IMG/VR virus record: IMGVR_UViG_3300029131_000181
DNA length: 64,000 bases
Origin: a virus
Reading direction: 5' to 3' (one strand)
Part shown: piece after piece, positions 1 through 64,000 of the stretch
Layout of the letters: every line of letters begins with the position of its first letter
How positions within the stretch are numbered: position 1 is the stretch's first letter
Translations under genes and position numbers: made by a program
Notes under the pieces: generated by a model
What the model was told of the DNA's origin: nothing
Database searches by the model: none
Seen by the model: the letters and a program-made list of their open reading frames with translations, nothing else

Positions 1-441
1 ACTGCTTCGAGACAAAAAGTATTTTTTGGCGATTTCCTTATCAGTCATTCCGGCTTTCGCATCTTCCAACATAGCCGCATTGCGAACTTTCGTGGCAGCA
101 GACTGCTTTTTCTTGTTCTTCTTAATCGTAGCTTGAGCGTATTCAGAAACAGTATAGTAGCACTGCTGATAGGTCACGCCATGCTTCTTTGCGATTTCAG
201 CAACCGTCATCCCGGCTTTCGCATCTTGAATCATAGCTTCGTCGAGAGGTGCTCTTTTTGCTTTCTTTGCAAGATTCTTTTCTTTTGCTAGGTCTCTCAC
301 CATGGCATAGCAATAAGAGCTTGAAAAATACGTTTCCTTGGCGATTTCCTTGACAGTTTTGCCAGAAAGATACATTTCCCGGACTTTTTCTCGGTCTTCT
401 TTGACCTGCTGCTTCGCAACATCTTTCTTTGATGCAGCCAT
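1..441 (-). CDS. multi-HTH repeat DNA-binding protein (3' end beyond window edge)
   Basis: ATG at 441 read by eye. Absent from the ORF track because no stop lies in the window. Translation MAASKKDVAKQQ..GKTVKEIAKETYFSSSYCYAMV..GMTVAEIAKKHGVTYQQCYYTV..GMTDKEIAKKYFLS shows repeated HTH-like units. Paralog of the next two genes. Confidence 0.6.
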   Translation of the reverse strand, partial: MAASKKDVAKQQVKEDREKVREMYLSGKTVKEIAKETYFSSSYCYAMVRDLAKEKNLAKKAKRAPLDEAMIQDAKAGMTVAEIAKKHGVTYQQCYYTVSEYAQATIKKNKKKQSAATKVRNAAMLEDAKAGMTDKEIAKKYFLSRSS

Positions 442-445
442 GCAA

Positions 446-964
446 TTATTCCTCACTTTGACAACTTTTACTTTTCCCTGGGCCTGGACTATACCGCTTC
501 ATGGCGCGATATACGCTTCCCTTTTTGAGCCCGTATTCTTCCGCAAGCTCTTTGACAGAAACGCCGTTTTTGTATTTCCTGACCATCTCGGCGTTTCTTT
601 TCTTGCCAGTCTCGATACGGTTTTGGCTGTGGATTTGTCGGCCATTCTTTCCGTGTGCATGAAGAATCCGATAAAAGAGCGTTCCACTGATGCCGTATTT
701 TTCCTGAAGCTCCGGAGATTTTGCGCCCATCTCATATTCATGAATCATCTGGGTTTGCCAGGCTTTCTTCTTTGCTTTTCTCTGCCGGGCCTGTTCTTCG
801 TAAAAGTCCTTCAGACTATATCGGACAGTAGAAACACAAATTTGATACTTTTCGGCCAGCTGTTCCTGGGACATACCGTTCTTGGCATCCTCCAGCATCT
901 TTTCATTTCGCGCCCTGACTTTGTCATGAGTTAGACACACGTGGGTAATCTTGTTAATCGGCAT
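446..964 (-). CDS. multi-HTH repeat DNA-binding protein
   Basis: 172-aa ORF with RBS AAGGAG 10 nt upstream. Three ~50-aa units such as MSQEQLAEKYQICVSTVRYSL, SPELQEKYGISGTLFYRIL and VSVKELAEEYGLKKGSVYRAM resemble resolvase/sigma-region-4 type HTH. Confidence 0.75.
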   Translation of the reverse strand: MPINKITHVCLTHDKVRARNEKMLEDAKNGMSQEQLAEKYQICVSTVRYSLKDFYEEQARQRKAKKKAWQTQMIHEYEMGAKSPELQEKYGISGTLFYRILHAHGKNGRQIHSQNRIETGKKRNAEMVRKYKNGVSVKELAEEYGLKKGSVYRAMKRYSPGPGKSKSCQSEE

Positions 965-1481
965 TTTCGCTATTCTCCTTAGCTCTGGCTTTTACGTTAT
1001 ACTGGTAAATCCCATTTTGATGAAGGATAAGATAACCTAGTGAAGGGCTGATATTTACCTCCCTGCTCAACTCGATAATCGATTTTCGAGGATTTTTCTT
1101 GTAAGCATCAAGAAAAGTTTGGTTCCGCATCTTTTTCTCTTTTTTGAGAGCTGTTTCAATATGATTGTATTTTTGGCTTTCGTACTCTCCGCTCGAATGC
1201 AAGATTGCATAAATACGCTGCATGGAAATGCCGTACATCTTGCCCAATTCTCTGGCCGTCATACCGCCTTTATACTGTTTAACAATTTGCTCATTTCGAG
1301 TGGTAAGTCTCTTCCTCTTTTTTTCAAAATAACGAGGCGGCTCCTGCGTACCTTTTAGAATCTTGTAGCACATCGTTTCTGAAAGATTATAGTCCCTCGC
1401 GATTTCTAAAATCGGCTTTCCATTTTTGTAATCTTCGATGATGCTTTTATTGCGGTTCATGCGTTCTTCTTTGTTTGACAT
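954..1481 (-). CDS. multi-HTH repeat DNA-binding protein
   Basis: ORF 954-1619 trimmed to the ATG at 1481 (GGAGG just upstream), giving MSNKEERMNRNKSIIEDYKNGKPILEIARDYNLSETMCYKIL... Same repeated HTH architecture. Confidence 0.7.
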   Translation of the reverse strand: MSNKEERMNRNKSIIEDYKNGKPILEIARDYNLSETMCYKILKGTQEPPRYFEKKRKRLTTRNEQIVKQYKGGMTARELGKMYGISMQRIYAILHSSGEYESQKYNHIETALKKEKKMRNQTFLDAYKKNPRKSIIELSREVNISPSLGYLILHQNGIYQYNVKARAKENSENAD

Positions 1482-1593
1482 AAAGCCTCCGATAAAAAGA
1501 AAGAGCAGGTTCAAAACTGAGCCCGCCCTAGCCTTTCGGTCGGATTTTGCCCGACCAACGATGTTTTTTGATGCCTTTCGTTCTATATTTTGT

Positions 1594-1621
1594 ATTATAT
1601 GCAATTCGCACAGATGCACAA
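1594..1621 (-). promoter_or_regulatory. motif-class promoter, copy 1
   Basis: Minus strand TTGTGC-ATCTGTGCGAATTGCA-TATAAT (16-nt spacer, GTGCGAA core). Upstream of gene start 1481. Confidence 0.6.
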
Positions 1622-1719
1622 TGTTTTTCTTTCTGGTAATTTATGGTAAGTGTTGTGCAAAAAAATAAGACCACCACCCTTTTTGGGGCAGTGGTCTTGA
1701 TTGCTATTGCTTTTGAAAA

Positions 1720-2169
1720 TCAATCCAGTAGTTTTCCGGCCTTGTATGAGTGGTACAAATAGCTCGGATTACAATAGTAAGTTGCAGTATTAAAATCTGA
1801 GATGTCATCGCTAATGAACGAGGAAAATACATCAATTACATCCTGGACACTAGGAGTGCTAGTACAGTCAAAGATGATGCGCTGGTACACTTTTCCGATA
1901 TCTGTATAAGATGGAACCTTGTAATGGCAGTTAGACACCGTATCATACGTTCCTTCCGGCACAGGAAAAAGCTCACAAATTTCATCGGCAGATTGCTCAA
2001 AGCTCTGGCAGTGAAACACATCCGCTGAGTCGAGAATTGCCTTGACTCCGTTTGTGCCAAGAGCAGAAACCACATCCTTGCGATGATTCCTCGTAACGCG
2101 GCCGATATATTCAATCAGGCTGCAGGTATAAAAGACATCGTTTTTGCTGTAGGTTGCAGTTTCAGTCAT
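1720..2169 (-). CDS. hypothetical protein, translationally coupled partner of the DUF3990-like gene
   Basis: 149-aa ORF whose start overlaps the upstream stop (ATGA at 2166-2169). No motif recognised. Confidence 0.65.
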   Translation of the reverse strand: MTETATYSKNDVFYTCSLIEYIGRVTRNHRKDVVSALGTNGVKAILDSADVFHCQSFEQSADEICELFPVPEGTYDTVSNCHYKVPSYTDIGKVYQRIIFDCTSTPSVQDVIDVFSSFISDDISDFNTATYYCNPSYLYHSYKAGKLLD

Positions 2170-2618
2170 ACTTCAATCGCCTCCTTAAAAGAGAGACATT
2201 TCAAAGCGACTTCCGTGTGAAAGCTGATTTGATGCGTGGGATGCTTGAATTTTGCCAACGCCCAAAAAGCTTCACGGCTAATATCACCGCTTAGAAAGTC
2301 GTTGACGTAGTTCCAAATGGTGTCATCCGCCATGGGTCCTTCCACAATATCATAGTCATGATGTTTGCCCGAACGACATATAGCAATAAAATCAAGCCAC
2401 TCATCACTCATTTCGGGGAATTTCTTAATATTTAGCATAGGAGATTCTGTATATTCAAACACGTTGACAATACCACGAGACCTGCCTTTTTTTGACCAGC
2501 GAGCGGCTTGTTCGTAGTTGCTAGTGCAATAGAATCCCCATGAAAAATCTTTGGCGTACCTTGTTTTTCTGACCTCAGGGTTGCGGACTATTACATCGCT
2601 GCCATGATACAGAACCAT
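2166..2618 (-). CDS. DUF3990-like protein, possible H-Y-E ADP-ribosyltransferase-type fold
   Basis: ORF trimmed to MVLYHGSDVIVRNPE. The N-terminal LYHGS, the FYCTSNYEQA tyrosine segment and VFEYTE fit the DUF3990 signature and an H-Y-E ART pattern. Called from memory, not searched. Confidence 0.6.
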   Translation of the reverse strand: MVLYHGSDVIVRNPEVRKTRYAKDFSWGFYCTSNYEQAARWSKKGRSRGIVNVFEYTESPMLNIKKFPEMSDEWLDFIAICRSGKHHDYDIVEGPMADDTIWNYVNDFLSGDISREAFWALAKFKHPTHQISFHTEVALKCLSFKEAIEV

Positions 2619-2739
2619 TATTATCACTTCCTTGCATATATTATACTTGTTTTTATGTGTTAACACAATCATTTCGTATGATTTTGGTTCCTACGCTTTT
2701 TGCTGAAAGAACCCGAATCAAAGTTTCGTTCTAGGAGTA

Positions 2740-4173
2740 TCAGCTGTTCGATTCACCCGGCAGCCACTGCTGAGGATAAGCGCGAAGCAGATTTTTCGGT
2801 ACGCAGTCATTCAGAGCGGAATTCTCAGCAAGAGCCATATCAATGATGTAGTAATCATTGCCGTTGCGCATTACATCGACGCTCCACTGCCCTGTCAACT
2901 CAATGCGAGGAATAACCTTCTTCAGCTCAGCCAGAACAGTTTGAACGCTTTCGTGGTAACGCTGGTTCAGAATGTCTTCATGCATCTTGTAGACAACATA
3001 ATCATGGCGTTCCTGTGGGCTGCTGACTTTTTTGAATTCGTTCTTCATAACATCGCTGCGCCAATAAGGACTTGCGCCAAGGATTTCCTTTGTATCAAAA
3101 TCCACAAACACGCGATATTCAGTGTGCAGCGGCAAACCGTTGTAGATGGTGGGGTTATTTTCTTTGTCCTTGATGTATTCTCTGACGACCCACTCGTTCG
3201 TGGTGTTCGCGCCGTAGAAGCAGCGATTGTTCAGAGGGGATGCCATCGAGCATGTCAGATGATTCAAAAACAAGAAATACTCGCCCATCTCATTGATTTC
3301 CTTCGGGTTATGGATATGAGCGTTGCGGAATTCGTATTTGGAAGAATACGTGCCCGTTTTGATAAAATAGTCTTCGTATCCATCAAGATGGAAGACTTTC
3401 TGGCAATAACGGTTCACGATTTCCTTTGTAACGGGATTCAACGTCTCGAAACCAAGGCGGGTAAGCTGCAGCATGGTGATAGGTACGCGAAGAATTTTTG
3501 TGTCCGGAACCTTGAAAAATGCGCTGCCGTACAATCCCTCTACCAGAGGAGGAAACCAGAAGCCCATAGAGTTGGGGTTCATCTCAAGCATCTGATAAGT
3601 GAAGTCATCAAGGTCGAGGATGTCAAGACCTTGACGGAACATGTTGTAGTAGAACATTTTTGTGCTGTCGTTCTTTGCATTCTTGTAGCCTGCGTAGTTT
3701 TGAAGCAATTCCTTGTACGACGGCTCAGAAATGTCAATCTTCATCAACTTTCCGGTGAGCTGCGGACGGAGTTCTTCGGGGTAGCGTTTCAACTCCTCGT
3801 TTGTAACCTCTGTCATAAAGTCGCGGTTGGCAGAGTATGTCACATAATAGCCACCGCGTTCCGCGTTGTAGATGTACAGACGCGTTTCAAGCACCAGTTC
3901 TGTGACGATGCGGTCAATGAGCGAATTGAGTTCCGGTGGGAAGTAGACCTTTTTGTCGAGAATTGCTTTGACTGTAGCTGTATCCCACTGGAGCATATTT
4001 TCATGCAGCTCTCCGCTTTCAAGAACCTGTGTCTTATAGACCTCATCAAAGGTTTTGAGGGCATCAGGGTCAGTTTTGAGCATTGCTGCAAGCTCCTCAT
4101 AAGAAAACGGCTTATCTTTCTTATCGGTTAAGATGGCGCTGATTTGTTCAAACATGTCTTTTGTTTCAGTCAT
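2740..4173 (-). CDS. ATP-grasp-fold protein (R2K/CDC123-like clade candidate)
   Basis: 477-aa ORF with RBS AAAAGGAG. Motifs HTEYRVFVDFDTKEILG and QWSVDVMRNGNDYYIIDMALAENS are typical of ATP-grasp C-terminal halves. Confidence 0.6.
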   Translation of the reverse strand: MTETKDMFEQISAILTDKKDKPFSYEELAAMLKTDPDALKTFDEVYKTQVLESGELHENMLQWDTATVKAILDKKVYFPPELNSLIDRIVTELVLETRLYIYNAERGGYYVTYSANRDFMTEVTNEELKRYPEELRPQLTGKLMKIDISEPSYKELLQNYAGYKNAKNDSTKMFYYNMFRQGLDILDLDDFTYQMLEMNPNSMGFWFPPLVEGLYGSAFFKVPDTKILRVPITMLQLTRLGFETLNPVTKEIVNRYCQKVFHLDGYEDYFIKTGTYSSKYEFRNAHIHNPKEINEMGEYFLFLNHLTCSMASPLNNRCFYGANTTNEWVVREYIKDKENNPTIYNGLPLHTEYRVFVDFDTKEILGASPYWRSDVMKNEFKKVSSPQERHDYVVYKMHEDILNQRYHESVQTVLAELKKVIPRIELTGQWSVDVMRNGNDYYIIDMALAENSALNDCVPKNLLRAYPQQWLPGESNS

Positions 4174-4243
4174 TTGTGGTCTCCTTTTCTAAAAAAGCCA
4201 CCGTTTCTGTAGGAAAACAGTGGCAATGTATAAGTGATATGGT

Positions 4244-4984
4244 TTAGCTTGCAATGTACAACTCGCTGTTGGAAATGTTTTCCAGCCAGTTTTTGTTCAT
4301 TACATTACCAAAACGATATTTCTTCTGCGACTTGTAGGACCAATCGCAGCCGGAAACGACATCACCGATGGCGTTCAAGTACAGCTCGCCGCTGTAAAAG
4401 TCGATATCGCCGGTTTTGTTGAATTCGTATTCGAGCTTGTCTACATGAGGTTCACGCTTCTTATAGATATTCGAATCGAGATTCTTAGCACGCCCTTCGT
4501 TCAGTAAATAAGCCAGATGGAAGTCCGTTACCTTATCGTTACGGTTATATTTCAAGCCACTAAGGATACTTTCACTTTCATATGGGATTGCTTCGTGGAA
4601 GTTATCACTGCTGATGCAAAGACCGCACATATAGTCATCTTTTTCATCGCAGTAGGCCCACCACTCCAGACTCGCCATAGCAAGGTCAGCCATCTTATCG
4701 ACAGCTTTTCCGTTAGCGACCATGTAAAAGCTTCCAACGGCGATACCGCGCTCTTTGACAGCTTTCAAGGTGTATCGAATTGCCGGTATATTCAGAGAGA
4801 TTTCCCCACCGGTAAAGGTAAGAGAGCTGATATAAGCTCCCTTCTCAAAGTTGTCGAGAAAAGCATCGATGTACTTCTCCTGAATATCGATGCTTTCGGC
4901 ATCTCCGCGCAGGCAGTGCGCACAGCACATATTGCATCGGCGCGTAACTTCTATGAATACGTTGTTTGCGCTATAAATACGCAT
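4244..4984 (-). CDS. radical SAM enzyme
   Basis: 246 aa. VTRRCNMCCAHCLRG contains CX3CX2C, followed by the TFTGGE glycine-rich SAM motif. Confidence 0.85.
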   Translation of the reverse strand: MRIYSANNVFIEVTRRCNMCCAHCLRGDAESIDIQEKYIDAFLDNFEKGAYISSLTFTGGEISLNIPAIRYTLKAVKERGIAVGSFYMVANGKAVDKMADLAMASLEWWAYCDEKDDYMCGLCISSDNFHEAIPYESESILSGLKYNRNDKVTDFHLAYLLNEGRAKNLDSNIYKKREPHVDKLEYEFNKTGDIDFYSGELYLNAIGDVVSGCDWSYKSQKKYRFGNVMNKNWLENISNSELYIAS

Positions 4985-5002
4985 TTTTTCATGCCCTTTC
5001 TG

Positions 5003-5329
5003 TTATTCTTCCTCGCAATCCTCGTAGTCGTCCATGAAGTTCTCGTTGCGGTCGACGACAACATTCACATCCGGCGGAGCGATTTTAGTCAGACCATAGT
5101 TCAAGAAGAACGAGCCGGGAATGTCATCGACATCGCCCCAGTTCCAGCAACCACAGTTGATTTCCAGCTGTCGTTTGCCTTCATCCGTCTTGAGATAGTC
5201 CTTGACAGCACTGCGCAGGACCGTTTCGGGGTCACGGATTTGCTCCGGATTGTAGCTAAACTGAATCAGTGTGCATTCCGTTGCGGATAAGCCAATGACC
5301 TCATTGGCGACGATAGTGAATACTTCCAC
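5003..5329 (-). CDS. hypothetical acidic protein
   Basis: 108-aa ORF with GTG start and GGAGGG RBS. Acidic C-terminus DDYEDCEEE. Confidence 0.6.
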   Translation of the reverse strand: MEVFTIVANEVIGLSATECTLIQFSYNPEQIRDPETVLRSAVKDYLKTDEGKRQLEINCGCWNWGDVDDIPGSFFLNYGLTKIAPPDVNVVVDRNENFMDDYEDCEEE

Positions 5330-5345
5330 CGTAAGTTCCCTCCCC

Positions 5346-5672
5346 TCACGCGTTGACGATACCGCCGTGCTTGGCCAGAACCGCGTCTACGGTTTCTACG
5401 GGCACATACCCGTAGACCGTAGCCAGCGGTGCCTCGTCGTCTTCAGCAAACGGCAGAAACTCTTCGACCTCCTCAGACAAGTAGCTGAGTTCGACCTTAG
5501 AGTAATTGCCGTCCGACAGGTCTTCGTTCGGTATGCAGTAGTGCATGCCACTTGCCTGAATCGACAGGGTGAAGCCGTCTGCACAAACTGCTTCCGGACG
5601 AAGTGCAGCAGTACCAAAGATGGTCTTGCTGAAGGTTTTGCGGAGAAATTCGTTGGTATTGAAAATAGCCAT
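5346..5672 (-). CDS. hypothetical protein
   Basis: 108-aa ORF with RBS AAAGGGAG. Confidence 0.6.
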   Translation of the reverse strand: MAIFNTNEFLRKTFSKTIFGTAALRPEAVCADGFTLSIQASGMHYCIPNEDLSDGNYSKVELSYLSEEVEEFLPFAEDDEAPLATVYGYVPVETVDAVLAKHGGIVNA

Positions 5673-5707
5673 AGTAATATGCTCCCTTTCTGTGTGTGAG
5701 ATGTTTC

Positions 5708-6448
5708 TTAGATGTACTTTTCCCAGAAGCGCTCGAACTCTTCGTCCGGCATCTGGGCTTCGGTTTCATCCATCACGCGGTCGTAAGTATCGCTGGAAAT
5801 GTCGGTCCCGACAAAATCAGCAACAGCCTCATGTCCGCGCTTCTGGATGGCATCCTTCAGGATAGCCCAACGACATTCGTGAATGGCATCATCCAGCGTT
5901 TTGTTGCCATCAGGCTGCCAATACTCGCCTGTCTGCTGAATTCTATAAAGCTCATCCAGCGCATCATCAACATTGTTTTCGAGAAGAATATCGTCAATAA
6001 AATTGATAGGATAATCCTTGCCGTTGATTTTCACTTCTGCATAACTGAACGAGTCATCATTATCGGGGCTTGCGCAGCATTCGACAGCAAAAACTTCATG
6101 GGTTTTGCGGTTGGCTTTGCATGGCAGATTGAACATTGCACCGGAATCAAAGCAGGACTCAATGCAGGCATTGACCACATCGCTTACGGGAGACTCTGCA
6201 GCCTCCTGATATTCCGGCATGTGCCAGATGTCGATGCTTGCCTTGTTGGTATCCTCAATGTTGCGGACCTTCAAGACACGGACACCCTTCTTCTCCATGT
6301 GAATGACGGCACGGCACAGGTCCACACGGATTTCGTGTGAATCCATAATGGTGCCACGGTCATCCTTAGGTAGGAAGATTTCGATAACTTTGTTGATATC
6401 GGGGGTTTCGGCGACGAAATAGACTTTGTCATCGTGAATTTTGAACAT
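5708..6448 (-). CDS. hypothetical protein
   Basis: ORF 5708-6472 trimmed to MFKIHDD (AAGGAG 9 nt upstream). Acidic, no motif recognised. Confidence 0.65.
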   Translation of the reverse strand: MFKIHDDKVYFVAETPDINKVIEIFLPKDDRGTIMDSHEIRVDLCRAVIHMEKKGVRVLKVRNIEDTNKASIDIWHMPEYQEAAESPVSDVVNACIESCFDSGAMFNLPCKANRKTHEVFAVECCASPDNDDSFSYAEVKINGKDYPINFIDDILLENNVDDALDELYRIQQTGEYWQPDGNKTLDDAIHECRWAILKDAIQKRGHEAVADFVGTDISSDTYDRVMDETEAQMPDEEFERFWEKYI

Positions 6449-6473
6449 TGCATTACGCTCCTTCTTGTTCATA

Positions 6474-6514
6474 CAAAAAGGGCGGGCTCCCTAAAAACAG
6501 GAAGTCCGCCCTTT
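6474..6514 (-). terminator. leader hairpin + U-run between promoter and RBS
   Basis: Minus strand AAGGGCGG-loop-CCCGCCCTTTTTGT, immediately before the AAGGAG RBS of gene 6448. Confidence 0.6.
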
Positions 6515-6585
6515 AAGCGAAATTGTGAATGTACGAAAGGCATAAAACCCTTTCGATATAGAATGTTATCTATCGTACAATTTTT

Positions 6586-6613
6586 ATTGTAGTCGGTTCG
6601 CACAGCTTGTCGA
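6586..6613 (-). promoter_or_regulatory. motif-class promoter, copy 2
   Basis: TCGACA-AGCTGTGCGAACCGAC-TACAAT on the minus strand. Confidence 0.55.
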
Positions 6614-6631
6614 GTAAATCAGGTGCAATTT

Positions 6632-7792
6632 TTATGGTTTGCAAATCCCACACGCCGAATACCCTTCCTGGATGAGCTCATCGCGGGGCCCCATATAGTC
6701 GATTCGATTCTTTTGACTCATCGATTCGACTGCAGAGCAATCGGGTTTGTGAAACTTCATAGTGCTCGTGTTCAGAACGTATGTCTCGTCTATGACAAGT
6801 GAAGCTTTGTCCTGTTCATCCTTGGAATCTGCAGCACTACCGGCTTCAATCCGATTTTCATCATGATATTCACCGGAAGTGAAACTTACCTCTTTGCCAT
6901 CCGAGGTGCAGTAAATATCACCCAGCAGGTCTGTGCGATAAACCTCGACACCTTTGTTTTGCAACTTGTCGAGTGTTTCCTGATGTGGATGACCGTAACT
7001 GTTCCCTGTGCCACAAGAAATCACAGCATATGTTGGATTTACCGCATCCAGAAAAGCCTCTGAGGTAGATGTACTTGAGCCATGATGCCCTACTTTCAGA
7101 ACTGTTGACTGAATGTCTTGTCCCGATGCAAGTATCACGTTTTCCGCTTCCTGTTCCGCATCTCCGGTAAAGAGGAACGAGGTGTCTCCATAGACAATAC
7201 GCAAAACAATCGAAGTATTGTTCGTGTCATCGGGAACAGAATTAACACCAACTATCGTGAATTCTGCTTTCCCTAGAGTATAAGTGTCTCCCACATCCGG
7301 TATCGTGATGCCTCCGCCTTTCTGTTCCGCGTGGCTTGCAAAGTCCCGAAATGCTTTGCTGTCGTATTCTGTCACAGGGCATAGAGTCATGTCCGCAGTG
7401 ACGGCCTCAAAGGCACCGGACAAGCCGCCGATGTGGTCTTCGTGCGCGTGAGTCCCAACGACATAATCCAGGTGCCCATCGGTTTCACGCTGCATAACAG
7501 AATATAAGAGGTTAGAATCATCGACATTACCGCCATCAATAAGCATTGAGTGGCCGTCGCAGGTGATAAGGGCGGAATCCGCCTGCCCTACGTCTATAAA
7601 GTGAATGGTAAAGCTGCCGTCCACCGAACCGCCAGCCGTCTGTTCACTGCTTGCAGTGCTTTCTGAGACGACCCCGGTGCTGGATGGACTTTCCGATATT
7701 ATCGGATTCTGACCGCAGCCGGTGAAGCTGAGTGCAAGGAGCGTAGCGATGATTGCCGCCGTGCTCCGGAATAGATTGTTTTTGAGTTTCAT
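6632..7792 (-). CDS. MBL-fold metallo-hydrolase lipoprotein (ComEC C-terminal-domain-like)
   Basis: Lipobox LALSFTGCGQ. HFIDVGQADSALI..GTHAHEDHIGG..GHHGS metallo-beta-lactamase motifs. C-terminal Cys/His cluster HKPDCSAV..CGICKP. Confidence 0.9.
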   Translation of the reverse strand: MKLKNNLFRSTAAIIATLLALSFTGCGQNPIISESPSSTGVVSESTASSEQTAGGSVDGSFTIHFIDVGQADSALITCDGHSMLIDGGNVDDSNLLYSVMQRETDGHLDYVVGTHAHEDHIGGLSGAFEAVTADMTLCPVTEYDSKAFRDFASHAEQKGGGITIPDVGDTYTLGKAEFTIVGVNSVPDDTNNTSIVLRIVYGDTSFLFTGDAEQEAENVILASGQDIQSTVLKVGHHGSSTSTSEAFLDAVNPTYAVISCGTGNSYGHPHQETLDKLQNKGVEVYRTDLLGDIYCTSDGKEVSFTSGEYHDENRIEAGSAADSKDEQDKASLVIDETYVLNTSTMKFHKPDCSAVESMSQKNRIDYMGPRDELIQEGYSACGICKP

Positions 7793-7809
7793 ACTTTTTC
7801 TCCTTTCAA

Positions 7810-7850
7810 CAAAAAAAGCGGACCTACCCCGCTATGGGATAAGTCCGCTT
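7810..7850 (-). terminator. leader hairpin + U-run between promoter and RBS
   Basis: Minus strand AAGCGGAC-loop-GTCCGCTTTTTTTGTTGAAAGGAG, followed by ATG 7792. Confidence 0.65.
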
Positions 7851-7901
7851 AAAATACAGATTGTGAATCCTACTGATTTTTAGTATCTGTTCACATTTTA
7901 T

Positions 7902-7929
7902 ATTGTACGGCGTTCGTATATTTTGGCAA
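7902..7929 (-). promoter_or_regulatory. motif-class promoter, copy 3 (degenerate core)
   Basis: TTGCCA-AAATATACGAACGCCG-TACAAT. Confidence 0.45.
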
Positions 7930-7932
7930 GCG

Positions 7933-8145
7933 CTATTTTTCCCCAAACTTGATGTCGATATATACAATCTCAAAGCACAGTGCAGCGCTCAAGGCAAATC
8001 CGAGAACGATATACGACGGGTGAGTTAAGGACCAGCCAGGATTCGCTAGATACCCATGCCAATATCTAATGTTAAGTACAAAAATAAACACCGGCAGAAT
8101 TAGATACCAGATGCTTTCCAGCACAATTTTGATGTCTTTTCGCAT
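7933..8145 (-). CDS. small membrane protein
   Basis: 70 aa with two hydrophobic segments. Confidence 0.5.
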   Translation of the reverse strand: MRKDIKIVLESIWYLILPVFIFVLNIRYWHGYLANPGWSLTHPSYIVLGFALSAALCFEIVYIDIKFGEK

Positions 8146-8146
8146 T

Positions 8147-8263
8147 TCACTCGCCTCGAAATTCGAGCGGAATCATGGTCCGGCGCTTTTGGCTTTCTGA
8201 ATACCAGATAACGCCAAATCCGACCAGGATAGCGAAAATGATGATTTTCAAAAGCTTCTTCAT
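8147..8263 (-). CDS. 38-aa single-pass membrane peptide
   Basis: Below the ORF-track cutoff, read by eye: MKKLLKIIIFAILVGFGVIWYSESQKRRTMIPLEFRGE. RBS AAAAGGAG. The stop abuts the next start. Confidence 0.45.
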   Translation of the reverse strand: MKKLLKIIIFAILVGFGVIWYSESQKRRTMIPLEFRGE

Positions 8264-8440
8264 TTATTTCTCCTTTTATGCTGCGGATGCAAAGATGTCA
8301 CCGCAAGGGCAGTTATAAAACATTTTATACCGACTTGTCACGGCCGATATATCCCAATTCTTAATATCTCTCTCCTTTTTTAGAAAATTTTTATCGCTGC
8401 GAATATCTTTATGGCATCGTGATATTCGCAGAATAATTGT

Positions 8441-9106
8441 TTATGCTTTGCTCATTTTTGTCAGTCGCTTAGCAACTGACATGATGAGCCATTTCTGGGT
8501 TTTCTCCGAGAGTTGGCGGGGCTTGCATTCGATTTTCTTGCGAATCCCGCAGGTATTTTCGCCGTTGTAATATAGCAGAACTCCTATACCATCAGGAATC
8601 TCATCTTTGACTTTCTTGTATAGTGCTAACGGCATCGCATAGTAGTTACAGTGCCCCACAAAGTTGTGGCCATGGTCAGAGTGAAAGTCACTCACGGAAA
8701 CCTTAATTTCCACGCAGGTGACGACGGTGTCGATGGTGTATGTATGTTTCGTTTTGTACAGCCTGCAGAACCGTTCCGTACAAGGTTCGTTTCGAAAATT
8801 CCAGTCAGAGATATCTTTGGGGCATGATACCTCCTGCGTCCACTGCCGGACGGACGGCATAACTAAGTCTCTGTCCTCATCCCTGTACATTGAGAGTTTG
8901 CAGGTCCCACATTTTGTTTCTGATGTGAAGCACTCTTGAACCCGAACGAAGTCAACAAGGCCGGATTTTATCGAGCCACACTCGACAGGTACTTCCAGAG
9001 CGTCGAAGCCTTGACGGAACGAATCAACCCGGTATCCACCATAGTTGGCAGGATGCCAAACCTTTAGCGCTGATTCGATTTTTTGAGTCAGAAGAGTTTT
9101 TGCCAT
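8441..9106 (-). CDS. PD-(D/E)XK nuclease-fold protein (MmcB-like) with Cys-rich insert
   Basis: Trimmed to MAKTLLTQK (GGAG RBS). GLVDFVRV...VTCVEIKVSVSDF fits a D...E-x-K motif. Confidence 0.5.
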   Translation of the reverse strand: MAKTLLTQKIESALKVWHPANYGGYRVDSFRQGFDALEVPVECGSIKSGLVDFVRVQECFTSETKCGTCKLSMYRDEDRDLVMPSVRQWTQEVSCPKDISDWNFRNEPCTERFCRLYKTKHTYTIDTVVTCVEIKVSVSDFHSDHGHNFVGHCNYYAMPLALYKKVKDEIPDGIGVLLYYNGENTCGIRKKIECKPRQLSEKTQKWLIMSVAKRLTKMSKA

Positions 9107-9120
9107 GGCTGCTCCAATCC

Positions 9121-9414
9121 TCATCGAATGATTTCGTGCGCAATAACGTCGGATTCCGTACAAAAGATATCGCTGTAATCGGCCTCATCATTGCCCGCAC
9201 AGACCTCATGCTGATATGGTGCCGTGCCCTTGCGTTCAATTTCAATGCGCCAGATACCGTTCGTATAGCGCACTACCAAAATCGTGTCATCATCCAAGAA
9301 CAGCCGGACTCCCTTGACATCGAAGCAACCAATTTCATCGACTCCATAGTTGGAATTTTCCAGGTAGACAAGGTCGTCACTGGACCCATAAATTTTGACC
9401 ACGTTGCACCTCAC
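9121..9414 (-). CDS. hypothetical protein
   Basis: 97-aa ORF with a GTG start overlapping the upstream stop (GTGA). Confidence 0.5.
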   Translation of the reverse strand: MRCNVVKIYGSSDDLVYLENSNYGVDEIGCFDVKGVRLFLDDDTILVVRYTNGIWRIEIERKGTAPYQHEVCAGNDEADYSDIFCTESDVIAHEIIR

Positions 9415-9686
9415 ACCGTTTTCTGTTCGCTGGTGACAATGCGCGGGATGAATAGAAATTCAGTTTTTCTTGTTTCAGCGTTGGTTCTCCGAATGACCGT
9501 GCCATCCCGAACGATTTTCACGCCATCCTTATTGATGACAGGCTTTTCTTTGCCGACGAAGTTCATCAGTTCCAGCTCTTCAACAGTGTAGTTATCCCGG
9601 TGCAGCCATTCCGTGAGCTCACCGTCATCGTCGAAAACCGGGACAGCCTCGCTCCCCAGCGTGCTCCTTGCTTCAAACTTATTCAT
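9411..9686 (-). CDS. hypothetical protein
   Basis: Trimmed to MNKFEARSTLG, AAGGAG RBS. Confidence 0.55.
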   Translation of the reverse strand: MNKFEARSTLGSEAVPVFDDDGELTEWLHRDNYTVEELELMNFVGKEKPVINKDGVKIVRDGTVIRRTNAETRKTEFLFIPRIVTSEQKTV

Positions 9687-9792
9687 AGTTTTTGTCTCCT
9701 TGCAACATTTTTTATGCGATTTATCGGAATTTTTGTGGCTATATCTTAGTTTTGCAACATCCATACAGCTGCAAAGACTCAAGTTGATGGCA

Positions 9793-10659
9793 TTACCCAG
9801 CTTTCTTGGTTTTCTTGGTTTCGGGCTTTACGATACCGCCGTTGGCATCGTAGACATTGTATGGGAAGTCACCGTTATTGACGCGCTTAGCAACGCGCTG
9901 CCCGGTGGCAGTCTTATAATACTGGTTCAGTCGGTTTGCAGTACGGAAAAAGGCAAACCTTGCATACTGTGTGCCGCGCTTGACACGGTTTTCGCGCAGC
10001 AGTTCGTCCCGCAGCGTGATAGCATAATGTTCGGCTTCATTGTTGGTGAACCCCGAATAGAACACGTCCATGAACTTCTCGATATAAATAGCGGGAACAT
10101 CGTTCATGGCAGCCACAATGATGGCCGCTGTTGTACCTGCGGAATTGAGTCCCGGCAGCGTAGCCTTCTTGATGCACTTGGTGGCGGATTCGATTTGCGT
10201 GCGGTATTTCATCAGCCATTCGCTCAAAGCTTCCTCGTGACTGAGGTTCGAGCCTGCGAACACGCGGCCGATGAGGTTTGCTGCGGAGAGAATCGTATTG
10301 TTCGTCCAGCTCATATCGTACTCGGACATCTGCACACGGTTCGCCATGGAGCGGATGTTTCCGGAATCGATGTGCTGAGACTTGGCGGCATTAAAGGTCA
10401 CGTTCATACGCACGGTCACACCGGACTCGACGATAGCGAGCAGCCGATGCTGTCCGTCAACCAGCGTGCCATCGGTGGCGATGGCAATACCCTGATGCGT
10501 AGTATCCCAATGTCCTTCTCTCATGTCCTTCGCCATCTTTTTGACTTTGGCGACGTTCACGTTCCGATTGTTATCGTTCCTCTCAAGCCATTTTGCTGCC
10601 TGTTCGGGCGAGATTTCGTAGCCATCCCGCGTTCTCTGATTGAAATTATAGCGTCCCAT
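9793..10659 (-). CDS. ParB-like nuclease-domain protein
   Basis: MGRYNFNQR..NRNVNVAKVKKMAKDMREGHW..LVDGQHRLLAI is the ParB/sulfiredoxin-type N-terminal domain signature. Confidence 0.8.
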   Translation of the reverse strand: MGRYNFNQRTRDGYEISPEQAAKWLERNDNNRNVNVAKVKKMAKDMREGHWDTTHQGIAIATDGTLVDGQHRLLAIVESGVTVRMNVTFNAAKSQHIDSGNIRSMANRVQMSEYDMSWTNNTILSAANLIGRVFAGSNLSHEEALSEWLMKYRTQIESATKCIKKATLPGLNSAGTTAAIIVAAMNDVPAIYIEKFMDVFYSGFTNNEAEHYAITLRDELLRENRVKRGTQYARFAFFRTANRLNQYYKTATGQRVAKRVNNGDFPYNVYDANGGIVKPETKKTKKAG

Positions 10660-10702
10660 TTGTGATTCCTTTCTGCCCAAGTAGGCGTGTGTTTGATATT
10701 TG

Positions 10703-11017
10703 TTATTGATATTCAGAAAAATTCCCTGATTTGTGATTATATTCGTGTTGGTCGAGTTGGCGTGGCTGCATCGAAACAGTGCGCAACGTTCTGAGTCTGT
10801 GCATAACGCCTCCTCTCACCAGCGGCGATAAGGTATCCCTGCCGCTGAGGTTATGAGTCCTAGCTCTGTCGTCTGAATCAGCCAGAATCGCCAGCAACTC
10901 ATCGAGGATGCCGATATAGTTGTCGTCATTGATATACTGGATGGTGTTAATCATGGCCGTTTTCAGTGCATTGATAGGTTCTCCGCGCATCGAGCCGGAA
11001 GTATCGACAACGAACAA
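10703..11017 (-). pseudogene. vWA gene fragment
   Basis: Bases 10907-11015 are ~90% identical to 44101-44209 inside the intact vWA gene and encode FVVDTSGSMRGEPINALKTAMINTIQYINDDNYIGI. The rest of the ORF is unrelated. Confidence 0.75.
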
Positions 11018-11026
11018 AGCTATTTC

Positions 11027-11800
11027 TTAGTCTGTGCGGGTGTATCCGTGGTCAGCTAACCATTTATGTACTTCATTCGTGACGTCCAATGTATCGATGG
11101 AATAGCTGTTAACTCCCAGTTTGCCATTGGAAAGATTCATGCCGATATTATAAATGAGCTTGTGGCCTTTCATTTTGCCGATGGTCGTTGTGCTTCCTGC
11201 GGCGAATGTTTTGACTCCGACGCCGAGTTCCGAGTTATTCTCGTAGTCCAGCTCTTTGTAAGTAAAATTGTCTTGTACAAGAATCAGTTTTTTGAAAATC
11301 TGATGACTCTGCAAGATGCCATTATAAATGGAAAGGCAGTTTTGCCAATCGGCTTCAAAATCAATCCAGTTCCCGAATGTGGAAGCTGTCAATGGAGCAT
11401 TAGGACTCTGGTTGATAGCCGCTGCCTCTTGAAGCAGCAGTTTCTTAGGTGTTTTGTATTCCGCTACCGGATAGTTAATTTCGCCCTTGCACAGTATTTT
11501 CGCAAATGCTTTGACGGCAAGCTTACCAAAGATAACGCAGAAGCATCCGCAGAAACCAAAAAATGCGCCAAGCAGATAGAATACAAGTGTTGCTGTATGG
11601 ATGCTTTCGGGGTCGTATCTCTGCGCTGATGCCTCCGAAATAGCAAGGCCAATTGGAATCAGCAGCAAGATAATGCCGAAAATTATAAAGGCGATTCCCA
11701 TTGTTACCCACATCTGACCCGTACCTGCCGGGGTCGCATATTTCAGTGCTCTTTTCCGTTCTTTCTCAGACGGAATCATCTTATCCTTTTTGGCTGCCAT
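11027..11800 (-). CDS. membrane protein
   Basis: 257 aa with RBS AAAAGGAGGAGG. Two or three TM segments in the N-terminal third. Confidence 0.7.
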   Translation of the reverse strand: MAAKKDKMIPSEKERKRALKYATPAGTGQMWVTMGIAFIIFGIILLLIPIGLAISEASAQRYDPESIHTATLVFYLLGAFFGFCGCFCVIFGKLAVKAFAKILCKGEINYPVAEYKTPKKLLLQEAAAINQSPNAPLTASTFGNWIDFEADWQNCLSIYNGILQSHQIFKKLILVQDNFTYKELDYENNSELGVGVKTFAAGSTTTIGKMKGHKLIYNIGMNLSNGKLGVNSYSIDTLDVTNEVHKWLADHGYTRTD

Positions 11801-11847
11801 GATTTCCTCCTCCTTTTAATCGTGAAATCTGTTGTTGATTTTCTGAA

Positions 11848-14568
11848 TCAGCCAAAGCTGAGCTGCTCTGAGTCAGTTGAAAAGAAAGCTGCCTTTTTCT
11901 TTGCCTGCTCTTTTGCACTCTTACTCATCGGTTTCTTCGTGCCGTCCAGATGATGCTTGCTCTTGTACGAATACCCTTTCCAGGCAGCCTGATAGGAAAG
12001 GTAGCCATATCCGTTAGCGTTGTCCAGGACCTTATCGGTAGCCGTCTCGACCACAACATAACGGGGCTGGTTGGGCTTTGAGAGCTCATCGCTTTTCACG
12101 ACACGGTAGCTCTTTTTCTCATCTACACCGTACTTGGAGAACGGCAATGCGGATTCCTTTTGGGGTTTGGCTTTTGCCTTGGTATTTTCGGTATTTCCTT
12201 CGACGGAATCCACCAGTTCAGAGTCAAAGAACGCCTCATCAAGCGGTACATTGGAGCTGTTCTGCTTCTTTGCTTCTTCGATTTTCTGATACATGGCATC
12301 TTCGACACGGCGCATCTTCCAGACCTTGATGAGGACCTTTTCCGGGAACGTGATGGTCAGTCCCTTTTCCGCCAGCATCTTTCGGACAGCAGGCGTAGCG
12401 AAAGACTTGTATTTTGCATACGGTCCTTCTTTGTGCTGCTCGATTTCATGGCTTACCTGAGTCATGTATTCCTCAAACGCCTTGTTCTGGTCGAGCCAGA
12501 AATCGACTTCGGAATAAGGAGAATCATGGTCCACGGTTTTTTGAAGTTCGCAACTCTTCGCATAAGCAAGACAAGCGTCTTTCACATCGGCAAAACCAAG
12601 CCCAAAATTATCGTTCAGAGTGTTTCGGCGTGCTCCATCCATCACGAAATAACGGCTTCCTTGCTTGATGATGGCGATACCATCTCCGGAAGTGATAGTG
12701 GTGGACTCTTCCGCATATCCGTCGTCAGTCCAGCGGTCGATAATCGATGCCGTATCCTGTACAAAGCCTTTTCGGCAGGTGTAATAATCCGCGCCGTTGT
12801 AAGCTCGTTTCGTGATGCACTTGAGGATTGCGTCAATCAGAGCGTCCTTATCCTTGATTTTTACGCTGTACATCAGGTTACTTTTCACGTTCCAGACAAC
12901 GCCATATGGAAGTCCCAGCGCAATCATAGAACACGCACACTGCAGAAAATGCTTGTGTGCCAGACTGCTGATGAACTTGATGCAGTAGACGGTGTTGTTC
13001 TTTACGACATCCGCAAGGCCCGAGGCATAAATCACTTTATGGTCATTAGTATGGATGTCGATATCTCCGCGTGCCTGAACATACTCATCGGGAGTGAACA
13101 CGGTGCCAAGCCGCATACTGAGCGACATTTTGGCTTTTGCGCTCACAAAAGGAGGCTTGACCTGTTTTACATACCGGCACTGATTCGTTTCAAGCGCCGT
13201 GAGCAGCAGAACCTTATCCTCGACCGTTGCGCCTTTCTTGATTTTCAAATACTGCATGTCCTTGTGTAGGTCCATGTAATAAGCGAGTGCGTCATCGATA
13301 TCATAGGAATTAAAGAAGCCTGCCTGCATGTAGATACTGATACAGGGGGACAAATCAATCATGGCATCCGCTGCCTGCACATCGATGGTCGTATTGTCGT
13401 TGTGCTCAATCGGTGTGACTTCCAGCAGCTTATAGCAAGCATCAACATCTTCGATGAATTTGTGGTCGAACATCTCGGAGAACGAAAACGGATGCCGGAA
13501 CACGCAATTCATTCCAGTCGGAGTCATCAGGGATTTATCGCTCAACGGATGGTCATAGTTCACGAAGATAATCCGCTGCTTTCCTCGGCTTGCTGCGACA
13601 CAAAACAGATTCCGAAGAATCTCATATCGTGACATCGGCTTGCTTGTGCGGGACGACCAGTATTCTTCAGTGAAATCGAACACGACACAGATAGGGCGCT
13701 CCATACCTTTACTGCCGTCAAATGTTGTGAAGATACCAACATCTGAGGAAGGTGCTACCGCCTTATCCCCGTCATTGTCCGCGATACTTGCATAGACGTG
13801 ATGCTTGTCATAGAGGTTTCCGGGGCGATTTTCCAGGTCATTGAGCACCTTTGTCATAGCTCCGATTCGAGCGCCCAGACACAAAACATCTTTCGGATTT
13901 TGTTTATTCAGAAACTCCGTCACCTCATCGACTGACATCTGTTCCACGATGCAGGAACCATTTACGCCGTTGATGGTCTTGCCCCAGATATTGCCGAGTC
14001 GTTCTGCCAAGTCATGAGAAATACGGAAGCATTTCGTGAAAACCACCTGTTCATGGCGGCCGAGAAAATCCTGCATGAACTCCCAGACATCCAGCGCTGT
14101 ATCATCGTAGATTTTCTGCTTCATATCGCCCACTGCGACGATTTGAAGGCCCGGATTCTGAGAACGGATATATTTGAGCAGTTCTGCAATCTCGTCATTG
14201 ATATCCTGATACTCGTCAATGATAAGAGTATCAATTGGCGGAATCGGAATTTTCTTTTCCAATACCATGGCAAGCTGTTCACCCTGCCCGCAATTCCGGA
14301 TTCCCTTTTTGTTCAGCAGCAGGCTTGCAAATCCATGATAGTTCTGAACCAAGACATTATGATTTTTGATTTTGTCTTTGGCGTCAAGTTTGAGTAATCG
14401 GTTATAGGTCAAGTACAGGATACGCCGTTCTGGAGGGTACGCATCACAGAGCACGTTGATGGTCGATGTTTTTCCGCTGCCAATGCAGGCATCACATAAT
14501 ACGTTTTTGCCCGACAATGCCAAATGTACGAATTCCTGTTGTTCGCTTGACAAGTTGTTCAGTGTCAT
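11848..14568 (-). CDS. UvrD/Rep-type SF1 helicase with long C-terminal extension
   Basis: Walker A CIGSGKTST and IIDEYQDIN motif. The ORF track starts at TTG 14574, but ATG 14568 is preferred. No good RBS remains because of the adjacent tnpB insertion. Confidence 0.85.
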   Translation of the reverse strand: MTLNNLSSEQQEFVHLALSGKNVLCDACIGSGKTSTINVLCDAYPPERRILYLTYNRLLKLDAKDKIKNHNVLVQNYHGFASLLLNKKGIRNCGQGEQLAMVLEKKIPIPPIDTLIIDEYQDINDEIAELLKYIRSQNPGLQIVAVGDMKQKIYDDTALDVWEFMQDFLGRHEQVVFTKCFRISHDLAERLGNIWGKTINGVNGSCIVEQMSVDEVTEFLNKQNPKDVLCLGARIGAMTKVLNDLENRPGNLYDKHHVYASIADNDGDKAVAPSSDVGIFTTFDGSKGMERPICVVFDFTEEYWSSRTSKPMSRYEILRNLFCVAASRGKQRIIFVNYDHPLSDKSLMTPTGMNCVFRHPFSFSEMFDHKFIEDVDACYKLLEVTPIEHNDNTTIDVQAADAMIDLSPCISIYMQAGFFNSYDIDDALAYYMDLHKDMQYLKIKKGATVEDKVLLLTALETNQCRYVKQVKPPFVSAKAKMSLSMRLGTVFTPDEYVQARGDIDIHTNDHKVIYASGLADVVKNNTVYCIKFISSLAHKHFLQCACSMIALGLPYGVVWNVKSNLMYSVKIKDKDALIDAILKCITKRAYNGADYYTCRKGFVQDTASIIDRWTDDGYAEESTTITSGDGIAIIKQGSRYFVMDGARRNTLNDNFGLGFADVKDACLAYAKSCELQKTVDHDSPYSEVDFWLDQNKAFEEYMTQVSHEIEQHKEGPYAKYKSFATPAVRKMLAEKGLTITFPEKVLIKVWKMRRVEDAMYQKIEEAKKQNSSNVPLDEAFFDSELVDSVEGNTENTKAKAKPQKESALPFSKYGVDEKKSYRVVKSDELSKPNQPRYVVVETATDKVLDNANGYGYLSYQAAWKGYSYKSKHHLDGTKKPMSKSAKEQAKKKAAFFSTDSEQLSFG

Positions 14569-14577
14569 AGCCAAATT

Positions 14578-14760
14578 CGGACTTCCAACTTTTCACGGGT
14601 TGCCCCGTTACTCAGTATGGATTTCTGCTTCATAGAGCGAGCTTACCGCAAGCCGCAGCTCTTGATAGAGGCTCGCTCTCCACAGACTTTAAGATTCGGT
14701 CGTCCTGACCGTACTGTTCGCCTGTGGTTATGAGGCGGCTGGCGTAGCCAGCATGTCCAT
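14578..14760 (-). ncRNA. TnpB omega RNA / right-end region (extent approximate)
   Basis: GC-rich nested hairpins overlapping and following the tnpB 3' end (GAGAGCGAGCC...GGCTCGCTCTA, CGGGGCAACCCG). By analogy to characterised TnpB loci. Confidence 0.5.
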
Positions 14761-15837
14761 TCCTTTCTTTAGAATGTTTTCTGCTGCATTTTTATCCCTA
14801 TCGTGTGATGTGTTACATTTCGGACAGACCCAATGCCGAACATTGAGGTTTTTTACCTCTTTGTTTTGGTAGCCGCAGCAAGAGCAGGTCTGGCTGCTTG
14901 GATAGAAGGTTGGTATTTTTACAACTACTCTTCCTGCCCAACTGGATTTATAATCAAGTTGTCGGAAGAACTCTCCCCAAGAAACATCGGAAATACTTTT
15001 AGCAAGGTTATGATTGCGAACCATACCATTTACATTGAGGTCTTCTACACAGATGATTTGGTTTTCTTTCACCAGTGTAGATGACAACTTGTGTAGGGCA
15101 TCTTTTCGCTTATTGGTCACTTTTTCGTGGCAGCAAGCCACCTTGATACGTTGCTTCTCCCAGTTGGCAGAACCTTTCTTTTTGCGTGACAGCTTTTTCT
15201 GCTCACGCTTTAGTTTAGCTTCCGCTTTCTGAAGATATTTATTGTTTGGATATTCTTTTCCATTGCTGTCAACAGCAAAAGATTTGATGCCAACATCTAA
15301 ACCGATGACGGTATCTTTAACCGGAAGCGGCATTACTTCTACTTTGCAAAGAATACTTACATAGTATTTGCCGCTTGCTGAGCGACGGATTGTTGCCTTA
15401 CAGATGCGTCCCTCAATGTTGCGACTCTTACGATAACGCATCTTCCCAAGTGTCGGAAGCTGAATGTACTTATCGTCAACTTTAATGCTTTTTGCTTTTG
15501 TAGTTGTATAGCTTTCTTCTCCCCGTTTTCGTTTGAATTGGGGGAACCCTTTACCGTCTTCGAAAAAGCCTTTATAGGCATTATTTAACTGACGACAGCT
15601 ATATTTGAGTGCTTGACTATCTACTTCAGCAAGCCAAGGAAGATAAGTTTTCATCTGAGGAAGCAGATTTTGTGTATCAATATAGCTCATACTTTCACCG
15701 CGCCGTTGATAAGCTTTTATACGCCTATCTAGCATAGAGTTATATACAAAACGGCAGCAGCCGAGCGTTTTATTGATTTTGACTTTCTGTTCTTCTGTTG
15801 GCTCTAGCCGAAATTTATAGCCTTTATGTACTTTCAA
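14728..15837 (-). CDS. tnpB: TnpB (OrfB) RNA-guided nuclease
   Basis: [18 protein letters not shown]-terminus, RuvC motifs ([26 protein letters not shown]) and zinc ribbon CSCCG..CPKCN. TTG start with AGGAGG RBS. Confidence 0.95.
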
Positions 15838-15921
15838 AGTGGCTCACCTCCTTTATGGACTTTTGTGCTCATGAGTTATTCAGACCCCCCGGAAAAAGTT
15901 GAATAGCCCCAAATTCTCCTT

Positions 15922-15969
15922 AACAAACAAAATGCCCCGGCAGCATCCAATTCAGAAGCCGCCAGGGCA
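15922..15969 (-). terminator. leader hairpin + U-run downstream of promoter copy 4
   Basis: Minus strand TGCCCTGGCGGC-loop-GCTGCCGGGGCATTTTGTTTGTTAAGGAG. Two G:U pairs are valid only in the minus-strand RNA. Confidence 0.55.
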
Positions 15970-15991
15970 CAATTCTTATCTTATTAGGGTT

Positions 15992-16019
15992 ATTATATCT
16001 GATTCGCACAGATGTGCAA
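15992..16019 (-). promoter_or_regulatory. motif-class promoter, copy 4
   Basis: TTGCAC-ATCTGTGCGAATCAGA-TATAAT. Now separated from the helicase gene by the tnpB element. Confidence 0.6.
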
Positions 16020-16078
16020 GCTTTATTTTACTATGTTTCATCTTGCTTCTGGGCAAAAAAAGAACGCCCACCAGCAAT

Positions 16079-16549
16079 TTACAGCTTCCAAATCTCGACA
16101 TTTACATTCCAGGCTTTAGCCGCATCGCTGATGATGTCCAGAACCGTGTTCCAATCGCCTCCGGCAAGGCCGCAGCCTAAACCATATGGCAGCCGGATAG
16201 TTACGTCCTGATTATTTCGAGCGCAGTCTCTAAAAAACGAGAACAGCGCAGTCGCCAATGCAGCATAATTCGTCTGTCTTTCACCACGGCCATAGCCATT
16301 TTGGCCGAACAGGTTCACGATGTACAGCTTCGGTTCTACCAGAACCTCCTGGTAAGTACCGAGCTTGTTGCCGTTGTTTCCATAGCAAAACTCCAGATAG
16401 CGCTGATATACCACCGGCCATTGGATGCAAATTTGCATGGCAAGTCCAGCTCCCATCACGCCTTTGCAATTTACTTGCTGGCAAATGTAAGTTGGCTTAC
16501 TCGCAGAAAGTCGTGAAAAAATATTGCCATCAACAAAATTTATGCTCAT
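16079..16549 (-). CDS. macro-domain protein (ADP-ribose binding/hydrolase)
   Basis: Trimmed to MSINFVDGNIF. QQVNCKGVMGAGLAMQI and GLGCGLAGGDW are macro-domain signatures. Confidence 0.85.
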   Translation of the reverse strand: MSINFVDGNIFSRLSASKPTYICQQVNCKGVMGAGLAMQICIQWPVVYQRYLEFCYGNNGNKLGTYQEVLVEPKLYIVNLFGQNGYGRGERQTNYAALATALFSFFRDCARNNQDVTIRLPYGLGCGLAGGDWNTVLDIISDAAKAWNVNVEIWKL

Positions 16550-16550
16550 C

Positions 16551-16958
16551 TCACTTACCACCTTTTCCAAATTTCGAGGCATTTCCCGGATAAATCGCAT
16601 AGCCCGTGCGATAATCAACGCTATCGTCTCGGTATACGAGCTCTACATTCGACATGCTGGTATAAAAGACTTTATCACGATAACGGCTATCGTTGATTTC
16701 AAACTTGATGTTTTGCCCGTTGTCCACGATTTCGTAGCTTACAAGAGCAGATACAGTCCAGATGTTATCATAGCGAAAATGAATGTAATTGTATTCCGGT
16801 TCCGTATCAGCGCTTTCCGGTGTAGCCAGCATCTGACTCGGAATGTCTTCGAGTTCAGACATTGTGGTACTTGTCACAGTGCTGATTGCGTCCTCACAGC
16901 CAGCCAAAGGTAGAGCCAGGCAGCACAGCACCAAAGCAGTTCCAATAAATTTTTTCAT
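16551..16958 (-). CDS. small lipoprotein
   Basis: MKKFIGTALVLCCLALPLAGCED lipobox. RBS GACGGAGAAAT. Confidence 0.75.
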   Translation of the reverse strand: MKKFIGTALVLCCLALPLAGCEDAISTVTSTTMSELEDIPSQMLATPESADTEPEYNYIHFRYDNIWTVSALVSYEIVDNGQNIKFEINDSRYRDKVFYTSMSNVELVYRDDSVDYRTGYAIYPGNASKFGKGGK

Positions 16959-16981
16959 AGTTATTTCTCCGTCTGATTTTT

Positions 16982-17009
16982 ATTGTACGCAGTTCGCACA
17001 AAAGAAAAA
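16982..17009 (-). promoter_or_regulatory. motif-class promoter, copy 5 (weak -35)
   Basis: TTTTTC-TTTTGTGCGAACTGCG-TACAAT. The -35 overlaps the U-run of terminator 17000-17041. Confidence 0.5.
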
Positions 17010-17041
17010 GCTACCCAACAGCCATAAGGCCACTGAGCAGC
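17000..17041 (-). terminator. terminator of short transcript
   Basis: Minus strand GCTGCTCAGTGG-loop-CTGTTGGGTAGCTTTTTCTTTT. G:U pairs occur only on the minus-strand RNA. Confidence 0.55.
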
Positions 17042-17087
17042 TTAGTGTGAATTCTATTGTGTGCATAGTATCTTTCGTACAAATTCG

Positions 17088-17115
17088 ATGGTATGAGATT
17101 CGCACGCCGGGTCAA
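17088..17115 (-). promoter_or_regulatory. motif-class promoter, copy 6
   Basis: TTGACC-CGGCGTGCGAATCTCA-TACCAT. Confidence 0.5.
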
Positions 17116-17283
17116 GACACATCGGCAGCTACGCATCCTGGCACCTACGGTTCCAACGGCAAAAAGCGCAGCTACGCAACAAATAAGCAAAAAGAAAAAG
17201 CCGCCCACCCGGTCAGGGGTGAACGGCAGGAAACGCTATCTATGTAAAAAAACGACTGAGTTCGTCAGAGGTCTTGTAATCTA

Positions 17284-18807
17284 TCAGGCAGCCATCTTCG
17301 CTGCGGTTTTGCCCTTCGGACCCTTCTTCCGTGCATTGGCTTCAAGCTCCTTCTTGTTGGTATCATACCAAACCTCGAACTCCTTGAAGTTGTTCAACGC
17401 CCAAATCTCAGGAGAAGCCTTGCGACCGTAAGTTTCTTCCAACAGGTGGATAACTTTGCGGCCAACTTCTTCCATGATTTCGGCATCGTATTTGCCGCCA
17501 CCGCAGTAAAACCCTTCAGGCATAATAATGTCGTATTTAGGGTCAAGAACTTCAAGCCCCGGCTCCAAAACGCGAATGCCTTTGTAGCCAGCTTTGCGTA
17601 CAGCTTCAAATTTGAAGCGGTCCTTTTCGGCAGCATCTGCGTGCGGATATTTTCCATTATACTCATAAATGAGTCTCTGGATATGGTCCACGAAGTCTAA
17701 TCCCAAAAGACTATTTTCGCCCAAGATGTTTCGAACATCAAAGAAGGGGTTGGCAATTCCGTTTTCACCGGCAAATGCCAACATGGGACGTGTGTAAAAC
17801 CACTCCGGCTTGGAAATGGCATTGATTCTTCGCATTTTGCAGTCGTAGCATCCAGTAAGACCGTTGTTCACAGAACGAACAATATTGTTAATTGCAGCTT
17901 CGAATTCTTGCCCGCAATCACGGCATTTGAAGAAGGCTTTTTTGTTGCTTTGAACAGTTACTTCTGAAGCAGAAAGCTTGTTTTTACTACTCCACATGGA
18001 GGCTGCTTTCGGACATTGCGACGCAAGGTCATTGATGCCGGGAACAACCCTCCGACCTACGCAAACTAGGCATCCAGTGTTGCCGTTTTTTACAGCACAA
18101 ACAACATCTCCAATTATGGCTTTGAACTCTTGCCCACAATCCGGGCACACAAAGAAAGCTTTTTTCCCGCTTTTAGCTGTGACTTCTGAAGCGGAAAGCT
18201 TATTTTTATTACTCCACATAGCGGCTGCTTCTGGGCACTGTGACGCAAGGTCATTGATGCCAGGGGCAACTCTTAGTCCTCTGCAAACAGGGCAACCTGT
18301 GTTTCCGTTACTTACAGAATAGACAACGTGTTCGATTTTGGCTTCAAATTCTTCCCCGCAGTCCGGGCATACGAATATCGCCTTTTTGTTGCATTTGACA
18401 GCAATTTCCGAGGCAGACTTTTTGTTTTTGTTACTCCACATAGCTGCAATTTCCGGGTATTTCGACGCAAGGTCGTTGATGCCGGGGATAATCTTTCTTC
18501 CTGCGCAAACAGAGCAACCCGTGAATCCCTTGTCTACAGAACGAACAACATTAAAGATTCTGCTTTCAAATTCCTGCCCGCAATCAGGACACACAAAAGT
18601 GAGTTTTTTATTGCTTCCAGTAGTAACTTCAAAGGCAAGTTTCTTATCTTTTTCGCTCAGCATTGCAGCTACTTTTGGGCAAGCAACAGCAAGGCAATTT
18701 TTCTTAACCACTTCATACGGCATCTCAATGCCAAGAGCCGGAATAGGAGCGCAAGAAGCGCAGTTGCAAGAGTTAGCGTGCATCATAATTTTCATGTTAG
18801 TATTCAT
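17284..18807 (-). CDS. zinc-ribbon repeat protein with C-terminal Vsr/DUF559-like domain
   Basis: Trimmed to MNTNMKIMMH (AAAGGAG RBS). Four 74-aa repeats of the form PGINDLAS..P..AAMWS.KNK.SASEV......FF.CPDCGQEF......V......GNTGC.VC. C-terminal LDFVDH..IYEYNG..H resembles the Vsr-like nuclease core. Confidence 0.75.
   Translation of the reverse strand: MNTNMKIMMHANSCNCASCAPIPALGIEMPYEVVKKNCLAVACPKVAAMLSEKDKKLAFEVTTGSNKKLTFVCPDCGQEFESRIFNVVRSVDKGFTGCSVCAGRKIIPGINDLASKYPEIAAMWSNKNKKSASEIAVKCNKKAIFVCPDCGEEFEAKIEHVVYSVSNGNTGCPVCRGLRVAPGINDLASQCPEAAAMWSNKNKLSASEVTAKSGKKAFFVCPDCGQEFKAIIGDVVCAVKNGNTGCLVCVGRRVVPGINDLASQCPKAASMWSSKNKLSASEVTVQSNKKAFFKCRDCGQEFEAAINNIVRSVNNGLTGCYDCKMRRINAISKPEWFYTRPMLAFAGENGIANPFFDVRNILGENSLLGLDFVDHIQRLIYEYNGKYPHADAAEKDRFKFEAVRKAGYKGIRVLEPGLEVLDPKYDIIMPEGFYCGGGKYDAEIMEEVGRKVIHLLEETYGRKASPEIWALNNFKEFEVWYDTNKKELEANARKKGPKGKTAAKMAA
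17790..18681 (-). repeat. 4 x 222-bp in-frame tandem repeat inside the CDS
   Basis: ACTCCACA landmark recurs at 17989, 18211 and 18433 (period 222). Limits approximate. Confidence 0.8.
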
Positions 18808-18927
18808 GATAGATTTCTCCTTTGTTATCAATAAAAATAAAAAAGCAGCCACCCTTCCCTCTTTTGAGGGCAAAAGCGACTGCTTTACGTTCAATGGGTA
18901 TTGAGTTGTTATTCATGAAGAATTGCT

Positions 18928-19113
18928 TCACTCGTCCAGCATAACCTGCAAACGGGCGTTGAATTCCTTCATGTCGGCGCTTTCCTCGGCTGCAGCAAGG
19001 ACACGCGGATAAATTTCCGGATTCATGCTCTTCAGCATGTTCAGAGTAGAAAGAAGCAGAGGGTTGGTGATAGTCATAGTAAGCATCTCCTTGTTATTCA
19101 TAGTAATGTTCAA
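18928..19113 (-). CDS. hypothetical small protein
   Basis: 61-aa ORF whose stop-proximal region is followed by the next gene. The upstream gene overlaps by 4 nt. Confidence 0.45.
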   Translation of the reverse strand: MNITMNNKEMLTMTITNPLLLSTLNMLKSMNPEIYPRVLAAAEESADMKEFNARLQVMLDE

Positions 19114-19952
19114 ACGTTGGTATTCGTGCGATGGCCTTTCAGCGTGCCCTTGTTGAACTGTGTCAAACGGGCGTGCTTCAGAACAAATCCGTCTTCGAAT
19201 TGAACGTCAACGGCGTTTGTGCTGATGATGCGAATGATGGTTGCTTTCGAGCCATCATTCATGGTCTTGGTCATAGGTCCGCTATACTCGACCTTAAAAT
19301 CGAAAGGAAGCGGCTTATGCTTGGTGCAGCAGGGACAAGAAGAACTGCCGTTATTGATGCAGTGGACAAGAGAATTCACGTGAGTGACGTATTCTTCTCC
19401 GCAATCCGGGCATACAATGACGACCTTCTTGCAGCTATTGGCACTTACTTCACGCGGGGAGAAAGCGTTTTTGCTGCTCCACATTTTTGCCACGGCAGGA
19501 GATGTGGTTGCCAAGTCATTGGTTCCGGGAACGACTTTCATGCCACGGCATACGGGGCAAGTGAAGGTTCCATTCTCGATGTCTTTGACCAAAGAGATGA
19601 TTTTTGTTGTGTACTCTGCATGACAATCAGGGCATACAACAATCACCTTTTCGGGACTGTCACAGCGAACTTCGTCGGGATGAATCGTGTTTTTAGGACT
19701 CCACATAGCTGCAATTTTGGGATACTTGGTAGCCAAATCATTGACTCCGGGAACAAGCTTTTCGCTATGGGTTTCTTCGGCTTTGAATGCCGTAGTTACC
19801 TTACGGTTTTTGACCGTTTTGAATCGGCAGACAGGGCAGGCAGTTACGCCACGCTGCTTAGCTCTAACAAGGTTTGCCTCGTAGGTTGTGTATTTGCAAC
19901 CGCAATCGGGGCAGATGGTGATGACTTTTTCGTTCATGTTAATGTTATTCAT
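19110..19952 (-). CDS. zinc-ribbon repeat protein (paralog of 17284-18807)
   Basis: Trimmed to MNNINMNEKVITICPDCG. Three CPDC..CPVC treble-clef-like units with VPG.NDLAT linkers. Weak RBS. Confidence 0.65.
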   Translation of the reverse strand: MNNINMNEKVITICPDCGCKYTTYEANLVRAKQRGVTACPVCRFKTVKNRKVTTAFKAEETHSEKLVPGVNDLATKYPKIAAMWSPKNTIHPDEVRCDSPEKVIVVCPDCHAEYTTKIISLVKDIENGTFTCPVCRGMKVVPGTNDLATTSPAVAKMWSSKNAFSPREVSANSCKKVVIVCPDCGEEYVTHVNSLVHCINNGSSSCPCCTKHKPLPFDFKVEYSGPMTKTMNDGSKATIIRIISTNAVDVQFEDGFVLKHARLTQFNKGTLKGHRTNTNV

Positions 19953-20008
19953 GATAGTTCCGGGTGCTGCTCTTGATGCAATCTCCACAGCGGGTCGGTC
20001 GCTTCTGC

Positions 20009-20044
20009 AAAACAAAAAGGACAACCTCAAAATGAGGCTGTCCT
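20009..20044 (-). terminator. leader hairpin + U-run between promoter copy 7 and gene
   Basis: Minus strand AGGACAGCC-loop-GGTTGTCCTTTTTGTTTT. Confidence 0.6.
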
Positions 20045-20100
20045 TGCAAAAGCGGAATGTTAAAAATAAATTGGTAAGTGGTATCTTTGATACAACATCT

Positions 20101-20128
20101 ATCATAGCCATCTCGCACACATTGTCAA
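20101..20128 (-). promoter_or_regulatory. motif-class promoter, copy 7
   Basis: TTGACA-ATGTGTGCGAGATGGC-TATGAT. Confidence 0.55.
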
Positions 20129-20129
20129 A

Positions 20130-20169
20130 CAAAAAAAGACCCTGCCCGCATTTTGCTGCGAGCAGGGTT
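20130..20169 (-). terminator. rho-independent terminator
   Basis: Minus strand AACCCTGCTCGCAGCAAAATGCGGGCAGGGTCTTTTTTT, after gene 20189-20509. Confidence 0.75.
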
Positions 20170-20188
20170 TGCTTTTGCACTGTTGTGC

Positions 20189-20509
20189 TTAGCCTTCAAG
20201 GTCGAAGGTGTAGCTGTCTTCTTTCATTGCAACAAGGCCCTTAAACGTCTGGCACTCGGCGTCGTCCAGGAATGCCTTGATGGTCAGGCTGGTATCCTCG
20301 TTATCCAGCCATTCGGGACGCATACGGACAACGAGGTCGTGCAGCTCTCCGACGACATAGGCCATCAGGTCCTGGTCGCCCAGGGCCTCACCAATTGCTT
20401 CATCATCGTATTCGACAGGGAAGCTGATGGAAGCGGCGAGGCCGTCGAGTTCGTCAAAATCTTTGGGACGGATTACAGTGGCTTCAAGTTTCAGAATGCT
20501 AGTGCTCAT
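20189..20509 (-). CDS. hypothetical acidic protein
   Basis: 106 aa, RBS AAAAGGAG. Confidence 0.65.
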   Translation of the reverse strand: MSTSILKLEATVIRPKDFDELDGLAASISFPVEYDDEAIGEALGDQDLMAYVVGELHDLVVRMRPEWLDNEDTSLTIKAFLDDAECQTFKGLVAMKEDSYTFDLEG

Positions 20510-20557
20510 GGTAAAATCTCCTTTTTGTGTGTTGTGGTTTGTCTTTCAACATTTTTA

Positions 20558-20585
20558 ATTGTACGCAATTCGCACGCTGTAGCAA
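20558..20585 (-). promoter_or_regulatory. motif-class promoter, copy 8
   Basis: TTGCTA-CAGCGTGCGAATTGCG-TACAAT, about 45 nt upstream of ATG 20509. Confidence 0.65.
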
Positions 20586-20639
20586 TACAAAATTTCTTAT
20601 ATTGGGTTCGCAATTTCTTGTATTTGCCTTGGGATTCTG

Positions 20640-20720
20640 CACAAATCAAGACCTATGAAAGGGTGAAATCCTACACAAATCAAGACCTTAACACACCCCA
20701 AAAACAACACAAATCAAGGA
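20640..20720. repeat. three direct repeats CACAAATCAAG(A/G)(C/A) spaced 34 bp
   Basis: Copies start at 20640, 20674 and 20708 (the third is shorter). Located just upstream of promoter copy 8. Confidence 0.7.
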
Positions 20721-20776
20721 TTTTGCTTCACCAATTCTTGCCGCCGTGTACACCGCACACCAGGCAAAACGCCTCA

Positions 20777-21070
20777 TCAATGCTCCTGCAGTTCATCGAC
20801 CTGAATCCGCGTGGGCCCATGAGCATGTTCCCGCACAAAATATAGGTTTCGCTCATGCCCCGGCCGCTGATACTTATGGTGTTCCCAAAGACATGAACGG
20901 TTGAGCCATCTCGACACATGGCAAACATTATATACGTCTCGCTTTCTGTTTTTGTTTCTTATCATTCTAGGCAAATCGCATAATGAGTCAATTTCAGACA
21001 TTCTGGAATAAGCATCCATTAGGCAGCGTTCCCTTTTGAGGTTGTTGGCTACATAATAACCACGTGGCAT
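20777..21070 (-). CDS. hypothetical protein (doubtful)
   Basis: The ATG directly follows the stop of the upstream gene. Atypical R/H/C-rich composition. Overlaps an alternative 66-aa ORF (20728-20928). Confidence 0.3.
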   Translation of the reverse strand: MPRGYYVANNLKRERCLMDAYSRMSEIDSLCDLPRMIRNKNRKRDVYNVCHVSRWLNRSCLWEHHKYQRPGHERNLYFVREHAHGPTRIQVDELQEH

Positions 21071-21886
21071 TTATTCTTCCGCACTAATCATCAGCCCATG
21101 AATGTAGTTTTTTGAATGGCTTTTCCCACTTTTTAACGCTTTTACATCAATAATAGCAGCTCTATAAATAGGCTGTTTCAACCTTCTAAAGCCATCGGAC
21201 AATTTGTCGTAATATTTATATGGTGCGTACCAAATCATGTAATCTGCATCACTATTTTTTATGATGCTTTGAAATTTTATATCATGTGCATAGAAGTGGA
21301 GCTGTGACGGAGAGACATAATTGATTTGACCTTTTTCAGGGATAATATAAGTTTGACCGGCGAAAAGTTGCGTATATGCAGTGGATTCGTCATAAACAAA
21401 AAATATAGTTTTGAAGTTTTCATGGTTTTGTTGGTAAAGTGGAATTTTGTTATTGTGACTCGAAACAACTCGCTCAAAGGAATCAAAATACCACTTGAAT
21501 TGATGGTCCTCCATTGTAGGCAAGTCCGTAACAGCGTTTATTACGACATCTTGTGTTTCGCTTGTAATGACGCCAGCATTTTTGAATTTTCTATACACTT
21601 GACTTTCTTTTTCTGCTTTTGGATTATATAATTTGCCTTTTTTCCCTTTCCTCGTATTATCCTCTATCTTCATAACATCCATCATAAGGCCATATTTATC
21701 CGAGTAAAAATCCGGTGGTGGTGCATTATGTGCAGAGGTATCTATCCATTCATTCCAGAAGTTTTTGCTTTGAATGATGGAACGCAGTTCCGCTTCTTCT
21801 TTTGTATTACATAATAAGCAAATTTCTTTTGTTGGCTCTGTTTGAAATTTACGAATTAACTGTTTTTCTGATTCAATCATAACCAT
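21071..21886 (-). CDS. hypothetical protein, AT-rich cargo gene
   Basis: Trimmed to MVMIESEKQ (AGAGGG RBS). Visibly AT-richer than its neighbours. PPPDFYSDKYGLMMDVMKIED could be a nuclease-type motif but is unproven. Confidence 0.65.
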   Translation of the reverse strand: MVMIESEKQLIRKFQTEPTKEICLLCNTKEEAELRSIIQSKNFWNEWIDTSAHNAPPPDFYSDKYGLMMDVMKIEDNTRKGKKGKLYNPKAEKESQVYRKFKNAGVITSETQDVVINAVTDLPTMEDHQFKWYFDSFERVVSSHNNKIPLYQQNHENFKTIFFVYDESTAYTQLFAGQTYIIPEKGQINYVSPSQLHFYAHDIKFQSIIKNSDADYMIWYAPYKYYDKLSDGFRRLKQPIYRAAIIDVKALKSGKSHSKNYIHGLMISAEE

Positions 21887-21904
21887 CGCCCTCTTTCTGC
21901 GAAA

Positions 21905-22018
21905 CAAAAAGCTTCCCACCGCAGTCAGTGTGATACTGATTACGATGGAGGATTAAACCTTTTGTGATAGTCTTATTATACCACGCTTCGTGAATTACTC
22001 GAATTACTCAAGGCCAAT
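21905..22018 (-). repeat. promoter + leader-hairpin cassette, copy A
   Basis: ~80% identical to 23285-23393. Contains TGGTATAAT (-10 at 21975-21980) and hairpin 21912-21951. Confidence 0.7.
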
Positions 22019-22052
22019 CTTAGTACACCCCTCCTTCAGGTGGGGTAGTTGA

Positions 22053-22080
22053 CTTGTATGAGGTTCGCATAATCGGTTAA
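22053..22080 (-). promoter_or_regulatory. motif-class promoter, copy 9 (degenerate)
   Basis: TTAACC-GATTATGCGAACCTCA-TACAAG. Confidence 0.3.
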
Positions 22081-22130
22081 CCGTCATACCTCATGAATCC
22101 GACCAGACCGGACTTTAAATTTCTTTGTAA

Positions 22131-22165
22131 ACAAAAAATAGTCCGCACAGAACTGAATCTGTACG
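22131..22165 (-). terminator. rho-independent terminator
   Basis: Minus strand CCGTACAGATTCAGTTCTGTGCGGACTATTTTTTG, after gene 22174-22638. Confidence 0.65.
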
Positions 22166-22173
22166 GGCTCGTA

Positions 22174-22638
22174 TTAGTCATGAGGATGTTCGTGGCATGG
22201 TTCAGGCGGCATACCATGCGGGTCAGGCTCTTGGAAGTGACCATGGTCCCCGATGATTTCCGAAGTACGGATACCGTTCGCTTTCCGGCAAGCCTCAATG
22301 GTTTTAGAAAGCACTTCCTTGACATCGCGCGGGTTCTTGATACGACGGATATCGATTTCCGGTGTCATAGCATCCGTGGAGCAGAGATGGATGCTGCCAA
22401 CACGGCACAGACGCTCATAGAAGTTCTGCTTGAATGCGATGTCCCGGACGCGGTACAGCTGAATCTCGTCCTCGCGCAAATTGAAGCAGCCACGCTGGAT
22501 GATGAGTTTGGTCTCGGTCAGGGTGTACTTCGTAAAGGATAGCGGCAGAGAAAAAATGGTGTGGCGTTTTCGGTCGGTCCAGAGAATTTTCTCCTTGTCC
22601 AAGTCGATGCCGAACTCGCCGTTTTTGAGGGTGGACAT
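22174..22638 (-). CDS. bacterial PH-domain (bPH_2/DUF304-like) protein
   Basis: 154 aa. The pattern KYTLTETKLIIQRGCFNLREDEIQLYRVRDIAFKQNFYERLCRVGSIHL resembles YdbS/YdbT-type PH domains. His/Pro-rich tail. Confidence 0.5.
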   Translation of the reverse strand: MSTLKNGEFGIDLDKEKILWTDRKRHTIFSLPLSFTKYTLTETKLIIQRGCFNLREDEIQLYRVRDIAFKQNFYERLCRVGSIHLCSTDAMTPEIDIRRIKNPRDVKEVLSKTIEACRKANGIRTSEIIGDHGHFQEPDPHGMPPEPCHEHPHD

Positions 22639-22730
22639 GGTATGGTTCCTTTCGTTATGTGATTGGTTTTGGTTATTGGTATTCTGCTTGATGGTGTGTG
22701 GAATGATGTTATAGTCTTTATATTGAGTAT

Positions 22731-22759
22731 ATTATACCATGCTGTGATGATTTTAGCAA
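22731..22759 (-). promoter_or_regulatory. consensus extended -10 promoter
   Basis: Minus strand TTGCTA-N17-TATAAT with TGG immediately upstream of the -10. Confidence 0.65.
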
Positions 22760-22815
22760 TTCCATTTAAAGTGTTAGTACGCAAACAAAGCCCGGTTCAC
22801 TATTGGTCTCCAATA

Positions 22816-23265
22816 TCAACCATTTTCTAGGTTCCCTGTGCTCTTGTTTGTTGCGGAAAGGACGTATTCTTTGCCGTATAGTGTTACCCAAAAATTGTTA
22901 CAACTACCATTAAAATAGCCACGATTTTTCAAGTCTTCGAAACGTAGGCGCGCTTTTCTTGTCGCTTCTTTTTGGTTTGCGTTGTTTTCTCGGTCTTTGT
23001 ATCCATTTCCCGTCATAAAAAGCATTCGCAATTCAGAGTTGTTATCAATCACTATAGGAACACTATCTTGACCATTTGCGAGTTCTAGTGCCTTTTTCAA
23101 TATTGTAATAGATTCCTTGCCATCAATCTTGGAAAGCCATTCTTCAGCGTCCTTAGTAGTCACTGTCACTTTTTCATTTCTCATAACAGCTTTTTTTCGC
23201 TTATTATGGTAATAAGTATAAATGTGCTGTGCCACAATTTTCTTGTCGTCATTTTCGCTTTTCAT
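22816..23265 (-). CDS. hypothetical protein, AT-rich cargo gene
   Basis: 149 aa, RBS AAGGAGG. Confidence 0.65.
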   Translation of the reverse strand: MKSENDDKKIVAQHIYTYYHNKRKKAVMRNEKVTVTTKDAEEWLSKIDGKESITILKKALELANGQDSVPIVIDNNSELRMLFMTGNGYKDRENNANQKEATRKARLRFEDLKNRGYFNGSCNNFWVTLYGKEYVLSATNKSTGNLENG

Positions 23266-23284
23266 ACAGAATCCTCCTTAAAAT

Positions 23285-23393
23285 AAACAGCCTCCCACCG
23301 CAGTCAGCATACTACTGATTACGATGGGAGGCTCAAAACCTTTTGTGATGGTTCTATTATATCACGCCTTGCGAAAAACTCAAGGCAAATTTC
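23285..23393 (-). repeat. promoter + leader-hairpin cassette, copy B
   Basis: TTGAGT-N16-TATAAT with a TGA extension (-10 at 23356-23361). An 18-bp imperfect hairpin at 23291-23331 is followed by CTGTTTATTTT and the RBS. Confidence 0.7.
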
Positions 23394-23399
23394 AATAAC

Positions 23400-23789
23400 T
23401 CAGTCAATATCTAAGTTACCAAAATCATCTGCAGGAGGCTCGTTGTACCAGTCATACTCCTCTGCTTTTTCATCATCCAAATCGTCATCAAAGAAGTCGT
23501 CATCAGTGACGGGAATGTCTTCCCTGATGTCCTGCTGTGGCACGAACGTGGCAGCGGTAGCGGTATAGTCGCCGTCTTCGAGCACAATCTGCACGGTTGC
23601 GATATCCCCTACTTTGGGGACAGAACCGTTCTGAACGGATGCATCGGGGTTACGCTGGACATCCACCTCGACATCGAGCGCCGGGATGAAGACCACGATG
23701 GTCTTGTGGGTGACGGTAGTCACGGTTCCGGAGTAAGCGGCTTCGTTTTCGTGAATGTCCTGGCGGACGGTTTTCTTAGTATTAAACAT
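23400..23789 (-). CDS. hypothetical protein with beta-rich N-terminal half and highly acidic tail
   Basis: 129 aa, RBS GAGG. Tail DDDFFDDDLDDEKAEEYDWYNEPPADDFGNLDID. A possible OB-fold/SSB-like organisation is speculative. Confidence 0.65.
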   Translation of the reverse strand: MFNTKKTVRQDIHENEAAYSGTVTTVTHKTIVVFIPALDVEVDVQRNPDASVQNGSVPKVGDIATVQIVLEDGDYTATAATFVPQQDIREDIPVTDDDFFDDDLDDEKAEEYDWYNEPPADDFGNLDID

Positions 23790-23799
23790 TAACTTCTAC

Positions 23800-24200
23800 C
23801 TCGCTGATTTTGTATGCTTCATCGTGGACCTCCCCACCTAAACCTTTCGGCTATAGTTGGGGCTTCTCCGTGGGTTGTAACCCCACGGTAAGTCTCTGCG
23901 TAACCCGAAGGTAGAGATACGACCCGAACTTAGCTAACAATGCCTGACGGCATTGGTCGCCACATAGGGGTTAGTCTCCCGCAAAGTTCTCGCAACACAG
24001 TGTAATCCCAACAGATGGGCCCGGGCTGTTGAGTCGCCACGGGGGGCTCAACAGTGAATGCAACTGTTTAAGGGAGTACAATGTGCATTGGGTTCTACGC
24101 TCAATGTCAGGAACTTTAGCCTTACACTGAGACCATGCCTTCTTTGACATGGGTTTTGTTACCTCGCGGATGAAATACCGGGCACCAATGTTATAATTGG
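23800..24200 (-). ncRNA. candidate large structured RNA or structured 5' leader (class unknown)
   Basis: ~400 nt with no ORF of 60 aa or more in any frame. Nested hairpins at 23832-23862, 23868-23888, 23893-23917, 23939-23954, 24026-24054 and 24132-24153. UUCG and GAAA tetraloops appear only in the minus-strand reading. Confidence 0.45.
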
Positions 24201-24353
24201 GAGCTAGAAAACCCGCAGGCTTTCCTGTGGTATGAACGGCTCCTGTTTTTGAATTTTTTTGTAAAATAACGACCTAGCAGCTTGGCCAACGGTATAGAAT
24301 GCATGTATAATATATGTATGAAATGATACTACATAACTGTCGGAGGAATCTTT

Positions 24354-24758
24354 ATGGCATTGCCCGGTATGCTTGAGCTTACGAAGGAACAAACGCAACG
24401 GCTTGTGAATATCATCGAGGATAAGCAAGGTTGTATTTGCAACGTATCTAATAGTATGCGCACAGTCTGGATTACTTCTGATGACGGTGAAAATGAACTT
24501 AGGGTTTCATTTCTTTGTAATTTTGCTTTGGTTATTTCACGTGTTAGGTTTTCTATAAAGCGTCATGGTACAATGTCTCTGTTGCTCGATGCGTTGAAAG
24601 AAATTTGCGAAGACTATGGTGTGCATCGTATCGTTATGCAATCTGTACTAACTCGTGAAATGGAAGTCTTTTGTCATAAAGCTGGGTTTCGAGCAGACCC
24701 GAACGCAACAATGGAGGTTGATGGGATTCTTACAGGGGATTATAAATTGGATTTTTGA
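24354..24758 (+). CDS. small GNAT-like acetyltransferase (tentative)
   Basis: 134 aa with GGAGG RBS 8 nt upstream and TATAAT at 24306-24311. KRHGTMSLLLDALKEICEDYGVHRIVMQS resembles GNAT motif A. Confidence 0.5.
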   Translation: MALPGMLELTKEQTQRLVNIIEDKQGCICNVSNSMRTVWITSDDGENELRVSFLCNFALVISRVRFSIKRHGTMSLLLDALKEICEDYGVHRIVMQSVLTREMEVFCHKAGFRADPNATMEVDGILTGDYKLDF

Positions 24759-24844
24759 AAAAATACGACATTTGTATTCCCATCTGTGCCGGTGAACATA
24801 CCGAACATGAAATAGCGATATTTTTTCATGATATGCTCCCACCA

Positions 24845-25981
24845 TTACATATCCGACTTCGCCGCATTACACTTCTTGCACAGCATCTGCAGATTGTCAT
24901 CAGTGGTATGTCCGCCCTTGCTCCAAGGAATGATGTGGTCGCCTTCCATATCCTCAAAGGCGTACTCGGTGTTGATGCCATTTGCAACGCACAAGGGGCA
25001 CTTGTGACCCTGCCGCTCATAGGCGCGGAGTTTCTGCGACTCAGTAAATGCACGAAGGGACAGATGCTTTTCGTCGCGCCAAGTGCGGTCAGAGAGGATG
25101 AACGGGACAATGCCTGCCTTCTTGGTCACGTCATCATCCAGCACGAGTTTCTTGATATCAGCGTCCAGAGCGTTGCTATTATACTGCTTTGCATGGTACT
25201 TGTTGTAGAGTAGTCCCCATGCCTGTGTATCCGTAATTCCCTTCCGCTTGGTCGGGAACAACATTTTAGCCCAGTTGATTACAGACTGGAAGTAAAGCCA
25301 GAGGTCATTGGCGTCCTCGTCATGCTGGTGAATCGCCATGTACATCTGCCCGGATTCCAGACCATCACGGTCAGCAATCCACGCCAGTGCCTTTTCCAGC
25401 AACTCCTGCCGAATCGGGTTACCTTTCAGGTATCCGTCAGCCATCTTCGCAGCAACACAGTTGCGTTTCGAGAAGTAGTTCTTGGCATCGGCCAGCCACG
25501 GTCCTGTATAAGTAGCGTTCAGCAGCTCCTGCGGAGTCAACACCTCACCGGCGATGTTGATGCGCTTGAACCATTCCAGTTTCTCGGCTTCGGAGCCTTC
25601 ACAGATATTCACGGTCAACTCGTAGTCCAGAATTTTCTGTTTTTCCTCATCTGTCAAGTTCTGGAAGAACTTGTCGTTGCCGTTGATTTTGACGGGGAAA
25701 TCCTTGTTGACATACTGTGCAATGGAAATTGTCCGCTGTTGTCCATCGAGAACCTCGTAGGTATCTGGACCGGTCTTGGACCAGTACATGAGGTTCAACG
25801 GGAATCCGTTCATTACCGAATCAATGACGGCTGCACGCTGTTTATCGGAGAAGCAAAAATTTCTTTGGTAGCTTGGCCTAATCGTGAGGCGATTGTTGTA
25901 CCCATATACGCCACTGTCTCCGTCATCCGAATAGTTCTCTACAAGGTCGGATACCTTGATTTTGGTTTCTGTGATTTTCAT
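24845..25981 (-). CDS. DUF262 (GmrSD N-terminal-like) + HNH endonuclease fusion
   Basis: IRPSYQRNF..EVLDGQQRTISI is the DUF262 hallmark. C-terminal HKCPLC..GDHIIPWSKGGHTTDDNLQMLCKKCNAAK is an HNH motif. ATGA overlap with the upstream gene. Confidence 0.85.
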   Translation of the reverse strand: MKITETKIKVSDLVENYSDDGDSGVYGYNNRLTIRPSYQRNFCFSDKQRAAVIDSVMNGFPLNLMYWSKTGPDTYEVLDGQQRTISIAQYVNKDFPVKINGNDKFFQNLTDEEKQKILDYELTVNICEGSEAEKLEWFKRINIAGEVLTPQELLNATYTGPWLADAKNYFSKRNCVAAKMADGYLKGNPIRQELLEKALAWIADRDGLESGQMYMAIHQHDEDANDLWLYFQSVINWAKMLFPTKRKGITDTQAWGLLYNKYHAKQYNSNALDADIKKLVLDDDVTKKAGIVPFILSDRTWRDEKHLSLRAFTESQKLRAYERQGHKCPLCVANGINTEYAFEDMEGDHIIPWSKGGHTTDDNLQMLCKKCNAAKSDM

Positions 25982-26862
25982 AACAATTTCCTTTCTCTGC
26001 CCACAATGTTAATATCGTCAGCACTTTTTATAATTGCTTTTATTATATTCTGCGTCAACTCATATTTAGAAATTACATGCTTTTTGGCAGATGCATAAGA
26101 AGCGGCATTCAGACGCATCACATCCTTTTCTTTCGCATTGCGAATCAATCTATTCTCCTTTTGCAACGAAGAGTTGCTGCCGCATGATGTAACGCAGTAA
26201 ATTTTTGGCGACAATATTGTGATAACCATATGATTTGATAAACTATATTCTGTGCCTGTGTTATTCAAACAGCCTGTACCCAGCACAAGCCCTATATCCG
26301 GAAGTAAAATGGCGCTATTGTTTGCTTTATAGATAACGGTTCCTGAACTGTAATATCCAATTTTTACTTTATAGTAGTTCCACTCATTATCAGATAACTT
26401 TGGATGGTTCCCCGTCTGTATAAATTTCATGAAATTGCAAAATGCTTCTTCTGTATCGAACAGTTTTTTTATTTCGTCTATATACGATGGTAGCCTGAAC
26501 AGCATACGCAAGGCATACTCTCCAAGCCAATGCGCAGATTCTTCGGATATTCTATTTTCCGAATTCAAATAAGTTGTTTTATCAATTTCATTAAGAATTT
26601 CGTTCAACTTTTTCGCATCAGAATTCTCAATATCATTGCTCAGGAGTCCTTTTTCAATCTTCCCACGATAGCATTCGTTCCATTTTTTGAGCTCTGGATA
26701 TTCATATAAATTGTTTTCCGCTGCAATACCTTTTACATTTGCCCCTACATGTATAATTTTTCCAGTTTCCTTGTTATATACAAAAAAATTTCCGTCTTTT
26801 CCAGCGAATTTTTTCAGTCGGTATTTTGGCAAATAATGTTGATTTTCATTTTGTACCTTCAT
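25978..26862 (-). CDS. DUF4238-like protein
   Basis: Trimmed to MKVQNENQHYLPKYRLKKFA (AAAGGAGG RBS). The N-terminal HYLPK..LK.F signature is recalled from DUF4238. AT-rich. Confidence 0.6.
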   Translation of the reverse strand: MKVQNENQHYLPKYRLKKFAGKDGNFFVYNKETGKIIHVGANVKGIAAENNLYEYPELKKWNECYRGKIEKGLLSNDIENSDAKKLNEILNEIDKTTYLNSENRISEESAHWLGEYALRMLFRLPSYIDEIKKLFDTEEAFCNFMKFIQTGNHPKLSDNEWNYYKVKIGYYSSGTVIYKANNSAILLPDIGLVLGTGCLNNTGTEYSLSNHMVITILSPKIYCVTSCGSNSSLQKENRLIRNAKEKDVMRLNAASYASAKKHVISKYELTQNIIKAIIKSADDINIVGRERKLL

Positions 26863-27910
26863 CGCCTTGCTTCCTCCTTTTTCTGATAAAAATTCTCTGA
26901 TAAACTGCAGAAAGCTGCACGCCATCAGGGCTTACCGAAAAGTCGCTCCTTCCTCTTTTAACAACTTTTGGTGACATCTTATCTCTTAATGCACCAGAGC
27001 CGGAGATTGTTACGCCATCCGCCTTGAAGAACTTAAAGCCAAGGCTTGTATAATCTTTATCGGCTCTGCAAGGCGTATCATCGAACATGGAACCACCAAC
27101 AATCTCAAACTGCTCCGGATTATACTTATCCAAAAAAGTGATAGGCACGCCCATAACGCCTTCATAGTCCACCGGAATATTCGCAACCCTATCCACATTG
27201 ATGGCCATGTAGTTATCATAGCGGGGGTAGCGCTCTTCCACGTCCGGCAGAGGGTTTCCGTCATCGTCATAGTACCGCTGCCAGAGAATCAGTTTCTCGT
27301 GGCGCTTCTGGATGTCGAGGTTAGTAAACCATCTTGTTAGACCGTTGATTTTCTTTGTTATTCCATTGGGGGTATCAAACTCGGATGGTGAGCTATAACC
27401 AATCCACACTTTGTTTTCTTTCAGAAGTGGAAAAAACTCTTTGTATGTAATGGCGTTCTTATTCCCGATAATCAGGAACTTTTTGCCGTGCTGCATCAGT
27501 GTGCCAACATACTCACGGAATAAGCTGAATGGCGGATTGGTCACCACGATATCACTTTCATCCAGCAAGTCAAGGCATTCCTTGCTCCGGAAATCGCCGT
27601 TGCCTTCCAGCAGGGTTTTTACACCGACTTCCACATCATTATCATCTCCGCCCTCGTACTCCATCTTGTAGGTTGGTTCGGTGTGGTCATAGTGCGTAGA
27701 AATCAGCTTCTTTAAGCCAAGTTCTGCAAAGTTCAGGTGAAAATACCGCCAGAAAGCGGACCATGTCGGGTCGTCACAGTTGCAGAATACAACCTTGCCT
27801 GCGAAATGCTTCTTGTAGTGCCGCAATTCCTCTGCGACATCCTCGATTCTGGTGTAGAACTCATCATTCTTCGCGTCCTTCGCCTTATGAAGGTTATCGT
27901 TCTTTGCCAT
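26846..27910 (-). CDS. N6-adenine DNA methyltransferase (EcoRI-methylase-like family)
   Basis: Trimmed to MAKNDNLHKAKDAKNDEFYTR..VVFCNCDDP..LGLKKLI. Catalytic VVTNPPFS. Confidence 0.85.
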   Translation of the reverse strand: MAKNDNLHKAKDAKNDEFYTRIEDVAEELRHYKKHFAGKVVFCNCDDPTWSAFWRYFHLNFAELGLKKLISTHYDHTEPTYKMEYEGGDDNDVEVGVKTLLEGNGDFRSKECLDLLDESDIVVTNPPFSLFREYVGTLMQHGKKFLIIGNKNAITYKEFFPLLKENKVWIGYSSPSEFDTPNGITKKINGLTRWFTNLDIQKRHEKLILWQRYYDDDGNPLPDVEERYPRYDNYMAINVDRVANIPVDYEGVMGVPITFLDKYNPEQFEIVGGSMFDDTPCRADKDYTSLGFKFFKADGVTISGSGALRDKMSPKVVKRGRSDFSVSPDGVQLSAVYQRIFIRKRRKQGDEGTK

Positions 27911-27923
27911 GTCTATATCTCCC

Positions 27924-27959
27924 AATAAAAAATCCAGCACCGAATTACTCAGCACTGGA
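27924..27959 (-). terminator. hairpin + U-run directly before the methyltransferase RBS
   Basis: Minus strand TCCAGTGC-loop-GCTGGATTTTTTATTGGGAG. Overlaps the stop of the upstream gene. Confidence 0.5.
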
Positions 27960-29813
27960 TGTATTTTCCGTATTACAATGACCGCATGATGTTTTCTTGT
28001 TTTCTACAAGACTTTGGGTTATCGCAAAGCATTCGTTTCCGCAATCACATTGACATTTCCATCGAGCATGACCGTTTTGGCTTCCTGCTCTCTCAATGAC
28101 CTTTAGCTTACCAAAGTGCATATTAGCTAAATCGTAAGTTCTTCCTTTTTTGACGAACTTATCGCGTGATGGATTTGCTTTCAAAAAGGCATCTGCTTCC
28201 TCTTCTGTCATGCTTTCGTATTCATTGGCAAATAACCAATGATATCCTCCGGCAACTGTACGTAGCTTGTTGCAGCAGTTCAAGATAGGCGAACCGCCGC
28301 TAATCCCGTATTTAAGAGAAGCCTCTTTTGCTGTAGAAAATCTCTCTTTTGTTTCAACGCAAATCACACTCTTGAAGTGTTTTTGTTTATAGCATTCAGG
28401 GCAGTTATGCCCGTATACTCTATCGGCTATTATCATCTTGTAGGAATGACCGTTTTTGCATTTCCACCAGCATTTTTCTGCAGACCCGGATGAGAAATAT
28501 TCGGGCTTCAAATTCTTGTTTTTTTCGTAATCCCATTCAGCAACAATTTCAGGATGTTCTGTAGCAAGGTTGTTCTTTTCGTTCCGTCTTCTTTTGCCTG
28601 TTGTACAAACAGGACATGTTGCGTTTTCTTTTGCTCTGCCATTGATGGGTGCTTCCCATTTATGCCCGCACTTAGAGCAAATCCAATGAACCATTTCTGA
28701 GCTAGATGATGACACCATCATCGGGTCAATGCCTACATTCAGTTCGTAGTCCCATTCTTTCAGGAGTTCCGGATGCCGTCCGCCCATACTTCGTTCAGCT
28801 TTGTAATCTTTGTATTGACGATAGATGTCTTTTGAATCCTTTTGTGTATCAATGTTAGGTTCAGAAACGCCAAGCATCTCTAAGCATTGGCGAATTGCTG
28901 CGTCGAGCGTTGCGTGCCCTCTATTGTTTTCTCTGATGATATTCTCGCTATTACGAATTTCCTGAAGCCCATGCTCGCGAATACGAATTATCCGAATTCC
29001 ATTCTGCTTGCATTTTTCGGACTTTTCTTCGTCATTTTTCACTCTTTTCTCATCAGAATGGTATCGAACACCATCGTATTCTACTGCAGTGCGAATGGAG
29101 GGGATGTAAATGTCCAGCTCTTTTCCAATAACTTTCTTGTTTCCAATAACAGCCTCTGAAAAATACTTTTTTGCATAATACGCTACTGCTTGTTCTTGGA
29201 ACGAGGTCTGTCCTTTATCGATAGTGCTGCATATCGGGCAACTCTTGATACGCTGGATGTAATGATATACGCTTGCCTGCCATTCCGTGCCACAAGCAGA
29301 GCATTTCCACCATACAACAATATTGCTTCCTTGTGTCAGCATACTGACATCTACGTCCTTATTTTTTGCAAAGTCATAGTCTTGCATAGCTTCTGCATTA
29401 TCTACAAGCATTTTCGAAGCTTCGGTAATGTGTTTGCAACAACCGCAAGACTTCACTTTTCCCCGCAGCAAAGAAGAGCGATAAGCAACAAATTCTTTTC
29501 CGCAGCTACACATACAGTTATAACGAATGTTTCTATGCCCCGTGCTTCCAATCGCATCTTCTGCCAAAGAAATAACTTTGATACCGTTGTGTTCTTCGCC
29601 AACCAAATCCTGGTATGTACGTTTACGGTCTTTACCTCGGCAGTCTTTACACTTTAACCCTTTCAAGAGCGCGTCGATACCAATTATCATTGTGTTTCCG
29701 CAGCAGTTACATTTCACCAAATAGGTATCTGCTTTTGAATTAGAGCCGGGGATAGTTTCGAAAACTGTTAAATCTCCGTATGTTTTGCCTGTTCTATTTA
29801 TTTTCGCCGCCAT
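27945..29813 (-). CDS. mosaic zinc-ribbon / Vsr-like endonuclease / NUMOD-like HTH protein (homing-endonuclease-like)
   Basis: 622 aa. CxxC ribbons throughout. KELDIYIPSIRTAVEYDGVRYH is a Vsr/DUF559-type core. HPELLKEWDY..WICSKCGHKW is a DUF4379-like ribbon. FSTAKEASLKYGISGGSPILNCC..GGYHW is a NUMOD/IENR-like HTH. Confidence 0.75.
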   Translation of the reverse strand: MAAKINRTGKTYGDLTVFETIPGSNSKADTYLVKCNCCGNTMIIGIDALLKGLKCKDCRGKDRKRTYQDLVGEEHNGIKVISLAEDAIGSTGHRNIRYNCMCSCGKEFVAYRSSLLRGKVKSCGCCKHITEASKMLVDNAEAMQDYDFAKNKDVDVSMLTQGSNIVVWWKCSACGTEWQASVYHYIQRIKSCPICSTIDKGQTSFQEQAVAYYAKKYFSEAVIGNKKVIGKELDIYIPSIRTAVEYDGVRYHSDEKRVKNDEEKSEKCKQNGIRIIRIREHGLQEIRNSENIIRENNRGHATLDAAIRQCLEMLGVSEPNIDTQKDSKDIYRQYKDYKAERSMGGRHPELLKEWDYELNVGIDPMMVSSSSSEMVHWICSKCGHKWEAPINGRAKENATCPVCTTGKRRRNEKNNLATEHPEIVAEWDYEKNKNLKPEYFSSGSAEKCWWKCKNGHSYKMIIADRVYGHNCPECYKQKHFKSVICVETKERFSTAKEASLKYGISGGSPILNCCNKLRTVAGGYHWLFANEYESMTEEEADAFLKANPSRDKFVKKGRTYDLANMHFGKLKVIERAGSQNGHARWKCQCDCGNECFAITQSLVENKKTSCGHCNTENTSSAE

Positions 29814-29832
29814 ATTGAATTTCCCTCTTTAA

Positions 29833-29868
29833 TAAAAAATCCTATGCAGAATCTCTCTGCATAGGATG
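29833..29868 (-). terminator. hairpin + U-run directly before RBS of gene 29813
   Basis: Minus strand ATCCTATGCAGAGAGATTCTGCATAGGATTTTTTATTAAAGAGGG. Confidence 0.65.
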
Positions 29869-30111
29869 CCTTTTTACTTATTTGAATAAGGCTGTTTATT
29901 TCTTCCGTCTGAATCTATTATGTCACGGGCTGGTCCCCACAAAAAAATGAGCGTTAAATGTGCGGAAACGCACAAAAAACGCACGCACACATTTTTTGAA
30001 TGATGCGTGCGTTTATGATAGCTTTTATTTAATGAAATGAGAGAATATATAGTGGCACTTCAGAGTAGGGCTTTCTGCTTTCCCCTGTACCCTGTCGTTG
30101 ATGGATGCTTT

Positions 30112-30246
30112 TCATTTGCGCCCGCACTTGGTGCAGACCCAGTAAACAGCATTTGTGCCGGAAGCTGTTACCTGCATCGGGTCGATGCGGGTGTTGAGCT
30201 TACGGTTCCAGTTGTCGCGCAGTTCCGGATGAAATTTAGAAAACAC
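30112..30246 (-). pseudogene. orphan single zinc-ribbon repeat fragment
   Basis: Read by eye: ..FSKFHPELRDNWNRKLNTRIDPMQVTASGTNAVYWVCTKCGRK*. Matches the HPEL..W..N...DP......S...V.W.C.KCG unit of the 622-aa protein. No ATG or RBS. Confidence 0.55.
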
Positions 30247-30278
30247 AAAAAGAAGCCGCAGAAACCTATCCTCTGCGG
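30247..30278 (-). terminator. rho-independent terminator just downstream of promoter copy 10
   Basis: Minus strand CCGCAGAGGATAGGTTTCTGCGGCTTCTTTTT. Confidence 0.65.
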
Positions 30279-30304
30279 CTACACTTATTTATCTTATATT
30301 TCCT

Positions 30305-30332
30305 ATCATATCCAATTCGCACGGATGCACAA
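30305..30332 (-). promoter_or_regulatory. motif-class promoter, copy 10
   Basis: TTGTGC-ATCCGTGCGAATTGGA-TATGAT. Confidence 0.5.
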
Positions 30333-30483
30333 GGCAAAATTGTGGCAAAACCGTAGCAAAACAGTGGCAAAGACAAGGTACATGGGACTTGTTCCGTTGC
30401 TGAACAGGAAATGCCAAAAAACAACTGCTTTGCTCAAATATGTCATCTCGTGTATTTTCTTGTCATTTATTGTAAATTCGCGC

Positions 30484-30512
30484 TTGCTTTTTGGTGCGGG
30501 ATGTGCTATTAT
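30484..30512 (+). promoter_or_regulatory. plus-strand promoter of the 466-aa gene
   Basis: TTGCTT-N17-TATTAT, with an overlapping TATAAT 3 nt downstream. Confidence 0.5.
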
Positions 30513-30568
30513 AATTACATAAGATGACAGCATTGTACAGCTAACGACATATTTGAAAGGAGTACACC

Positions 30569-31969
30569 ATGATTTATGTTAACCTCGCCATGCCCGTGAT
30601 TTTCTATAAGCAGCTGCCCGGCATCGCTAAGAAGCTGGATGTGGATGCTGATTTTTTGAAAGGCTTTCTCACCAACGCCAGGTGTTATGTCGAGGATGCC
30701 GGAAAAGGTGAAGTGCTTGAGCTGGACAACTCGGCCGACACGATAACGAAAGTTGTCGCAACCCATGAGAAGCGTTTCTATGGCGCGGAAGCCATTGTGG
30801 AATTCGCCAAGAGCAAAGGCGTGGATATTCCTGCACTGAACCATTTTGAACTTGGTGCAGATATCTCTGCCCATGCAACGGAAGACCAAGTTGCCAACAT
30901 CACTGCATTGGCCGCACGAGTCGAGCGCCTCAATAATCGGTACAAGAGTCTTGCCCGGCTTGAAGCCCCGGACGTCATCCTGATGAACGAAGCAAGGATG
31001 GTGCGTGACGCAGTAGAGCAGCTGGAAGATAACAGCGGTACATACTCCCCGGCTCTTGACCAGAACGGGGTTGCCTATCAATCCTTGAAGGATATTGGGT
31101 ATTCTCTTGTCACCGGTTGGGACAAGTCGGTACTTGAAAAGAACAGCAATAAGGATACGGAGGCCACCTTTCCCAAAGAGCCCGACTTTCAAAGGCTGGC
31201 ATCGCTGGTCAAAAAAGCCATCGGAACCCGCACACAGGGTAAGTTTGCGTTTCAAGCGGGGCTGACTCGTGGATATATCAGTAACCTTGCGAACGGCAAC
31301 GCGAAAGCTCAGCCGACCGAGAATACCATCAAGAAAATTGCAAGCGCAACAGATGCTGTCACGGAGAACGAGCTTCGTATCGCCTGTGGGTATGAGCCCT
31401 TGCCTGACGACGGGAAAGACAAGCTCTCTATGCAGCGTGCAAGCATGTCTGATGACGCATGGCAGAAAGACAACGTGGATGCATTCCTCTCTTTTCTGAA
31501 TGAAACGATTCCAATGTCCACTCCTCTTTCGTCCACTGAAATTCTTCAAGCTCTTTTCAAGGAAAAATACGGTGACAAGAACGACCAGATTCTGCTGGAA
31601 AAGGTCTCTGCCCCCGGCACCTATCGTACGGAAGGTACGGCTGCTAATGTCATTCTACCCATTCGTCTTTGTTGGTTCAGCTTCAAGCGGATGCTGATGC
31701 AGACTCTCTATGTAGGACTTATCGGGCATTACAGCAAAAACGATGAGCTGTACATTACCGGATACATTTCTTCTGTGAAAGAGCTGCATGACGCGGTTCC
31801 GGCGCTGCGAGGCGGCATTGATGCGGCCTATGACGCGAGTCTGCCGGAGGGAATCGACATCATGAAGTTCCCGGTATTTTACACGGCTTCCAATGTTCAG
31901 GAAGCATACAAGCGGGTCCAGCAGAAAATCGTCTCCAAAATTGACGAGTCAGCCGCCGTAAGCTTGTGA
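30569..31969 (+). CDS. XRE-type HTH-containing protein
   Basis: 466 aa with RBS AAAGGAG. Internal TRTQGKFAFQAGLTRGYISNLANGN is HTH_3-like. The 344-aa minus ORF opposite is a shadow. Confidence 0.75.
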   Translation: MIYVNLAMPVIFYKQLPGIAKKLDVDADFLKGFLTNARCYVEDAGKGEVLELDNSADTITKVVATHEKRFYGAEAIVEFAKSKGVDIPALNHFELGADISAHATEDQVANITALAARVERLNNRYKSLARLEAPDVILMNEARMVRDAVEQLEDNSGTYSPALDQNGVAYQSLKDIGYSLVTGWDKSVLEKNSNKDTEATFPKEPDFQRLASLVKKAIGTRTQGKFAFQAGLTRGYISNLANGNAKAQPTENTIKKIASATDAVTENELRIACGYEPLPDDGKDKLSMQRASMSDDAWQKDNVDAFLSFLNETIPMSTPLSSTEILQALFKEKYGDKNDQILLEKVSAPGTYRTEGTAANVILPIRLCWFSFKRMLMQTLYVGLIGHYSKNDELYITGYISSVKELHDAVPALRGGIDAAYDASLPEGIDIMKFPVFYTASNVQEAYKRVQQKIVSKIDESAAVSL

Positions 31970-32042
31970 CTTCAGTCATGAGTTAGGCGACTTTTCTCTT
32001 GATTTGTAATCTCACATATGGTATAATAATTATGGTGATATT

Positions 32043-32462
32043 ATGCAAATGTTCGTCAATAATAACCTGTCATATGGTAGAGGTTATGTTTACAATATTC
32101 AATATCATATTGTGTGGTGTACAAAGTACAGAAAACCAGTTTTGATAAACGAAACAGAACAATCGCTAAAAGAGTCTCTGCAGCAGACCGCCGAAACCAT
32201 AAAAATCAATATTGTAGAAATGGAATGCATGCCTGACCATATTCACCTGTTGGTGGAGTGTTCACCGCAGCATTTTATCCCGGATATGATAAAAGTGCTT
32301 AAAGGCAACAGTGCAAGAGCTATTTTTATCGCCAATCCGGACTTGAAGAAGCAACTTTGGGGCGGGCATCTTTGGAACCCAAGCTACTTTATTGCAACCG
32401 TCAGTGATAACACGCGCAAACAAGTACAAGAATACATTGCATCTCAAAAAATAAGAAACTGA
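32043..32462 (+). CDS. tnpA: IS200/IS605 Y1 (HUH) transposase TnpA
   Basis: YNIQYHIVWCTKYRKPVL, the PDHIHLLV HUH motif and C-terminal YIASQ tyrosine. Confidence 0.95.
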   Translation: MQMFVNNNLSYGRGYVYNIQYHIVWCTKYRKPVLINETEQSLKESLQQTAETIKINIVEMECMPDHIHLLVECSPQHFIPDMIKVLKGNSARAIFIANPDLKKQLWGGHLWNPSYFIATVSDNTRKQVQEYIASQKIRN

Positions 32463-32480
32463 TGAAAGGGGGGCTTCGCA

Positions 32481-33812
32481 GTGAAAATCACTTCCAGCTA
32501 TGCTGTGGAAATCAAAAAGCAGAAAATGTTCGACAATACTATAAAGATTTATCGCGAAGCCGTTTCTTTCTTGATTGGTTGTTTTAACAAAGAATGGGAT
32601 TCTATTCAAAAAGTAGAGGGTGCCAAATCTCGAAAGAGTTTTGCCGAGAAGTTAATTCATACTACAAAATACAGCACTGCTAAATATGATTTCGATGCCA
32701 AGTTTTATAAGTTCCCTAGTTACCTGCGCAGAGCGGCTATTCAAGCAGCACTCGGCTCTGTAAGCAGCTACTACAGTAGCCATAAGAACTGGGAAGCAAA
32801 CGGCAAGGTTGACAGGGAGCCAAAACTTCAATGCGATAGATTTTGCTTCCCGGCTTTTTATAAGACCGTTATGTATGAGGAAAGCAACAAACCAAACCAG
32901 TGCTATCTGAAGCTGTATAAAAACAATGACTGGGTTTGGGTTCCTATCGCAATGCGTGCCACCGATGTCAAATACATCACGAAATACTGGTCACATTGCG
33001 AAAAGAGTGCTCCTGCACTCGAAAAGAAGTACGGGAAGTATTTCCTACGCTTTGCCTTCGAGGAAGAGGTAAAACTCTCCGAAACTGAAATTCAAGACAG
33101 GCGTATCTGCGCTGTAGACCTTGGTCTCAATACTGACGCCGTGTGCAGCATCATGACTGCCGATGGAACTGTCCTTGCAAGAAAATTTATCAATTTTGCA
33201 AGTGAAAAAGACCATCTGTATCATGTGCTCAACCGTATTAAGCGTAAGCAAAGAGAACATGGACCTAAGAGTGCTGCTGCTATGTGGCGTTACGCCAAAG
33301 CCTTGAATAACGATATAGCGAAAAAGGTTGCTGCTGCGATTACTGAATTTGCTGTGCTTTATTCTGTAGATGTGATTGTTTTTGAACATTTGTCATTTAC
33401 AGGCAAAAAGCACGGTGGCAGTAAGGCACAGAAGCTGTCGATGTGGAAGCGTAATTCCATACAGGATTATGTGGAACACAAGGCGCACCGCTGCGGTATC
33501 CGGATTTCGCGTATCTGTGCTTGGGGGACAAGCAAACTCGCCTTTGATGGCAGTGGTGCTCTCAAGCGTGATGAAACCAATCGTGCCCTTGCAACGTTTG
33601 CAAGCGGCAAACAATACAACTGCGACCTAAGTGCGAGCTACAATATTGGCGCTCGCTACTTTGTCAGAGAGTTGCTAAAACCCTTGCCAGCGATGGTAAG
33701 GTCTCAGCTTTCGGCTAATGTTCCGGATGTTGAGCGTAGAATCCAAGTTACACTTGCCACGCTTAAAGTTCTGTATCCTGAGCTTAAAAAACTCAGTACA
33801 CAGGCAGCGTAA
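32481..33812 (+). CDS. tnpB: TnpB-like RuvC nuclease lacking the zinc-finger cysteines
   Basis: 443 aa with GTG start. RuvC triad candidates are CAVDLGLNTD, VIVFEHL and NCDLSASYNIGARYF. The usual CxxC..CxxC segment is replaced by WGTSKLAFDGSGALKRDETNRALATFASGKQY. Confidence 0.8.
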   Translation: MKITSSYAVEIKKQKMFDNTIKIYREAVSFLIGCFNKEWDSIQKVEGAKSRKSFAEKLIHTTKYSTAKYDFDAKFYKFPSYLRRAAIQAALGSVSSYYSSHKNWEANGKVDREPKLQCDRFCFPAFYKTVMYEESNKPNQCYLKLYKNNDWVWVPIAMRATDVKYITKYWSHCEKSAPALEKKYGKYFLRFAFEEEVKLSETEIQDRRICAVDLGLNTDAVCSIMTADGTVLARKFINFASEKDHLYHVLNRIKRKQREHGPKSAAAMWRYAKALNNDIAKKVAAAITEFAVLYSVDVIVFEHLSFTGKKHGGSKAQKLSMWKRNSIQDYVEHKAHRCGIRISRICAWGTSKLAFDGSGALKRDETNRALATFASGKQYNCDLSASYNIGARYFVRELLKPLPAMVRSQLSANVPDVERRIQVTLATLKVLYPELKKLSTQAA

Positions 33813-33985
33813 GATGTACAGATGCTAACTGAGTTATTAGTTTTCTTGCGGTGATGGCTCCCGTCTGGACGCCTGAGCTGAGGGATTACCGTATCTTTCG
33901 TTAGAACGCCGCTACCCATAAAAGGAGCGGGAAGCCCGCGACTTTAGTCGTGGGAGGATTCACTGTAAGGCTTCCGTTATCGCTT
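33813..33985 (+). ncRNA. TnpB omega RNA / right-end region (extent approximate)
   Basis: GC-rich hairpins, for example GGGAAGCCCGCGACTTTAGTCGTGGGAGG, immediately 3' of tnpB. Confidence 0.45.
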
Positions 33986-33990
33986 ATGCG

Positions 33991-34260
33991 ATGAACAATG
34001 AGACGGTTCTCTGTGCAGGACAGGACATCTTTGACGGGATGCTGGGCAGCAAAGAAACCGATGCAGAAAATTGCTCTTGCGTTTCTGTCTCTGACAAAGA
34101 GTTTGCCCGTCTGCATTCCAAGTTTGGCCTCAAGAAAGAGGACGTTCTGGAAGCTATCAAGGCATACGCGCAGGAGCTCGGTCTGGAGTACGGCCCCGTC
34201 AACTATTTCATGATGTGTGACCCGAAATACGCAAATGACCTTGGCGAAGTTGTTCAGTGA
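33991..34260 (+). CDS. hypothetical protein (possibly 5'-truncated by the IS)
   Basis: 89-aa ORF with ordinary composition but no RBS. The frame stays open into the IS right end. Confidence 0.4.
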   Translation: MNNETVLCAGQDIFDGMLGSKETDAENCSCVSVSDKEFARLHSKFGLKKEDVLEAIKAYAQELGLEYGPVNYFMMCDPKYANDLGEVVQ

Positions 34261-34314
34261 GTTGTTCTGAATGCGGCAAGGTGATTCGCTGCCATAATGG
34301 ATGAGGTGTTTCCT

Positions 34315-34749
34315 ATGACACAAACCGATACCAATACCCGTATTACCGGCCTTGGCTTTTACTTGGATGAAATCGAAAAGCCGATATTTTGCATTTTTCT
34401 TGAGAATCATCGTCAGACTATAGATGCCATGAGCGCATCTGCTTCTGTTCGTGCATTTCTTGACCGTATATGTCTCGATAACGGCCGCATTAACTACGAT
34501 GAGGCGGATAGGCTTTTGGCGAAAGATGAGGATTGTGCTTTGCTCGGTAAATGTCTTGCCTCCGCCCTTAATCACGAATTTGGAGAAGAGTTGCTCTCCT
34601 GCCACTATAGCAGCTCAACTGATATTAACCGTCCGTGCCTTATCCTTTTACCTGAAAAAGTCAAGGATGAACCGGCCATAGCATGTGTGCAAAAGGCAGC
34701 AAATGAGCTGCTCGTCGATTTCGAGCATGTGTGCCACGACACCCACTAA
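34315..34749 (+). CDS. hypothetical protein
   Basis: Trimmed to MTQTDTNTRITG (GAGGT RBS). Followed by the bidirectional terminator. Confidence 0.55.
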   Translation: MTQTDTNTRITGLGFYLDEIEKPIFCIFLENHRQTIDAMSASASVRAFLDRICLDNGRINYDEADRLLAKDEDCALLGKCLASALNHEFGEELLSCHYSSSTDINRPCLILLPEKVKDEPAIACVQKAANELLVDFEHVCHDTH

Positions 34750-34751
34750 AC

Positions 34752-34796
34752 AAAAAAAGAAGGCTGCTACCCGTGATGGGCGGCAGCCTTTTGTCT
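34752..34796. terminator. bidirectional rho-independent terminator
   Basis: AAAAAAAGAAGGCTGCTACCCGTGATGGGCGGCAGCCTTTTGT between convergent genes. Confidence 0.8.
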
Positions 34797-34821
34797 TAAA
34801 AAAGGAAATGACTCGCAAATA

Positions 34822-35274
34822 TTATTTACTCGTTTGTTTTTTTAGCTTGTCCCTCGTTTCCATCAGAATAATCCCAAGCCGGTTCTGACCCGGGATGTTC
34901 CGGCATTTCGGGCAATGGCAGTTTCCCCAGTAGTTATCGTGCCAACTGGTGGTATCTTCCTCGATTGGCTGCGTTCCCGTTTCGAGGAGACGCTGCTTGA
35001 GGTCTTTATTCTGTTCGAATTTAGCCATCACCACGCGGCGCATTACATCGTCCCGGGTTTCGTCCCAGTTGGCAGGGAAAGCCACATGACGGCCAAAATG
35101 CTTAGCCGTTGCCGGAGGCATGTCTGAAAATTGTTTGCGCTCTTCCAGCGGAACCTTGTGGCTCTGAAACGCTGCTTCGGCATTCTTGTAACGAATCCCA
35201 TTCATCACAAATTCGCAAGAATAATAGTTACTCATAAACCAGTAGCGAGGGGTATCTTTTCTAAATCGAATCAT
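34822..35274 (-). CDS. NADAR (YbiA/DUF1768) family protein
   Basis: RYWFMSNYYSCEFVMNGIRYKNAEAAFQSHK and WDETRDDVMRRVVMAKFEQNKDLKQRLLETG are NADAR signatures. Confidence 0.85.
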   Translation of the reverse strand: MIRFRKDTPRYWFMSNYYSCEFVMNGIRYKNAEAAFQSHKVPLEERKQFSDMPPATAKHFGRHVAFPANWDETRDDVMRRVVMAKFEQNKDLKQRLLETGTQPIEEDTTSWHDNYWGNCHCPKCRNIPGQNRLGIILMETRDKLKKQTSK

Positions 35275-35295
35275 ACGAATCTCCTATTCTCTATC

Positions 35296-35850
35296 TCATG
35301 CGGCGGTTTTATTGCCGCTGTTCTTTTTCTCTACTGCTGTACTCAAAAGACCATCAAACAACTCAACTGCCGTAGACACAAACAGCTGGCTCTGAACCGA
35401 GATTTTTCCCGGCTCCGGAGTCTGCTCTTTCATGTGCGCAGCAGCATTATAAATTGCCGCCAAAACCCCATGCTTCATCAAAACCACTTCTCTGATATCG
35501 GGACTTTCAGCGGCAAGGAAGCTGGCGAGGTTGTAGGCCCGCCCAAGCATCAGCTCATCGTACAGCGGAGCGTTGTGCTGGACCATGGTAGTGTAAACAG
35601 CAGGTTGTTCTCCGAAAGTGCTGAATCGGATGCCTCGGAATCCAGAATTCAGCTCATACAAAAGCGCGAGGCGTTCGGTTAGAAATACTGCCGTCTCAGC
35701 AGTCTTCTTTGCCGTTTTATCAGATAACGGAGCGGCATTGTTCTGCTGTGCCGCGTGCAGAATTTTTTTGGCTAAAAGCCGTTTCGCGTATTCCTGCACA
35801 TCGTGGTCAAGCTCATAGTAAATGTGGCTTGCCGTCTTGTTTGTACGCAT
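35296..35850 (-). CDS. hypothetical protein
   Basis: 184 aa, RBS AGGAGG. Confidence 0.65.
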   Translation of the reverse strand: MRTNKTASHIYYELDHDVQEYAKRLLAKKILHAAQQNNAAPLSDKTAKKTAETAVFLTERLALLYELNSGFRGIRFSTFGEQPAVYTTMVQHNAPLYDELMLGRAYNLASFLAAESPDIREVVLMKHGVLAAIYNAAAHMKEQTPEPGKISVQSQLFVSTAVELFDGLLSTAVEKKNSGNKTAA

Positions 35851-35854
35851 CTTG

Positions 35855-38050
35855 TTACCTCCTGGTTCTTGCCGCCTTCTGTTGTTCGACCCACGCTTCG
35901 GCTTCCTCTACTGTGGCATACACTGCCGTCTCACCGCGCCGGGCAATCTGCTTTCGGGCATTCTGAGCTGCCTGCTCACTCTTGTAAGTTTCATAGCCAA
36001 TGTAGGACCCATCCCATCGGGCAAGGCAGCAATAATATTCGTGGCTCTTAGCGGGAGCTGTCGGGACAAAGGGAGGAGGTACTGCGGGTGTTGCCTGAGT
36101 CGGCTGTGCGGCAGGAATCGGTGTTCCAGTCTTTCTGGCAATTAGATTCTGCTTTTCTGCCATCCAGGCATCAGCTTCCTTCGTATAATAGAAGTACTTT
36201 GCTTCGCAAGTATTGAACAGTGAATAATACAGATTCAACATTTCTTTTTCACTGTTGCAGACCTTCTTGCGAGCCAAATTGTAGCTTGCATCGTAGTAGC
36301 AGCAGATGAAAGCATCCCCACGCGGTGCTTTCTTCGTCTCGTCTTCCTTGTAGTCTGGATACAGCTTGGCGAGGTCTTCTGCCGTATTCTTTTCCGGGTC
36401 CAGCGTGGATGCGTCGAACCCATTCGGAAGTTTCCAGTCATGAGAACTGATGATGTCCAAAAAGCTGCTTGCATAGCGCAATGTCCAGCGCCCAACATGG
36501 ACGAACCCAAAACTTTCAAGACACCGAATCTGTTTCGGGGTAGCCATTCCGCTGGCTCTGCGAGCAATGAGTCGTTTGAGAATTGCAGCGGCAAGGCCCT
36601 GAGATTTGATGGCATCCCCTTTTACGCCGTAGCACGAAATACTATCGATGATGTCATCGGAAGGCTCCTGCCTCTCACTCTCAAACATCGGCTGATAATC
36701 GTTGAGTTCCGGCGCTTCGATGCTGAAAATGTACTGCAGCGGGTCAACCAATCCTCTCGGCTTTTGACGCTGTGCCTTGAGCTTGCGCTGAATCGTATCC
36801 TGCTTTTCGAGTTCACACAGTGCTTTCCGCTTTTCCTCGTCCAGCTCAGTCTGTGCTTCCTCGATTGCCTCAATCAGCCCCAATTCAGGACTCCCGAAAT
36901 TCTCCTGGCTATTCGAACCGGTGAGTGCCGCATCCGCCAGCATATCGGTGGTCTTTTGTGCCACTTCTTGGTCTTCACAGAAAATATCAGCAGGATGGCA
37001 AAGACTATGTTTCTTTGTCAGCCACAGGAAATCCAGCACGAGAAGATTCTTTTTCCCTTCACACAGACGTGTTCCGCGTCCCACAATCTGCGCATACAGG
37101 CTGCGGCTCCTGGTAGGACGCAGGCAAATGATGCAGTCAACGGTCGGGCAATCCCAGCCTTCCGTCAGAAGCATCGCGTTCGTGAGCGCCTTGTACTCGC
37201 CGTTGTCGAATCCTTTCAGAACGTCCTCGCGGTCCGCAGACGCGCCATTGACTTCTGCAGTCTTGAAGTTCCGCTTATTGAGGATATTGCACAGTCTTTT
37301 GCTGATTCGTACCAGAGGCGTAAAGATAACGGTCTTTCGGTTCTGGCATTCTCGTACAATGGCATCCGCAATCGTGTCCAGATACAGGTCAAGAACATTG
37401 CCGAGGTCCTGAGCACTGAAATCACCGGCGTTGATATGGACTTTGCTGATATCCACCTTGACAGGAATCGTCTTCGTGTTGATTTTGCAGAGATAACCTT
37501 CCCGAATTGCATCCGGAAGCTTATATTCAAATGCAAGACTATCAAAGATATCAGATAGGGATTTCATGTCGCTTCGGTCGGGTGTTGCGGTCACGCCCAA
37601 CACTTTGGCATCGATGAAATGCTCGAGAATTCCCTTGTAAGTTTTGGTTGCCGTGTGATGCGCTTCATCAATGATGATAGTCCCGAAATAATCACGCGGA
37701 TACTTCATTAACCGATTCTGCTTAGAGAGAGTCTGTACACTGGCAACCACGACCATCTTATCGGAATCGAGCGCCGAGCTTTGTGCTTTCTCTAACGCGG
37801 TCTCTAGCCCCGTCACCATCTTGAGCTTGTCGCTTGCCTGCTGTAAAAGCTCTTCCCGGTGCGCAAGAATCAAAACGTGTTCGCCCTTTGCCACCTGGTC
37901 GTTCACGATGCTTGCAAACACAATAGTTTTGCCGGTTCCGGTCGGCATCACAACCAGCGTTTTCTTATTCCCGGCATCCCACTCCCTGTGAATCGCTGCA
38001 GCAGCTTCCTGTTGGTAGGGCCGGGAGTCAATCTTCTTTGTCATTGTCAT
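35855..38050 (-). CDS. SF2 DEAD/DEAH-box helicase (type III restriction Res-like core) with C-terminal extension
   Basis: SRPYQQEA (Q motif), MPTGTGKT (motif I), IIIDEAHH (motif II), GVTATP (motif III). Confidence 0.9.
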   Translation of the reverse strand: MTMTKKIDSRPYQQEAAAAIHREWDAGNKKTLVVMPTGTGKTIVFASIVNDQVAKGEHVLILAHREELLQQASDKLKMVTGLETALEKAQSSALDSDKMVVVASVQTLSKQNRLMKYPRDYFGTIIIDEAHHTATKTYKGILEHFIDAKVLGVTATPDRSDMKSLSDIFDSLAFEYKLPDAIREGYLCKINTKTIPVKVDISKVHINAGDFSAQDLGNVLDLYLDTIADAIVRECQNRKTVIFTPLVRISKRLCNILNKRNFKTAEVNGASADREDVLKGFDNGEYKALTNAMLLTEGWDCPTVDCIICLRPTRSRSLYAQIVGRGTRLCEGKKNLLVLDFLWLTKKHSLCHPADIFCEDQEVAQKTTDMLADAALTGSNSQENFGSPELGLIEAIEEAQTELDEEKRKALCELEKQDTIQRKLKAQRQKPRGLVDPLQYIFSIEAPELNDYQPMFESERQEPSDDIIDSISCYGVKGDAIKSQGLAAAILKRLIARRASGMATPKQIRCLESFGFVHVGRWTLRYASSFLDIISSHDWKLPNGFDASTLDPEKNTAEDLAKLYPDYKEDETKKAPRGDAFICCYYDASYNLARKKVCNSEKEMLNLYYSLFNTCEAKYFYYTKEADAWMAEKQNLIARKTGTPIPAAQPTQATPAVPPPFVPTAPAKSHEYYCCLARWDGSYIGYETYKSEQAAQNARKQIARRGETAVYATVEEAEAWVEQQKAARTRR

Positions 38051-38059
38051 ATTTCACCT

Positions 38060-38093
38060 AAAAAAACAAGCAGGCCCGAAATGAGCCTGCCTT
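38060..38093 (-). terminator. hairpin + U-run directly before the helicase RBS
   Basis: Minus strand AAGGCAGGCTCATTTCGGGCCTGCTTGTTTTTTTAGGTG. Confidence 0.7.
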
Positions 38094-38106
38094 ACATTTT
38101 CCCAAT

Positions 38107-38307
38107 TTAGTTCATTGCCCGCTGCATCACAAATATGATGCCGGTTGCCAAAACCATAACGCCAATGTCTCTGACAACGGTTCCGACCCGTTTATCATTG
38201 GTAATGTCCTGATTCCATTCAAATCCCCAACCAATCATAGCGACACCAACCACAATCAAAATAACACCAACAATCGTTAAGCTCTCTTCTGATAAACCGT
38301 ACATCAT
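38107..38307 (-). CDS. small membrane protein
   Basis: ORF trimmed to MMYGLSEESLTIVGVILIVVGVAMIGWG (GGAAAGGAAA RBS). Two TM segments. Confidence 0.6.
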   Translation of the reverse strand: MMYGLSEESLTIVGVILIVVGVAMIGWGFEWNQDITNDKRVGTVVRDIGVMVLATGIIFVMQRAMN

Positions 38308-38322
38308 GCATTTCCTTTCCGC

Positions 38323-38358
38323 AAACAAAAAGCCCCGCACAAGCAATTCATGCGGGGC
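38323..38358 (-). terminator. leader hairpin + U-run between promoter copy 11 and RBS
   Basis: Minus strand GCCCCGCATGAATTGCTTGTGCGGGGCTTTTTGTTT. Confidence 0.7.
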
Positions 38359-38391
38359 AGCGATTCGATATACTTCTACTTTATATTTGCT

Positions 38392-38419
38392 ATTGTACGC
38401 AATTCGCACAGATTAGCAA
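38392..38419 (-). promoter_or_regulatory. motif-class promoter, copy 11 (consensus-like)
   Basis: TTGCTA-ATCTGTGCGAATTGCG-TACAAT. Confidence 0.65.
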
Positions 38420-38429
38420 TAGAAAATTA

Positions 38430-38469
38430 CAAAAAATTCCCGCATGAGCGCTATCACTCACGCGGGAAA
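38430..38469 (-). terminator. rho-independent terminator of gene 38477-39085
   Basis: Minus strand TTCCCGCGTGAGTGATAGCGCTCATGCGGGAATTTTTTGT. Confidence 0.75.
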
Positions 38470-38476
38470 ATGCTGC

Positions 38477-39085
38477 TTAGTACTCGGTGCAGAGAACCGT
38501 CAAAAGGCTGGAGAAGTAGTACATTGCGATGGTCGTGATTTTCACAGCATCGCTTCCCTGCCCGTTTGCAAGGCGTGTAAAAGTTCCGCCGTTCTTGAGT
38601 CGGGTCATGGTCAGGTACATGAGCATATAGGTGTTCACATAGACGTCTGTATATCGCTGACCGTCGTCCTCGTAGCGCTGCGGGATACATTCCTGACTCA
38701 ACATTTCAATGAGCTGATACCAGGATTTCAGGAACAGCGGGCTCTTCGGCTCATTCAGAGCATTCTGAGCCTGCTTCTGGTATTCCTTCAAAGTCTCCTC
38801 TTTCAGAGGCATAAACTCAACGTTCGCAAACTTATCGCGGTTGTAGTAGAGCCACAGCGTAGCGTTGGACAGGTCCATGCAGATACCGGCGAGCTTCTCC
38901 GCCTTTTCGTCTTCCAGCTGAGTCACCGGAACGCTCGGGTCATCGATTTCGGCATCTTCGGAAGTCATGTCCACAATCCGGTAGCTGTTCTCCTCTGCCC
39001 GAATTTCAGAACTGACGAAGCGCTTGAAATCGTCAACGAGAGTCCGATAAGCTTCGAGCTGAGCATTTTCTTTCTGTTCACTCAT
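38477..39085 (-). CDS. hypothetical protein
   Basis: 202 aa, RBS TAGGAG. Confidence 0.65.
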   Translation of the reverse strand: MSEQKENAQLEAYRTLVDDFKRFVSSEIRAEENSYRIVDMTSEDAEIDDPSVPVTQLEDEKAEKLAGICMDLSNATLWLYYNRDKFANVEFMPLKEETLKEYQKQAQNALNEPKSPLFLKSWYQLIEMLSQECIPQRYEDDGQRYTDVYVNTYMLMYLTMTRLKNGGTFTRLANGQGSDAVKITTIAMYYFSSLLTVLCTEY

Positions 39086-39124
39086 GTTTATATCTCCTAT
39101 TCGTTCTATCTTGGATTTTTATTT

Positions 39125-39152
39125 ATTGTATGCGTATCGCACGTTTTTGCAA
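39125..39152 (-). promoter_or_regulatory. motif-class promoter, copy 12
   Basis: TTGCAA-AAACGTGCGATACGCA-TACAAT. Confidence 0.55.
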
Positions 39153-39290
39153 GAGTTCTGGCCCTAAGCACATTTTTGGCAGTTTGTCAATGGCCGCAGA
39201 ATATCAAAGTGCTGTTAAAGTTCAGGCGGAAAAACGTTCTGGAACCAACAAACCCGGGCTCCCGCCTCTTGCATTTGTTTACCGCCTTTT

Positions 39291-39998
39291 TCAGCCTGTG
39301 TTCTGGCTGTTCTTCTTGACATCGGCTGCAACCTTCAAGCGGCGTATGTACTCTTCCAGTTCCTCCAGCGTATAGGTCTCTTCCATCTCAATCGGATTCT
39401 TAGCGTCTTTGGGCAGGTAGCTTTTCGTGCAGACGAATTCAGGAGTTGTCACGGGACAATCCAGAACCGTTTCATCGTACAGTTCCTTCTCAATGTTGCG
39501 GTAGAGAAAGAACGGGATATGCCGTCCGCAATCGTCATCCGATTCCGTCCATTCCGGGAGTTCCTGAATCTCGCGGCCATATGTTTCATACAATACCGTG
39601 TTTGCCCGAGCATTGCCAAGCAGGGTATTGTACAGCTTGAAGTTTTCCCTCACTTCACGGCGAAAGAACTTCGGGAGCGAGAACTCCTCGAATTCCAGCT
39701 TCGTATCAGAACGTAGATAGTAGCGGTACTGCGCCTCGACCGGCATGAATTCAGTCGTGTTGTTCAGTTCTTTCAAAGCGTTGAGTCGTTCACTCGTTTT
39801 TTTGACATTATGCCTTGCATAGCACAGATACGCTGAAACCAGAATCATCAGAAGAAGAGCTGCAAGGATAATGACAATGAGCCATTCCTCGCCTTCCATA
39901 TGCGGCAGGTGTTTCAGAATACTATCCTGGATAGCATAAGGAAGGTCATCGAACCATTCATAGAACCCAATCGGGTCCTGATAAGTATGGGGAGCCAT
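39291..39998 (-). CDS. single-pass membrane protein
   Basis: 235 aa. TM segment WLIVIILAALLLMILVSAYLCYA. Confidence 0.65.
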   Translation of the reverse strand: MAPHTYQDPIGFYEWFDDLPYAIQDSILKHLPHMEGEEWLIVIILAALLLMILVSAYLCYARHNVKKTSERLNALKELNNTTEFMPVEAQYRYYLRSDTKLEFEEFSLPKFFRREVRENFKLYNTLLGNARANTVLYETYGREIQELPEWTESDDDCGRHIPFFLYRNIEKELYDETVLDCPVTTPEFVCTKSYLPKDAKNPIEMEETYTLEELEEYIRRLKVAADVKKNSQNTG

Positions 39999-40016
39999 GA
40001 TTCACCCTCACCGCCA

Positions 40017-40904
40017 TCAGTAAATAAACTTGCATTCCCGGCGTTCCCGGCCATTGCCGCACCAGTAATGCCGCCAGCGGGGAGTTTTGCCTTCCCCATT
40101 CTTTTTGTATTCTTTGGCCGCATTCTCACCAACGGTATATGTCTTGACGTTGATTCGCTGTGCCTTTCCCTGAAACACGAATACCGGGCGGTCACGCTTT
40201 TTGGAAGTTTCCAAGCAGACATCAGGGTTCTTGCTGGCAAGATAGTTGGCGCACAGGATTGCCAGCCGGACATAAGGTGTGCCGCCGTCAAAGACCGAAG
40301 GGACTGCTTCCATCACAGCCGGTACGCTGATACCATTTACTTGCCGCTGCCCTGCTGCCTTTTCCAGGTATTCTTTCGTGCTCCGAGTTGCTTCCGTCAA
40401 ACTCTGATTTTCCTTGGCCCAGGCAGGCAGAGTCAGGAACGTGAAATCATCGTGGCTGCCCTTAGTGGGGCCGACAAGAACGATACCGAAAGCTGTGGTT
40501 TTCTCTTTTTCGTCGAATTCCACATGCACGAACATACCGTTGTAGTCGTAGCTGTCATACACCGGGATAAAGAAATCACGAACCGGGAGTCGCTGCAGGA
40601 TATCCTGATGAATTGCCACGTCATCCGTATCCATCAGCATTTTCTGAAACTCGTAGTCAAAATCATAGACCGTCTTCGTCTGATTCCAGCAGCCAATGGT
40701 AAAGCAGGGAAAAATCTGCGCAGCCAAAACACGCTCAAAACCCGGCGTGTTCATTCTCTGCGCCGCTGTCATGCAGCACAGCATCGCGGACTTGTTGTAT
40801 TCTTCCAGCGTTTTTCCACACGGGTCACTGAATCCAAAATGGTTTCGGGTTTGTTTGGTAACGGCATTCGCCGTCAATGCGATTCTCAGCTGTTCATTGG
40901 TCAT
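40017..40904 (-). CDS. hypothetical protein
   Basis: 295 aa. ATGA overlap with the upstream gene. Confidence 0.65.
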   Translation of the reverse strand: MTNEQLRIALTANAVTKQTRNHFGFSDPCGKTLEEYNKSAMLCCMTAAQRMNTPGFERVLAAQIFPCFTIGCWNQTKTVYDFDYEFQKMLMDTDDVAIHQDILQRLPVRDFFIPVYDSYDYNGMFVHVEFDEKEKTTAFGIVLVGPTKGSHDDFTFLTLPAWAKENQSLTEATRSTKEYLEKAAGQRQVNGISVPAVMEAVPSVFDGGTPYVRLAILCANYLASKNPDVCLETSKKRDRPVFVFQGKAQRINVKTYTVGENAAKEYKKNGEGKTPRWRHYWCGNGRERRECKFIY

Positions 40905-41500
40905 TTGTTATCCTCCAAATTATTTTTGATTTTTGCCATATGCAAACAGCGCTGGACCATCCCAATGGTGAATTTGCGAGTCGTCAGTACTGTCATGAGC
41001 TTGCCTTCATTACCCTTGATAGTTCGTTCCAAAATGTTCCAGGATTCGCTTTCGGGCTTGACATTGGTATATAAGTCCAGCGGAACATACAGCCACGCGA
41101 TTTCACTGTCCTGCATCACGGCATAGGATTGTAGGATTTTATCAATTGCCTCCACGCCGACCTTCCAGCTGGTGATTATGGTCCGGCTGATATCGTATAC
41201 AATCAGGTGCGGTGCTTCATTTGCTTCCGTATCAACTTCAATGACATGAGCAATATACGGTTTCCCGTCCACCAGCTTATACCGATAAATGATGGACGGG
41301 ATTTTCTCTCGAATCAATCTGTCATGTTCAAGCGCCAAGTCCGCGTACTCGCCCGTTGCATCAATGATGATGACTCGTCCCTGACAGGTCCTCAGTGTCG
41401 CTCTAATTTGCTTGCGGCACCAGGCAGAGCTGCTCTCTTTGTACTCCGTCGAGACAAGAAAGAAATTCCTGCCCGGTGTGATAATGGGTTCATAGCTCAT
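40901..41500 (-). CDS. hypothetical protein
   Basis: 199 aa, RBS AGAGGA. Confidence 0.65.
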   Translation of the reverse strand: MSYEPIITPGRNFFLVSTEYKESSSAWCRKQIRATLRTCQGRVIIIDATGEYADLALEHDRLIREKIPSIIYRYKLVDGKPYIAHVIEVDTEANEAPHLIVYDISRTIITSWKVGVEAIDKILQSYAVMQDSEIAWLYVPLDLYTNVKPESESWNILERTIKGNEGKLMTVLTTRKFTIGMVQRCLHMAKIKNNLEDNK

Positions 41501-41539
41501 TGTTTATCCTCTGTAGCTTTTGTAATTCATTCACTTTTA

Positions 41540-41567
41540 ATTGTCTGCAATTCGCACAGTTTCGCAA
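41540..41567 (-). promoter_or_regulatory. motif-class promoter, copy 13
   Basis: TTGCGA-AACTGTGCGAATTGCA-GACAAT. Confidence 0.6.
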
Positions 41568-41600
41568 CATGATATTGTCTGTGAATACCAGTTATCGGAG

Positions 41601-42239
41601 TCATAGTCCTTTGACAAAATTCGGGTCGTAGTGGGACAGGACTTCCTCGTTCAAGCTGTATTCGCAGTTGATAGTCGTTGCGTCATCCACATACATGCCT
41701 CGGTTTGCGTAGTATATTCCATCAATATAAATGGCGAACATGACGGACGGCATCAGTGCCTTTTCATTCACTGCGTAAATCAGGTATTCATCCAGATTAT
41801 CCTTGACCACCGCGCTCTTATTGATTTGGGCGATTTGCTGTCCGCCAAGAAATACAGGGCAGCATACTCCTTCTTTTCCAAAACCAATTTTGTAGCTCTG
41901 GTATTCCTCGCCATACAGCTGCATGGCGATAGAATTGTATCCTTGGAGGAATCCGGTTTTTGTATGGATGACGGAAATCTCGCCTACCCTGCGGTTGTTC
42001 TCACAGATAGCAAAAGGGTGTCTCAGAATATCTTTCGTGTTGATGCCGCGCATGTACGCCCTTGCGTCAGCAGCTGGCATGTATTGCAGCAGGAACTTGG
42101 AATCATTCAGCCGGATGCCATAACCTTGCCGCAGCACTTTCGGAATATAGTGTGCCTGCCCGATAACGGCCTTGCCTTTCACGATATCGAAGGTGAACTC
42201 ATATCCTTTCGATTTGGTTTGCTTCACAATCCATTGCAA
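41601..42239 (-). CDS. hypothetical protein
   Basis: 212 aa. TTG start 10 nt after GGAGG. Confidence 0.6.
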   Translation of the reverse strand: MQWIVKQTKSKGYEFTFDIVKGKAVIGQAHYIPKVLRQGYGIRLNDSKFLLQYMPAADARAYMRGINTKDILRHPFAICENNRRVGEISVIHTKTGFLQGYNSIAMQLYGEEYQSYKIGFGKEGVCCPVFLGGQQIAQINKSAVVKDNLDEYLIYAVNEKALMPSVMFAIYIDGIYYANRGMYVDDATTINCEYSLNEEVLSHYDPNFVKGL

Positions 42240-42667
42240 AACTCAATCGCCTCCTTTTGCCTTCTCACTCGCTGGATAACCTTGTAAATACCAGGAACCG
42301 AGAGCTGATATTTTTCGGATAGTTTCTGCACCGGCACGCCGCTCTCGTATTCTCGAAAGATATTCTCATTGCGCGGTCTTTGTCTAATTTTGATGCGCTC
42401 ATTTCTACGGTTTTCAGTCAGGCCCGCATCGTTGGCAACCATGCTGCAATATCCTTCTGCCACGTTGAATTTTGCAATCATTTCCTTGAGAGGGACACTG
42501 GCTTTGTACGCAGCAAGAATTTCGGCCTTTCTAGCATCCTCTACCTGCGCCAACTGAATTCTGGCCTCCTGTTTCGCGTCGTCTAACGCTCGATAGCATG
42601 TACGGACGCTCAACCTGTATTTTGCGGCAAGCTCCTCAATGGAATAGCCGTTGCCGTAGTCTTTCAT
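42224..42667 (-). CDS. multi-HTH repeat DNA-binding protein (fourth paralog)
   Basis: YSIEELAAKYRLSVRTCYRAL and VPVQKLSEKYQLSVPGIYKVI are the same unit type as genes 1-1481. The start is uncertain: ATG 42667 has no RBS, and an AAGGAG lies at about 42735. Confidence 0.6.
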   Translation of the reverse strand: MKDYGNGYSIEELAAKYRLSVRTCYRALDDAKQEARIQLAQVEDARKAEILAAYKASVPLKEMIAKFNVAEGYCSMVANDAGLTENRRNERIKIRQRPRNENIFREYESGVPVQKLSEKYQLSVPGIYKVIQRVRRQKEAIEFCNGL

Positions 42668-42750
42668 GATATTGCAATTTCGCTCAATCAACTTTTTGCT
42701 TGCAAATTTTGAGATGGTACTCAACTCCTTTGCTTTACGCTTTATTTCTG

Positions 42751-42778
42751 ATTGTCTGCAATTCGCACAAATGGGCAA
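42751..42778 (-). promoter_or_regulatory. motif-class promoter, copy 14
   Basis: TTGCCC-ATTTGTGCGAATTGCA-GACAAT. Confidence 0.55.
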
Positions 42779-42789
42779 CTATTTTTGCG

Positions 42790-42822
42790 AAATAAGAAGG
42801 CAGGCTCCGAAAAGAACCTGCC
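42790..42822 (-). terminator. rho-independent terminator
   Basis: Minus strand GGCAGGTTCTTTTCGGAGCCTGCCTTCTTATTT. Confidence 0.7.
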
Positions 42823-42829
42823 ATGCATA

Positions 42830-43175
42830 TTAGAGGTTAAAGATGCCCAGCCAGCGCCGAAACTTGATGCCGAACAATTCCTGTGCCTGCTCGTAGTTCA
42901 TGATAAGCTGGTTGCCGCCAGAAATCAACACTATGCCGTCCGGCGTATAAGCCGTTTCCGTAAGCTTTATTGACGGCCTTTTTGAGCTCCTCTTGAAACT
43001 CCTGCTCTTCCATTTCGTTCTTTCTGAATGCTTCCGCAAACGCCTTGTACAAGTCATAGGTCTCTTTGTCGGGGTTAAATGGTGCGGTTCTGTAGTATTC
43101 TGTTACGAACCACTTTTTGCCATCGATGCTGGTCAGATAAAATCTTGTATTCGGAATCGGAATGCTTCCCATCAT
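42830..43175 (-). pseudogene. frameshifted gene (or +1 recoding)
   Basis: The N-terminal part is in one frame (MMGSIPIPNTRFYLTSIDGKKWFVTEYY..EELKKAV). A protein-like C-terminus appears only in the +1 frame (..TETAYTPDGIVLISGGNQLIMNYEQAQELFGIKFRRWLGIFNL*). Confidence 0.5.
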
Positions 43176-43180
43176 GTCAA

Positions 43181-43570
43181 TCACCATCCTCCACGACCAA
43201 GGCGAACCCACTCGGTTTTCGTGGTGTGCGAAGTATGATGAGCATATACTTCATATTGCAGCTTGCGCTCATACTCTGCTCTTGACGCTTGTTCTTCCTT
43301 CAGCTCCTTGACTGTGGCGAGCAGCTTATCTTCTCGACCTTCCGCTTCACCCTTGGCAAAAGCTGCTTTTTCGGCTTCTTCGATGCGCTGGTATCTGCTC
43401 TTTCGCTCTTTCTCGATGTAGAGTAACCCGTTGGCTACTGCATCAAGGAACGCTTGCATCTCAGATTCCGGGATAGGTTCTTGGCTTTCTCTGCTTTTGG
43501 ATATACAGCAAAAGCCCTCATCGTCGTAATGGATGAAATAGGGTGAGTTCGGAACCTGTTGTACTCGCAT
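43181..43570 (-). CDS. hypothetical coiled-coil protein
   Basis: 129 aa with RBS GGAAGGAAG. Charged helical middle region. Confidence 0.6.
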   Translation of the reverse strand: MRVQQVPNSPYFIHYDDEGFCCISKSRESQEPIPESEMQAFLDAVANGLLYIEKERKSRYQRIEEAEKAAFAKGEAEGREDKLLATVKELKEEQASRAEYERKLQYEVYAHHTSHTTKTEWVRLGRGGW

Positions 43571-43689
43571 AGGGCACTTCTTCCTTCCGTCTCAAAGACA
43601 ATTTGCCGGGACTGTCTCCCGTTGCCCGCTGCTCGCCGCGTGGAGGCTGTCTTTTGGAGCAGCTGCGCGGACAAAACCGCGCTTTTGAG

Positions 43690-45384
43690 TTACATCTCTG
43701 CGTTAAACAGGTTGCGGAGCTTGTAGGTGATATCCTCGCTGTTGCCGACGATAGCTGCCGCTTCGTTGATGGAAGCGAGCTCCGAAAGACTATCCGCTGC
43801 GTAGTTGTAGCTGATGGTGTAAATGGGGATATCCATACCGGCAATGATGTTCTTCGTATCGGAGAAGCCATATCCGGTATTGTTGTCACCGTCCGTGAGC
43901 ACAAAGATGATGGGCGTGCAATTCCCACCCAGTTCCTGAGATTTCTGGTAGATGCGGTCCATAGCAACGCAAAGACCGTTGTACATTGCGGTGCTGCCGT
44001 TCGCATCGAGGGAGTTCACGGCACCCTTATACAGAGTTTTCTGGGTCAGAGAGAACTGGTTAATGGGCAGGTATTCCCTGACATCTGAATCAAAGCCAAT
44101 GATGCCGATATAGTTGTCGTCATTGATATACTGGATGGTGTTTATCATCGCGGTTTTCAGGGCATTCAGGGGTTCGCCGCGCATCGAGCCGGAAGTATCG
44201 ACAACGAACTCTGCCACAATAGGAATGCCTGAGTCCTTCTCTTCTTTCCAGACACTCTGAGCCTGTGCGATGGTGTTGCCATCGTATGCCTTGCCTGTAT
44301 AAGCATAGTCGTCAAGACCATTGAATCCGTCCTTGGTCGCCTCTGCCTGGTTCTGAGCGCAGAAGGAAACGAAGGCAGCAATAACTTCCTTCTTCTCCGC
44401 AGAGACATTCCCGATGGAATACAGAGGATTATCGTGCCGTACACCGAACGGGATGAACTCGTAGTTGCGCTGTAAGGTCGGGTCATTCTGATAAGACTGA
44501 TACTCCATGACAACGCCGTCCACGATGCCCTTGTCTGCCGACTGGACCATCTGCTGGGTCGTGAAGGATACGAGAGGGACGTTCGCTTGAAATTTCTGGA
44601 AATTCTCAACAGCAGCCGTATCGACAATCGTATCGCTGCCGCTGCTCGCAAGAGCCTCAAGCAGAAAATTAAGACCCGTAGCACTTGTGTAGGGGTTCGA
44701 GTATCCCATCATGAGTTTGCCATCGATGGTTGCGTTCAGAACGGAAGAAACAGACGCTTCACCGTATTCAGAGCGAAGCATATCCCCTGTCTTCTTTGAT
44801 ACGAGAATACCCGCCACATTGCCGACCAGACGGTCAGCCTCAACGGTCAATTCTACGCCCTCGTTCTTCACCAGCTCGCCAAAGAGCGTATTTGAGGGGG
44901 TATAGCACTCGGGCTGATACTTTCCCGTCGAGATGTACTCAGCCGCCGTACCGGACGGAATGGAGCGCAGGGAGACACTCATAGTCTTGTCTCCGGAAGT
45001 CTTGTTGTGCTGGGCGTTGAACTTCTTTGCCATTTCGGTCAGGAAAGAATCTGAGCCGGACTCTGCTGCTTTCTCGCCAGAGGAAAAGATTTCGATGTTC
45101 ACATCTCCGTTTCCTACGACCACGAATGGGTAGGAGGATTCAATGTCGGGCAGTTCATCCTTTGCATCAAGGAATTCAGAGACATCCAGCTGCTGAGGAT
45201 TGACCTTGACCTCCTGCACGCCGATGCGCTTCATCTTGCTGCTCAAGTTGGCATATGCCTGCTCGGACGTCATTGTACTAATGCTGACGTTTGAGTCCCT
45301 CATCACCGTCATCGAAAATACTCCGAGAACAACGCCTACCACAGCAATGGTTGCAACCACAGGGAAAATGTTCTTTTTTGTCAC
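43690..45384 (-). CDS. membrane-anchored vWA-domain protein
   Basis: GTG start after AAAGGAG. N-terminal TM IFPVVATIAVVGVVLGVF. C-terminal MIDAS VVDTSGSMRGEP..TAMYNGL..LTDGDNN. Confidence 0.85.
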   Translation of the reverse strand: MTKKNIFPVVATIAVVGVVLGVFSMTVMRDSNVSISTMTSEQAYANLSSKMKRIGVQEVKVNPQQLDVSEFLDAKDELPDIESSYPFVVVGNGDVNIEIFSSGEKAAESGSDSFLTEMAKKFNAQHNKTSGDKTMSVSLRSIPSGTAAEYISTGKYQPECYTPSNTLFGELVKNEGVELTVEADRLVGNVAGILVSKKTGDMLRSEYGEASVSSVLNATIDGKLMMGYSNPYTSATGLNFLLEALASSGSDTIVDTAAVENFQKFQANVPLVSFTTQQMVQSADKGIVDGVVMEYQSYQNDPTLQRNYEFIPFGVRHDNPLYSIGNVSAEKKEVIAAFVSFCAQNQAEATKDGFNGLDDYAYTGKAYDGNTIAQAQSVWKEEKDSGIPIVAEFVVDTSGSMRGEPLNALKTAMINTIQYINDDNYIGIIGFDSDVREYLPINQFSLTQKTLYKGAVNSLDANGSTAMYNGLCVAMDRIYQKSQELGGNCTPIIFVLTDGDNNTGYGFSDTKNIIAGMDIPIYTISYNYAADSLSELASINEAAAIVGNSEDITYKLRNLFNAEM

Positions 45385-45385
45385 G

Positions 45386-46189
45386 TTAAATTTCTCCTTT
45401 CAAGTTGTTATATCGTTTCATAGCCTCACGACTGATATCTTCATCCTGTTCAATATCCTGCGTCGTCTTGTTAATGACAGCATCGAGCTTTGACATTGCG
45501 AGCACAACCTCTGTATCCCACGGATTCTGGGCAGAACGTTGGTTCAGAGCGTATGCTAAAGAATCCAATCGGAGGATTAAGCGCTCATTGTCATGAACTA
45601 CCTTATCCACGGTACTTACGATACCATTGTAGATTTCTTTCTTTTTCTGCGCTTCTTCTTTGTTTCCAAACGAGATAGAGCCTTGACAGAAAGCCTTGTA
45701 TTCCGTTTCATCAAACATTGAAGCCGAGCGAATCGCGTCATCCAGTCGGTCATAGAAGATACGTTCTGCGGATTCCAATAACGTTAGGCACTTGGCTTGT
45801 TCCCCGGATGTCTTGCTATCCTGGGTCATGCTGTAGGCAACGGCCATTTTTTGCCCGAAGCGCCGTACCTGATACAGCATTTGGTCAGCCTGCTCTGAGA
45901 AGACGCTTTTTGTCTTTACTGCCGTTTGAATTTTGTTGGTATACAGCTCTTCTTTGCTTGTAGGCCGTTCAGATGCAGCAGAAGCCGCAGCTTTCTGCTT
46001 TTTGAGAAAATTGCGATATGCAATGTAGGCGCAGAGCAGCAGGAACAGGACTGGCGTGCCATATTTCGCAAGGAGGATAAGGAACAGCGATGTTCCGTGC
46101 ATGTATTCGATAGTGTAATAGGTGCTGATATAGGTTTCGACCATGTAGACTATAGCCGCTGCTATGATAATCAAACTCACGCCGAGCAT
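45386..46189 (-). CDS. membrane protein with helical cytoplasmic domain
   Basis: Trimmed to MLGVSLIIIAAAIVYMV (GGAGAGG RBS). Two N-terminal TM segments. The stop abuts the vWA start. Confidence 0.65.
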   Translation of the reverse strand: MLGVSLIIIAAAIVYMVETYISTYYTIEYMHGTSLFLILLAKYGTPVLFLLLCAYIAYRNFLKKQKAAASAASERPTSKEELYTNKIQTAVKTKSVFSEQADQMLYQVRRFGQKMAVAYSMTQDSKTSGEQAKCLTLLESAERIFYDRLDDAIRSASMFDETEYKAFCQGSISFGNKEEAQKKKEIYNGIVSTVDKVVHDNERLILRLDSLAYALNQRSAQNPWDTEVVLAMSKLDAVINKTTQDIEQDEDISREAMKRYNNLKGEI

Positions 46190-46259
46190 TAACTTCACCT
46201 CTCCGGTTTTACTCTATTTGCTATCAAGAGGGCTTGATACGAAGTATCTTTTGCTTCTA

Positions 46260-46287
46260 ATTATCTTCGATTCGCACGATTCAGCAA
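46260..46287 (-). promoter_or_regulatory. motif-class promoter, copy 15
   Basis: TTGCTG-AATCGTGCGAATCGAA-GATAAT. Confidence 0.55.
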
Positions 46288-46409
46288 CAAAGCCTTAACA
46301 TGCAAAAAAGACAGTCACCCTAATTGGATGGCTACCATGAACTTTTCGTTTGCGTCACAACAGAAAAAAGGATGGCTCTTTCGAGTCACCCTCTTTTTAT
46401 TCGTTGTCT

Positions 46410-48053
46410 TTAATCTTTGGCCTTTTTGTCTTTCATGATAGCCTTCTCTTCTTCGGTCACATCCGGTCGAAAATGAGTGACTTCCTCACCGTTGAGACTC
46501 TTCTCATGAATTAGATAGCCGCCTTCTACGCGTTCCATAGCATTGACACCTCCTTCCTTTTCACTATTCACAGGCTGTTCGCCTTGATTCATGATGTTGA
46601 TGTTGCGGTCGGTCTTTGCCTGGATGCTGTTGGCACGGACAATTTCGCCCATGTCGATTCCGGTCGCTTCTTTCACCGTCTGCATGGTTTGAGCCATCAG
46701 GATAGGAACGTTCCCGGAAACGCCGGATACGCCGGAGGCGTCACCGCCAATGATAGAAACCTTATCAATGCTGGACAAAGGCTGAGCCACGCTTTTGGCA
46801 ATGTCAGGAAGAACCTTGATGAGCATTTCAGCCACAGCCGCATCGTTATACTGCTTATATGCCTCTGCTTTCTGTTTCATGGCTTCCGCTTCAGCCAAGC
46901 CTTTCTGACGAATCGCTTCAGCTTCTGCCTTACCGACAAGTTCAATGCCTTCTGCTTCCTGCTGCTTGGAGAACTTCTGTGCCTCAGCTGCACGTTCCGC
47001 CTCATATTTCTTGGCTTCTGCCTCTTTCTGGCGGCGGTACAGGTCAGCATCTGCCTGTTTGCGGACTTCCGCATCCAGTTTGCGCTGCTGGACCTCGGCT
47101 TCCTGTGCGGCAAGGTCTACCATTTTCTTCTGCTTGGCGATTTCAGCATCCGCTTCCGCTTCTTTGATTTCTTTGGCGCGGAGATTCATCTGAATCTGAC
47201 CGGCAGCATCTGCGTCAGCCGCAGCTTTATCAGCTTCAGCTTTCAGCTTTGCCTTGGCGAGCTGCAATTCATTGTTGCGTTTTGCAATCGCAGTCTGCGC
47301 TTCAACTTCCTTGGCATTTGCAGCCATCTCAGCATCGGCCTTCGCGCAGGCTACATCACGGGCAGCCTGAGCACGGGCAATTTCAGCCTGTTTTTTCACA
47401 AGCTCTTCCTGTTCAATGCCGATAGCCTCAATGACGCCGTGGTTGTGGCCCTGAACATCCACCGCATCCCTGATATCCTGGACGTTAAAAGTCACGACCT
47501 CAAGTCCCATCTTAGCAAGGTCGGGGCGAGCATTCTCGATAACGCTCACAGCCATCTGCTTGCGGTTCGTCAGAATTTGGTCGACGGTCATGTCAGAGAC
47601 AATCTCACGCAAATTGCCCTGCAGAACGTCATTAACTTTCTCATTGATGCCCTGCTCGTTCATGCCCAGAAAGTTCGAGATGGCTGCCTGTTGGCGGGAC
47701 ATGATGTACGCCTTGGCGTCTTTCAGACCGGATGCCTTCACTTCTTCATCCAGAACGGTAGAGTTTTCGCTGTAGACTTGAATCGTGACAACAGAGTCAA
47801 TCCAGAGACTTACGCCGTTCTTCGTCTTAACACCTGTTTCAGGAGTTTTGACGTCAATTTTCAGAAGGCGCATATTTAGCCGGTCAGCCCGCTGAAGAAC
47901 GGGCAGAACAAATGTACCTTTTCCGCAAACTACTTTAGGCTTAGACAGACCAAAGCCGGTCACAACGATAGCCTCCGTGGGCGGAGCTTTCTTGTAGCAG
48001 AGAAATCCAAAGAGAATAATCAGGGCTGCCACAATCGCAATCACATATACCAT
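46410..48053 (-). CDS. flotillin-like SPFH/band-7 protein
   Basis: N-terminal TM, SPFH core (VVTGFG..VLPVLQRADRLNMRLLKIDV) and a long Ala/Glu/Lys-rich coiled-coil repeat region. Confidence 0.9.
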   Translation of the reverse strand: MVYVIAIVAALIILFGFLCYKKAPPTEAIVVTGFGLSKPKVVCGKGTFVLPVLQRADRLNMRLLKIDVKTPETGVKTKNGVSLWIDSVVTIQVYSENSTVLDEEVKASGLKDAKAYIMSRQQAAISNFLGMNEQGINEKVNDVLQGNLREIVSDMTVDQILTNRKQMAVSVIENARPDLAKMGLEVVTFNVQDIRDAVDVQGHNHGVIEAIGIEQEELVKKQAEIARAQAARDVACAKADAEMAANAKEVEAQTAIAKRNNELQLAKAKLKAEADKAAADADAAGQIQMNLRAKEIKEAEADAEIAKQKKMVDLAAQEAEVQQRKLDAEVRKQADADLYRRQKEAEAKKYEAERAAEAQKFSKQQEAEGIELVGKAEAEAIRQKGLAEAEAMKQKAEAYKQYNDAAVAEMLIKVLPDIAKSVAQPLSSIDKVSIIGGDASGVSGVSGNVPILMAQTMQTVKEATGIDMGEIVRANSIQAKTDRNINIMNQGEQPVNSEKEGGVNAMERVEGGYLIHEKSLNGEEVTHFRPDVTEEEKAIMKDKKAKD

Positions 48054-48146
48054 AATTTTTGTTTCTCCACATTCAGTTTTTTAGCTGCTAAGATTCTCAT
48101 CCCTACTGCATCGGTATCGCCCCATCTCACAATCGCTCTGTCTTTA

Positions 48147-48174
48147 ATTGTCTGCAATTCGCACGATTCCGCAA
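48147..48174 (-). promoter_or_regulatory. motif-class promoter, copy 16
   Basis: TTGCGG-AATCGTGCGAATTGCA-GACAAT, upstream of the flotillin gene. Confidence 0.6.
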
Positions 48175-48210
48175 TAAACAAAACCCACAGGTGAGAGAAT
48201 GACCTGTGGG
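48173..48210 (-). terminator. rho-independent terminator of mini-transcript
   Basis: Minus strand CCCACAGGTCATTCTCTCACCTGTGGGTTTTGTTTATT. Confidence 0.75.
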
Positions 48211-48307
48211 CTTCGAAAAGAGGTAATTATGCGCAAGCAGACACGGCATCGATTCGTGGCGACCAACTACAATCACTACAAATGTCTCTTGCCGTTTCTC
48301 TTGTACA
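48178..48307 (-). ncRNA. candidate sRNA (promoter copy 17 to terminator)
   Basis: ~125-nt unit bounded by a motif promoter and a strong terminator. No RBS-preceded ORF. Confidence 0.4.
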
Positions 48308-48313
48308 ATTCTT

Positions 48314-48341
48314 ATTGTACGAAGTTCGCACAGCAGCGCAA
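48314..48341 (-). promoter_or_regulatory. motif-class promoter, copy 17
   Basis: TTGCGC-TGCTGTGCGAACTTCG-TACAAT. Confidence 0.55.
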
Positions 48342-48374
48342 GAGCAAATTTGCTTGGTTCCAAATATTTTCAAG

Positions 48375-48415
48375 TTGCAAAATTAGCTAACTTTGTGTAT
48401 AATATAATTAGCTAA
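48375..48415 (+). promoter_or_regulatory. toxin-antitoxin promoter with two palindromic operators
   Basis: TTGCAA-N17-TATAAT (48375-48403). The TTAGCTAA palindrome occurs at 48383-48390 and 48408-48415. Confidence 0.65.
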
Positions 48416-48430
48416 AAGGAGGTGTCAGTT

Positions 48431-48673
48431 ATGATTACTGCTACTGCAACCGCAACTGAAATGCAGAATAATTTTGGAAGATACTTGAATCTCGTTATGT
48501 CTGGTCAGGAAATAATCGTAACAAAAAACGGCCGTGAAGTGGGTCGTTTCATTCCCAAAGATGCTGCCGTTTCCTATCTCACAGATTCCCTCACCGGCAT
48601 CCTTAAAGGAAATTACAACCTTGACGAAGTGAAAGAGGAAAGGCTGAGAGAAAAGTATGACCTTACTGATTGA
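48431..48673 (+). CDS. Phd/YefM-type antitoxin
   Basis: ATG 8 nt after GGAGG. MITATATATEMQNNFGRYLNLVMSGQEIIVTKNGREVGRFIP is the typical Phd/YefM N-terminus. Overlaps the toxin start. Confidence 0.8.
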   Translation: MITATATATEMQNNFGRYLNLVMSGQEIIVTKNGREVGRFIPKDAAVSYLTDSLTGILKGNYNLDEVKEERLREKYDLTD

Positions 48674-49064
48674 CGCTAACATCGTATTGGATGTATTGCA
48701 AAACCGAGAAAACTTTGTGAAGGAATCCGCGATGATATGGAAGCTATGCGAAACAGAGCAAGCAAAAGGCTATATTTCCACGCTATCCTTCGCAAATATT
48801 ATGTATATTCTCCGAAAAGAACTCACTTCCGATAAAATCGAAGAAGTATATCACAAACTGTGTTTGATTTTTGAATTTGCTGATTTCAGTTCTTCTATTC
48901 TTTCAAAAGCTGTTGAAATGAACTGGAAGGATTTTGAAGATGCAGTTCAAAGTGCTACTGCAGAACAAATTCATGCCGATTATATTATTACAAGAAACGT
49001 TCGTGATTTCACAAGAAGCAAAGTAGTCGCATTTACTCCGACAGAACTTCTAATGAGAATCTGA
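48657..49064 (+). CDS. PIN-domain (VapC-like) toxin
   Basis: LLIDANIVLD, DFEDAVQ and ITRNVRDF provide the PIN acidic residues. Confidence 0.85.
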   Translation: MTLLIDANIVLDVLQNRENFVKESAMIWKLCETEQAKGYISTLSFANIMYILRKELTSDKIEEVYHKLCLIFEFADFSSSILSKAVEMNWKDFEDAVQSATAEQIHADYIITRNVRDFTRSKVVAFTPTELLMRI

Positions 49065-49236
49065 CGTTCGAGCCTCACGCGACCCCCTTAGAAAGTGTTG
49101 CGTATCCGGACGCGCAGGTCGTTAACGCCAACACATTGCAAAAGTAAAGCATTCATGAACGATTTTGCGATTTAGCCCTGTAATCACCAAAATATGGTAT
49201 AATGCATTTGTAAAGAAATGTAGAAAGAAAAGAATT

Positions 49237-50634
49237 ATGACAATCGGAGATATCCTGATACAAATAAATCAAGCAAATCTCGACACGATGCTTCCCCTTA
49301 CAGCAGTGAAAACAAGCGCAGATATCGAACGGTACTACAAAGAAGGCTACAGTGTCGGCATAACGGCCGACGAATTTGCTAAGAAGTATCCGAGGCTTCC
49401 TGTCGCCAGAATCTATGCTACGCACAATATGCTTGCTCCTCTTTATTATTGCGAGCTCGATAGCACGACCGTTCCCATTGTTCTCTCTCTGAACATTTAC
49501 GGGGACAAGCGTCTGGCTGTGAACGGCGAATCGGACGAAAAGTTTCAGCAGAGAGTTCTGGATATGGCCGAGAAAATCTCATCGGGAAACGCCCCCTTCA
49601 TTCGCAGCTACCTCTTTTCCCTGGAAAACAGCCTTCGTGTGTCTGTTCTTTCCAGGTACATTGAGTTGTCTAACCCTGACGAGGACCTGTACTCACTCTT
49701 TCTGGACCTTTATCGTACCAGCGACTTTGGCTTCTCTGCTCTCAAGGAGGATGACCTCCAAAAAGTCTTTGCCGAAAAATCTCAGAAACAAAAGCAGGAT
49801 ACTATAAAGAGGCTATCCAGCCTGCCGGATACCGTGACTGTTTATCGTGGGGAAGGCAGCAAGTCTACTACATACAAAAAGTCCTTTTCCTGGACCACGA
49901 GCTACAAGGCAGCCTGTTTCTTCGCCTGCCGCATTCCGAGTCTCGAGAACAGCAGAATCATCACTGCCCATATCAACAAAAGTGATATTATCGAGTATTT
50001 TCCGGACGATGAGGAAAAAGAGGTCCTTGTCCCCACGGCTGCCGTAAAAGATGTAAAGGTCGATGTGCTTCTCGGTATCAACGCTCTGACAGACGAAATC
50101 CAGGCGTTCTACCCTCTCTACCAGCACTACCGGAGCCGCATTTCCACTCTGTATGATGCTTATGGCCGGGCTAATGATGAGGAGCACGACGCCGAGCATA
50201 CGCTGCGAGTTCTCTTTGATGCGCTGCTTTTGGTTCAGGTTCAGGGCATTGCCTTAACAAGAAAAGAATCCCACCAGCTATGTGATGCGATTCTTTACCA
50301 TGATATTGGGCGGACAAACGATGATGTCGATGACAGCCACGGAGCAAAGTCTAGGGACATTTATTATGACACAGTCTCCGACTGCAATCCGGCAACTGCT
50401 TTCCTCATCGAGTATCATTGCTTGGATGACCGCAAGGCTCTTGCAGACCTCAAAACATCCAATATTCGAAACAAAGAACGGGTGTGGCTGCTATATACGA
50501 TTCTCAAGGATGCAGATGCTTTAGACCGTGTGCGGTTCGGGATGCGGGCCGTGGACCCTAAGTATTTCCGCAACGAGATAACCCACAAACTACTGCCCAC
50601 TGCGCAGAGCTGTGTAGGGCAGCTGAAACTATGA
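49237..50634 (+). CDS. R-S-E ADP-ribosyltransferase fused to an HD-domain phosphohydrolase
   Basis: TVYRGEG (R), FSWTTS (S-T-S) and EEKEVLVP (E-x-E). C-terminal HDAEH..LYHDIGR..DD..HG is an HD motif. TGGTATAAT at 49195-49203. Confidence 0.75.
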   Translation: MTIGDILIQINQANLDTMLPLTAVKTSADIERYYKEGYSVGITADEFAKKYPRLPVARIYATHNMLAPLYYCELDSTTVPIVLSLNIYGDKRLAVNGESDEKFQQRVLDMAEKISSGNAPFIRSYLFSLENSLRVSVLSRYIELSNPDEDLYSLFLDLYRTSDFGFSALKEDDLQKVFAEKSQKQKQDTIKRLSSLPDTVTVYRGEGSKSTTYKKSFSWTTSYKAACFFACRIPSLENSRIITAHINKSDIIEYFPDDEEKEVLVPTAAVKDVKVDVLLGINALTDEIQAFYPLYQHYRSRISTLYDAYGRANDEEHDAEHTLRVLFDALLLVQVQGIALTRKESHQLCDAILYHDIGRTNDDVDDSHGAKSRDIYYDTVSDCNPATAFLIEYHCLDDRKALADLKTSNIRNKERVWLLYTILKDADALDRVRFGMRAVDPKYFRNEITHKLLPTAQSCVGQLKL

Positions 50635-50644
50635 GGAGGATACT

Positions 50645-52174
50645 GTGCAGAACGAAAATGGTGTTTTGGCAGTGCAGGAAGATTTCGGTAATGCCTTAGT
50701 CGATAAATACGCACCGGTATGGGATAAGAAGTATCGGAGCAAAGGCGAGTCTATCTGGGTATTTCAGAGAAGAACCCTGTCCAGCGCTTGCCAGGTTGCG
50801 ACGACATTGCATGACATAGATTTTGGGAAAGCATCTACTTTCCTCTTTCACCTGGCCCGTGGAGCTGAGGAGTGCAAACCCATCATTGATGCCGTCAGCT
50901 CTCAGGTAGAGCTTGCCATGGCAAACCCCGACAAGTTCATTAAAGGCTATCATCAGTTTTTGCAGGGGCTCACAAAGCCCATCAAGAAGAATAAGGACTA
51001 TGCTCTGTATTTCAAGGCTATTGCTTATGCGCAGGAATGTGTTTATTCAGGATTATCCATTGACGGAGTTATGGAACGTAATGATTCTGTCCTGTACGCG
51101 GTAATCGATATGCTGATGCAGGGGAGCGAATACCTCAAGCCTCAGGAATTCGATATTGTGAACAACATTGTCGGTATCTCAACTGAGAACGAGCCAATCA
51201 TCATCCGGGACCCCTATCCCCTCGCCGATGTTCCTGTCTATTATAGTGATGCTCTTTTCAACAATCGGCCATACGACAAATGTGAATCTCAGATTTCTGA
51301 AGACAGACGCTTGGATATGGTCTTTTCGTACTATAAGCGTTATGGTTATGAGGACGTTGCCGACTTCGACAGCATCAACAACCTCGCTTTGCTCTCACAT
51401 CTGTATACGAACACAGTCCTTTCGATGGCTACCTATGTGAACGAGTATACCGTGGACATGCTGCCGGACAAGCCGCTGATTGAGAATACTCCGAACATGT
51501 GGTCCTGGTGGCCAAAGCCCATCTCACCAAAATATACGACAGAGTTTCTGAAAGATACGCTGCACCATCGCCGCAGAACTCTTCCCGCCAACGGTGCATT
51601 GTTTCAGTTTGATGCCTGCCAACTGATACAGGAAATTAAGCTGAAAGAGACTTGCCGCGACAACGAGATTGTGTGTCTGTATAAAATCGTAACCAAGTTC
51701 GGTGACCTGGCCGGATACTATAACACAAGCACCGAGTGGTTTTATATTTTGACTGACCGAGCTCAATTTCCAGAGCTGGTTGACAGCGTCACGAATCTGA
51801 TTCTCTGGCTGTACACTTCTCTCGTCTGTGATTTGCCGGATGTCCTGCCCACTGATGCGTCGTTCCGGTCTTCGTTTGTGACACACGCGGATACTCCATT
51901 CGGGATTCGTTGTCTGATGATTGGCGGCAAGCCCCGCGATTATCGCAAGAAAGACAATGAAGACGATGAGCCGCTGCGAGTGTTCGACAAGTCCAAGTAT
52001 GATGCTTCGTCCAAGAACATCAATGGTTTTATTCGTCGCCTGCCTGCCGGGCAGAAAGCGAGTGAACGTGCTACCATGATAGCTGAAAGCTATGGCTATG
52101 AGCTGAAGAGTGATGAAACCTATGTAACGCCGTTCGTTAGAAGGCAGTGGCTGAAAAAGAAAACTGAAGAATAA
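50645..52174 (+). CDS. hypothetical 509-aa protein
   Basis: GTG start after GAGGAGG, 10 nt after the ART-HD stop. No motif recognised. Confidence 0.65.
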   Translation: MQNENGVLAVQEDFGNALVDKYAPVWDKKYRSKGESIWVFQRRTLSSACQVATTLHDIDFGKASTFLFHLARGAEECKPIIDAVSSQVELAMANPDKFIKGYHQFLQGLTKPIKKNKDYALYFKAIAYAQECVYSGLSIDGVMERNDSVLYAVIDMLMQGSEYLKPQEFDIVNNIVGISTENEPIIIRDPYPLADVPVYYSDALFNNRPYDKCESQISEDRRLDMVFSYYKRYGYEDVADFDSINNLALLSHLYTNTVLSMATYVNEYTVDMLPDKPLIENTPNMWSWWPKPISPKYTTEFLKDTLHHRRRTLPANGALFQFDACQLIQEIKLKETCRDNEIVCLYKIVTKFGDLAGYYNTSTEWFYILTDRAQFPELVDSVTNLILWLYTSLVCDLPDVLPTDASFRSSFVTHADTPFGIRCLMIGGKPRDYRKKDNEDDEPLRVFDKSKYDASSKNINGFIRRLPAGQKASERATMIAESYGYELKSDETYVTPFVRRQWLKKKTEE

Positions 52175-52180
52175 ACACGA

Positions 52181-52216
52181 AAGCGCCCACCGAAGATGGT
52201 GAGCGCTTTAATTTTT
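52181..52216 (+). terminator. rho-independent terminator
   Basis: AAGCGCCCACCGAAGATGGTGAGCGCTTTAATTTTT. Confidence 0.75.
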
Positions 52217-52320
52217 CCGTTCCAGAAAAATTTTCCCAAAAATACTAAAAGTTTTTTGAACTCAGAAAAGTTTTGCTGTTTTCCCAAGATTTTTTTTGGT
52301 TTTGGAAAATTATGCGGCTA

Positions 52321-53000
52321 TCATTGGGGATTCACTATCGGCGTTGCTGTTCTTGCTTGTGGGTCAATGGAATAAGTGGCGTCAATGCATACCGTATTGC
52401 TCCCTGTGTCTTTTCTCACAAAAACTGGCATTACAATTTCTGTGATGGATGTTGGGTCATTGCCATTCTCTGCATAGGTTTCGGCATATTCCTGCCAACG
52501 GATATCCACGTAGGCATTAGAATGTGGTTCCAGCAATGTTGTTCCTCCCGGGGTACACTCAAAGCCATTGATGGAGCCTTTATCCAGAATGACATCGATA
52601 CGGTCGTTGGTTTTGTTTTCGTAGTAGGCTTTTGCCGTATAGCCCATGAAACTATCAGAATAAAATCCGCAAACGACCATGCTGCAGGCATTATTGTCGA
52701 ACAGCACAATATCCGTGGGCTGAATCTCGTGTTTTGGTTCTGTCGCGTTCTCTTCACCTTTCGGATAAATCACAAAGTCATCATCGACAGGGTCATCACG
52801 ATTCGACACATCCCATTCTGCTTCATCATAGACATCGATGTGAAGTTTGACGGTATCGATGTCTTGCGGTTTCACTCCATAGATTTCCAGTCCTGCTTTA
52901 TCCCACGAAACGACCTCGGTGGTTTTCACTCCTGGTCCAATTTCCGGGAACCAACTGGTATCTGCCGGGATTCCATAAAATTTGTGCGTAGGGCACACCG
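52321..53000 (-). pseudogene. lipoprotein gene, C-terminal part (split by the iscB element)
   Basis: Aligns with residues ~175-393 of paralog 55365-56444 (VVYPKGEENATEPKHE.QPTD, GFECTPG/GFECFPE). Confidence 0.85.
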
Positions 53001-53106
53001 TCTACAGTCGTTTGCGACTTAGGCGGTGAGGAATGCGCTAACCAAGATTTGATTTGAGGTAAACTTAGTTAACGCAAATACCCTGCTACTCCTTTCTTTG
53101 AATGAT

Positions 53107-54504
53107 TTAAGATACTTTTTCCCATGCGGGATGTATGGAATCTGCTGCTTTTACAATTTTGAGTTTTTTAAGGCTCGCGGATTTTTGACCGTTTTTTGCG
53201 GGTGCTTTGAATTCTACATTTACGGCACCCTTTTTATTGGTATGAGTGCCATGCACAATGAGAACTTTTCCGTTGAGAGAGACTAAATCACCCGGATTAA
53301 GGTTTACCTTTTTGCGTAATAGAGCGCGATGCCCTGCGTATGTCCTCTTGCCACGATATTTGTGCAGGTTTTCCGAATCCTTTTTATGGCTGCGGCTGAT
53401 TCTACCGTTGAAGAGTTTTTTTCCGGTAGCTATTTCTCCTGTACGAATGTCAATGTAGCGAGAATCATAAAACTTTTCAAGGATGCGATTATTACGCCTT
53501 ACCTTTTCATAATGTTCAAACGTACAGCGGCAGTTTGGATGAAACTCGCCCATTGCATATGCATCATTATTATGACTCTTTTCAAGATGAAGCGCGATAC
53601 GTTTTTCTTTTGTCATTGCGCCATAAGTGACGGTGACAAAATCTTTTCCAAAAGCAGCATAGAGTTCATTGACAATTTGCCACCTAACGGTGTTCATAAA
53701 AGCCGCACCGGAAAGGTCGGCAAACTTTACATTTTCTCCGAAGCCATAAAGCTTACCGCTTTTTTGGTGATTGGCAGGCGTATGGCACTTTTCGCATACC
53801 GTTAGAAGTTCGTCCAGACTGTTGCCGTGACGACCTTTCCAGTAGAACATATGATGCATATGTAAAATCGCACCTTCTGTAGCTTTACGCCCACAAACCT
53901 TACAGACATAGTTATCGCGGTAAAATACCGCTTCCCGCAAGGTTGCCAAGTTGTAGCGGGGACCTTTCTGGTAGTCTACACCTTCCGGTTTTGATTCGCC
54001 TTTCTGGATGGCTTGCAGCAACATTGTGTCGAAAGAACCAACCTCAACCGTTGCATGAGTAATGGGCATTACCGCACAATACATCTTAACAACGTTGACA
54101 TTGAGTTCTTTCTTATGTCTCAAAGATGGAGCAAGCCAACTCTCGCCGCGTTTGCGATTATCGAAACGCGGTTTACGGTAGCGCAGTCTGTTTCTTCGGG
54201 AACGACGCATCTTGCGACAATCATCGTGATGTTCCTTCTCATCCTGTAATGTATCATACTGCGCAGATACATACTCGTGAGATTGACTTTTCACACTGAT
54301 GCCGATGTAGTTGTAGCCAACATCCTCACAGATTTCGATGGGTTGTGTGTTTGTTTTGCTGTCATACAGCAGCTGGATGGTAAAAGGATGATGCTTAACG
54401 ATTTTTGCTTTTCCGTCTTTCAAGAGGCGGCGTACCTTGCCAAGACGGAAGGTAGGCATTAAGCGTTCACCACTGTTGCTGAGAACGCAAACGCAAGTGC
54501 TCAT
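53107..54504 (-). CDS. iscB: IscB RNA-guided nuclease
   Basis: N-terminal PLMP-type motif (GERLMP), RuvC-I (EDVGYNYIGISV), arginine-rich bridge helix (RRSRRNRLRYRKPRFDNR), HNH (CKVCG..HMHH..N..CEKCH), RuvC-II/III (EKSHNNDAYAM) and a C-terminal beta-rich domain. Confidence 0.9.
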   Translation of the reverse strand: MSTCVCVLSNSGERLMPTFRLGKVRRLLKDGKAKIVKHHPFTIQLLYDSKTNTQPIEICEDVGYNYIGISVKSQSHEYVSAQYDTLQDEKEHHDDCRKMRRSRRNRLRYRKPRFDNRKRGESWLAPSLRHKKELNVNVVKMYCAVMPITHATVEVGSFDTMLLQAIQKGESKPEGVDYQKGPRYNLATLREAVFYRDNYVCKVCGRKATEGAILHMHHMFYWKGRHGNSLDELLTVCEKCHTPANHQKSGKLYGFGENVKFADLSGAAFMNTVRWQIVNELYAAFGKDFVTVTYGAMTKEKRIALHLEKSHNNDAYAMGEFHPNCRCTFEHYEKVRRNNRILEKFYDSRYIDIRTGEIATGKKLFNGRISRSHKKDSENLHKYRGKRTYAGHRALLRKKVNLNPGDLVSLNGKVLIVHGTHTNKKGAVNVEFKAPAKNGQKSASLKKLKIVKAADSIHPAWEKVS

Positions 54505-54853
54505 GCAAGATACTCCTTTCGTTAAATAGTAATGAAACTATAAGTCAGGGCTTGCGCCCCGTGGTCCACTTCGCCAATGTTATGCACTGTTTTAGCCTTT
54601 CGGCATGGCTTACGCACTTCTCCTACCCTTAGAGATGTTTAACGTAATATGTATCAACGGCTTGCACCATTGACACATACGCTGCCCGCAGAGCCCGACA
54701 CTTGTGGAGCATATCGGGGTGCCTATATTATTAGTACACAACGTAGTTTTCCCCACTGCCGGAGCAATGGGCTTAGGCTAATCAACTGGGCTTACAGGTT
54801 GCCCCGCAAGCCCCGTCTATAACCGGTGAACCGGTTTAGGCGGGGTTGTTGAC
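54505..54853 (-). ncRNA. IscB omega RNA (HEARO-type) upstream of iscB
   Basis: ~350 nt, ORF-free and GC-rich between the left end and the iscB RBS. Multiple stems with GCAA/GAAA loops (GGGGCGCAAGCCC, GCCGAAAGGC). Confidence 0.7.
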
Positions 54854-55220
54854 TCAAGGACGAGCTGCTTGTGATAGCGCAAAGAGTTTTGTCATCCGTT
54901 TTATTTTGGAAATCAACGGTCCAGTAGTAGCCATAGCTGTCATCATAACCCACGTTCTGCAAGATGATGGTACAGGTATCGTTGTCGGCAATCGTCTGTG
55001 GCTGGAAACTCTCATCGAACTGGATGTCGGGTTCAGCCGTTGCATTATCGGCAGCACTACTTGCAGTACTCGTTGAAGAGTCGCTGGTGCTTTCCTCGGG
55101 GGATGCAGCATCAGATGTAGCTGCACTGCTGGCAGCAGTACTGGTAGTGTTAGAGCTGCTACAGGCGGCCAGGGAAAGGGCAAGCAAAGCCGAAAGTGCT
55201 AATGATACAACCTTTTTCAT
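54854..55220 (-). pseudogene. lipoprotein gene, N-terminal part (split by the iscB element)
   Basis: MKKVVSLALSALLALSLAACSSS lipobox. Colinear with the paralog up to ..NKTDDKTL. Confidence 0.85.
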
Positions 55221-55364
55221 GATTTTCTCCTTTTTTCTTTGTATAAGGCTATTATACATCAAAAGCGCTTCGGCATTTTACTTTTCCAGAACGAAACCTT
55301 TATTTACAAAGTTGCAAACGAAGCCTGGGAAAGTTAATAATTTTAATCGCAGGAGGGCGTCAAA

Positions 55365-56444
55365 TTATTCCGATGTTGTCACGGAATTTGTCTGAGGGTT
55401 AATAGTGAAAGTCTCATCTACATAGATGTCCCGAGTGCTGGAATTGTTTATAACGATTGGCATCACCATTTTGGTGACAGAGGTGGGGTCTTTACCGTTG
55501 GCCTCATAAGTATCTAAATAATCGTAATAGTAGATGTCTACATAGGCATTAGTGTGCGCATCAATTCCCATTGTATCTGTTTCAGGGAAGCACTCAAAGC
55601 CATTTATGGAACCTCCACTTCTAAAGGCAAACATGATTTCTTTATCCGTCTTGTTTTCTATGTAAGCTTTGGCCGTATAACCGTGTAGGCCGTTGGGGTC
55701 AAATCCACAAATCATCAGGGCGCAAGCGTCATTGTCGGCCAGTACGAGGTCTGTGGGTTGGGTTTCATGCTTTGGCTCGGTTGCGTTTTCTTCCCCTTTT
55801 GGATAAACCACGAAATCGTCATCAACAAAGTCATGCCGTGGGATAACATCATAATCTAATTCGTTATAGACATCGAGATAAAAACTTACCGTATTGATAT
55901 CCTGCGGATTGATGTTATAAATTTTAAGCCCGGAACTTTCCCAATGATGAATCTCCGTTTCCTCTTGACCAGGTTCAACACTCGTAAGCCAAAGGCTCGC
56001 ACCCACGCCATTCAATGTGCAGTCATCAAACGAGTAACCGAGTTTTTTATCTGATGTCTTATTCTTGAAATAAAGCTTCCAATAATAGCCGTAATCATCA
56101 TCGTAACCAACGCTCTGCAAGATAATGGTGCATTCTTCATTATCAACAAGTGTCTGTGCCTGGAAATCATTATCGTATGTAATTTTGGGTTCGGGGGACG
56201 GCGTAGGTAAATCGCTGCCTGTGCCGTTCCACACCCTTTCATATGTTTTGCCGTCTTCTGTAGTATATGTCTCTCCTACTTTAATCCCGTCAGGGCTGTA
56301 ATCTTGCGTGCTATTGGAAGTGCTATTTGACGAAGCACTTGACTTGGATTCACTTGAGGCTGCAGCAGAACTATCTGCCTTGCCACAGGCAGCCAACGAG
56401 AGGACGAGCAAAGTCGAAAGTGCTAATGATACAACCTTTTTCAT
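55365..56444 (-). CDS. lipoprotein (intact paralog)
   Basis: Trimmed to MKKVVSLALSTLLVLSLAACGK (AAAAGGAG RBS). Ser-rich linker followed by two related beta-rich halves. Confidence 0.8.
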   Translation of the reverse strand: MKKVVSLALSTLLVLSLAACGKADSSAAASSESKSSASSNSTSNSTQDYSPDGIKVGETYTTEDGKTYERVWNGTGSDLPTPSPEPKITYDNDFQAQTLVDNEECTIILQSVGYDDDYGYYWKLYFKNKTSDKKLGYSFDDCTLNGVGASLWLTSVEPGQEETEIHHWESSGLKIYNINPQDINTVSFYLDVYNELDYDVIPRHDFVDDDFVVYPKGEENATEPKHETQPTDLVLADNDACALMICGFDPNGLHGYTAKAYIENKTDKEIMFAFRSGGSINGFECFPETDTMGIDAHTNAYVDIYYYDYLDTYEANGKDPTSVTKMVMPIVINNSSTRDIYVDETFTINPQTNSVTTSE

Positions 56445-56964
56445 AGTGTTCTCCTTTTTTCTGTTTGTCAGAGCCATTATACACCAAAAGCACTTTGACT
56501 TATTTATTTTGGGAATATTTATCGCCAATTTGAGCGGATTGCACAAATAGCAAGAAGAAAATCAGTGCATATATGCTTCGACATTTTCCTTTCCCCTCTG
56601 CATTTTCCAGAACGAAACTTTTAATGCAGGCTTTCCCAAACGAAACTTTTGGGAGTTGTGATTTGAACTTGACAGCATTTGCGGCAGCTGAGATTTTGCT
56701 ATTCGCCTGTTCCGATTGTCTCACCACAGATACGAAGCAGCGCATTTCGCTTTTGTGAGATACATCTCATATTTGGAAAGGCTGCGACAAAATTCTGAGG
56801 TTTCAGCGGCTCGCTTGCGACATTTTTCCAACTTTTTGGGCAGCAAAAAAGCCCTACCAGAATGGTAGAGTCTTTGCATGTTTTCTTTCGGTCATACGAG
56901 TAGGAAGCGTCATTTATCCGATATTCTTTCGCGCAAAAAAATGAACTTGCTTCGAGGTGAAGCG

Positions 56965-57027
56965 TAGCAAGTGCTTAGCAAGTTTTTAGCAAGTTCGTAG
57001 CAAGTATGCAACAAGCTCATGACAAGT
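56965..57027. repeat. 6 x 11-bp phased repeat TAGCAAGTnnn
   Basis: Units start at 56965, 56976, 56987, 56998, 57009 and 57020. The last two are degenerate (CAACAAGC, TGACAAGT). Confidence 0.8.
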
Positions 57028-57111
57028 ACAATGTCTACTTTTCCGTAGCAAAAAGAAAAGCCACCAAACGATTTTACTCGCTTGGCGGCTTAGCTATATT
57101 CCTATACTGTT

Positions 57112-60100
57112 TTATCCAAATAACTCATCCAGCTTTTCGCTCAACGTCCCATCCTTTGCATAAGGCAATGCATCGCACATACGAAAGTTATACTGCTTTC
57201 CGTTATGCTCCTCAGAGAACCCAAGAATATAGTTGGTTGCAATGCGATAAATAATTTCGGACGGAGCCAGACCGTAGACCTGCTTTTCAAAGATGTGTTC
57301 GAGCCGCTCCTTGGAGTTCGGGAACGCAGCTTTCATGCCTTCGCTCTGGTACAGACGCTTCACGATTTCGGTAATGTACAGGCCCGATTTCATGTACAGG
57401 TCAATAAAGGTCTTGTCCGGGTCATTAAAGCATCCGGGATTTTCTTCTTCCAAAAGCGATACCATCTTTGCCACGGTTGCTTTCGGGGTAAAGATTTGGT
57501 TCGTGCGCTGCGGCGGAATGTAGTCGAAGATGTCCTTTTCGTTCGCCGGGTCAAAATAGTTTGCCAGTTCACGCTTTAACCGCAGGAACTCTTTGATGGA
57601 ATCATCAAACACGACTTCATCAAACAGCTTCCCGTCAAAGTGCTTCGTTTCGCCTGTGGCGGTATCCTTGTAATCACCGCCATCGCGCAGGAAACGGAAC
57701 TGCTCCAGCGTGATGCTGGTGACTTCTTGGAAAACTTCATCGGGAACGATTTGGTCGAAGTTGGCAAGAGTGGTATCCTCTGTGCCATAGGCCATCAGAA
57801 ATGACGGTATCGTGCGGGCAAAACCGCGTAGATGGTCGCGGATGGTATCTTCCACATCGTTCTTTTTGCGTTCCTCGATTTGTGTCTCATAGCTGCGGAC
57901 AGTCTCTTTGGCGGCATCTTCCACGAAGCTGCTGACCGTATCATTCAAAGCTGTTTTCAGCTTTTCAGTAGCCTCTGCCTTTTTCTGGTCGAATTCCTGA
58001 TTGATTTTTGCCTGTTCGTGGGGCGCAGCAGCAGCCAACTGCTCATGGCGTTCTTTTTCGATTTGGTTGGTTTCGATACGATAGTCGCCGTAAGTCCGCG
58101 CCACCAAACGGTCCGCATCCTCGCCCAGCTTCTTCTCTACACGCTTGGCATCCGATGCCTTAATTTCCGAGTCATAATTGGAGGTGGCAGCAGCCACGAT
58201 GGGTTTAACAGCCTGCGCCTTGAAAGCCTCCTGCAACGCTTCCAGCGCCTTATCCTTGGGCTGGTTGTCAACGGCGACTTTATCAATAGCCTGCGTGACC
58301 TGCTCGCTGACAGTCTCATAGATTTTATCGCCAAAAATATCATCGGCCAAACCGATAACATAGCCCTCATCTACTTCGACATCGCCGTTTTCATCAACAT
58401 GGACGCGGTCCAAATCTTCTTTCTTGACTTCCTGCTTTTTCGGTTCGTCCACAGGGGTGAACTTTGTAATAATGTTCACAACCGCCTGCGGAGCACCGAA
58501 GATGTTGGAAATGTTCTGGAACAGATAATTGGACATAAATCCGCGATTCACAACTTCTGTGGAGCGAATCTTTCGCGGAATAGAAAGTACCTTTTCGGCA
58601 TCCAGTTCCACCATTTCGCCGTCTTCATCCTCGCCGATGACCGGGAAGAAGTTCAGCAGTTCCTTGATGTGCTTTTTGCGGGTTTCGGTATCACCGCGAC
58701 CATCGGAAGTGCTGGCATACAGGTCGTTCGCGAACTCCTCAAAAATCATAAGAGTTCGCGCAGGGTCGAAGTCGAAGATATAAGCATTCTCCTTGCGGTA
58801 GAACTTGCCTTTGTCGTGGAACAAGCACGGATTCTGCGCACGGAACGCCGCCTGCATATACAGGGATGCACTCTTGATGCTGCTCAGCATCAGCACAGCA
58901 GTCCATTCTGGAATCGTAACGCCCGTGGTGAGCTGTCCGACAGACAGTGTAATTGTCTTGTCGTTCTGGGCGATAGCCTCGGTCACGCTGTCAAACGCTT
59001 TCTTGGCAGAATCATCATCGTTCAATCTACCGTCACCCACTGCCGCGACGACCTTGTAATCCTTGAAAACAGGATGGTTGTTCAGCTTGCGGGCTAGAGC
59101 CTTGGCGCTGTCCACACGGTTCAGCAGCCAAAGCGTATGCTTTAATTCATCGCGTAATTCCGGTGTGGAGAACGGGAACTTAGTCTGTGTAGTCAGCGCA
59201 TCAAGGAACTTGTCCACAGCGCTGTCATGCACAAAGTTTCCGGCCTGATTGACTGCAAAAAACTCATTTAGGTCAAACGCCCATTCTTCTGTCTCGCCGT
59301 TGATTTCAATGCCCTGCTTCAGTTCATCCCGAACGACCTCGGACATCTGATAGGTGAACATATTGAGCTGCGGCAGATTCGCGTAGGGATTCTGCTCGCT
59401 CTGGTCACCCTGCCAATCGCGTTTTTTCTTCTGCTCGTCGGCATAGGTCCAGTTATAGATGGCGTCCTCTTTGAATTTTTCGCTGGCAATGGCCTTAAAC
59501 GGCGTGCCGGACAGATGCAGCGTAAAGTTGCGGTCAATATGGTCGAACGCCACATCCGTCTTGTAGGTATCTACGCCCTCGTGGGCTTCGTCAATAATCA
59601 GAACATCCCAATGAATGTCATTGACTTCTTTCAGCTTTTCAAATTCACCGCCAAAGTAAATGGAGCCTTTGAGGTCCTGCAAGCTGACGAACTCGATGCA
59701 CTTGTAGTCGTCGTTGTTCAGCATATCCAGATACTGATTGCGGCTCACAACAAAAGGCTTCCCCTGCAGGGAGCTGGTATCGCTCACAAACAGATACCCG
59801 GAATCGGGACCGAGGAACTTCTCGTAGTCGGAATACCACGAGTTTGCAATCGCAGGGCGGTTCGTCACGATAAGGACCGTGTCTGCGTCCATCTGTTTGC
59901 AAAGCTCATAGGCCGTAAGTGTTTTGCCGAAGCGCGGCTTTGCGTTCCAGAGGTATTCACCCTTGGTATGCAGGCGGCTGTAATTCAGCGTTTTCTCTAC
60001 CGCATCCTCCTGCTCCTCACGCAGATTATACGGGGTTGCGGCGGTCAGCGATTGCAAAATACCGCGATTCGCACGGAAATCATAGAAGTGGTTGCGGGAA

Positions 60101-60408
60101 ACAGGCCCCGTCACATGGAACCATTCGTTCTTGGGGTCGTTCTCAATGTTCAGCTTGCGCAGATAGCGGTGGAAATCTTTATCGGTAAATGTATCGCCGG
60201 AGCCATCCTCGAATGTAGCATTGCCGCGCCATTCTTCTTTGTATTCCACATCGGCAGTATGGGTCTGCTGGCTCAATCGCTTGTCTACATCCTGCTCGGT
60301 GTAGCCGATTTTCGTCCAACCGTTATGGCGGGCAATCTCAGGAGTGGTATAGGCATAAATCATCGGAACAACGCGGTCCGTTGTTTTGATGACGATTTTA
60401 GTGCTCAT
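57112..60408 (-). CDS. T5orf172/GIY-YIG-like + SF2 helicase + methyltransferase-N-terminal-like fusion protein
   Basis: N-terminal MIYAYTTPEIARHNGWTKIGYTEQDVDKRLSQQ. Helicase motifs PRFGKTLTAYE and LIIDEAHEG. C-terminal NQIFTPKATVAKMVSLL..FIDLYMKSGLYITEI resembles MTase motifs X/I with no NPPY. Confidence 0.8.
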   Translation of the reverse strand: MSTKIVIKTTDRVVPMIYAYTTPEIARHNGWTKIGYTEQDVDKRLSQQTHTADVEYKEEWRGNATFEDGSGDTFTDKDFHRYLRKLNIENDPKNEWFHVTGPVSRNHFYDFRANRGILQSLTAATPYNLREEQEDAVEKTLNYSRLHTKGEYLWNAKPRFGKTLTAYELCKQMDADTVLIVTNRPAIANSWYSDYEKFLGPDSGYLFVSDTSSLQGKPFVVSRNQYLDMLNNDDYKCIEFVSLQDLKGSIYFGGEFEKLKEVNDIHWDVLIIDEAHEGVDTYKTDVAFDHIDRNFTLHLSGTPFKAIASEKFKEDAIYNWTYADEQKKKRDWQGDQSEQNPYANLPQLNMFTYQMSEVVRDELKQGIEINGETEEWAFDLNEFFAVNQAGNFVHDSAVDKFLDALTTQTKFPFSTPELRDELKHTLWLLNRVDSAKALARKLNNHPVFKDYKVVAAVGDGRLNDDDSAKKAFDSVTEAIAQNDKTITLSVGQLTTGVTIPEWTAVLMLSSIKSASLYMQAAFRAQNPCLFHDKGKFYRKENAYIFDFDPARTLMIFEEFANDLYASTSDGRGDTETRKKHIKELLNFFPVIGEDEDGEMVELDAEKVLSIPRKIRSTEVVNRGFMSNYLFQNISNIFGAPQAVVNIITKFTPVDEPKKQEVKKEDLDRVHVDENGDVEVDEGYVIGLADDIFGDKIYETVSEQVTQAIDKVAVDNQPKDKALEALQEAFKAQAVKPIVAAATSNYDSEIKASDAKRVEKKLGEDADRLVARTYGDYRIETNQIEKERHEQLAAAAPHEQAKINQEFDQKKAEATEKLKTALNDTVSSFVEDAAKETVRSYETQIEERKKNDVEDTIRDHLRGFARTIPSFLMAYGTEDTTLANFDQIVPDEVFQEVTSITLEQFRFLRDGGDYKDTATGETKHFDGKLFDEVVFDDSIKEFLRLKRELANYFDPANEKDIFDYIPPQRTNQIFTPKATVAKMVSLLEEENPGCFNDPDKTFIDLYMKSGLYITEIVKRLYQSEGMKAAFPNSKERLEHIFEKQVYGLAPSEIIYRIATNYILGFSEEHNGKQYNFRMCDALPYAKDGTLSEKLDELFG

Positions 60409-60409
60409 A

Positions 60410-61438
60410 TTATGCCATCTCCTTTACATGAGATTCGATGAAGTCGATTTCCTGCTGTGAAAGACCATACTTCTTGTATAGTTGCTGGTCAATGTCGCGG
60501 ATGGAAGCCGACCAGTTAATGTCAGAGTTGGGGGTGAAATCTTGTAAAGGAACATTCTTCCATGCAGAAATCGATGTGTGCTGCGTAACTTTTAATGTCC
60601 CAAGCATTGCACGGCAAAACTTTGTCTTTATATATTTCACAACACGCTCTGCTTCATCAGAAGTTTCAAATCGTCCCATGCTGATGAATGTCTGTGTAAA
60701 TCCTACATTCGGGCCTTCAACATGAGGAGGATAAATTGCTTCACCAAATTTACCAATTCCGGTTGCTTCTGGCATGACCGCTTTGTAGTAATTCAAATTG
60801 GTTTTATTGTCTATATATTCTCGTTTAATGTACTTATAAACACGCGCATTATTTACTCGCCCAAGGATTGACACATATTCGCCATTAGCTGGTTTTTGAG
60901 AGTAGAACACTTCTGGAATAGAATCAAAGACATTGGTTTTTACTTCATATTCATTTCCCTTACTGAGTTTTGCCTTTAGTTGCGGATTTTCGTCATGCAT
61001 CAACTGTGTAAATTTATAAGCCACTGGCGAATACACTATTGTGCTAAAAGCAATAAAATCTTCCGCATGAAGTATCTTTTTTGCAATGCCGTTGAGTTCT
61101 GGTTCCTTAAAAAAGTGCTCTATAGGTCCGAAATCTTTTCGCTTGTCACGATAGGTAACTGCGACACCGCCTTTAATATCTGTGTTCGGGAAAATGCTTG
61201 CACTAAGCGGTCTATAGTACAAGACTTTATAATGTGGGTCAGAAAGCATTTTTCTATTCCACTTTTTATCGGTATCACCAGCATCGAACAAAAAACGTGC
61301 CGGATGAATCATTTCGACTACCGTTGCCACTTCGAAGCCAGATTCCAAGAAATAATTATAAACAGAAGGAGCCTTTGTATTATCACCAATACCCGTATCT
61401 TGATACGGAGGGTTGCCAATTGCATAATCGAACTTCAT
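60410..61438 (-). CDS. Eco57I-type N6-adenine methyltransferase catalytic/C-terminal half
   Basis: Begins MKFDYAIGNPPYQ (motif IV at the extreme N-terminus). Own RBS AAAGGAG 12 nt upstream. Confidence 0.8.
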   Translation of the reverse strand: MKFDYAIGNPPYQDTGIGDNTKAPSVYNYFLESGFEVATVVEMIHPARFLFDAGDTDKKWNRKMLSDPHYKVLYYRPLSASIFPNTDIKGGVAVTYRDKRKDFGPIEHFFKEPELNGIAKKILHAEDFIAFSTIVYSPVAYKFTQLMHDENPQLKAKLSKGNEYEVKTNVFDSIPEVFYSQKPANGEYVSILGRVNNARVYKYIKREYIDNKTNLNYYKAVMPEATGIGKFGEAIYPPHVEGPNVGFTQTFISMGRFETSDEAERVVKYIKTKFCRAMLGTLKVTQHTSISAWKNVPLQDFTPNSDINWSASIRDIDQQLYKKYGLSQQEIDFIESHVKEMA

Positions 61439-61442
61439 ATCG

Positions 61443-62438
61443 TCACTTTTCTCCTTTCATTTGGTTGTAAGAAATTGTCCGCATAGCACGCCAATCACGG
61501 ATTTTACATTCGTATTTCTTATTTTGCTTAGCCGCCTCATCGAACAGTGTTTCCTGTTCAAAATCACTTGCAAACAGGGATAGCTGCTCGTAGTCGTCTG
61601 ATATGTACAGTTCTTTGCCCGGAATCGTCCCTTTTAGGCCGTCCATCTGCCATATGTTCCAGCAGATTACATTGGCAATCTGGTTCAGTTCCTTGGCAGT
61701 CGGCTCCCGCTGCCATCGCTCCTGCATATAGTCCACGAAGGTCATCAGCAGGTTGATACGGGCAACAAGCAGGTTGTCACCCTGATATTCGTAGCCGTAG
61801 GTACTTTCAAAGGCTCGCCGCGTCCATTTCAGCCAGTCAGCCTCATTATTGGTATTCTCGTTTACGACCCGCAGCTTTCTGTCCAGAATCCCAATTCTGT
61901 TTTCAATCGGAAGTTCTTCGCCGGTAGCGGCATCATAGCGGGATACCAAATAAGGGGCCTCGCCGCAGGTGATTTCCAGCCGCCGAGAATCAACATACCG
62001 CTGCCAATCCCGTTCTTTCTCAAAGTAAACAGGCTCTTTCGTTGGCTCCCAGTGTTCACCGTTCAGCGTATTAAATACGTTCTCGCGTCCAAACCAATCG
62101 TCATCGCATTTATTGTTCATATAGCAGACGACCCAAGAGGGCGTAAAGACCTCGGCTTTGGATTTCGTTCTTGCCGCCTGTTCTTCTTCCGCTTTCAAAA
62201 TGCGCGGCTGGATAAGATTGGCATATACCCCGGAAATCAGCTCCGGCGTGATTTGATTATCCTGCCGATAGCCATCGCCGTATCGTTCATAAGTATTTGT
62301 TGCCCAGATTATATTTTCACCTGTCGTCTTATCTTCCAGCAGAAACCGCATTGCCGTTCTGACCGGATAAGAATACAGGTCAATCAGTTTGCCCAGATGT
62401 GCCACCCCCGCGCAGCGCAGGAAGCAGCCAGAACCCAT
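61443..62438 (-). CDS. methyltransferase N-terminal-half-like protein (degenerate motif I)
   Basis: AEVFTPSWVVCYMNN (motif X-like) and LEITCGEAPYLVSRYD in place of the usual D/EPxCGxGxFL. Start uncertain (62438 or 62351). Confidence 0.6.
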   Translation of the reverse strand: MGSGCFLRCAGVAHLGKLIDLYSYPVRTAMRFLLEDKTTGENIIWATNTYERYGDGYRQDNQITPELISGVYANLIQPRILKAEEEQAARTKSKAEVFTPSWVVCYMNNKCDDDWFGRENVFNTLNGEHWEPTKEPVYFEKERDWQRYVDSRRLEITCGEAPYLVSRYDAATGEELPIENRIGILDRKLRVVNENTNNEADWLKWTRRAFESTYGYEYQGDNLLVARINLLMTFVDYMQERWQREPTAKELNQIANVICWNIWQMDGLKGTIPGKELYISDDYEQLSLFASDFEQETLFDEAAKQNKKYECKIRDWRAMRTISYNQMKGEK

Positions 62439-62648
62439 CCTTACGGAGTTCTTCTCCGTAAGGAAAGGGACGTCCCTTTCGCGCTGATTGTTATTTTTGC
62501 AAACGTTTCTTGCTATTTTATATGGCAGCCTTTCTCTTTAAGCTGCATTTCTGTTATTTGATATTTGCTTTTTATTGCTGTGCAGTTTCAAGCAGGTATC
62601 AAGCTCTTCGTTGAGATTGTATCGGCTGTGGTTCTTGAACTTGAAAAT

Positions 62649-62677
62649 ATTATAGCATATAGCACCGTTTCTCTCAA
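62649..62677 (-). promoter_or_regulatory. extended -10 promoter of the methyltransferase/helicase operon
   Basis: Minus strand TTGAGA-N17-TATAAT preceded by TGC. Confidence 0.55.
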
Positions 62678-62695
62678 CGCTTGTTTTATCGGCAC

Positions 62696-63421
62696 TCATC
62701 CGCCTTTAACTGTCTCAAACTCCAAAGTAATGGTATCCACGATACAAAAAGCCTGTGACCCGTATGGGGTTCCATCACGATAAGTAGAAAACGTATCACA
62801 GGAAAGTACTCCGCCTTCCAGATACACTTCTTTGACCGGCGTATGTCCTACCACTTGCAGATATTCGCCGCCGCGATACAAACGTTTTGCATTCTGATTT
62901 GGAGACAGCTGCGGGCGATACCAGATAGGAGAATCTGTTGCCCACATTGTTTCACAGCTCATTTGGTTGATAGCTTTGACAGCCGCGAGAACATTTTTTC
63001 GGTTCTGTGGTGCTACCCGGAGCTGAACAAAGAGATTTGCAAGGCCGCCGTGCATGAAAAGTGTTTTGTCAATTTTGTGGATATATGCAAGCTGACTTTT
63101 CTTTGGCAAGGCATTTGTCAACTTTTTAATTTCTTGACACACGAGTCCTCTCTTTTCCGGATGGAATCCGGTTTCCGGCTCTCCCCAAATGTAGCTCAGG
63201 TCATGGTTCCCGTAGCACCAGAGAGTATCTGGATGTTCCTTGGCAAACGTGATTGCGGTTTCATAGGTCTCCAGATACTGCGCATCATCATGTACCCCGA
63301 AATCATCTGCCAGGTCCATAAGACAGATAGCTTTGTCTGCAATGCCTTTTTTCATGATGGTATTTGCCTGCGCAAACATCCAGGGTTTCAAATGGCAATC
63401 TGGAATGACTAAGACCTTCAT
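62696..63421 (-). CDS. calcineurin-like metallophosphoesterase
   Basis: MKVLVIPDCHLKPW (DxH), LMDLADDFG (GDxxD-like), GNHD and FMHGG motifs. Confidence 0.85.
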   Translation of the reverse strand: MKVLVIPDCHLKPWMFAQANTIMKKGIADKAICLMDLADDFGVHDDAQYLETYETAITFAKEHPDTLWCYGNHDLSYIWGEPETGFHPEKRGLVCQEIKKLTNALPKKSQLAYIHKIDKTLFMHGGLANLFVQLRVAPQNRKNVLAAVKAINQMSCETMWATDSPIWYRPQLSPNQNAKRLYRGGEYLQVVGHTPVKEVYLEGGVLSCDTFSTYRDGTPYGSQAFCIVDTITLEFETVKGG

Positions 63422-63457
63422 GGCTCTTCACCTCTCTTTTTTGTGTTTACTATTTAG

Positions 63458-63485
63458 ATTATATACGATTCGCACCGAACGTCGA
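63458..63485 (-). promoter_or_regulatory. motif-class promoter, copy 18
   Basis: TCGACG-TTCGGTGCGAATCGTA-TATAAT. Confidence 0.55.
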
Positions 63486-63703
63486 GAATTCCGTTCTGGA
63501 GAATCATTGTGTTCGGCCGCCATGGCATCGTGCTGCCGGGCCAAGCTGAGCCACGCCAAATAATGTTGAATCGGAATTCAGTGAAATTGAATTCAACGTT
63601 TTTGAGAATACAAGAAGAGCCCCCGCCAAAGAGCGGAGGCTTGTTTTTGTGCAGCAAAGCTCAAAGTCCTAGGGGTATTTTTCCAAATGCCAGGAAATCT
63701 CCC

Positions 63704-64000
63704 TCATATTTTGTGCGAAGACACTTCCTGTTCGTTCTTCCCAAGTGGCTGAGCCTGAAGCAAGGCGCTCACGTCGAAACTGGAAGCGTTATACACCGTT
63801 ACGCCATGTTCCAGAGCGTATTTTACCGTATATGCTGTGCCTCCAGTATTTCTAGTACAATAAGAGATGCAATAGGCAGAACAATCCACTAAATGCCGGT
63901 CTCTTAAAAGATATACTCCCCTGCTTGGCTCTTTCGCCGCATAGACAATCTTATCCACCTGTTTGTCTATCTTCTTTGCGTGCCGCTGCTGTTCCAAGCT
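63704..64000 (-). CDS. SLOG/DUF1273-like protein (5' end beyond window)
   Basis: The frame is open to the window edge. YCTRNTGGTAYTVKYALEHGVTVYN resembles the C-terminal SLOG (DprA/DUF1273-type) motif. Confidence 0.45.
   Translation of the reverse strand, partial: SLEQQRHAKKIDKQVDKIVYAAKEPSRGVYLLRDRHLVDCSAYCISYCTRNTGGTAYTVKYALEHGVTVYNASSFDVSALLQAQPLGKNEQEVSSHKI

Follow-up and report, generated by a model that had tools for sequence, protein, structure and literature searches.

The first 1,481 nucleotides of the 64,000-nucleotide stretch of viral DNA analysed here (hereafter the window; IMG/VR record IMGVR_UViG_3300029131_000181) contain three adjacent genes, which we call A, B and C, whose products consist of repeated helix-turn-helix (HTH) units, and a fourth gene of the same kind, D, lies at a distant site. 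What such proteins bind, and to what end, is the question raised by this locus. The initial annotation had suggested that they read GTGCGAA, a word placed at a fixed position in the spacer of the element's promoters. The reading we favour, tentatively and at slightly less than an even chance, is that A to D are expressed early, bind DNA as monomers at multiple sites and thereby regulate transcription of the element itself. Its parts differ in strength: specific DNA binding by A to D is very likely, while a role for them in regulating the element's own transcription could about equally well be right or wrong.

The open reading frames were found and translated where they had been reported, with the correction that all four lie on the minus strand:

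1 to 441, minus strand: gene A, partial, encoding the N-terminal 146 aa from a Met codon at 441; the reading frame leaves the window at position 1
283 to 405 and 133 to 258, minus strand: the two complete HTH units of gene A in the window; a third starts near 96
446 to 964, minus strand: gene B, 172 aa, with three HTH units (800-925, 647-772 and 485-610)
954 to 1481, minus strand: gene C, 175 aa, with three HTH units (1344-1469, 1185-1310 and 1008-1139)
1490 to 1486, minus strand: GGAGG, the ribosome-binding site of gene C
42224 to 42724, minus strand: gene D, 166 aa when read from TTG, with three HTH units (42569-42697, 42419-42544 and 42260-42385)

Gene A is partial, as the initial annotation had it, and is the N-terminus of a much longer protein: its full-length orthologue in a related contig (L001:10524-11477) has 317 aa and six HTH units. 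Three or four repeats had earlier been counted in each protein of the trio; B and C have three, as does D, and A has six. Genes B and C overlap by 11 nt. The fourth paralogue exists, as had been proposed, though the start assigned to it at ATG 42667 is probably wrong. This codon is replaced by one for Ile in a relative (L108), and the residues encoded just upstream of it (KKLIERNCNI) fill out helix 1 of the first unit; since 42667 is not conserved and the upstream residues complete that helix, the true start is probably TTG 42724, which sits immediately behind AAAGGAG. Four relatives (L104, L120, L138 and L167) carry a truncated, two-unit variant of gene D. The proposed paralogy of the four genes is supported by pairwise identities of 20-31% (35-56 bits), and further alignments that are out of register by one unit, both among and within the proteins, identify the unit as an internal repeat.

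The unit is a three-helix HTH of ~40 aa, and successive units follow one another with a period of about 50-57 aa, joined by basic (K/R-rich) helical linkers. An alignment of the 11 units encoded in the window gave the consensus RN..I...Y(K).G.s..ELA.KYgiS....Y.IL. Genes A, B, C and D encode 6 + 3 + 3 + 3 units, which account for the whole of each protein, so that the description of these proteins as built only from HTH units was correct. In Pfam searches, each protein gave two to three distinct matches to HTH_28, HTH_23 or Mor (E 1e-9 to 2e-14). An AlphaFold2 model of the gene B protein (mean pLDDT 80.7) contains three three-helix bundles, with helices at residues 13-28, 33-40 and 44-50; 65-78, 83-90 and 94-103; and 119-132, 137-144 and 148-158, and each linker in the model is one long helix running into helix 1 of the next unit. 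Units of this type are generic enough for the target to be host DNA.

The recognition helices are the most strongly conserved parts of these proteins. Among orthologues of 81-98% identity, variable positions make up 17% of the recognition helices (the lowest value), 43% of the linkers and 79% of the C-terminal tail. Gene B is 81-100% identical among relatives and encodes three units in 67 of 70 sampled copies.

Among curated models, the unit is best fitted by NCBIfam NF040785 ('CD3324 family'), which describes uncharacterised 82-aa proteins of a single unit, whereas the proteins here have three to six units each; a literature search for this family found no paper. Against its cut-off of 65 bits, the gene A orthologue (P0041) scored 81.6 bits, though only as the sum of three stretches, while B (57.6), C (51.7) and D (52.6) fell short, and a 12-unit relative (P0039) reached 270 bits over 10 stretches. 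Among solved structures, PDB 2LVS (the CRISPR-repeat-binding protein Cbp2) was by far the best match to the unit profile (E 1.1e-10), the alignments covering each of its two HTH units. The NCBIfam model for Cbp1 (HTH_Cbp1, NF040595; equivalog cut-off 140) gave 52.4 bits for the gene A orthologue, 24.8 for C, 21.4 for B and no match for D; we rejected membership of the Cbp1 equivalog, all scores being far below 140 bits, though the unit is homologous. A to D represent a variant of Cbp1/Cbp2-type tandem-HTH DNA binders that is carried by a phage.

Other families shared the HTH part and nothing else. The initial annotation had named a match to a family of unrelated role, such as the small terminase subunit, as the outcome that would speak against its proposal, and every match of this kind was limited to the HTH. 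Pfam Mor (PF08765) scored 30-47 bits for B, C and D (cut-off 24.9), always at profile positions 54-99 of 107. For C this Mor match had an E of 1e-9, and PHROG 836 ('late transcriptional activator') matched C with an E of 4e-14; PHROGs 836 and 532, which carry the same label, likewise align with the HTH part only. Mor proper was rejected: profile positions 1-53, the N-terminal dimerisation domain, are unmatched, and the proteins have tandem HTH units only. A sigma-70 factor was rejected on region-4-type HTH matches that all lie below cut-offs, with no match to region 2, the part that recognises the -10 element and binds core polymerase.

The resemblance to sigma factors bears on a different role, in which early-made, sigma-region-4-like heads would bind host promoters, -35-like sequences or RNA polymerase itself and so redirect or stop host transcription. 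Units that resemble the HTH domains of both sigma-70 region 4 and LuxR/GerE are consistent with such a takeover, as are a promoter of early appearance and the location of the genes in a part of a large virus-like element given over to accessory and anti-defence functions. However, Cbp2 and CD3324 both match the unit better than sigma region 4 does, and nothing indicates a host target; we regard this role as improbable.

Even less probable, in our view, is a non-regulatory origin, with the proteins being free-standing remnants, or relatives, of the modules by which homing endonucleases or transposases bind DNA, or else serving packaging or partition as a small terminase or centromere binder. 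The window is rich in HNH/DUF4379 proteins and IS200/IS605 genes, and weak matches were found to HNH and homing endonucleases and to IS630, IS3 and IS21 transposases. These matches are confined to HTH regions, with no DDE or nuclease domain, and genes A to D neither contain nor adjoin a catalytic domain. Remnants would also be hard to reconcile with strict conservation: genes A, B and C are all intact in ~70 independent contigs, and their recognition helices are conserved. PHROG small-terminase profiles matched protein B alone (E 1e-5 to 1e-4), at its N-terminal HTH only; the proteins have no oligomerisation domain, and neither a large terminase nor a ParA gene lies nearby.

Regulation of the element's own transcription, the reading we prefer, draws on how the genes are themselves expressed. 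The following transcription signals frame them:

1667 to 1698, minus strand: strong intrinsic terminator ending the upstream unit
1594 to 1621, minus strand: motif promoter of C-B-A, with -35 TTGTGC (1621-1616), GTGCGAA (1611-1605) followed by TTGCA, and -10 TATAAT (1599-1594)
1494 to 1529, minus strand: terminator-like hairpin and T-run in the C-B-A leader (AGGGCGGGCTCAGTTTTGAACCTGCTCT then TTCTTTTT), weaker
42751 to 42778, minus strand: motif promoter of gene D, with -35 TTGCCC, GTGCGAA (42768-42762), TTGCA and -10 GACAAT

A second terminator directly follows gene A, outside the window (L001:11478-11499). With terminators on both sides (1698-1667 and after gene A), C-B-A is a self-contained operon. 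Its gene order is conserved, and its promoter is unchanged in a lineage with 87% protein identity.

Both promoters belong to the dominant promoter class of the window. The initial annotation had counted 18 motif promoters, and all were recovered: 14 perfect sites of the GTGCGAA-N5-TAnAAT type on the minus strand and four degenerate ones, in intergenic gaps. Their consensus is TTGCnn-N4-GTGCGAA-TTGCa-TAcAAT; the pattern has 23 matches in the window against 7.3 +/- 2.7 in shuffles, and GTGCGAA is the sole dominant intergenic word in the window. An intrinsic terminator precedes the first gene after 8 of the 18 promoters (the weaker hairpin in the C-B-A leader included), and at three promoters a -10-like TTGTAC(G/A)A, a possible sigma-dependent pause site, lies a few bases after the -10 hexamer. 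Since the -35 and -10 hexamers resemble sigma-A elements, host RNA polymerase may suffice for initiation, and these promoters are probably used early, by host sigma-A. Against the reading we prefer, transcription from a promoter of this class is expected of any early gene.

The earlier statement that nothing else in the window looks like a dedicated factor for the motif promoters was only partly right. The Pfam annotation of the 64-kb window (from a genome of ~255 kb) contains no gene for a sigma factor or RNA polymerase, but a 466-aa HTH_3 protein (30569-31969, plus strand) had been overlooked. A sigma factor or other true regulator may also be encoded in the remaining ~190 kb, about three quarters of the genome.

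Being transcribed from motif promoters, C-B-A and gene D are members of that regulon, which argues against A to D as its obligatory activators. Membership is equally compatible with feedback repression, for which the interval between -35 and -10 is a classical operator site, and with the loading of an antitermination factor. The co-occurrence of genes and motif in relatives is uninformative, since every relative found (81-100% identity) has both the HTH-array genes and the motif; contigs with the motif and no match to gene B were seen, these being sampled in short pieces only. Diverged contigs with the motif include IMGVR 3300023499_000220 (346 kb), 3300045988_181067 (389 kb) and 3300029228_000258. 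No comparable promoter motif was found in the 13-23 kb around each of four HTH-array genes of unrelated elements. The GTGCGAA spacer element is one candidate target, but we think it unlikely that the HTH-array proteins bind it directly.

Loading of an antitermination factor would take a form like that of lambda Q, whose binding element lies between the -35 and -10 of PR'. One or more of the HTH-array proteins would bind the -24 to -14 element (GTGCGAATTGC) and modify RNA polymerase for read-through of intrinsic terminators, both in leaders and between genes. This would be the initial proposal in its strongest form. The motif here likewise sits between -35 and -10, the terminators in front of the first genes at 8 of the 18 promoters would be natural targets for read-through, and TTGTAC(G/A)A at three promoters could supply the pause. 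The leader sequences differ, so that the feature common to these promoters is the motif embedded in them. Read-through is also needed by the AAA ATPase gene past gene A, because there is no space for a promoter behind the gene A terminator. Yet the leader of the C-B-A trio itself has a terminator-like hairpin, nothing points to contact with RNA polymerase, and short terminated transcripts could instead be small RNAs. Membership of the lambdoid Q antiterminators was rejected: no significant similarity to any Q family was found in sequence or fold, the Pfam model Phage_antitermQ giving an E of 0.065 with C only. We consider Q-like loading quite unlikely.

A second candidate target is a short repeat. 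The hexamer TTGCYA occurs four times in a row, at a period of exactly 11 bp, in each of two arrays, one at 30332-30370, which abuts a motif promoter, and one at 56965-57003; the three-unit pattern has four matches in the window compared to none in 100 shuffles. A further match at 4210-4226 was discarded as part of a terminator hairpin. TTGCYA is the same type of hexamer as the -35 of the motif promoters, and phased sites one helical turn apart would suit a tandem-HTH reader.

These arrays are central to a further alternative, in which A to D act as architectural or array binders in the manner of Cbp1, coating phased short repeats such as TTGCYA or repeats of the host, for example those of CRISPR; proteins that bound host CRISPR repeats would thereby be an anti-defence device. 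The nearest characterised relatives, Cbp1 and Cbp2, bind repeated DNA, and some neighbouring genes resemble anti-defence genes. An AcrVA2-like gene lies two genes downstream of D, with an Apyc1-like lactamase also near, and a hypervariable slot adjoins the trio on its upstream side, occupied by DUF3990 and a gene of 149 aa in the window, by one of 359 aa in a relative (L001) and by a 344-aa gene together with an AcrVA2-like gene in another (L003). Against this, the two TTGCYA arrays are the only ones in 64 kb and neither lies within 10 kb of the C-B-A trio, the window contains no CRISPR-like array, and no phased DNA arrays were found beside the distant HTH-array genes, and a repeat search in two contigs (L073 and L074) returned coding repeats only. 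We think array binding of this kind unlikely.

The element that carries these genes is large, virus-like and widespread in the human gut. Near-identical copies of the genes were found in no fewer than 64 contigs of IMG/VR and in numerous assemblies from ENA and Logan, with contigs reaching 254-260 kb (for example ERZ27295075:k141_197416 and ERZ28615637 scaffold_68). Accessory and anti-defence-type genes are present in the window, and in 2.4 Mb of sampled related DNA the only HTH-array families are the four described here. A megablast of 20 kb against GenBank phages and a tblastn of the six-unit protein against phages returned no match, and a tblastn of C gave only weak two-unit matches (in Bacillus and Caulobacter phiCbK-like phages and a few Burkholderia phage records) to proteins annotated as 'HTH DNA binding protein' or hypothetical. 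No relatives were found in GTDB species genomes, the sole match being an unrelated TrmB-type regulator. An Rfam scan of the window identified one element, of an HDV-like ribozyme family described from Faecalibacterium prausnitzii, and a helicase encoded in the window shares 52% identity with a helicase of Faecalibacterium phage Lugh; both are only hints of Faecalibacterium as the host.

Beyond this element, proteins of similar construction are numerous. A search of 1.84 billion representative proteins (clusters at 50% identity) with the unit profile yielded 7,965 matches at E <= 1e-3, of which 953 reach E <= 1e-10 and 42 reach E <= 1e-30. Among the best 150 matches, 100 have at least five matched units, 33 have at least eight, and the maximum is 17 units in a protein of 1,557 aa; 90 of these 150 have no more than 65 aa per unit and are therefore essentially HTH-only. 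Nine of ten matches examined are unnamed in their sources, and the tenth is labelled a specialised sigma subunit. Genomic context varied across four sampled cases: a 241-kb contig with a TnpB-type gene and small open reading frames of unknown function, a 283-kb contig with four HTH-array paralogues among ankyrin-repeat genes, a chromosomal site adjoining a transposase gene, and a 14-kb contig on which CotJ spore-coat genes are also found. We found no description of multi-, poly- or tandem-HTH arrays outside Cbp1 and Cbp2 in the searchable literature.

Arrays as long as 12-17 units prompt one to ask if HTH units can be concatenated into long modular DNA readers. HTH-only arrays might constitute an undescribed class of such readers, with one unit per sub-site of 8-11 bp and the linker helices as spacers, and diverged paralogues, kept as sets by large phage-like elements, might mark an element's own promoter class or TTGCYA arrays or mask host repeats such as CRISPR; we see only a small chance that this is so. 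If true, modular arrays would in principle be a natural, extensible scaffold for DNA recognition, with a logic comparable to that of TALE and zinc-finger arrays. If the proteins read the spacer element or the TTGCYA arrays, they would offer a handle on the timing of expression in a widespread, uncultivated gut element of ~255 kb, and a first functional entry into a large unannotated class whose only characterised relatives are Cbp1 and Cbp2. If they are generic early regulators, they are a well-documented but ordinary family of paralogues.

Early, monomeric, multi-site binding that regulates the element's own transcription is the reading we prefer, and it can be put as a mechanism. Each protein, in which three-helix HTH units of the Cbp1/Cbp2, CD3324 and Mor C-terminal type are strung together, would be a monomeric, multi-headed, sequence-specific DNA binder. 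The basic linker helices tether the units such that successive recognition helices would contact successive sub-sites of one DNA molecule, spanning ~25 bp for three units and 50-60 bp for six. The genes are transcribed from the dominant promoter class of the element, the trio as a terminator-bounded operon. Architecture, homology of the unit, operon structure, promoter context and conservation are established by the data, and the binding of DNA, its target and the direction of regulation are inferred. The proteins could act by either of two routes. One would be feedback on the GTGCGAA-class promoters, where the proteins may occlude the conserved -24 to -14 element or load a factor there; the other would be to turn on a later class of promoters.

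Parallels to parts of this arrangement can be drawn from several known systems. Aca proteins are small HTH repressors that are encoded beside variable anti-defence genes and bind inside a strong early promoter. The trio resembles them in its setting, with a hypervariable slot holding AcrVA2-like or DUF3990 genes directly upstream of conserved genes. An Aca protein, however, has a single HTH, acts as a dimer and shares a transcript with acr genes, whereas the slot and the trio are kept apart by a terminator and a separate promoter.

The middle and late activators Mor and C of phage Mu (PF08765; PDB 1RR7, 9L0X) are also paralogous phage regulators that occur as a set. They are proteins of ~130 aa with a single HTH and act as dimers; in A to D, the N-terminal dimerisation domain is replaced by covalent repetition of the HTH. 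Mor and C activate promoters that lack a -35 element, a trait to which nothing points here. Tandem HTH units with a period of ~50 aa are likewise found in the eukaryotic Myb R1R2R3, Pax paired and Tc3/Sleeping Beauty domains, which read adjacent major-groove sub-sites as monomers. This resemblance is at the level of the fold only: those proteins join two or three units to other domains, while here the array is the whole protein.

The closest parallel is with Cbp1 and Cbp2, the CRISPR-repeat binders of archaea (Sulfolobales and Desulfurococcales). Cbp1 has three HTH domains that arose by duplication and are aligned 5'->3' along the 24-bp repeat, where the protein blocks internal promoters (PMC10883916), and in Cbp2 of Hyperthermus butylicus (PDB 2LVS) a basic linker tethers one HTH domain to a second (PMC3597662). 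Like them, A to D consist only of tandem three-helix HTH units, born of duplication and joined by basic linkers. They differ in origin, A to D coming from a bacterial virus-like gut element and Cbp1 and Cbp2 from the crenarchaeal chromosome, and in setting, with four paralogues here, three of them in one operon, and no CRISPR array nearby in the window. They also differ in length: Cbp1 and Cbp2 have two to three units, while the proteins described here have up to six and their relatives up to 17.

Sequence elements recur behind the motif promoters, the 18 promoters in the window that carry GTGCGAA between the -35 and -10 elements. In eight of them an intrinsic terminator lies about 30-140 nt behind the promoter and ahead of the first gene, and units with such a leader terminator would give rise to short RNAs or to attenuated, antitermination-dependent transcripts. 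Three motif promoters have a further -10-like element, conserved a few bases past the -10 hexamer, which may act as a leader motif or cause sigma-dependent pausing.

1611, 6603, 7919, 16009, 17105, 30322, 38409 and 48331: motif promoters followed by a terminator
~6575-6585, 17078-17088 and 48303-48313, minus strand: -10-like element TTGTAC(G/A)A(A/T)AGA (repeat family D5)

A pattern search of the window also located two phased arrays with the sequences TTTTGCCA/TTTTGCTA and CTTGCTA, both kept in two related contigs (L006 and L007).

30332-30370, minus strand: four TTGCYA units at an exact 11-bp period
56965-57003, minus strand: four TTGCYA units at an exact 11-bp period

The three-unit form of this pattern matched four times in the window versus none in 100 shuffles. 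The first array directly adjoins the -35 element of the motif promoter at 30322. The second comes after the terminator of a gene for a 1098-aa helicase and has an inverted GCAAG at its end.

Proteins built only from the HTH unit of the trio (genes A, B and C) and of their fourth paralogue, gene D, form a wider class (P0039-P0182) with a maximum of 17 units. HTH-only arrays among relatives include a 12-unit protein of 632 aa and a 1001-aa protein on a 241-kb contig, and in the sampled contexts (loci L073-L076) a 283-kb contig carries four HTH-array paralogues amid ankyrin-repeat genes. Gene D itself varies in length: in four related contigs the frame is lost past unit 2, leaving a 127-aa, two-unit variant (L104:9238-9621, L120:3892-4275, L138:3183-3566 and L167:1933-2316), and its C-terminal tail is variable in the remaining contigs too.

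A hypervariable slot, which differs among otherwise near-identical genomes, sits immediately upstream of the trio's promoter, and another gene like one of its occupants lies close to gene D.

Window 1720-2672, minus strand: DUF3990 gene and 149-aa gene (slot)
L001:8113-9192: 359-aa gene (slot)
L003:7132-9241: 344-aa gene and AcrVA2-like gene (slot)
Window 40017-40904: another AcrVA2-like gene, two genes downstream of gene D

Repeats, mobile-type genes and a ribozyme are found elsewhere in the window.

10907-11015 and 44101-44209: two copies of a 109-nt segment, 93% identity
14728-15837, minus strand: 369-aa protein with transposase PHROG matches
17848-18513, minus strand: three tandem 222-nt coding repeats, 69-76% identity
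30037-33812, plus strand: block breaking the minus-strand gene series
43594-43663, minus strand: HDV-like self-cleaving ribozyme

The 222-nt repeats lie inside an ORF (17284-18894) for a 536-aa protein with matches to HNH-endonuclease PHROGs, and the adjoining gene (19110-20180) holds segments related to them. Copies of the 109-nt segment occupy unrelated places, a 104-aa ORF (10703-11017) and the interior of the VWA-domain gene at 43690-45384; two diverged contigs (L146 and L175) carry it at 97% identity. The plus-strand block encodes a 466-aa HTH_3 protein, an IS200-type Y1 transposase and a 443-aa protein (Pfam Aq_aa04).

The ribozyme is intergenic, with gene 43181-43570 on one side and the VWA-domain gene (43690-45384) on the other. 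An Rfam scan of the window gave this match alone (RF02682, 'HDV-F-prausnitzii'); it covers the full model, exceeds the gathering score of 44 with 60.4 bits, and hints that the element is Faecalibacterium-associated.

Just past the window's left edge, the trio is followed by the gene for a 304-aa AAA ATPase (L001:11527-12441). This gene begins 28 nt behind the terminator of gene A, a gap too small for a promoter. NCBIfam and PADLOC searches gave no family match for the 232-, 142- and 161-aa proteins that follow. PADLOC relates the ATPase itself to IetA, a protein from the Iet system of phage defence (E 1.3e-55), and its score against NCBIfam IteA is 170 bits, well under the cut-off of 510.

Follow-up and report, generated by a model that had tools for sequence, protein, structure and literature searches.

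The stretch of DNA analysed here (64,000 nucleotides, IMG/VR record IMGVR_UViG_3300029131_000181; hereafter the window) raises the question of what a conserved heptamer, GTGCGAA, is doing inside the spacers of its minus-strand promoters. The first-pass annotation listed eighteen such promoters, and all 18 coordinates were reproduced on the minus strand as a hexamer, 16 nt of spacer, and a second hexamer. Fourteen copies have a perfect GTGCGAA at spacer positions 5-11; the remaining four deviate from it at one or two bases (ATACGAA at 7902, GTGCGAG at 20101, ATGCGAA at 22053, and GTGCGAT at 39125). The core itself stands, although the actual block is longer (T-G-T-G-C-G-A-A-t-t-G-C-a) and extends into the -10 element. 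The hexamers are promoter-like as described, but several are weaker than claimed, including TTTTTC, TCGACA, and TTAACC at -35 and TACCAT, TACAAG, and GATAAT at -10; in copy 22053 the T at -7 is missing. On its own, the heptamer shows only slight enrichment (18 occurrences in the window versus 10.5 ± 3.1 expected); the minus strand has 15 of the 18, of which 14 are within promoter context. What stands out is the composite motif. A scan with a 28-nt weight matrix at a threshold of at least 12 bits gave 19 matches, every one on the minus strand, compared with a mean of 0.57 in first-order Markov random sequences; leave-one-out scores of the copies were 15 to 37 bits. The nineteenth copy, at 20964-20991, was missing from the first list.

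Strand bias and intergenic restriction were checked over a larger set of related contigs totaling 957 kb, and both hold there as they do in the window. All 19 window copies are intergenic, within 16 of the 41 gaps of at least 40 nt, and intergenic DNA makes up 14% of the sequence. A 161-aa open reading frame called automatically over copy 30305 looks spurious and is unconserved in the relatives. The related contigs contain 282 further copies, and 111 of 112 loci carry them on a single strand, i.e., co-oriented. The window most likely originates from a "Hodor"-type conjugative megaplasmid of Bacillota of the human gut, a kind of element first described in 2026, in a paper that does not mention promoters, and here roughly 250 to 390 kb in size. 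Its gene arrays are long and one-directional with intrinsic terminators interspersed, and the motif promoters head modular cassettes that carry accessory and anti-defence genes and all run in one direction; the anti-defence-like cargo includes AcrVA2-like, Apyc1-like, and NADAR genes and orphan methylases. Ordinary TGnTATAAT-type promoters are present, as had been noted, at plus-strand genes and at some other cassettes. The features are collected in Table 1.

Table 1. Positions of motif promoters, associated terminators and leaders, ordinary promoters, and candidate regulators in the window.
Feature	Position	Strand	Remarks
Candidate factor	446..964	-	172-aa triple Mor-type HTH paralogue
Candidate factor	954..1481	-	175 aa, three tandem Mor-type HTH units
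Leader terminator of copy 1594	1503..1539	-	22 nt ahead of start codon
Motif promoter	1594..1621	-	TTGTGC-16-TATAAT, core GTGCGAA, 37 bits; drives triple-HTH operon 954-1481 / 446-964
Family-A leader RNA	6479..6585	-	invariant UGUACGAUAGAUA box, P1 helix, AUUCACAAU box, terminator; ends 7 nt before start codon
Motif promoter	6586..6613	-	family-A leader, TACGAT at ~+2 to +7, leader terminator 6512-6479
Motif promoter	7902..7929	-	core ATACGAA, variant leader, leader terminator 7850-7816, then MBL-fold (Apyc1-like) gene
Motif promoter	15992..16019	-	TAAGAT at ~+2 to +7, leader terminator 15970-15932; IS605 tnpB gene now downstream
Motif promoter	16982..17009	-	weak -35 TTTTTC is the U-tract of the preceding terminator; RBS immediately downstream
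Motif promoter	17088..17115	-	family-A-like leader up to terminator 17043-17008; stand-alone short transcription unit before copy 16982
Motif promoter	20101..20128	-	core GTGCGAG, family-A-like leader, leader terminator 20053-20017, then DUF4379 gene
Motif promoter	20558..20585	-	without leader terminator
Additional weaker copy	20964..20991	-	TTGACT-16-TAGAAT, core ATGCGAT, 18.9 bits
Weak copy	22053..22080	-	core ATGCGAA, -10 TACAAG; ordinary TGgTATAAT promoter ~70 nt downstream
Ordinary TGnTATAAT-type promoters	23383-23356, 22759-22731	-	
Ordinary TGnTATAAT-type promoters	24170-24197, 31999-32027, 48375-48403		
Motif promoter	30305..30332	-	divergent from XRE gene; TAAGAT at ~+2 to +7
Candidate factor	30569..31969	+	XRE-family regulator, divergent from copy 30305
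Internal terminator	38068..38092	-	18 nt before helicase gene, no room for promoter
Internal terminators of the same kind	4224-4197, 18886-18842, 23333-23289, 27960-27932, 29867-29839		
Motif promoter	38392..38419	-	TAAAGT at ~+2 to +7; terminators 38476-38429 upstream, 38358-38332 downstream
Motif promoter	39125..39152	-	core GTGCGAT; without leader terminator
Motif promoter	41540..41567	-	-10 GACAAT, without leader terminator; ahead of operon with AcrVA2-like gene
Candidate factor	42224..42667	-	147-aa triple Mor-type HTH paralogue
Motif promoter	42751..42778	-	drives 147-aa triple Mor-type HTH gene
Motif promoter	46260..46287	-	-10 GATAAT
Motif promoter	48147..48174	-	drives flotillin gene; terminator 48211-48183 upstream
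Motif promoter	48314..48341	-	leader ~125 nt, ends at terminator 48211-48183; stand-alone unit before copy 48147
Motif promoter	63458..63485	-	drives metallophosphatase gene

Conservation was assessed over 112 promoters counted as distinct, with more than 20% difference across 160 nt. Each base of the pentamer TGCGA at about -23 to -19 (T12, G13, C14, G15, and A16 of the motif) is present in 109 to 112 of the 112, whereas spacer positions 5, 6, and 9 are nearly random; invariant or nearly invariant bases beside freely varying ones reflect selection, not shared descent. The copy at 1594 is identical at 28 of 28 positions across lineages in which the downstream protein is only 75 to 82% identical, so that the promoter is intact even where the protein has fallen to 75%. 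The core as a whole spans about -25/-24 to -18 as an asymmetric (T)GTGCGAA with a weak continuation, ttGCa, into the -10 element; its left half and central CGAA are conserved at close to 100%, compared with 63 to 87% for the right half. The flanking elements resemble those of sigma-A-type promoters, in line with the first-pass annotation: each base of the -35 TTG is kept in at least 106 of the 112 promoters, A-11 in 112, and T-7 in 109. The fourth position of the -35 hexamer is C in 73 of the 112 (TTGC, not TTGA), and the overall form is TTGC-16 nt-TAcAAT. With a good -35 TTG and -10 TAnAAT, the promoters appear competent alone, like the promoters on which Q and AlpA act. The earlier suggestion of an element-encoded factor holds to the extent that an extra element is under strong, position-specific selection, for which such a factor would be the best explanation.

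The DNA downstream of these promoters carries further features that the first-pass annotation did not note. Scoring a proximal terminator as a hairpin plus U-tract within 160 nt of the promoter, we found a strong intrinsic terminator ahead of the first gene, directly before its RBS, in 47 of 112 promoters (42%). In the window, 11 to 12 intergenic minus-strand terminators lie 7 to 95 nt before a start codon with no intervening motif promoter, and three (30280-30254, 30012-29979, and 29867-29839) separate copy 30305 from a DUF4379-methylase-GmrSD operon. The second feature is a -10-like hexamer, TANNNT, at motif positions 37-42 (about +2 to +7), where TACGAT, TAAGAT, AACGAT, TAGACT, TAAAGT, and TAAGCT were seen. 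In a prediction fixed before testing, this hexamer was found in 25 of the 47 terminator-bearing promoters versus 1 of the 65 others (Fisher p = 5e-11), counts that include paralogous leaders with features shared by descent. Exclusion of leader family A, a partial correction for this descent, left 9 of 27 versus 1 of 65 (p = 4e-5). Family A is a conserved leader RNA of about 100 nt common to one group of promoters; its 13-nt box at the 5' end is invariant, a helix and an unpaired box are conserved, and its terminator stem has compensatory changes at 7 pairs. It matched no Rfam family. Leaders of the terminator-bearing units are otherwise heterogeneous, which leaves the promoter core as the only cis-element common to all of them. 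The remaining 58% of promoters retain the invariant core but lack both the proximal terminator and the -10-like hexamer.

A spacer site, a -10-like element, and a terminator in combination characterize Q/AlpA-type antitermination in cis. As our leading but tentative reading, a plasmid factor may bind the core and license RNA polymerase to read through terminators in a Q/AlpA-like manner. A plasmid-encoded DNA-binding protein would dock on the asymmetric core and act on promoter-bound polymerase; the polymerase would be held just past the predicted start site by the -10-like hexamer, a putative promoter-proximal pause, and the factor would join it then. So loaded, the enzyme would ignore intrinsic terminators, whether ahead of the first gene or farther along between genes. 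If the factor were absent, terminator-bearing units would yield only RNAs of 55 to 110 nt and each cassette would be insulated. At core-only promoters the same factor would bind, with read-through unneeded; as these make up 58% of the set, the core must do more than serve antitermination. Known Q/AlpA-type systems load at a single site or a few sites in a replicon and are not known outside Proteobacteria and their phages; dozens of loading sites on a plasmid of Gram-positive bacteria would have no precedent. In outline, a large gut plasmid places many accessory and anti-defence genes under one stereotyped promoter, whose spacer contains an invariant site of 7 to 8 bases.

Candidate binding factors are the three triple-HTH proteins and the XRE regulator in Table 1. 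In the AF2 model of the 175-aa protein (pLDDT 76), one long helix and one HTH make up each of the three modules. The XRE regulator is 466 aa in the window, compared with 626 to 628 aa in relatives, and is probably truncated; an IS200/605 element lies immediately downstream. Its gene is divergent from the homologous motif copy in L243 as well but does not adjoin a motif promoter in a 349-kb relative. Among the proteins scanned, which cover part of the plasmid, Pfam gave no antiterminator match, and no Q- or AlpA-like protein was found.

Repression explains much of the same evidence and is nearly as likely as antitermination, although still a possibility short of even. The core would then be the operator of a plasmid-encoded global repressor, KorA/KorB- or MrpR-like, and the cassettes would all be kept off in an established host and switched on together on entry into a new cell (zygotic induction of anti-defence genes), the repressor itself being made from one of these promoters. 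Repeated global-repressor operators are the common solution in plasmids and prophages, which weighs against antitermination. A single site recurs here in many promoters of one replicon under the RNA polymerase footprint, and T10-A24 is in part palindromic (TGTGC-GAATT-GCAtA), with a right half that overlaps the -10 element, which would explain the fixed register. HTH genes lie behind or beside motif promoters (954-1481, 446-964, and 42224-42667, and the XRE gene at copy 30305 and in L243), the cargo is anti-defence-like, MrpR and its SPBRE element offer a precedent (PMC10516654), and repression accounts for retention of the core in terminator-free promoters. On the other hand, conservation of the palindrome is strongly asymmetric, the XRE gene is probably truncated in the window and does not adjoin a motif promoter in the 349-kb relative, and the strong pre-RBS terminators and coupled -10-like hexamer are left unexplained. 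The terminators, the hexamer, and the leader RNA point to antitermination, which the first-pass annotation did not list among its options, at least as strongly as to repression.

The other explanations account for narrower parts of the data. The promoter-leader-terminator units could be sRNA genes (of about 55 and 100 nt), with downstream genes expressed only by leakage and the core simply part of a strong, duplicated sRNA promoter. Two window units (17088 to 17008 and 48314 to 48183) are indeed self-contained, each with another motif promoter behind it, and family-A RNAs have the conserved architecture given above. Yet most terminators end 7 to 35 nt before an RBS and start codon with no alternative promoter, the terminator-free majority leads straight into genes, and the downstream genes are mutually unrelated, making this reading improbable. 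We give slightly less credence to the view that the motif is mainly a portable terminator/promoter module for shuffling accessory genes by recombination, with no dedicated factor, as for the PeSLs (PMC4122927). Consistent with it, promoters often lie directly behind the terminator of the upstream gene, homology among relatives often stops at the motif (between L238 and the window, the partner switch falls within copy 30305, at window position 30314), and pairwise junctions cluster at motif edges, in a scan biased by the motif being common to every copy. Descent or gene conversion would, however, keep all positions alike, whereas here five core bases are invariant beside random neighbors, and the breakpoint enrichment relative to other intergenic DNA is non-significant (21 of 93 near a motif versus about 13 expected given 40 intergenic breakpoints). 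Very improbable is an alternative or plasmid-encoded sigma factor, or a sigma-appropriation complex, with the core as part of the recognition sequence. The triple-HTH proteins have weak matches to sigma-70 region 4 and the -35 element favors TTGC over TTGA, but canonical TTG and TAnAAT are kept at 16-nt spacing, the core center is only about 11 bp from the -10 center and thus too near for a -35 role, the candidate proteins show no sigma region 2, and upstream elements gave no match to the sigma-H, sigma-E, or sigma-I consensus sequences. Of the factors raised in the first-pass annotation, a sigma-appropriating protein, if of the T4 MotA/AsiA kind, is unlikely because the -35 TTG is kept, not replaced; an activator that binds within the spacer, of the MerR type, does not fit because such activators need spacers of 19 to 20 nt, compared with 16 nt here.

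For antitermination, the nearest counterparts are lambdoid Q, with AACGAT as the -10-like sequence in lambda, and AlpA of Pseudomonas aeruginosa. All Q proteins require a binding element within the late promoter and a -10-like initially transcribed sequence, and the AlpA binding element, which occupies -25 to -20 in the spacer of its promoter, is non-palindromic and bound by one HTH, with CACGAT as the -10-like sequence (PMC9371919). The plasmid core, at -25/-24 to -18, nearly coincides with that element (GGGACG, -25 to -20) and is likewise non-palindromic; TACGAT, TAAGAT, or AACGAT at about +2 to +7 corresponds to CACGAT at -1 to +5 in PalpB, and an intrinsic terminator lies downstream, before the regulated genes. 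The systems differ in that there is one site per replicon there and dozens here, over half of them without pause element and terminator, and in that the host here is Gram-positive and no Q/AlpA homologue was found among the proteins scanned. KorA/KorB of IncP plasmids also use a short operator repeated across promoters of one mobile element. The same holds for SPBRE, the element of MrpR in the Bacillus prophage SPbeta, repeated at many promoters of one large mobile element. SPBRE was first noticed in silico and later shown to be bound by SPbeta's own regulator (PMC10516654). It is, however, a 15-bp element at ten promoters, MrpR is a recombinase-fold repressor of which no counterpart was seen here, and promoter-proximal terminators with a coupled -10-like element are absent from the descriptions of both systems. 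The PeSLs of T4-like phages are stereotyped terminator-plus-promoter units at variable accessory-gene junctions, but they have the T4 early promoter consensus with no conserved spacer core and belong to phages rather than a plasmid, and the breakpoint excess at the plasmid motifs is statistically insecure. Finally, conAn of pLS20 is bipartite, a single RNA element and a single protein encoded where the conjugation operon begins, rather than a DNA site repeated in many promoters, but it too belongs to a Gram-positive conjugative plasmid whose long one-way arrays contain intrinsic terminators that need read-through.

The promoter motif was re-examined with a 28-nt weight matrix that spans the -35 hexamer, the 16-nt spacer, and the -10 hexamer (motif positions 1-28). 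At a threshold of at least 12 bits, 19 sites were obtained in the window, compared with a mean of 0.57 in random sequences of equal dinucleotide make-up, and the window copies scored 15-37 bits in leave-one-out tests. The first-pass annotation had described 18 minus-strand, exclusively intergenic copies of hexamer-16 nt-hexamer geometry, with GTGCGAA at spacer positions 5-11 in 14 copies and one or two mismatches in the other four; these particulars were borne out at every site, and a 19th copy was located at 20964-20991. All 19 sites are on the minus strand and all 19 are in intergenic gaps, as defined from our own gene calls, where they occupy 16 of the 41 gaps of at least 40 nt (14% of the window). 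An automatically called 161-aa ORF that overlaps copy 30305 (copies are named by their start coordinates) looks spurious because it is not conserved in relatives. The GTGCGAA heptamer itself was mildly enriched (18 occurrences versus 10.5 ± 3.1 expected), with 15 of the 18 on the minus strand and 14 of these 15 in promoter context. Copies 16982 (-35 TTTTTC) and 22053 (TACAAG) are weak promoters. Approximately 10 kb of minus-strand genes (52930-62695), among them those for an HNH endonuclease, a T5orf172/ResIII helicase, and an Eco57I-like protein, have no motif copy in any gap, unlike the remainder of the window. A PhD/PIN toxin-antitoxin pair (48431-49064, plus strand) diverges from copy 48314 and has an ordinary promoter of its own (TTGCAA-17-TATAAT, 48375-48403).

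Scanning 112 related IMG/VR loci (957 kb) with the matrix yielded 282 copies of at least 16 bits, at a density of about one per 3.4 kb that equals that of the window. The strand bias persisted in these relatives, with both strands used in only 1 of the 112 loci, and copies on one contig could be more than 100 kb apart. A non-redundant set of 112 promoters differing by more than 20% over 160 nt was then evaluated by position. The -35 bases T1, T2, and G3 were present in 112, 106, and 109 promoters, respectively, and C4 in 73; the core bases T12, G13, C14, G15, and A16 were each present in 109-112, and A17 in 96. To the right of the core, G20 and C21 were found in 97 and 86 promoters, the -10 bases A24 and T28 in 112 and 109, and a purine at position 36 in 97, while spacer positions 5, 6, and 9 were near random. 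Since invariant bases stand beside random ones, common descent or gene conversion alone is ruled out and specific bases are under selection. With the -10 hexamer taken as -12 to -7, the core lies at -25/-24 to -18 and is asymmetric. A partial palindrome (TGTGC-GAATT-GCAtA) can be traced over T10-A24, but conservation is much lower in its right half than in its left half and central CGAA.

The motif has the features of a sigma-70/sigma-A promoter, with TTG and TAnnnT conservation and a 16-nt spacer. Promoters of this class possess -35 TTGnnn and -10 TAnnnT elements separated by 16-18 bp, and transcription starts about 7 nt past the -10; the purine at position 36 is no more than suggestive of such a start. 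The earlier proposal that an element-encoded factor acts at the core is upheld to the extent that specific core bases are under selection; the sigma appropriation that it also allowed does not fit in the form known from T4 MotA/AsiA, in which an activator box centred near -30 stands in place of the -35 element, because essentially every copy keeps the -35 TTG. A MerR-type spacer-binding activator was also rejected; such activators use an overlong 19-20 bp spacer and a palindromic site, whereas the spacer here is 16 nt and the site asymmetric. That an alternative sigma factor reads these promoters is a lesser possibility; the consensus sequences of sigma-H, -E, and -I were rejected on geometry. 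Two features of the start region were set aside as well. A palindrome of the -10 (TACAAT) with the start region (ATTGTA) was weakly supported (odds ratio ∼2.4 for position 25 versus 36) and belongs to a leader RNA family, termed family A, in which the 5' box pairs as RNA with a downstream CGUACAAU. Only members of the same family (19/112) carry a second near-copy of the core, in direct orientation, at about +1.

Downstream of 47 of the 112 promoters, a strong hairpin with a U-tract was found within 160 nt, the other 58% lacking one; the hairpin ends cluster ∼55-60 nt and ∼93-105 nt past the -10. A census of the window identified 23 intergenic minus-strand terminators, 11-12 of which end 7-95 nt ahead of the next start codon with no intervening motif promoter. 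The promoter of copy 38392 reaches the helicase gene at 35855-38050 only through two terminators, and that of copy 30305 reaches the DUF4379-methylase operon only through three. An IS605-type tnpB gene (OrfB_IS605, Cas12f1-like TNB domain; 14728-15837, minus strand) lies directly behind the leader terminator of copy 15992 and appears to have replaced the original gene of that cassette.

The Q proteins and AlpA require a promoter-embedded binding element, a start-proximal -10-like hexamer that holds sigma and pauses polymerase, and a downstream terminator (PMC9371919), and on account of these requirements we examined whether hexamer and terminator are associated. Motif positions 37-42 (about +2 to +7) read TANNNT in 25 of the 47 terminator-bearing promoters and in a single one of the 65 that lack a terminator (odds ratio 73, p = 5e-11); with family A left out, the figures were 9 of 27 versus 1 of 65 (p = 4e-5). 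Both p-values are optimistic because the counts include paralogous leaders. Overall, a -10-like hexamer (TACGAT in 16 cases, TAAGAT in 5, AACGAT in 2, and TAGACT, TAAAGT, and TAAGCT) occurs at this fixed position in 26 of the 112 promoters and is absent from most copies; the position is identical in several unrelated leader types.

In family A, a leader of ∼100 nt, the 5' box UGUACGAUAGAUA is invariant, GUACG pairs with a CGUAC further downstream to form a helix, the AUUCACAAU box is unpaired, and seven pairs of the terminator show compensatory changes. This leader is joined to a motif promoter at a fixed distance in 48 of 50 occurrences and is present at many loci, one of which (L197) has four copies. 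A search of Rfam gave no family matching the leader. Elsewhere in the window, the HDV-like self-cleaving ribozyme of Faecalibacterium prausnitzii was matched at 60.4 bits (gathering threshold 44) at 43594-43663 on the minus strand, in the gap between a VWA gene and the next minus-strand gene.

Two kinds of candidate factor are encoded in the window, and their coordinates are collected with those of the terminators, leaders, and cargo genes in the accompanying table. A 317-322-aa relative of the triple Mor-type HTH proteins, with more HTH repeats, lies just past the window start. The AlphaFold model of the triple-HTH protein (pLDDT 76) is built of three modules in which a long helix is joined to an HTH; its fold search gave weak matches only, the best being the tandem-HTH CRISPR-repeat-binding protein 2lvs (E = 0.04), and no Q or AlpA structure was matched. 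No Pfam match to a Q- or AlpA-fold protein was obtained among the proteins scanned, which represent part of the plasmid. The motif contains three T(T/G)GC repeats, at positions 1-4, 11-14, and 18-21, and we regard the agreement with three HTH units as a coincidence worth testing and nothing more. The promoter of the triple-HTH operon is identical at 28 of 28 positions where the encoded protein is merely 75-82% identical, and no homologues of this protein below 75% identity were found. Lineages in which the XRE protein has only 39-51% identity retain the core without change. The XRE regulator comprises 466 aa in the window versus 626-628 aa in relatives, and its gene is followed directly on the plus strand by an IS200/605 element, made up of a Y1 transposase gene (32049-32462) and a gene for 443 aa (32481-33812), so that the shorter form probably reflects truncation by insertion.

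Coordinates of features associated with the motif promoters in the window
Feature	Coordinates	Strand	Remarks
Terminators behind motif promoters (seven)	1539-1503, 6512-6479, 7850-7816, 15970-15932, 20053-20017, 30280-30254, 38358-38332	-	window census
Internal terminators	4224-4197, 18886-18842, 23333-23289, 27960-27932, 29867-29839, 38092-38068	-	window census
Family-A-type leaders	6479-6585, 7816-7901, 17008-17087, 20017-20100	-	
Triple Mor-type HTH paralogue, candidate factor	954-1481		175 aa; three tandem HTH units
Triple Mor-type HTH paralogue, candidate factor	446-964		172 aa; three tandem HTH units
Triple Mor-type HTH paralogue, candidate factor	42224-42667		147 aa; three tandem HTH units
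XRE-family regulator, candidate factor	30569-31969	+	diverges from copy 30305 here and from its homologue in related locus L243
Cargo: MBL-fold protein	6632-7792	-	
Cargo: NADAR protein	34822-35274	-	
Cargo: AcrVA2-like protein	40017-40904	-	
Cargo: EcoRI-type methylase with DUF4238 and GmrSD/HNH	24845-29813	-	
Cargo: three DUF4379 zinc-ribbon proteins	17284-20180	-	

The window has a GC content of 46.1%, Shine-Dalgarno sites, and nearly all of its genes on the minus strand, and megablast with 13 kb of it gave no nucleotide match among deposited phages and plasmids. Its proteins recur with identical sequence in the human gut on hundreds of metagenome contigs, which at their longest cluster at 250-323 kb, and IMG/VR contigs of 25-389 kb classed as viral bear the motif. 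A 2026 preprint describes the Hodor conjugative megaplasmids of the human gut (211-389 kb, GC 44.6-47.1%), formerly filed as huge phages, with Bacillota-like genes, frequent TnpB, and giant surface proteins; their backbone comprises Rep_3, ParA/ParB/ParM, sortases, a SecYEG module, VirB4/VirD4, and a MOBH-like relaxase, and reads occur in >9,000 metagenomes from human gut and wastewater (PMC12934698). Apart from the backbone genes, the window and its relatives agree with this description throughout, with TnpB genes and a surface protein of >2956 aa adjoining motif copies, and an Oscillospiraceae bacterium has one annotated paralogue. The window is thus probably part of a Hodor-type megaplasmid; membership is probable rather than proven because the backbone genes lie outside the window and the loci read. 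The core was also found on a 349-kb contig (44.9% GC) whose XRE protein is 39-41% identical to that of the window and which may represent the other Hodor group. An 18-mer pattern scan of genome contigs returned almost only single matches in unrelated phyla, with ∼280 chance hits expected. Its sole real match (L092; DYBQ01000001.1, 223,830 bp) is 97-98% identical to plasmid loci and is a plasmid binned as, or into, a bacterial genome; it is included in a GTDB species-representative genome labelled 'Clostridiales bacterium HRGM_Genome_2451'.

Together with orphan methylases and helicases, the cargo looks like an arsenal of anti-defence and defence genes, the MBL-fold protein giving a faint match to the anti-Pycsar protein Apyc1. 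For a 477-aa protein (phrog_12834; 2740-4173, minus strand), megaplasmids of Bifidobacterium breve and B. longum (169-193 kb) encode full-length, ∼40% identical relatives, and SPbeta-like phages of Staphylococcus and megaplasmids of Lactococcus gave partial matches. The preprint contains nothing on gene control and does not mention promoters, the leading region, or anti-defence genes (PMC12934698). The motif is a promoter-embedded candidate regulator site in a plasmid class without described regulation. Transcription units are marked by it at a rate of about one per 3.4 kb, and it would define a regulon of anti-defence and accessory cassettes across the plasmid. It also offers a concrete handle on Hodor gene control, with exact bases for mutation.

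The DNA presents a promoter class, a selected spacer site, promoter-proximal and internal terminators, and a start-proximal hexamer tied to terminators. We prefer, tentatively and as something short of probable, the reading that a plasmid protein bound at the core modifies RNA polymerase for terminator read-through, as Q and AlpA do. Such a protein would dock on the promoter core and alter the polymerase so that terminators are read through; only transcripts that start at core-bearing promoters would be licensed, and each cassette would otherwise be kept insulated. This antitermination reading explains where the core lies and why it is asymmetric, and it covers promoters that look self-competent, the terminators and the coupled hexamer, and leaders that are otherwise unrelated; it leaves unexplained the 58% of promoters that have the core and neither hexamer nor terminator. 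Its fullest form, a licensing system in which dozens of promoters across the megaplasmid are loading sites for a Q/AlpA-like processive antiterminator of a new protein family that controls much of the cargo, and that is possibly a triple Mor-type HTH protein whose three HTH units read the three T(T/G)GC repeats, we consider rather unlikely. If antitermination of this kind is at work, a promoter-loaded mechanism that serves single late operons in proteobacterial phages would also operate at many promoters of Gram-positive plasmids.

The main competing explanation, doubtful to us if well within reach, is a single plasmid repressor with an operator in every promoter, an arrangement that would give a burst of anti-defence expression on entry into a new cell. 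Repression is the usual solution of plasmids and prophages, as exemplified by the plasmid global repressors KorA/KorB. An identical element does recur in many promoters of one replicon, as do the SPBRE repeats through which the repressor MrpR acts in SPbeta (PMC10516654), and here it overlaps core promoter elements. Copies without a terminator, and HTH genes situated behind or beside motif promoters, would be explained by a repressor; the terminators and the hexamer would not. If this reading is correct, the motif would serve as a master switch through which the plasmid's anti-defence genes undergo zygotic induction. Antitermination and repression are compatible, and a single factor could do both; on either account the motif would serve as a sensitive sequence marker for plasmids still catalogued as phages in viral databases. 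Among lesser explanations, small-RNA genes would fit the self-contained units at copies 17088 and 48314, and a pure recombination cassette of the PeSL kind would fit the gene order around the motif. Motif promoters often directly follow the terminator of the upstream gene, an order seen at 7-9 window copies, and relatives often switch partners at the motif. One related locus (L238, copy at 825-852) matches the window on the XRE side and through the -35 half of copy 30305, but beyond GTGCGAATT (window 30314) it has a different -10, leader, and downstream cassette; this point is a recombination junction inside the motif. Pairwise junctions cluster at motif edges in a scan that is biased, and homology breakpoints near motifs (21 versus 5.4 expected at random positions) are not convincingly enriched relative to intergenic positions.

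PeSL cassettes combine a composite terminator with an early promoter among variable genes, at indel junctions (PMC4122927). A terminator-then-promoter order and one junction inside the motif were observed here, and the promoters are not of the T4 early type; that the motif plausibly aids shuffling in the way of PeSLs would be a by-product. In PalpB, the AlpA-type promoter, the binding element GGGACG is at -25 to -20, between the -35 and -10, and the hexamer CACGAT is at -1 to +5 (PMC9371919). The invariant spacer element of the motif, a putative factor site, occupies the matching place (-25/-24 to -18), an intrinsic terminator separates promoter and genes in 47 of 112 cases, and a -10-like hexamer occurs early in the transcript in 26 of 112. 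The feature can be described as a promoter-embedded putative regulator site with a qut-like architecture in ∼40% of its copies.

Follow-up and report, generated by a model that had tools for sequence, protein, structure and literature searches.

Gene content and layout of the locus

The block of seven genes described here lies in a window of 64 kb, the whole stretch of DNA that was analysed, which comes from a large gut mobile element classed as viral by IMG/VR. Neither phage structural genes nor genes of a T4SS are found in this 64-kb window, and the "phage" label therefore rests on the class given by IMG/VR, on the homing endonucleases and on regulators of the Mor type. The element probably is a jumbo phage whose hosts are of the Oscillospiraceae type; IMG/VR contigs that carry relatives of the fifth gene, g5, reach 389 kb. 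Genes for HNH and homing endonucleases, helicases, TnpB and GmrSD-like proteins are abundant in the window, and the region is a hot spot of accessory "conflict" genes. The block is flanked by a metallo-beta-lactamase gene on one side and, downstream, by two Mor-type regulators.

The seven minus-strand ORFs of the first-pass annotation are all present at 1720–6472 and are as tightly packed as it described (Table 1). The gaps from g1 to g6 are 35, 16, 18, 70 and 67 bp, and the coupling of g6 with its 149-aa partner through an ATGA overlap of 4 bp is confirmed. Every motif that had been quoted (CNMCCAHC, EYRVFVD, WSVDVMRNGNDYYIIDM, LYHGS, FYCTSNY and VFEY) is found.

Table 1. Features of the block and their positions in the window
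Feature	Position	Strand	Description
Promoter-like site	6586..6613	-	sigma-70-like match TCGACA-16-TACAAT; consensus match only; 159-bp gap upstream of g1
g1	5708..6472	-	254-aa ORF; acidic protein, putative, no assigned family
g2	5346..5672	-	acidic 108-aa protein, no assigned family
g3	5003..5329	-	acidic 108-aa protein; conserved core and acidic tail
g4	4244..4984	-	minimal 246-aa radical-SAM enzyme, SPASM/twitch structural class
Terminator-like hairpin	4197..4224	-	11 pairs + TTTTTT; between g4 stop and g5 start
g5	2740..4173	-	477-aa ATP-grasp protein, Cdc123/R2K clade; N-terminal extension of ~165 aa
g6	2166..2618	-	DUF3990 (ART clan), PADLOC PDC-M10A; putative toxin/effector; ORF reaches 2672 (168 aa)
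g7	1720..2169	-	149-aa g6 partner, PADLOC PDC-M10B; putative antitoxin/immunity protein
g6+g7 cassette	1716..2663	-	948-bp insertion/deletion, from alignment with empty sites; between g5 stop and shared terminator
Terminator	1667..1698	-	strong intrinsic terminator, 13 pairs + T-run; ends the unit

The promoter proposed upstream of g1 does exist as a consensus match (10 of 12 positions), but the number of promoter-like matches in the region 1–8000 (10) shows no excess over shuffled sequences (11.5 ± 3.6). The 11-bp stem and T-run between g4 and g5 make a single uninterrupted operon doubtful, and in relatives an IS/TnpB element is inserted just upstream of this hairpin. The terminator at the end of the unit is kept in alleles with and without the g6+g7 cassette alike.

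The small acidic proteins g1, g2 and g3

The acidity of the first three proteins, already pointed out by the first-pass annotation, is borne out by computed pI values of 4.57, 4.27 and 4.05 for g1, g2 and g3, respectively. The ATG at 6448 is preceded by an AAGGAG ribosome-binding site and is probably the start of g1, whose product would then have 246 aa rather than 254. Profile searches with g1 return no match in Pfam, PHROG, NCBIfam or PADLOC, and in two relatives its homologues (49–63% identity) are placed elsewhere, downstream of g5. The gene g2 is missing in relatives of 75–76% g5 identity. In g3, the core (FTI..NE, NWGD..IP, VD.NE) is conserved and resembles a folded domain, while the cysteines and the acidic tail are not conserved; the gene is usually found directly upstream of the radical-SAM gene, and at four loci without it. 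The three proteins may be likened to early phage proteins of the small, acidic kind, and they would form a first module of the block.

The g6+g7 cassette

The identification of g6 as DUF3990/ART-like holds: the protein matches DUF3990 with an E-value of 1.3e-51 and, weakly, ART-PolyVal (E 0.0011) in Pfam, which lists DUF3990 in its ART clan (PMC7955679). Its start is probably M19 (ATG at 2618, MVLYHGS, 150 aa), because both profiles, that of Pfam and that of PADLOC, align from residue 19 onward and because the ATG further upstream, at 2672, falls within a flank that is also present in genomes devoid of the gene. The H-Y-E pattern that had been read in g6 is retained in part: in an alignment of three sequences H5 (LYHGS) and Y30 (FYxT) are invariant, but the Marvinbryantia homologue has Leu in place of the Glu of VFEY.

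In PADLOC, g6 matches PDC-M10A (9.5e-78, profile positions 1–148 of 152) and g7 matches PDC-M10B (3e-55, positions 4–146 of 147). The profile search with g7 returns no macrodomain and no other Pfam match. The earlier statement that no named system could be matched is thus partly wrong. PDC-M10 is a two-gene phage-defence candidate of PADLOC (Payne et al. 2024, bioRxiv 10.1101/2024.01.29.577857), one of a set of 145 candidates obtained by guilt-by-embedding (same reference).

The two genes are inherited together: both are present in 37 and both absent in 49 of 86 viral loci, and neither is ever found alone. Even among the 55 relatives whose g5 is at least 95% identical, 35 have the pair and 20 lack it; it is absent from all 25 relatives of less than 80% g5 identity. 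Alignment with the empty sites of three relatives defines a clean indel of 948 bp with near-identical flanks and TGATT microhomology at its junctions, and the same site has at least five alternative fillings. A pair of the same type stands by itself between sugar-metabolism genes in a Marvinbryantia chromosome. DUF3990 genes are also found on 89 plasmids; on pCLI of C. botulinum, the DUF3990 gene overlaps a DUF3791 gene and adjoins rep.

Being small, overlapping and co-inherited, and occurring alone in a chromosome and, in the case of DUF3990, on plasmids, the two genes have the layout of a type II-like toxin–antitoxin pair. To our knowledge, ADP-ribosylation by DUF3990 has not yet been demonstrated. 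The domain is also described as a C-terminal toxin domain of Rhs proteins, with a downstream immunity gene (PMC4524185). Considering these analogies, g6 and g7 are probably a toxin and its cognate neutraliser, of the same kind as the candidate PDC-M10; we infer the toxicity of g6 and its neutralisation by g7. The cassette would have entered as one unit of 948 bp between g5 and the terminator, a position in which it would ride on the g5 transcript, and its role would probably be in addiction or in competition between elements.

The radical-SAM enzyme g4

The CX3CX2C cluster motif, the GGE SAM-binding motif and a partial TIM barrel confirm that the 246-aa protein g4 belongs to the radical-SAM superfamily. 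Its family is small (about 350 proteins of 237–258 aa), is restricted to accessory regions of mobile elements, and has invariant catalytic motifs. The SPASM match is weak (E 0.018, 15.8 bits vs 21.5 in Pfam). Three additional cysteines, C112 (93%), C120 (88%) and C213 (97–100%), are conserved and, judging from the sequences, could hold a cluster. The nearest structural relatives include YydG, ChlB, anSME, CteB and SuiB, and g4 would most likely catalyze radical hydrogen abstraction on a peptide or protein substrate.

The scores of g4 are far below every NCBIfam equivalog cut-off, and we rejected its assignment as YydG (34.6 bits vs 300), as PapB (25.3 bits vs 340) and as prokaryotic viperin, pVip (NF038283, 24.8 bits vs 180); the PADLOC pVip match (26 bits) covers residues 11–97 only. 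Distant homologues of g4 have ICE-like surroundings that include YodL and TraG, and neither g5 nor DUF3990 is present in any of their six independent contexts.

The ATP-grasp protein g5

The fold of g5 is that of an ATP-grasp protein, as had been proposed from its motifs, and its closest solved structure is Cdc123 (the AF2 model has a pLDDT of 92.4). The other nearest structural relatives include the amide- or peptide-bond ligases Ddl, LysX/ArgX and RimK. At 50% identity, the g5 family divides into 631 clusters, with homologues in SPbeta-like phages of Staphylococcus and in phages of Streptococcus, Clostridium and Fusobacterium. No Pfam model, including those of R2K, matches g5 at E ≤ 0.1, and R2K_2 is matched weakly by 13 of 69 relatives (best E 0.0077). 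The R2K proteins are recognized by an absolutely conserved Lys in strand 2 of the RAGNYA fold and a second Lys or Arg in the next loop (PMC4431377); g5 has both, K272 in strand 269–273, conserved in at least 90% of the sequences, and K279, seven residues downstream. Five residues (K279, E352, R354, D433 and D445) are invariant; in the last motif, D445-M-A447, the acidic residue is kept but the Asn of the canonical ExN metal motif is not.

We consider that g5 would most likely act on a protein of the host or of the phage, with ATP either driving the ligation of an amino acid or peptide to it or serving to remodel it in the manner of Cdc123. That g5 is no ligase at all, and that it is an ATP-dependent binder or assembly chaperone which captures or remodels a host factor, such as a translational GTPase, we regard as unlikely, if worth keeping in mind. 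The resemblance to Cdc123 favors it, since experiments show Cdc123 to be an ATPase that assists the assembly of eIF2 as an ATP-grasp chaperone, and a ligase product has not been demonstrated for it (PMC8844851, PMC12860950), and so does the loss of the ExN Asn. However, the Arg of the ExR motif, typical of ATP-grasp ligases that form amide or peptide bonds (criteria in PMC4431377), is invariant in g5, both lysines and two acidic residues are conserved as well, and bacteria have no eIF2.

One pathway or a mosaic of modules

The first-pass annotation suggested that the seven genes form one operon that encodes a pathway modifying a nucleotide, a nucleic acid or a protein, and had itself named the lack of co-conservation elsewhere as the observation that would count against this idea. 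The common strand, the tight spacing, the g6/g7 overlap, the single promoter-like site before the genes and the single strong terminator after them, and the fact that the three enzymes look catalytically intact in sequence are all in its favor. Co-conservation is not found, however. The trio of radical SAM, ATP-grasp and DUF3990 is not maintained in gene neighborhoods: the g6+g7 cassette comes and goes as a clean indel, even between sister loci, and its type of pair occurs alone elsewhere and matches an independent two-gene candidate; g5 has no conserved neighbors, distant radical-SAM homologues do without g5, the position of g1 shifts and g2 is absent in relatives. Together with the hairpin between g4 and g5, this makes a single pathway very improbable.

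The explanation that we find likeliest, by a clear margin, is that of a mosaic, a variable accessory "conflict" region in which three or more independent modules have no more than their strand in common: g1, g2 and g3; then g4 and g5, whose families usually occur singly, surrounded by small accessory genes of phages, prophages or conjugative elements, and which would each act on its own target; and last g6+g7, which would be a self-contained DUF3990 (ART-like) cassette. Gene content, folds, conserved catalytic residues, the polymorphism of the cassette and the absence of co-conservation are observed directly, while every substrate and biological role given here is inferred.

The question is whether g4 and g5 belong together, since they could act on the same protein target, perhaps with g3, as a facultative phage protein-modification pair, with, for example, a radical modification before or after an ATP-dependent ligation. 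In the lineage of this element, g3, the radical-SAM gene and g5 are syntenic in 54 of 66 members, the last two being directly adjacent in 38; the adjacency is repeated in one unrelated bacterial locus (12-bp gap, 41% and 46% identity), which shares nothing else with the lineage, and for both enzymes some of the nearest structural relatives act on proteins or peptides. On the other hand, 43 of 44 distant g5 loci lack this radical-SAM gene, as the six distant radical-SAM contexts lack g5. Within the lineage, the radical-SAM gene is partly deleted in six loci and absent in six others that keep g5, TnpB or a 342-aa ORF is inserted between the two genes in 16, and the terminator-like hairpin separates them too; g3, for its part, is found without the radical-SAM gene. 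No neighbor of g5 is conserved in the 44 distant loci, the commonest neighbor family being present in only 5 of 47 diverse loci. We therefore see such a pair as improbable, though less so than the single pathway.

It is also very doubtful that the locus is a RiPP-like cluster, in which g3 or a short ORF would be a precursor matured by g4 and cyclised or ligated by g5, in the manner of graspetides or ranthipeptides. In sequence and in structure, g4 does match RiPP maturases best (YydG, PapB, ChlB, CteB, SuiB), graspetides are made by ATP-grasp enzymes, and the tail of g3 is rich in Asp, Glu and Cys. But this tail and its cysteines vary, the core of g3 looks like a folded domain, and no linked Cys-bearing precursor is conserved with g4, which has no RRE/PqqD domain and whose SPASM match is partial; the neighborhood survey gives no conserved g5 neighbor of at least 70 aa, and there is no transporter or protease gene at the locus. 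The mosaic that we favor is no new system, although it holds three enzyme families that are as yet uncharacterised.

Comparison with known systems

The SPASM/twitch enzymes (the peptide epimerase YydG/EpeE, ChlB, anSME, BtrN, CteB, SuiB) differ from g4, which has only 246 aa, no RRE or leader-binding domain, a half-twitch at most at its C-terminus, and no linked precursor gene. The likeness of g4 to pVip extends over about 100 N-terminal residues only, the cluster-binding region; in structure, enzymes of the YydG type are closer, and no nucleotide kinase is linked to g4. As for g5, it resembles the R2K clade (Burroughs, Zhang & Aravind 2015, PMC4431377; R2K_2 PF18299, R2K_3 PF14243) but is below the Pfam thresholds and has D-M-A in place of ExN; unlike its shorter phage homologues, it has an added N-terminal domain.

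DarT-DarG and other toxin–antitoxin systems with an ART fold also consist of two genes, an ART-clan protein and an overlapping partner, are carried by mobile elements and are linked to phage defence, but g6 is a DUF3990 protein and not DarT. The plasmid pairs share DUF3990 with g6, whereas g7 is not recognised by the Pfam model of DUF3791, to which it has a weak pairwise likeness (E 0.033); on pCLI, the DUF3791 gene codes for 74 aa and lies upstream, while g7 codes for 149 aa and lies downstream. In the case of PDC-M10, the pair is here on a virus-classed element and not inside a bacterial BREX, DISARM or RM locus, but both component HMMs match adjacent, overlapping genes that are inherited together.

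Gene block and transcription signals

The first-pass annotation described seven minus-strand genes and read them as one modification pathway combining a radical-SAM enzyme, an ATP-grasp protein and an ADP-ribosyltransferase (ART)-like protein. All seven ORFs (g1 to g7) are found where they were described, every quoted motif can be located in them, and the first three proteins, g1, g2 and g3, are indeed acidic (pI 4.57, 4.27 and 4.05, respectively). These three have no match in Pfam, NCBIfam or PADLOC, and apart from a marginal PHROGs match of g2 the searches returned nothing informative. A site matching the proposed promoter does exist, but its assignment as a promoter stays at chance level: 10 such matches were counted, against 11.5 +/- 3.6 expected in shuffled sequence.

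The signal scan detected two elements that had been missed: a strong terminator that ends the block, and a terminator-like hairpin (11 pairs, then T6) that separates the radical-SAM gene from the ATP-grasp gene. The 5' leader that separates the g1 start from the promoter-like site contains another hairpin, possibly an attenuator or a target for antitermination.

Positions of the genes and other features in the window
Feature	Position	Strand	Description
Terminator	1698-1667		Strong; ends the block
Cassette indel	1716-2663		948 bp, g6 and g7
g7	1720-2169	-	149 aa; ATGA overlap with g6
g6	2166-2672	-	ORF of 168 aa, DUF3990; likely start M19 (2618)
g5	2740-4173	-	477 aa, ATP-grasp
Hairpin	4224-4197		Terminator-like, between g4 and g5
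g4	4244-4984	-	246 aa, radical SAM
g3	5003-5329	-	108 aa
g2	5346-5672	-	108 aa
g1	5708-6472	-	254 aa; 246 aa if starting at ATG 6448, which is preceded by AAGGAG
Leader hairpin	6478-6521	-	Terminator-like; GGGCGG...CCCGCCC, then TTTTT
Promoter-like site	6613-6586		
Metallo-beta-lactamase gene	6632-7792	-	Secreted/lipoprotein-like, ComEC-type; phrog_14556 at 1e-96
TnpB/IS605 OrfB gene	14728-15837	-	
GmrSD_N+HNH nuclease and DUF4238 genes	24845-26925	-	378 and 315 aa; overlapping
HDV-like ribozyme	43594-43663	-	Rfam RF02682 (HDV-F-prausnitzii); 60.4 bits, gathering score 44
VWA-domain and SPFH/flotillin genes	43690-48053	-	564 and 547 aa; close together

The radical-SAM and ATP-grasp enzymes

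The radical-SAM call on g4 is genuine: the Pfam Radical_SAM match (29.4 bits) is right at the cut-off, and that to Fer4_12 is over its own. In 48 homologues (39-93% identity) the CX3CX2C motif, GGE, S125/D127/F129/H130 and C213 are invariant, while C112 and C120 are kept in about 90%; its AF2 model has high confidence, with a pLDDT of 91.7. The protein scores well under all NCBIfam equivalog cut-offs and belongs to a small family, with about 350 members of 237-258 aa, that is restricted to mobile elements. Locus L207 has two paralogues in tandem (248 and 242 aa; 4236-5729), as part of an array of small genes of unknown function. The structural neighbours of g4 suggest that it would use SAM for radical chemistry with a peptide or protein as substrate. 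The identification of g4 as a prokaryotic viperin (pVip) was rejected because of scores and coverage, and a RiPP reading with g3 as the Cys-rich precursor was rejected since the Cys residues and the tail of g3 are not conserved. The g3 gene mostly directly precedes the radical-SAM gene, yet it is also found without it.

Regarding g5, the ATP-grasp call is right, and it can be narrowed to a divergent R2K/Cdc123-like family because of the lysine pair, the ExR pattern and the Pfam R2K_2 matches. The protein itself has no match in Pfam, NCBIfam or PADLOC, and its sole PHROGs match (phrog_12834) has no annotated function. Neither the single sequence nor a profile found more than chance matches in the PDB, so that structure comparison was needed; the pLDDT of the AF2 model is 92.4. 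In an alignment of 69 sequences, K279, E352, R354, D433, D445 and S452 are invariant and K272 is kept in at least 90%. Two lysines and an ExR pattern define the R2K clade (PMC4431377), and g5 fits this definition, with the terminal ExN motif replaced by D-M-A; R2K_2 is weakly matched by 13 of the 69 relatives. A library-wide search assigns 631 clusters at 50% identity to the g5 family, and the homologues number roughly 1,900. This Cdc123-like family of about 630 clusters, present across Firmicutes phages and prophages, is missed by the Pfam R2K models. Genes of this type occur in cultured phages (Staphylococcus SPbeta-like, Streptococcus Javan420, Clostridium Maintenon and Fusobacterium phiFN37), where all four are annotated as hypothetical; that of the SPbeta-like phage stands first in an array of small genes.

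The only characterised member of the clade, Cdc123, is an ATPase chaperone in eIF2 assembly (PMC8844851, PMC12860950). The g5 protein would use ATP either for ligating an amino acid or a peptide to a protein or for remodelling one, both mechanisms being plausible because Cdc123 is an ATPase chaperone. The literature we searched contains no functional study of prokaryotic R2K enzymes; should g5 turn out to be a protein ligase, the prokaryotic R2K clade would have its first biochemical activity, with a bearing on the origin of Cdc123.

One pathway or independent modules

Relatives of g5 were gathered from IMG/VR (contigs up to 389 kb), metagenomes and 45 bacterial genomes or MAGs, and each protein of the window was scored against all these loci. 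A second scan of viral contigs, using the alignment, returned mostly close relatives and no new distant locus. Neither the clustering of 817 ORFs from 47 loci nor a Pfam scan of 150 pooled neighbours revealed a conserved neighbour of g5: the commonest neighbour family occurs in 5 of the 47 diverse loci, and the pooled scan contains four Radical_SAM matches. When all neighbourhood ORFs were scanned by motif and HMM, the other radical-SAM types near g5 proved to be NrdG-like or, by motif, DUF5131-like, and a member of the g4 family adjoins a distant g5 homologue at one locus only (L112). Six independent contexts of g4 homologues (39-53% identity; ICE-like with YodL or TraG, and phage-like) contain neither g5 nor DUF3990.

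Among genomes of the element's lineage that keep g5, the radical-SAM gene is truncated in 6 and absent in 6; in 16, the two genes are separated by an inserted TnpB element or 342-aa ORF. The TnpB-like element of six relatives has hairpin ends and lies exactly between the radical-SAM stop and the hairpin preceding g5 (e.g. L006, 5900-7700). In relatives with 76% identity, g1 is downstream of g5 and g2 is missing. The g6 and g7 genes are never found singly in the scored viral loci. When the identity of g5 is at least 95%, both are present in 35 loci and both absent in 20; at 84-94%, the pair is present in 2 and absent in 4; below 80%, it occurs in 0 of 25.

The exception, L112 (7191-9380), belongs to an otherwise unrelated Oscillospiraceae genome that shares nothing else with the window; there, a radical-SAM gene (41% identity) lies 12 bp upstream of an R2K ATP-grasp homologue of g5 (46% identity). 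It is a single unexplained observation in our data set, and because it repeats the adjacency it keeps alive a facultative functional link between g4 and g5, to which we give a low probability. It may be that a twitch-type radical SAM and a Cdc123-like ATP-grasp form a facultative pair with which large gut phages covalently modify, in a new way, a protein of the host or the phage (a translation factor, for example), for takeover or defence evasion, L112 being the second, independent case; we consider this quite unlikely.

A single integrated seven-gene pathway is thus not supported: the g6-g7 cassette is independent of the rest of the block, and the ATP-grasp and radical-SAM proteins are not obligate partners. 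The block would be an accessory region built of independent modules, and its contents are members of known families whose activities are not yet assigned. What appeared to be an exotic pathway is in this view an ordinary hot spot, at which accessory genes are gathered and exchanged by a large gut phage-like element. It still yields three enzyme families without known activity: the Cdc123-like ATP-grasp, the very small radical-SAM family and the DUF3990 pair (PDC-M10).

The element and its surroundings

The megablast of window positions 1-8000 against phage and plasmid collections gave no match. Since no tRNA, capsid or other phage structural, or T4SS genes were found in the window, the "phage" label is based on how IMG/VR classes the element and on the flavour of the genes. 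The window is rich in HNH and homing endonucleases and also contains several helicases, TnpB, a GmrSD-like nuclease, a DUF4238 protein and an SPFH/VWA pair; two Mor-type regulators lie just downstream of the block. The GmrSD_N+HNH and DUF4238 genes are another conflict-type pair on the element. The HDV-like ribozyme suggests, tentatively, that the host or lineage of the element is of Faecalibacterium type. The metallo-beta-lactamase, whose C-terminus weakly matches the Ada zinc-binding domain, is kept beside the block in relatives.

The DUF3990 cassette

The assignment of g6 to DUF3990, a member of the Pfam ART clan (PMC7955679), holds with an E-value of 1.3e-51. Alignment with three empty sites shows that g6 and g7 form a clean indel with near-identical flanks and TGATT microhomology, lying precisely in the gap that separates the g5 stop from the shared terminator; the cassette would be transcribed by read-through from g5. 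The ATG at 2672 is part of the flank in this alignment, and therefore translation of g6 most likely starts at M19. In relatives, the same site has at least four other fillings: a 359-aa ORF, this ORF with TnpB, an RRXRR-HNH set, and a set with a dCMP deaminase.

On the chromosome of Marvinbryantia formatexigens, the DUF3990 and g7 pair stands alone among sugar-utilisation genes, and 89 plasmids carry DUF3990 genes. Directly after the rep gene of the C. botulinum plasmid pCLI (L210, 2280-3215) are genes for DUF3791 (74 aa) and DUF3990 (161 aa), which overlap by 4 bp, and a 75-aa ORF. DUF3990 is also found as the tip of Rhs toxins, with the immunity gene downstream (PMC4524185). We infer that g6 and g7 would be an ART-like toxin and its neutraliser, which would serve addiction or inter-element competition. 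None of DUF3990, DUF3791 and PDC-M10 has a functional study in the literature we searched.

Compared with known systems, residues 31-73 of g7 are weakly similar to DUF3791 (pairwise E 0.033), and the two proteins of the cassette match PADLOC PDC-M10A (g6, 1e-77) and PDC-M10B (g7, 3e-55). The PDC entries are candidates picked for their embedding in BREX, DISARM or type I RM loci (bioRxiv 10.1101/2024.01.29.577857), whereas here PDC-M10 is carried on the virus side of the conflict.
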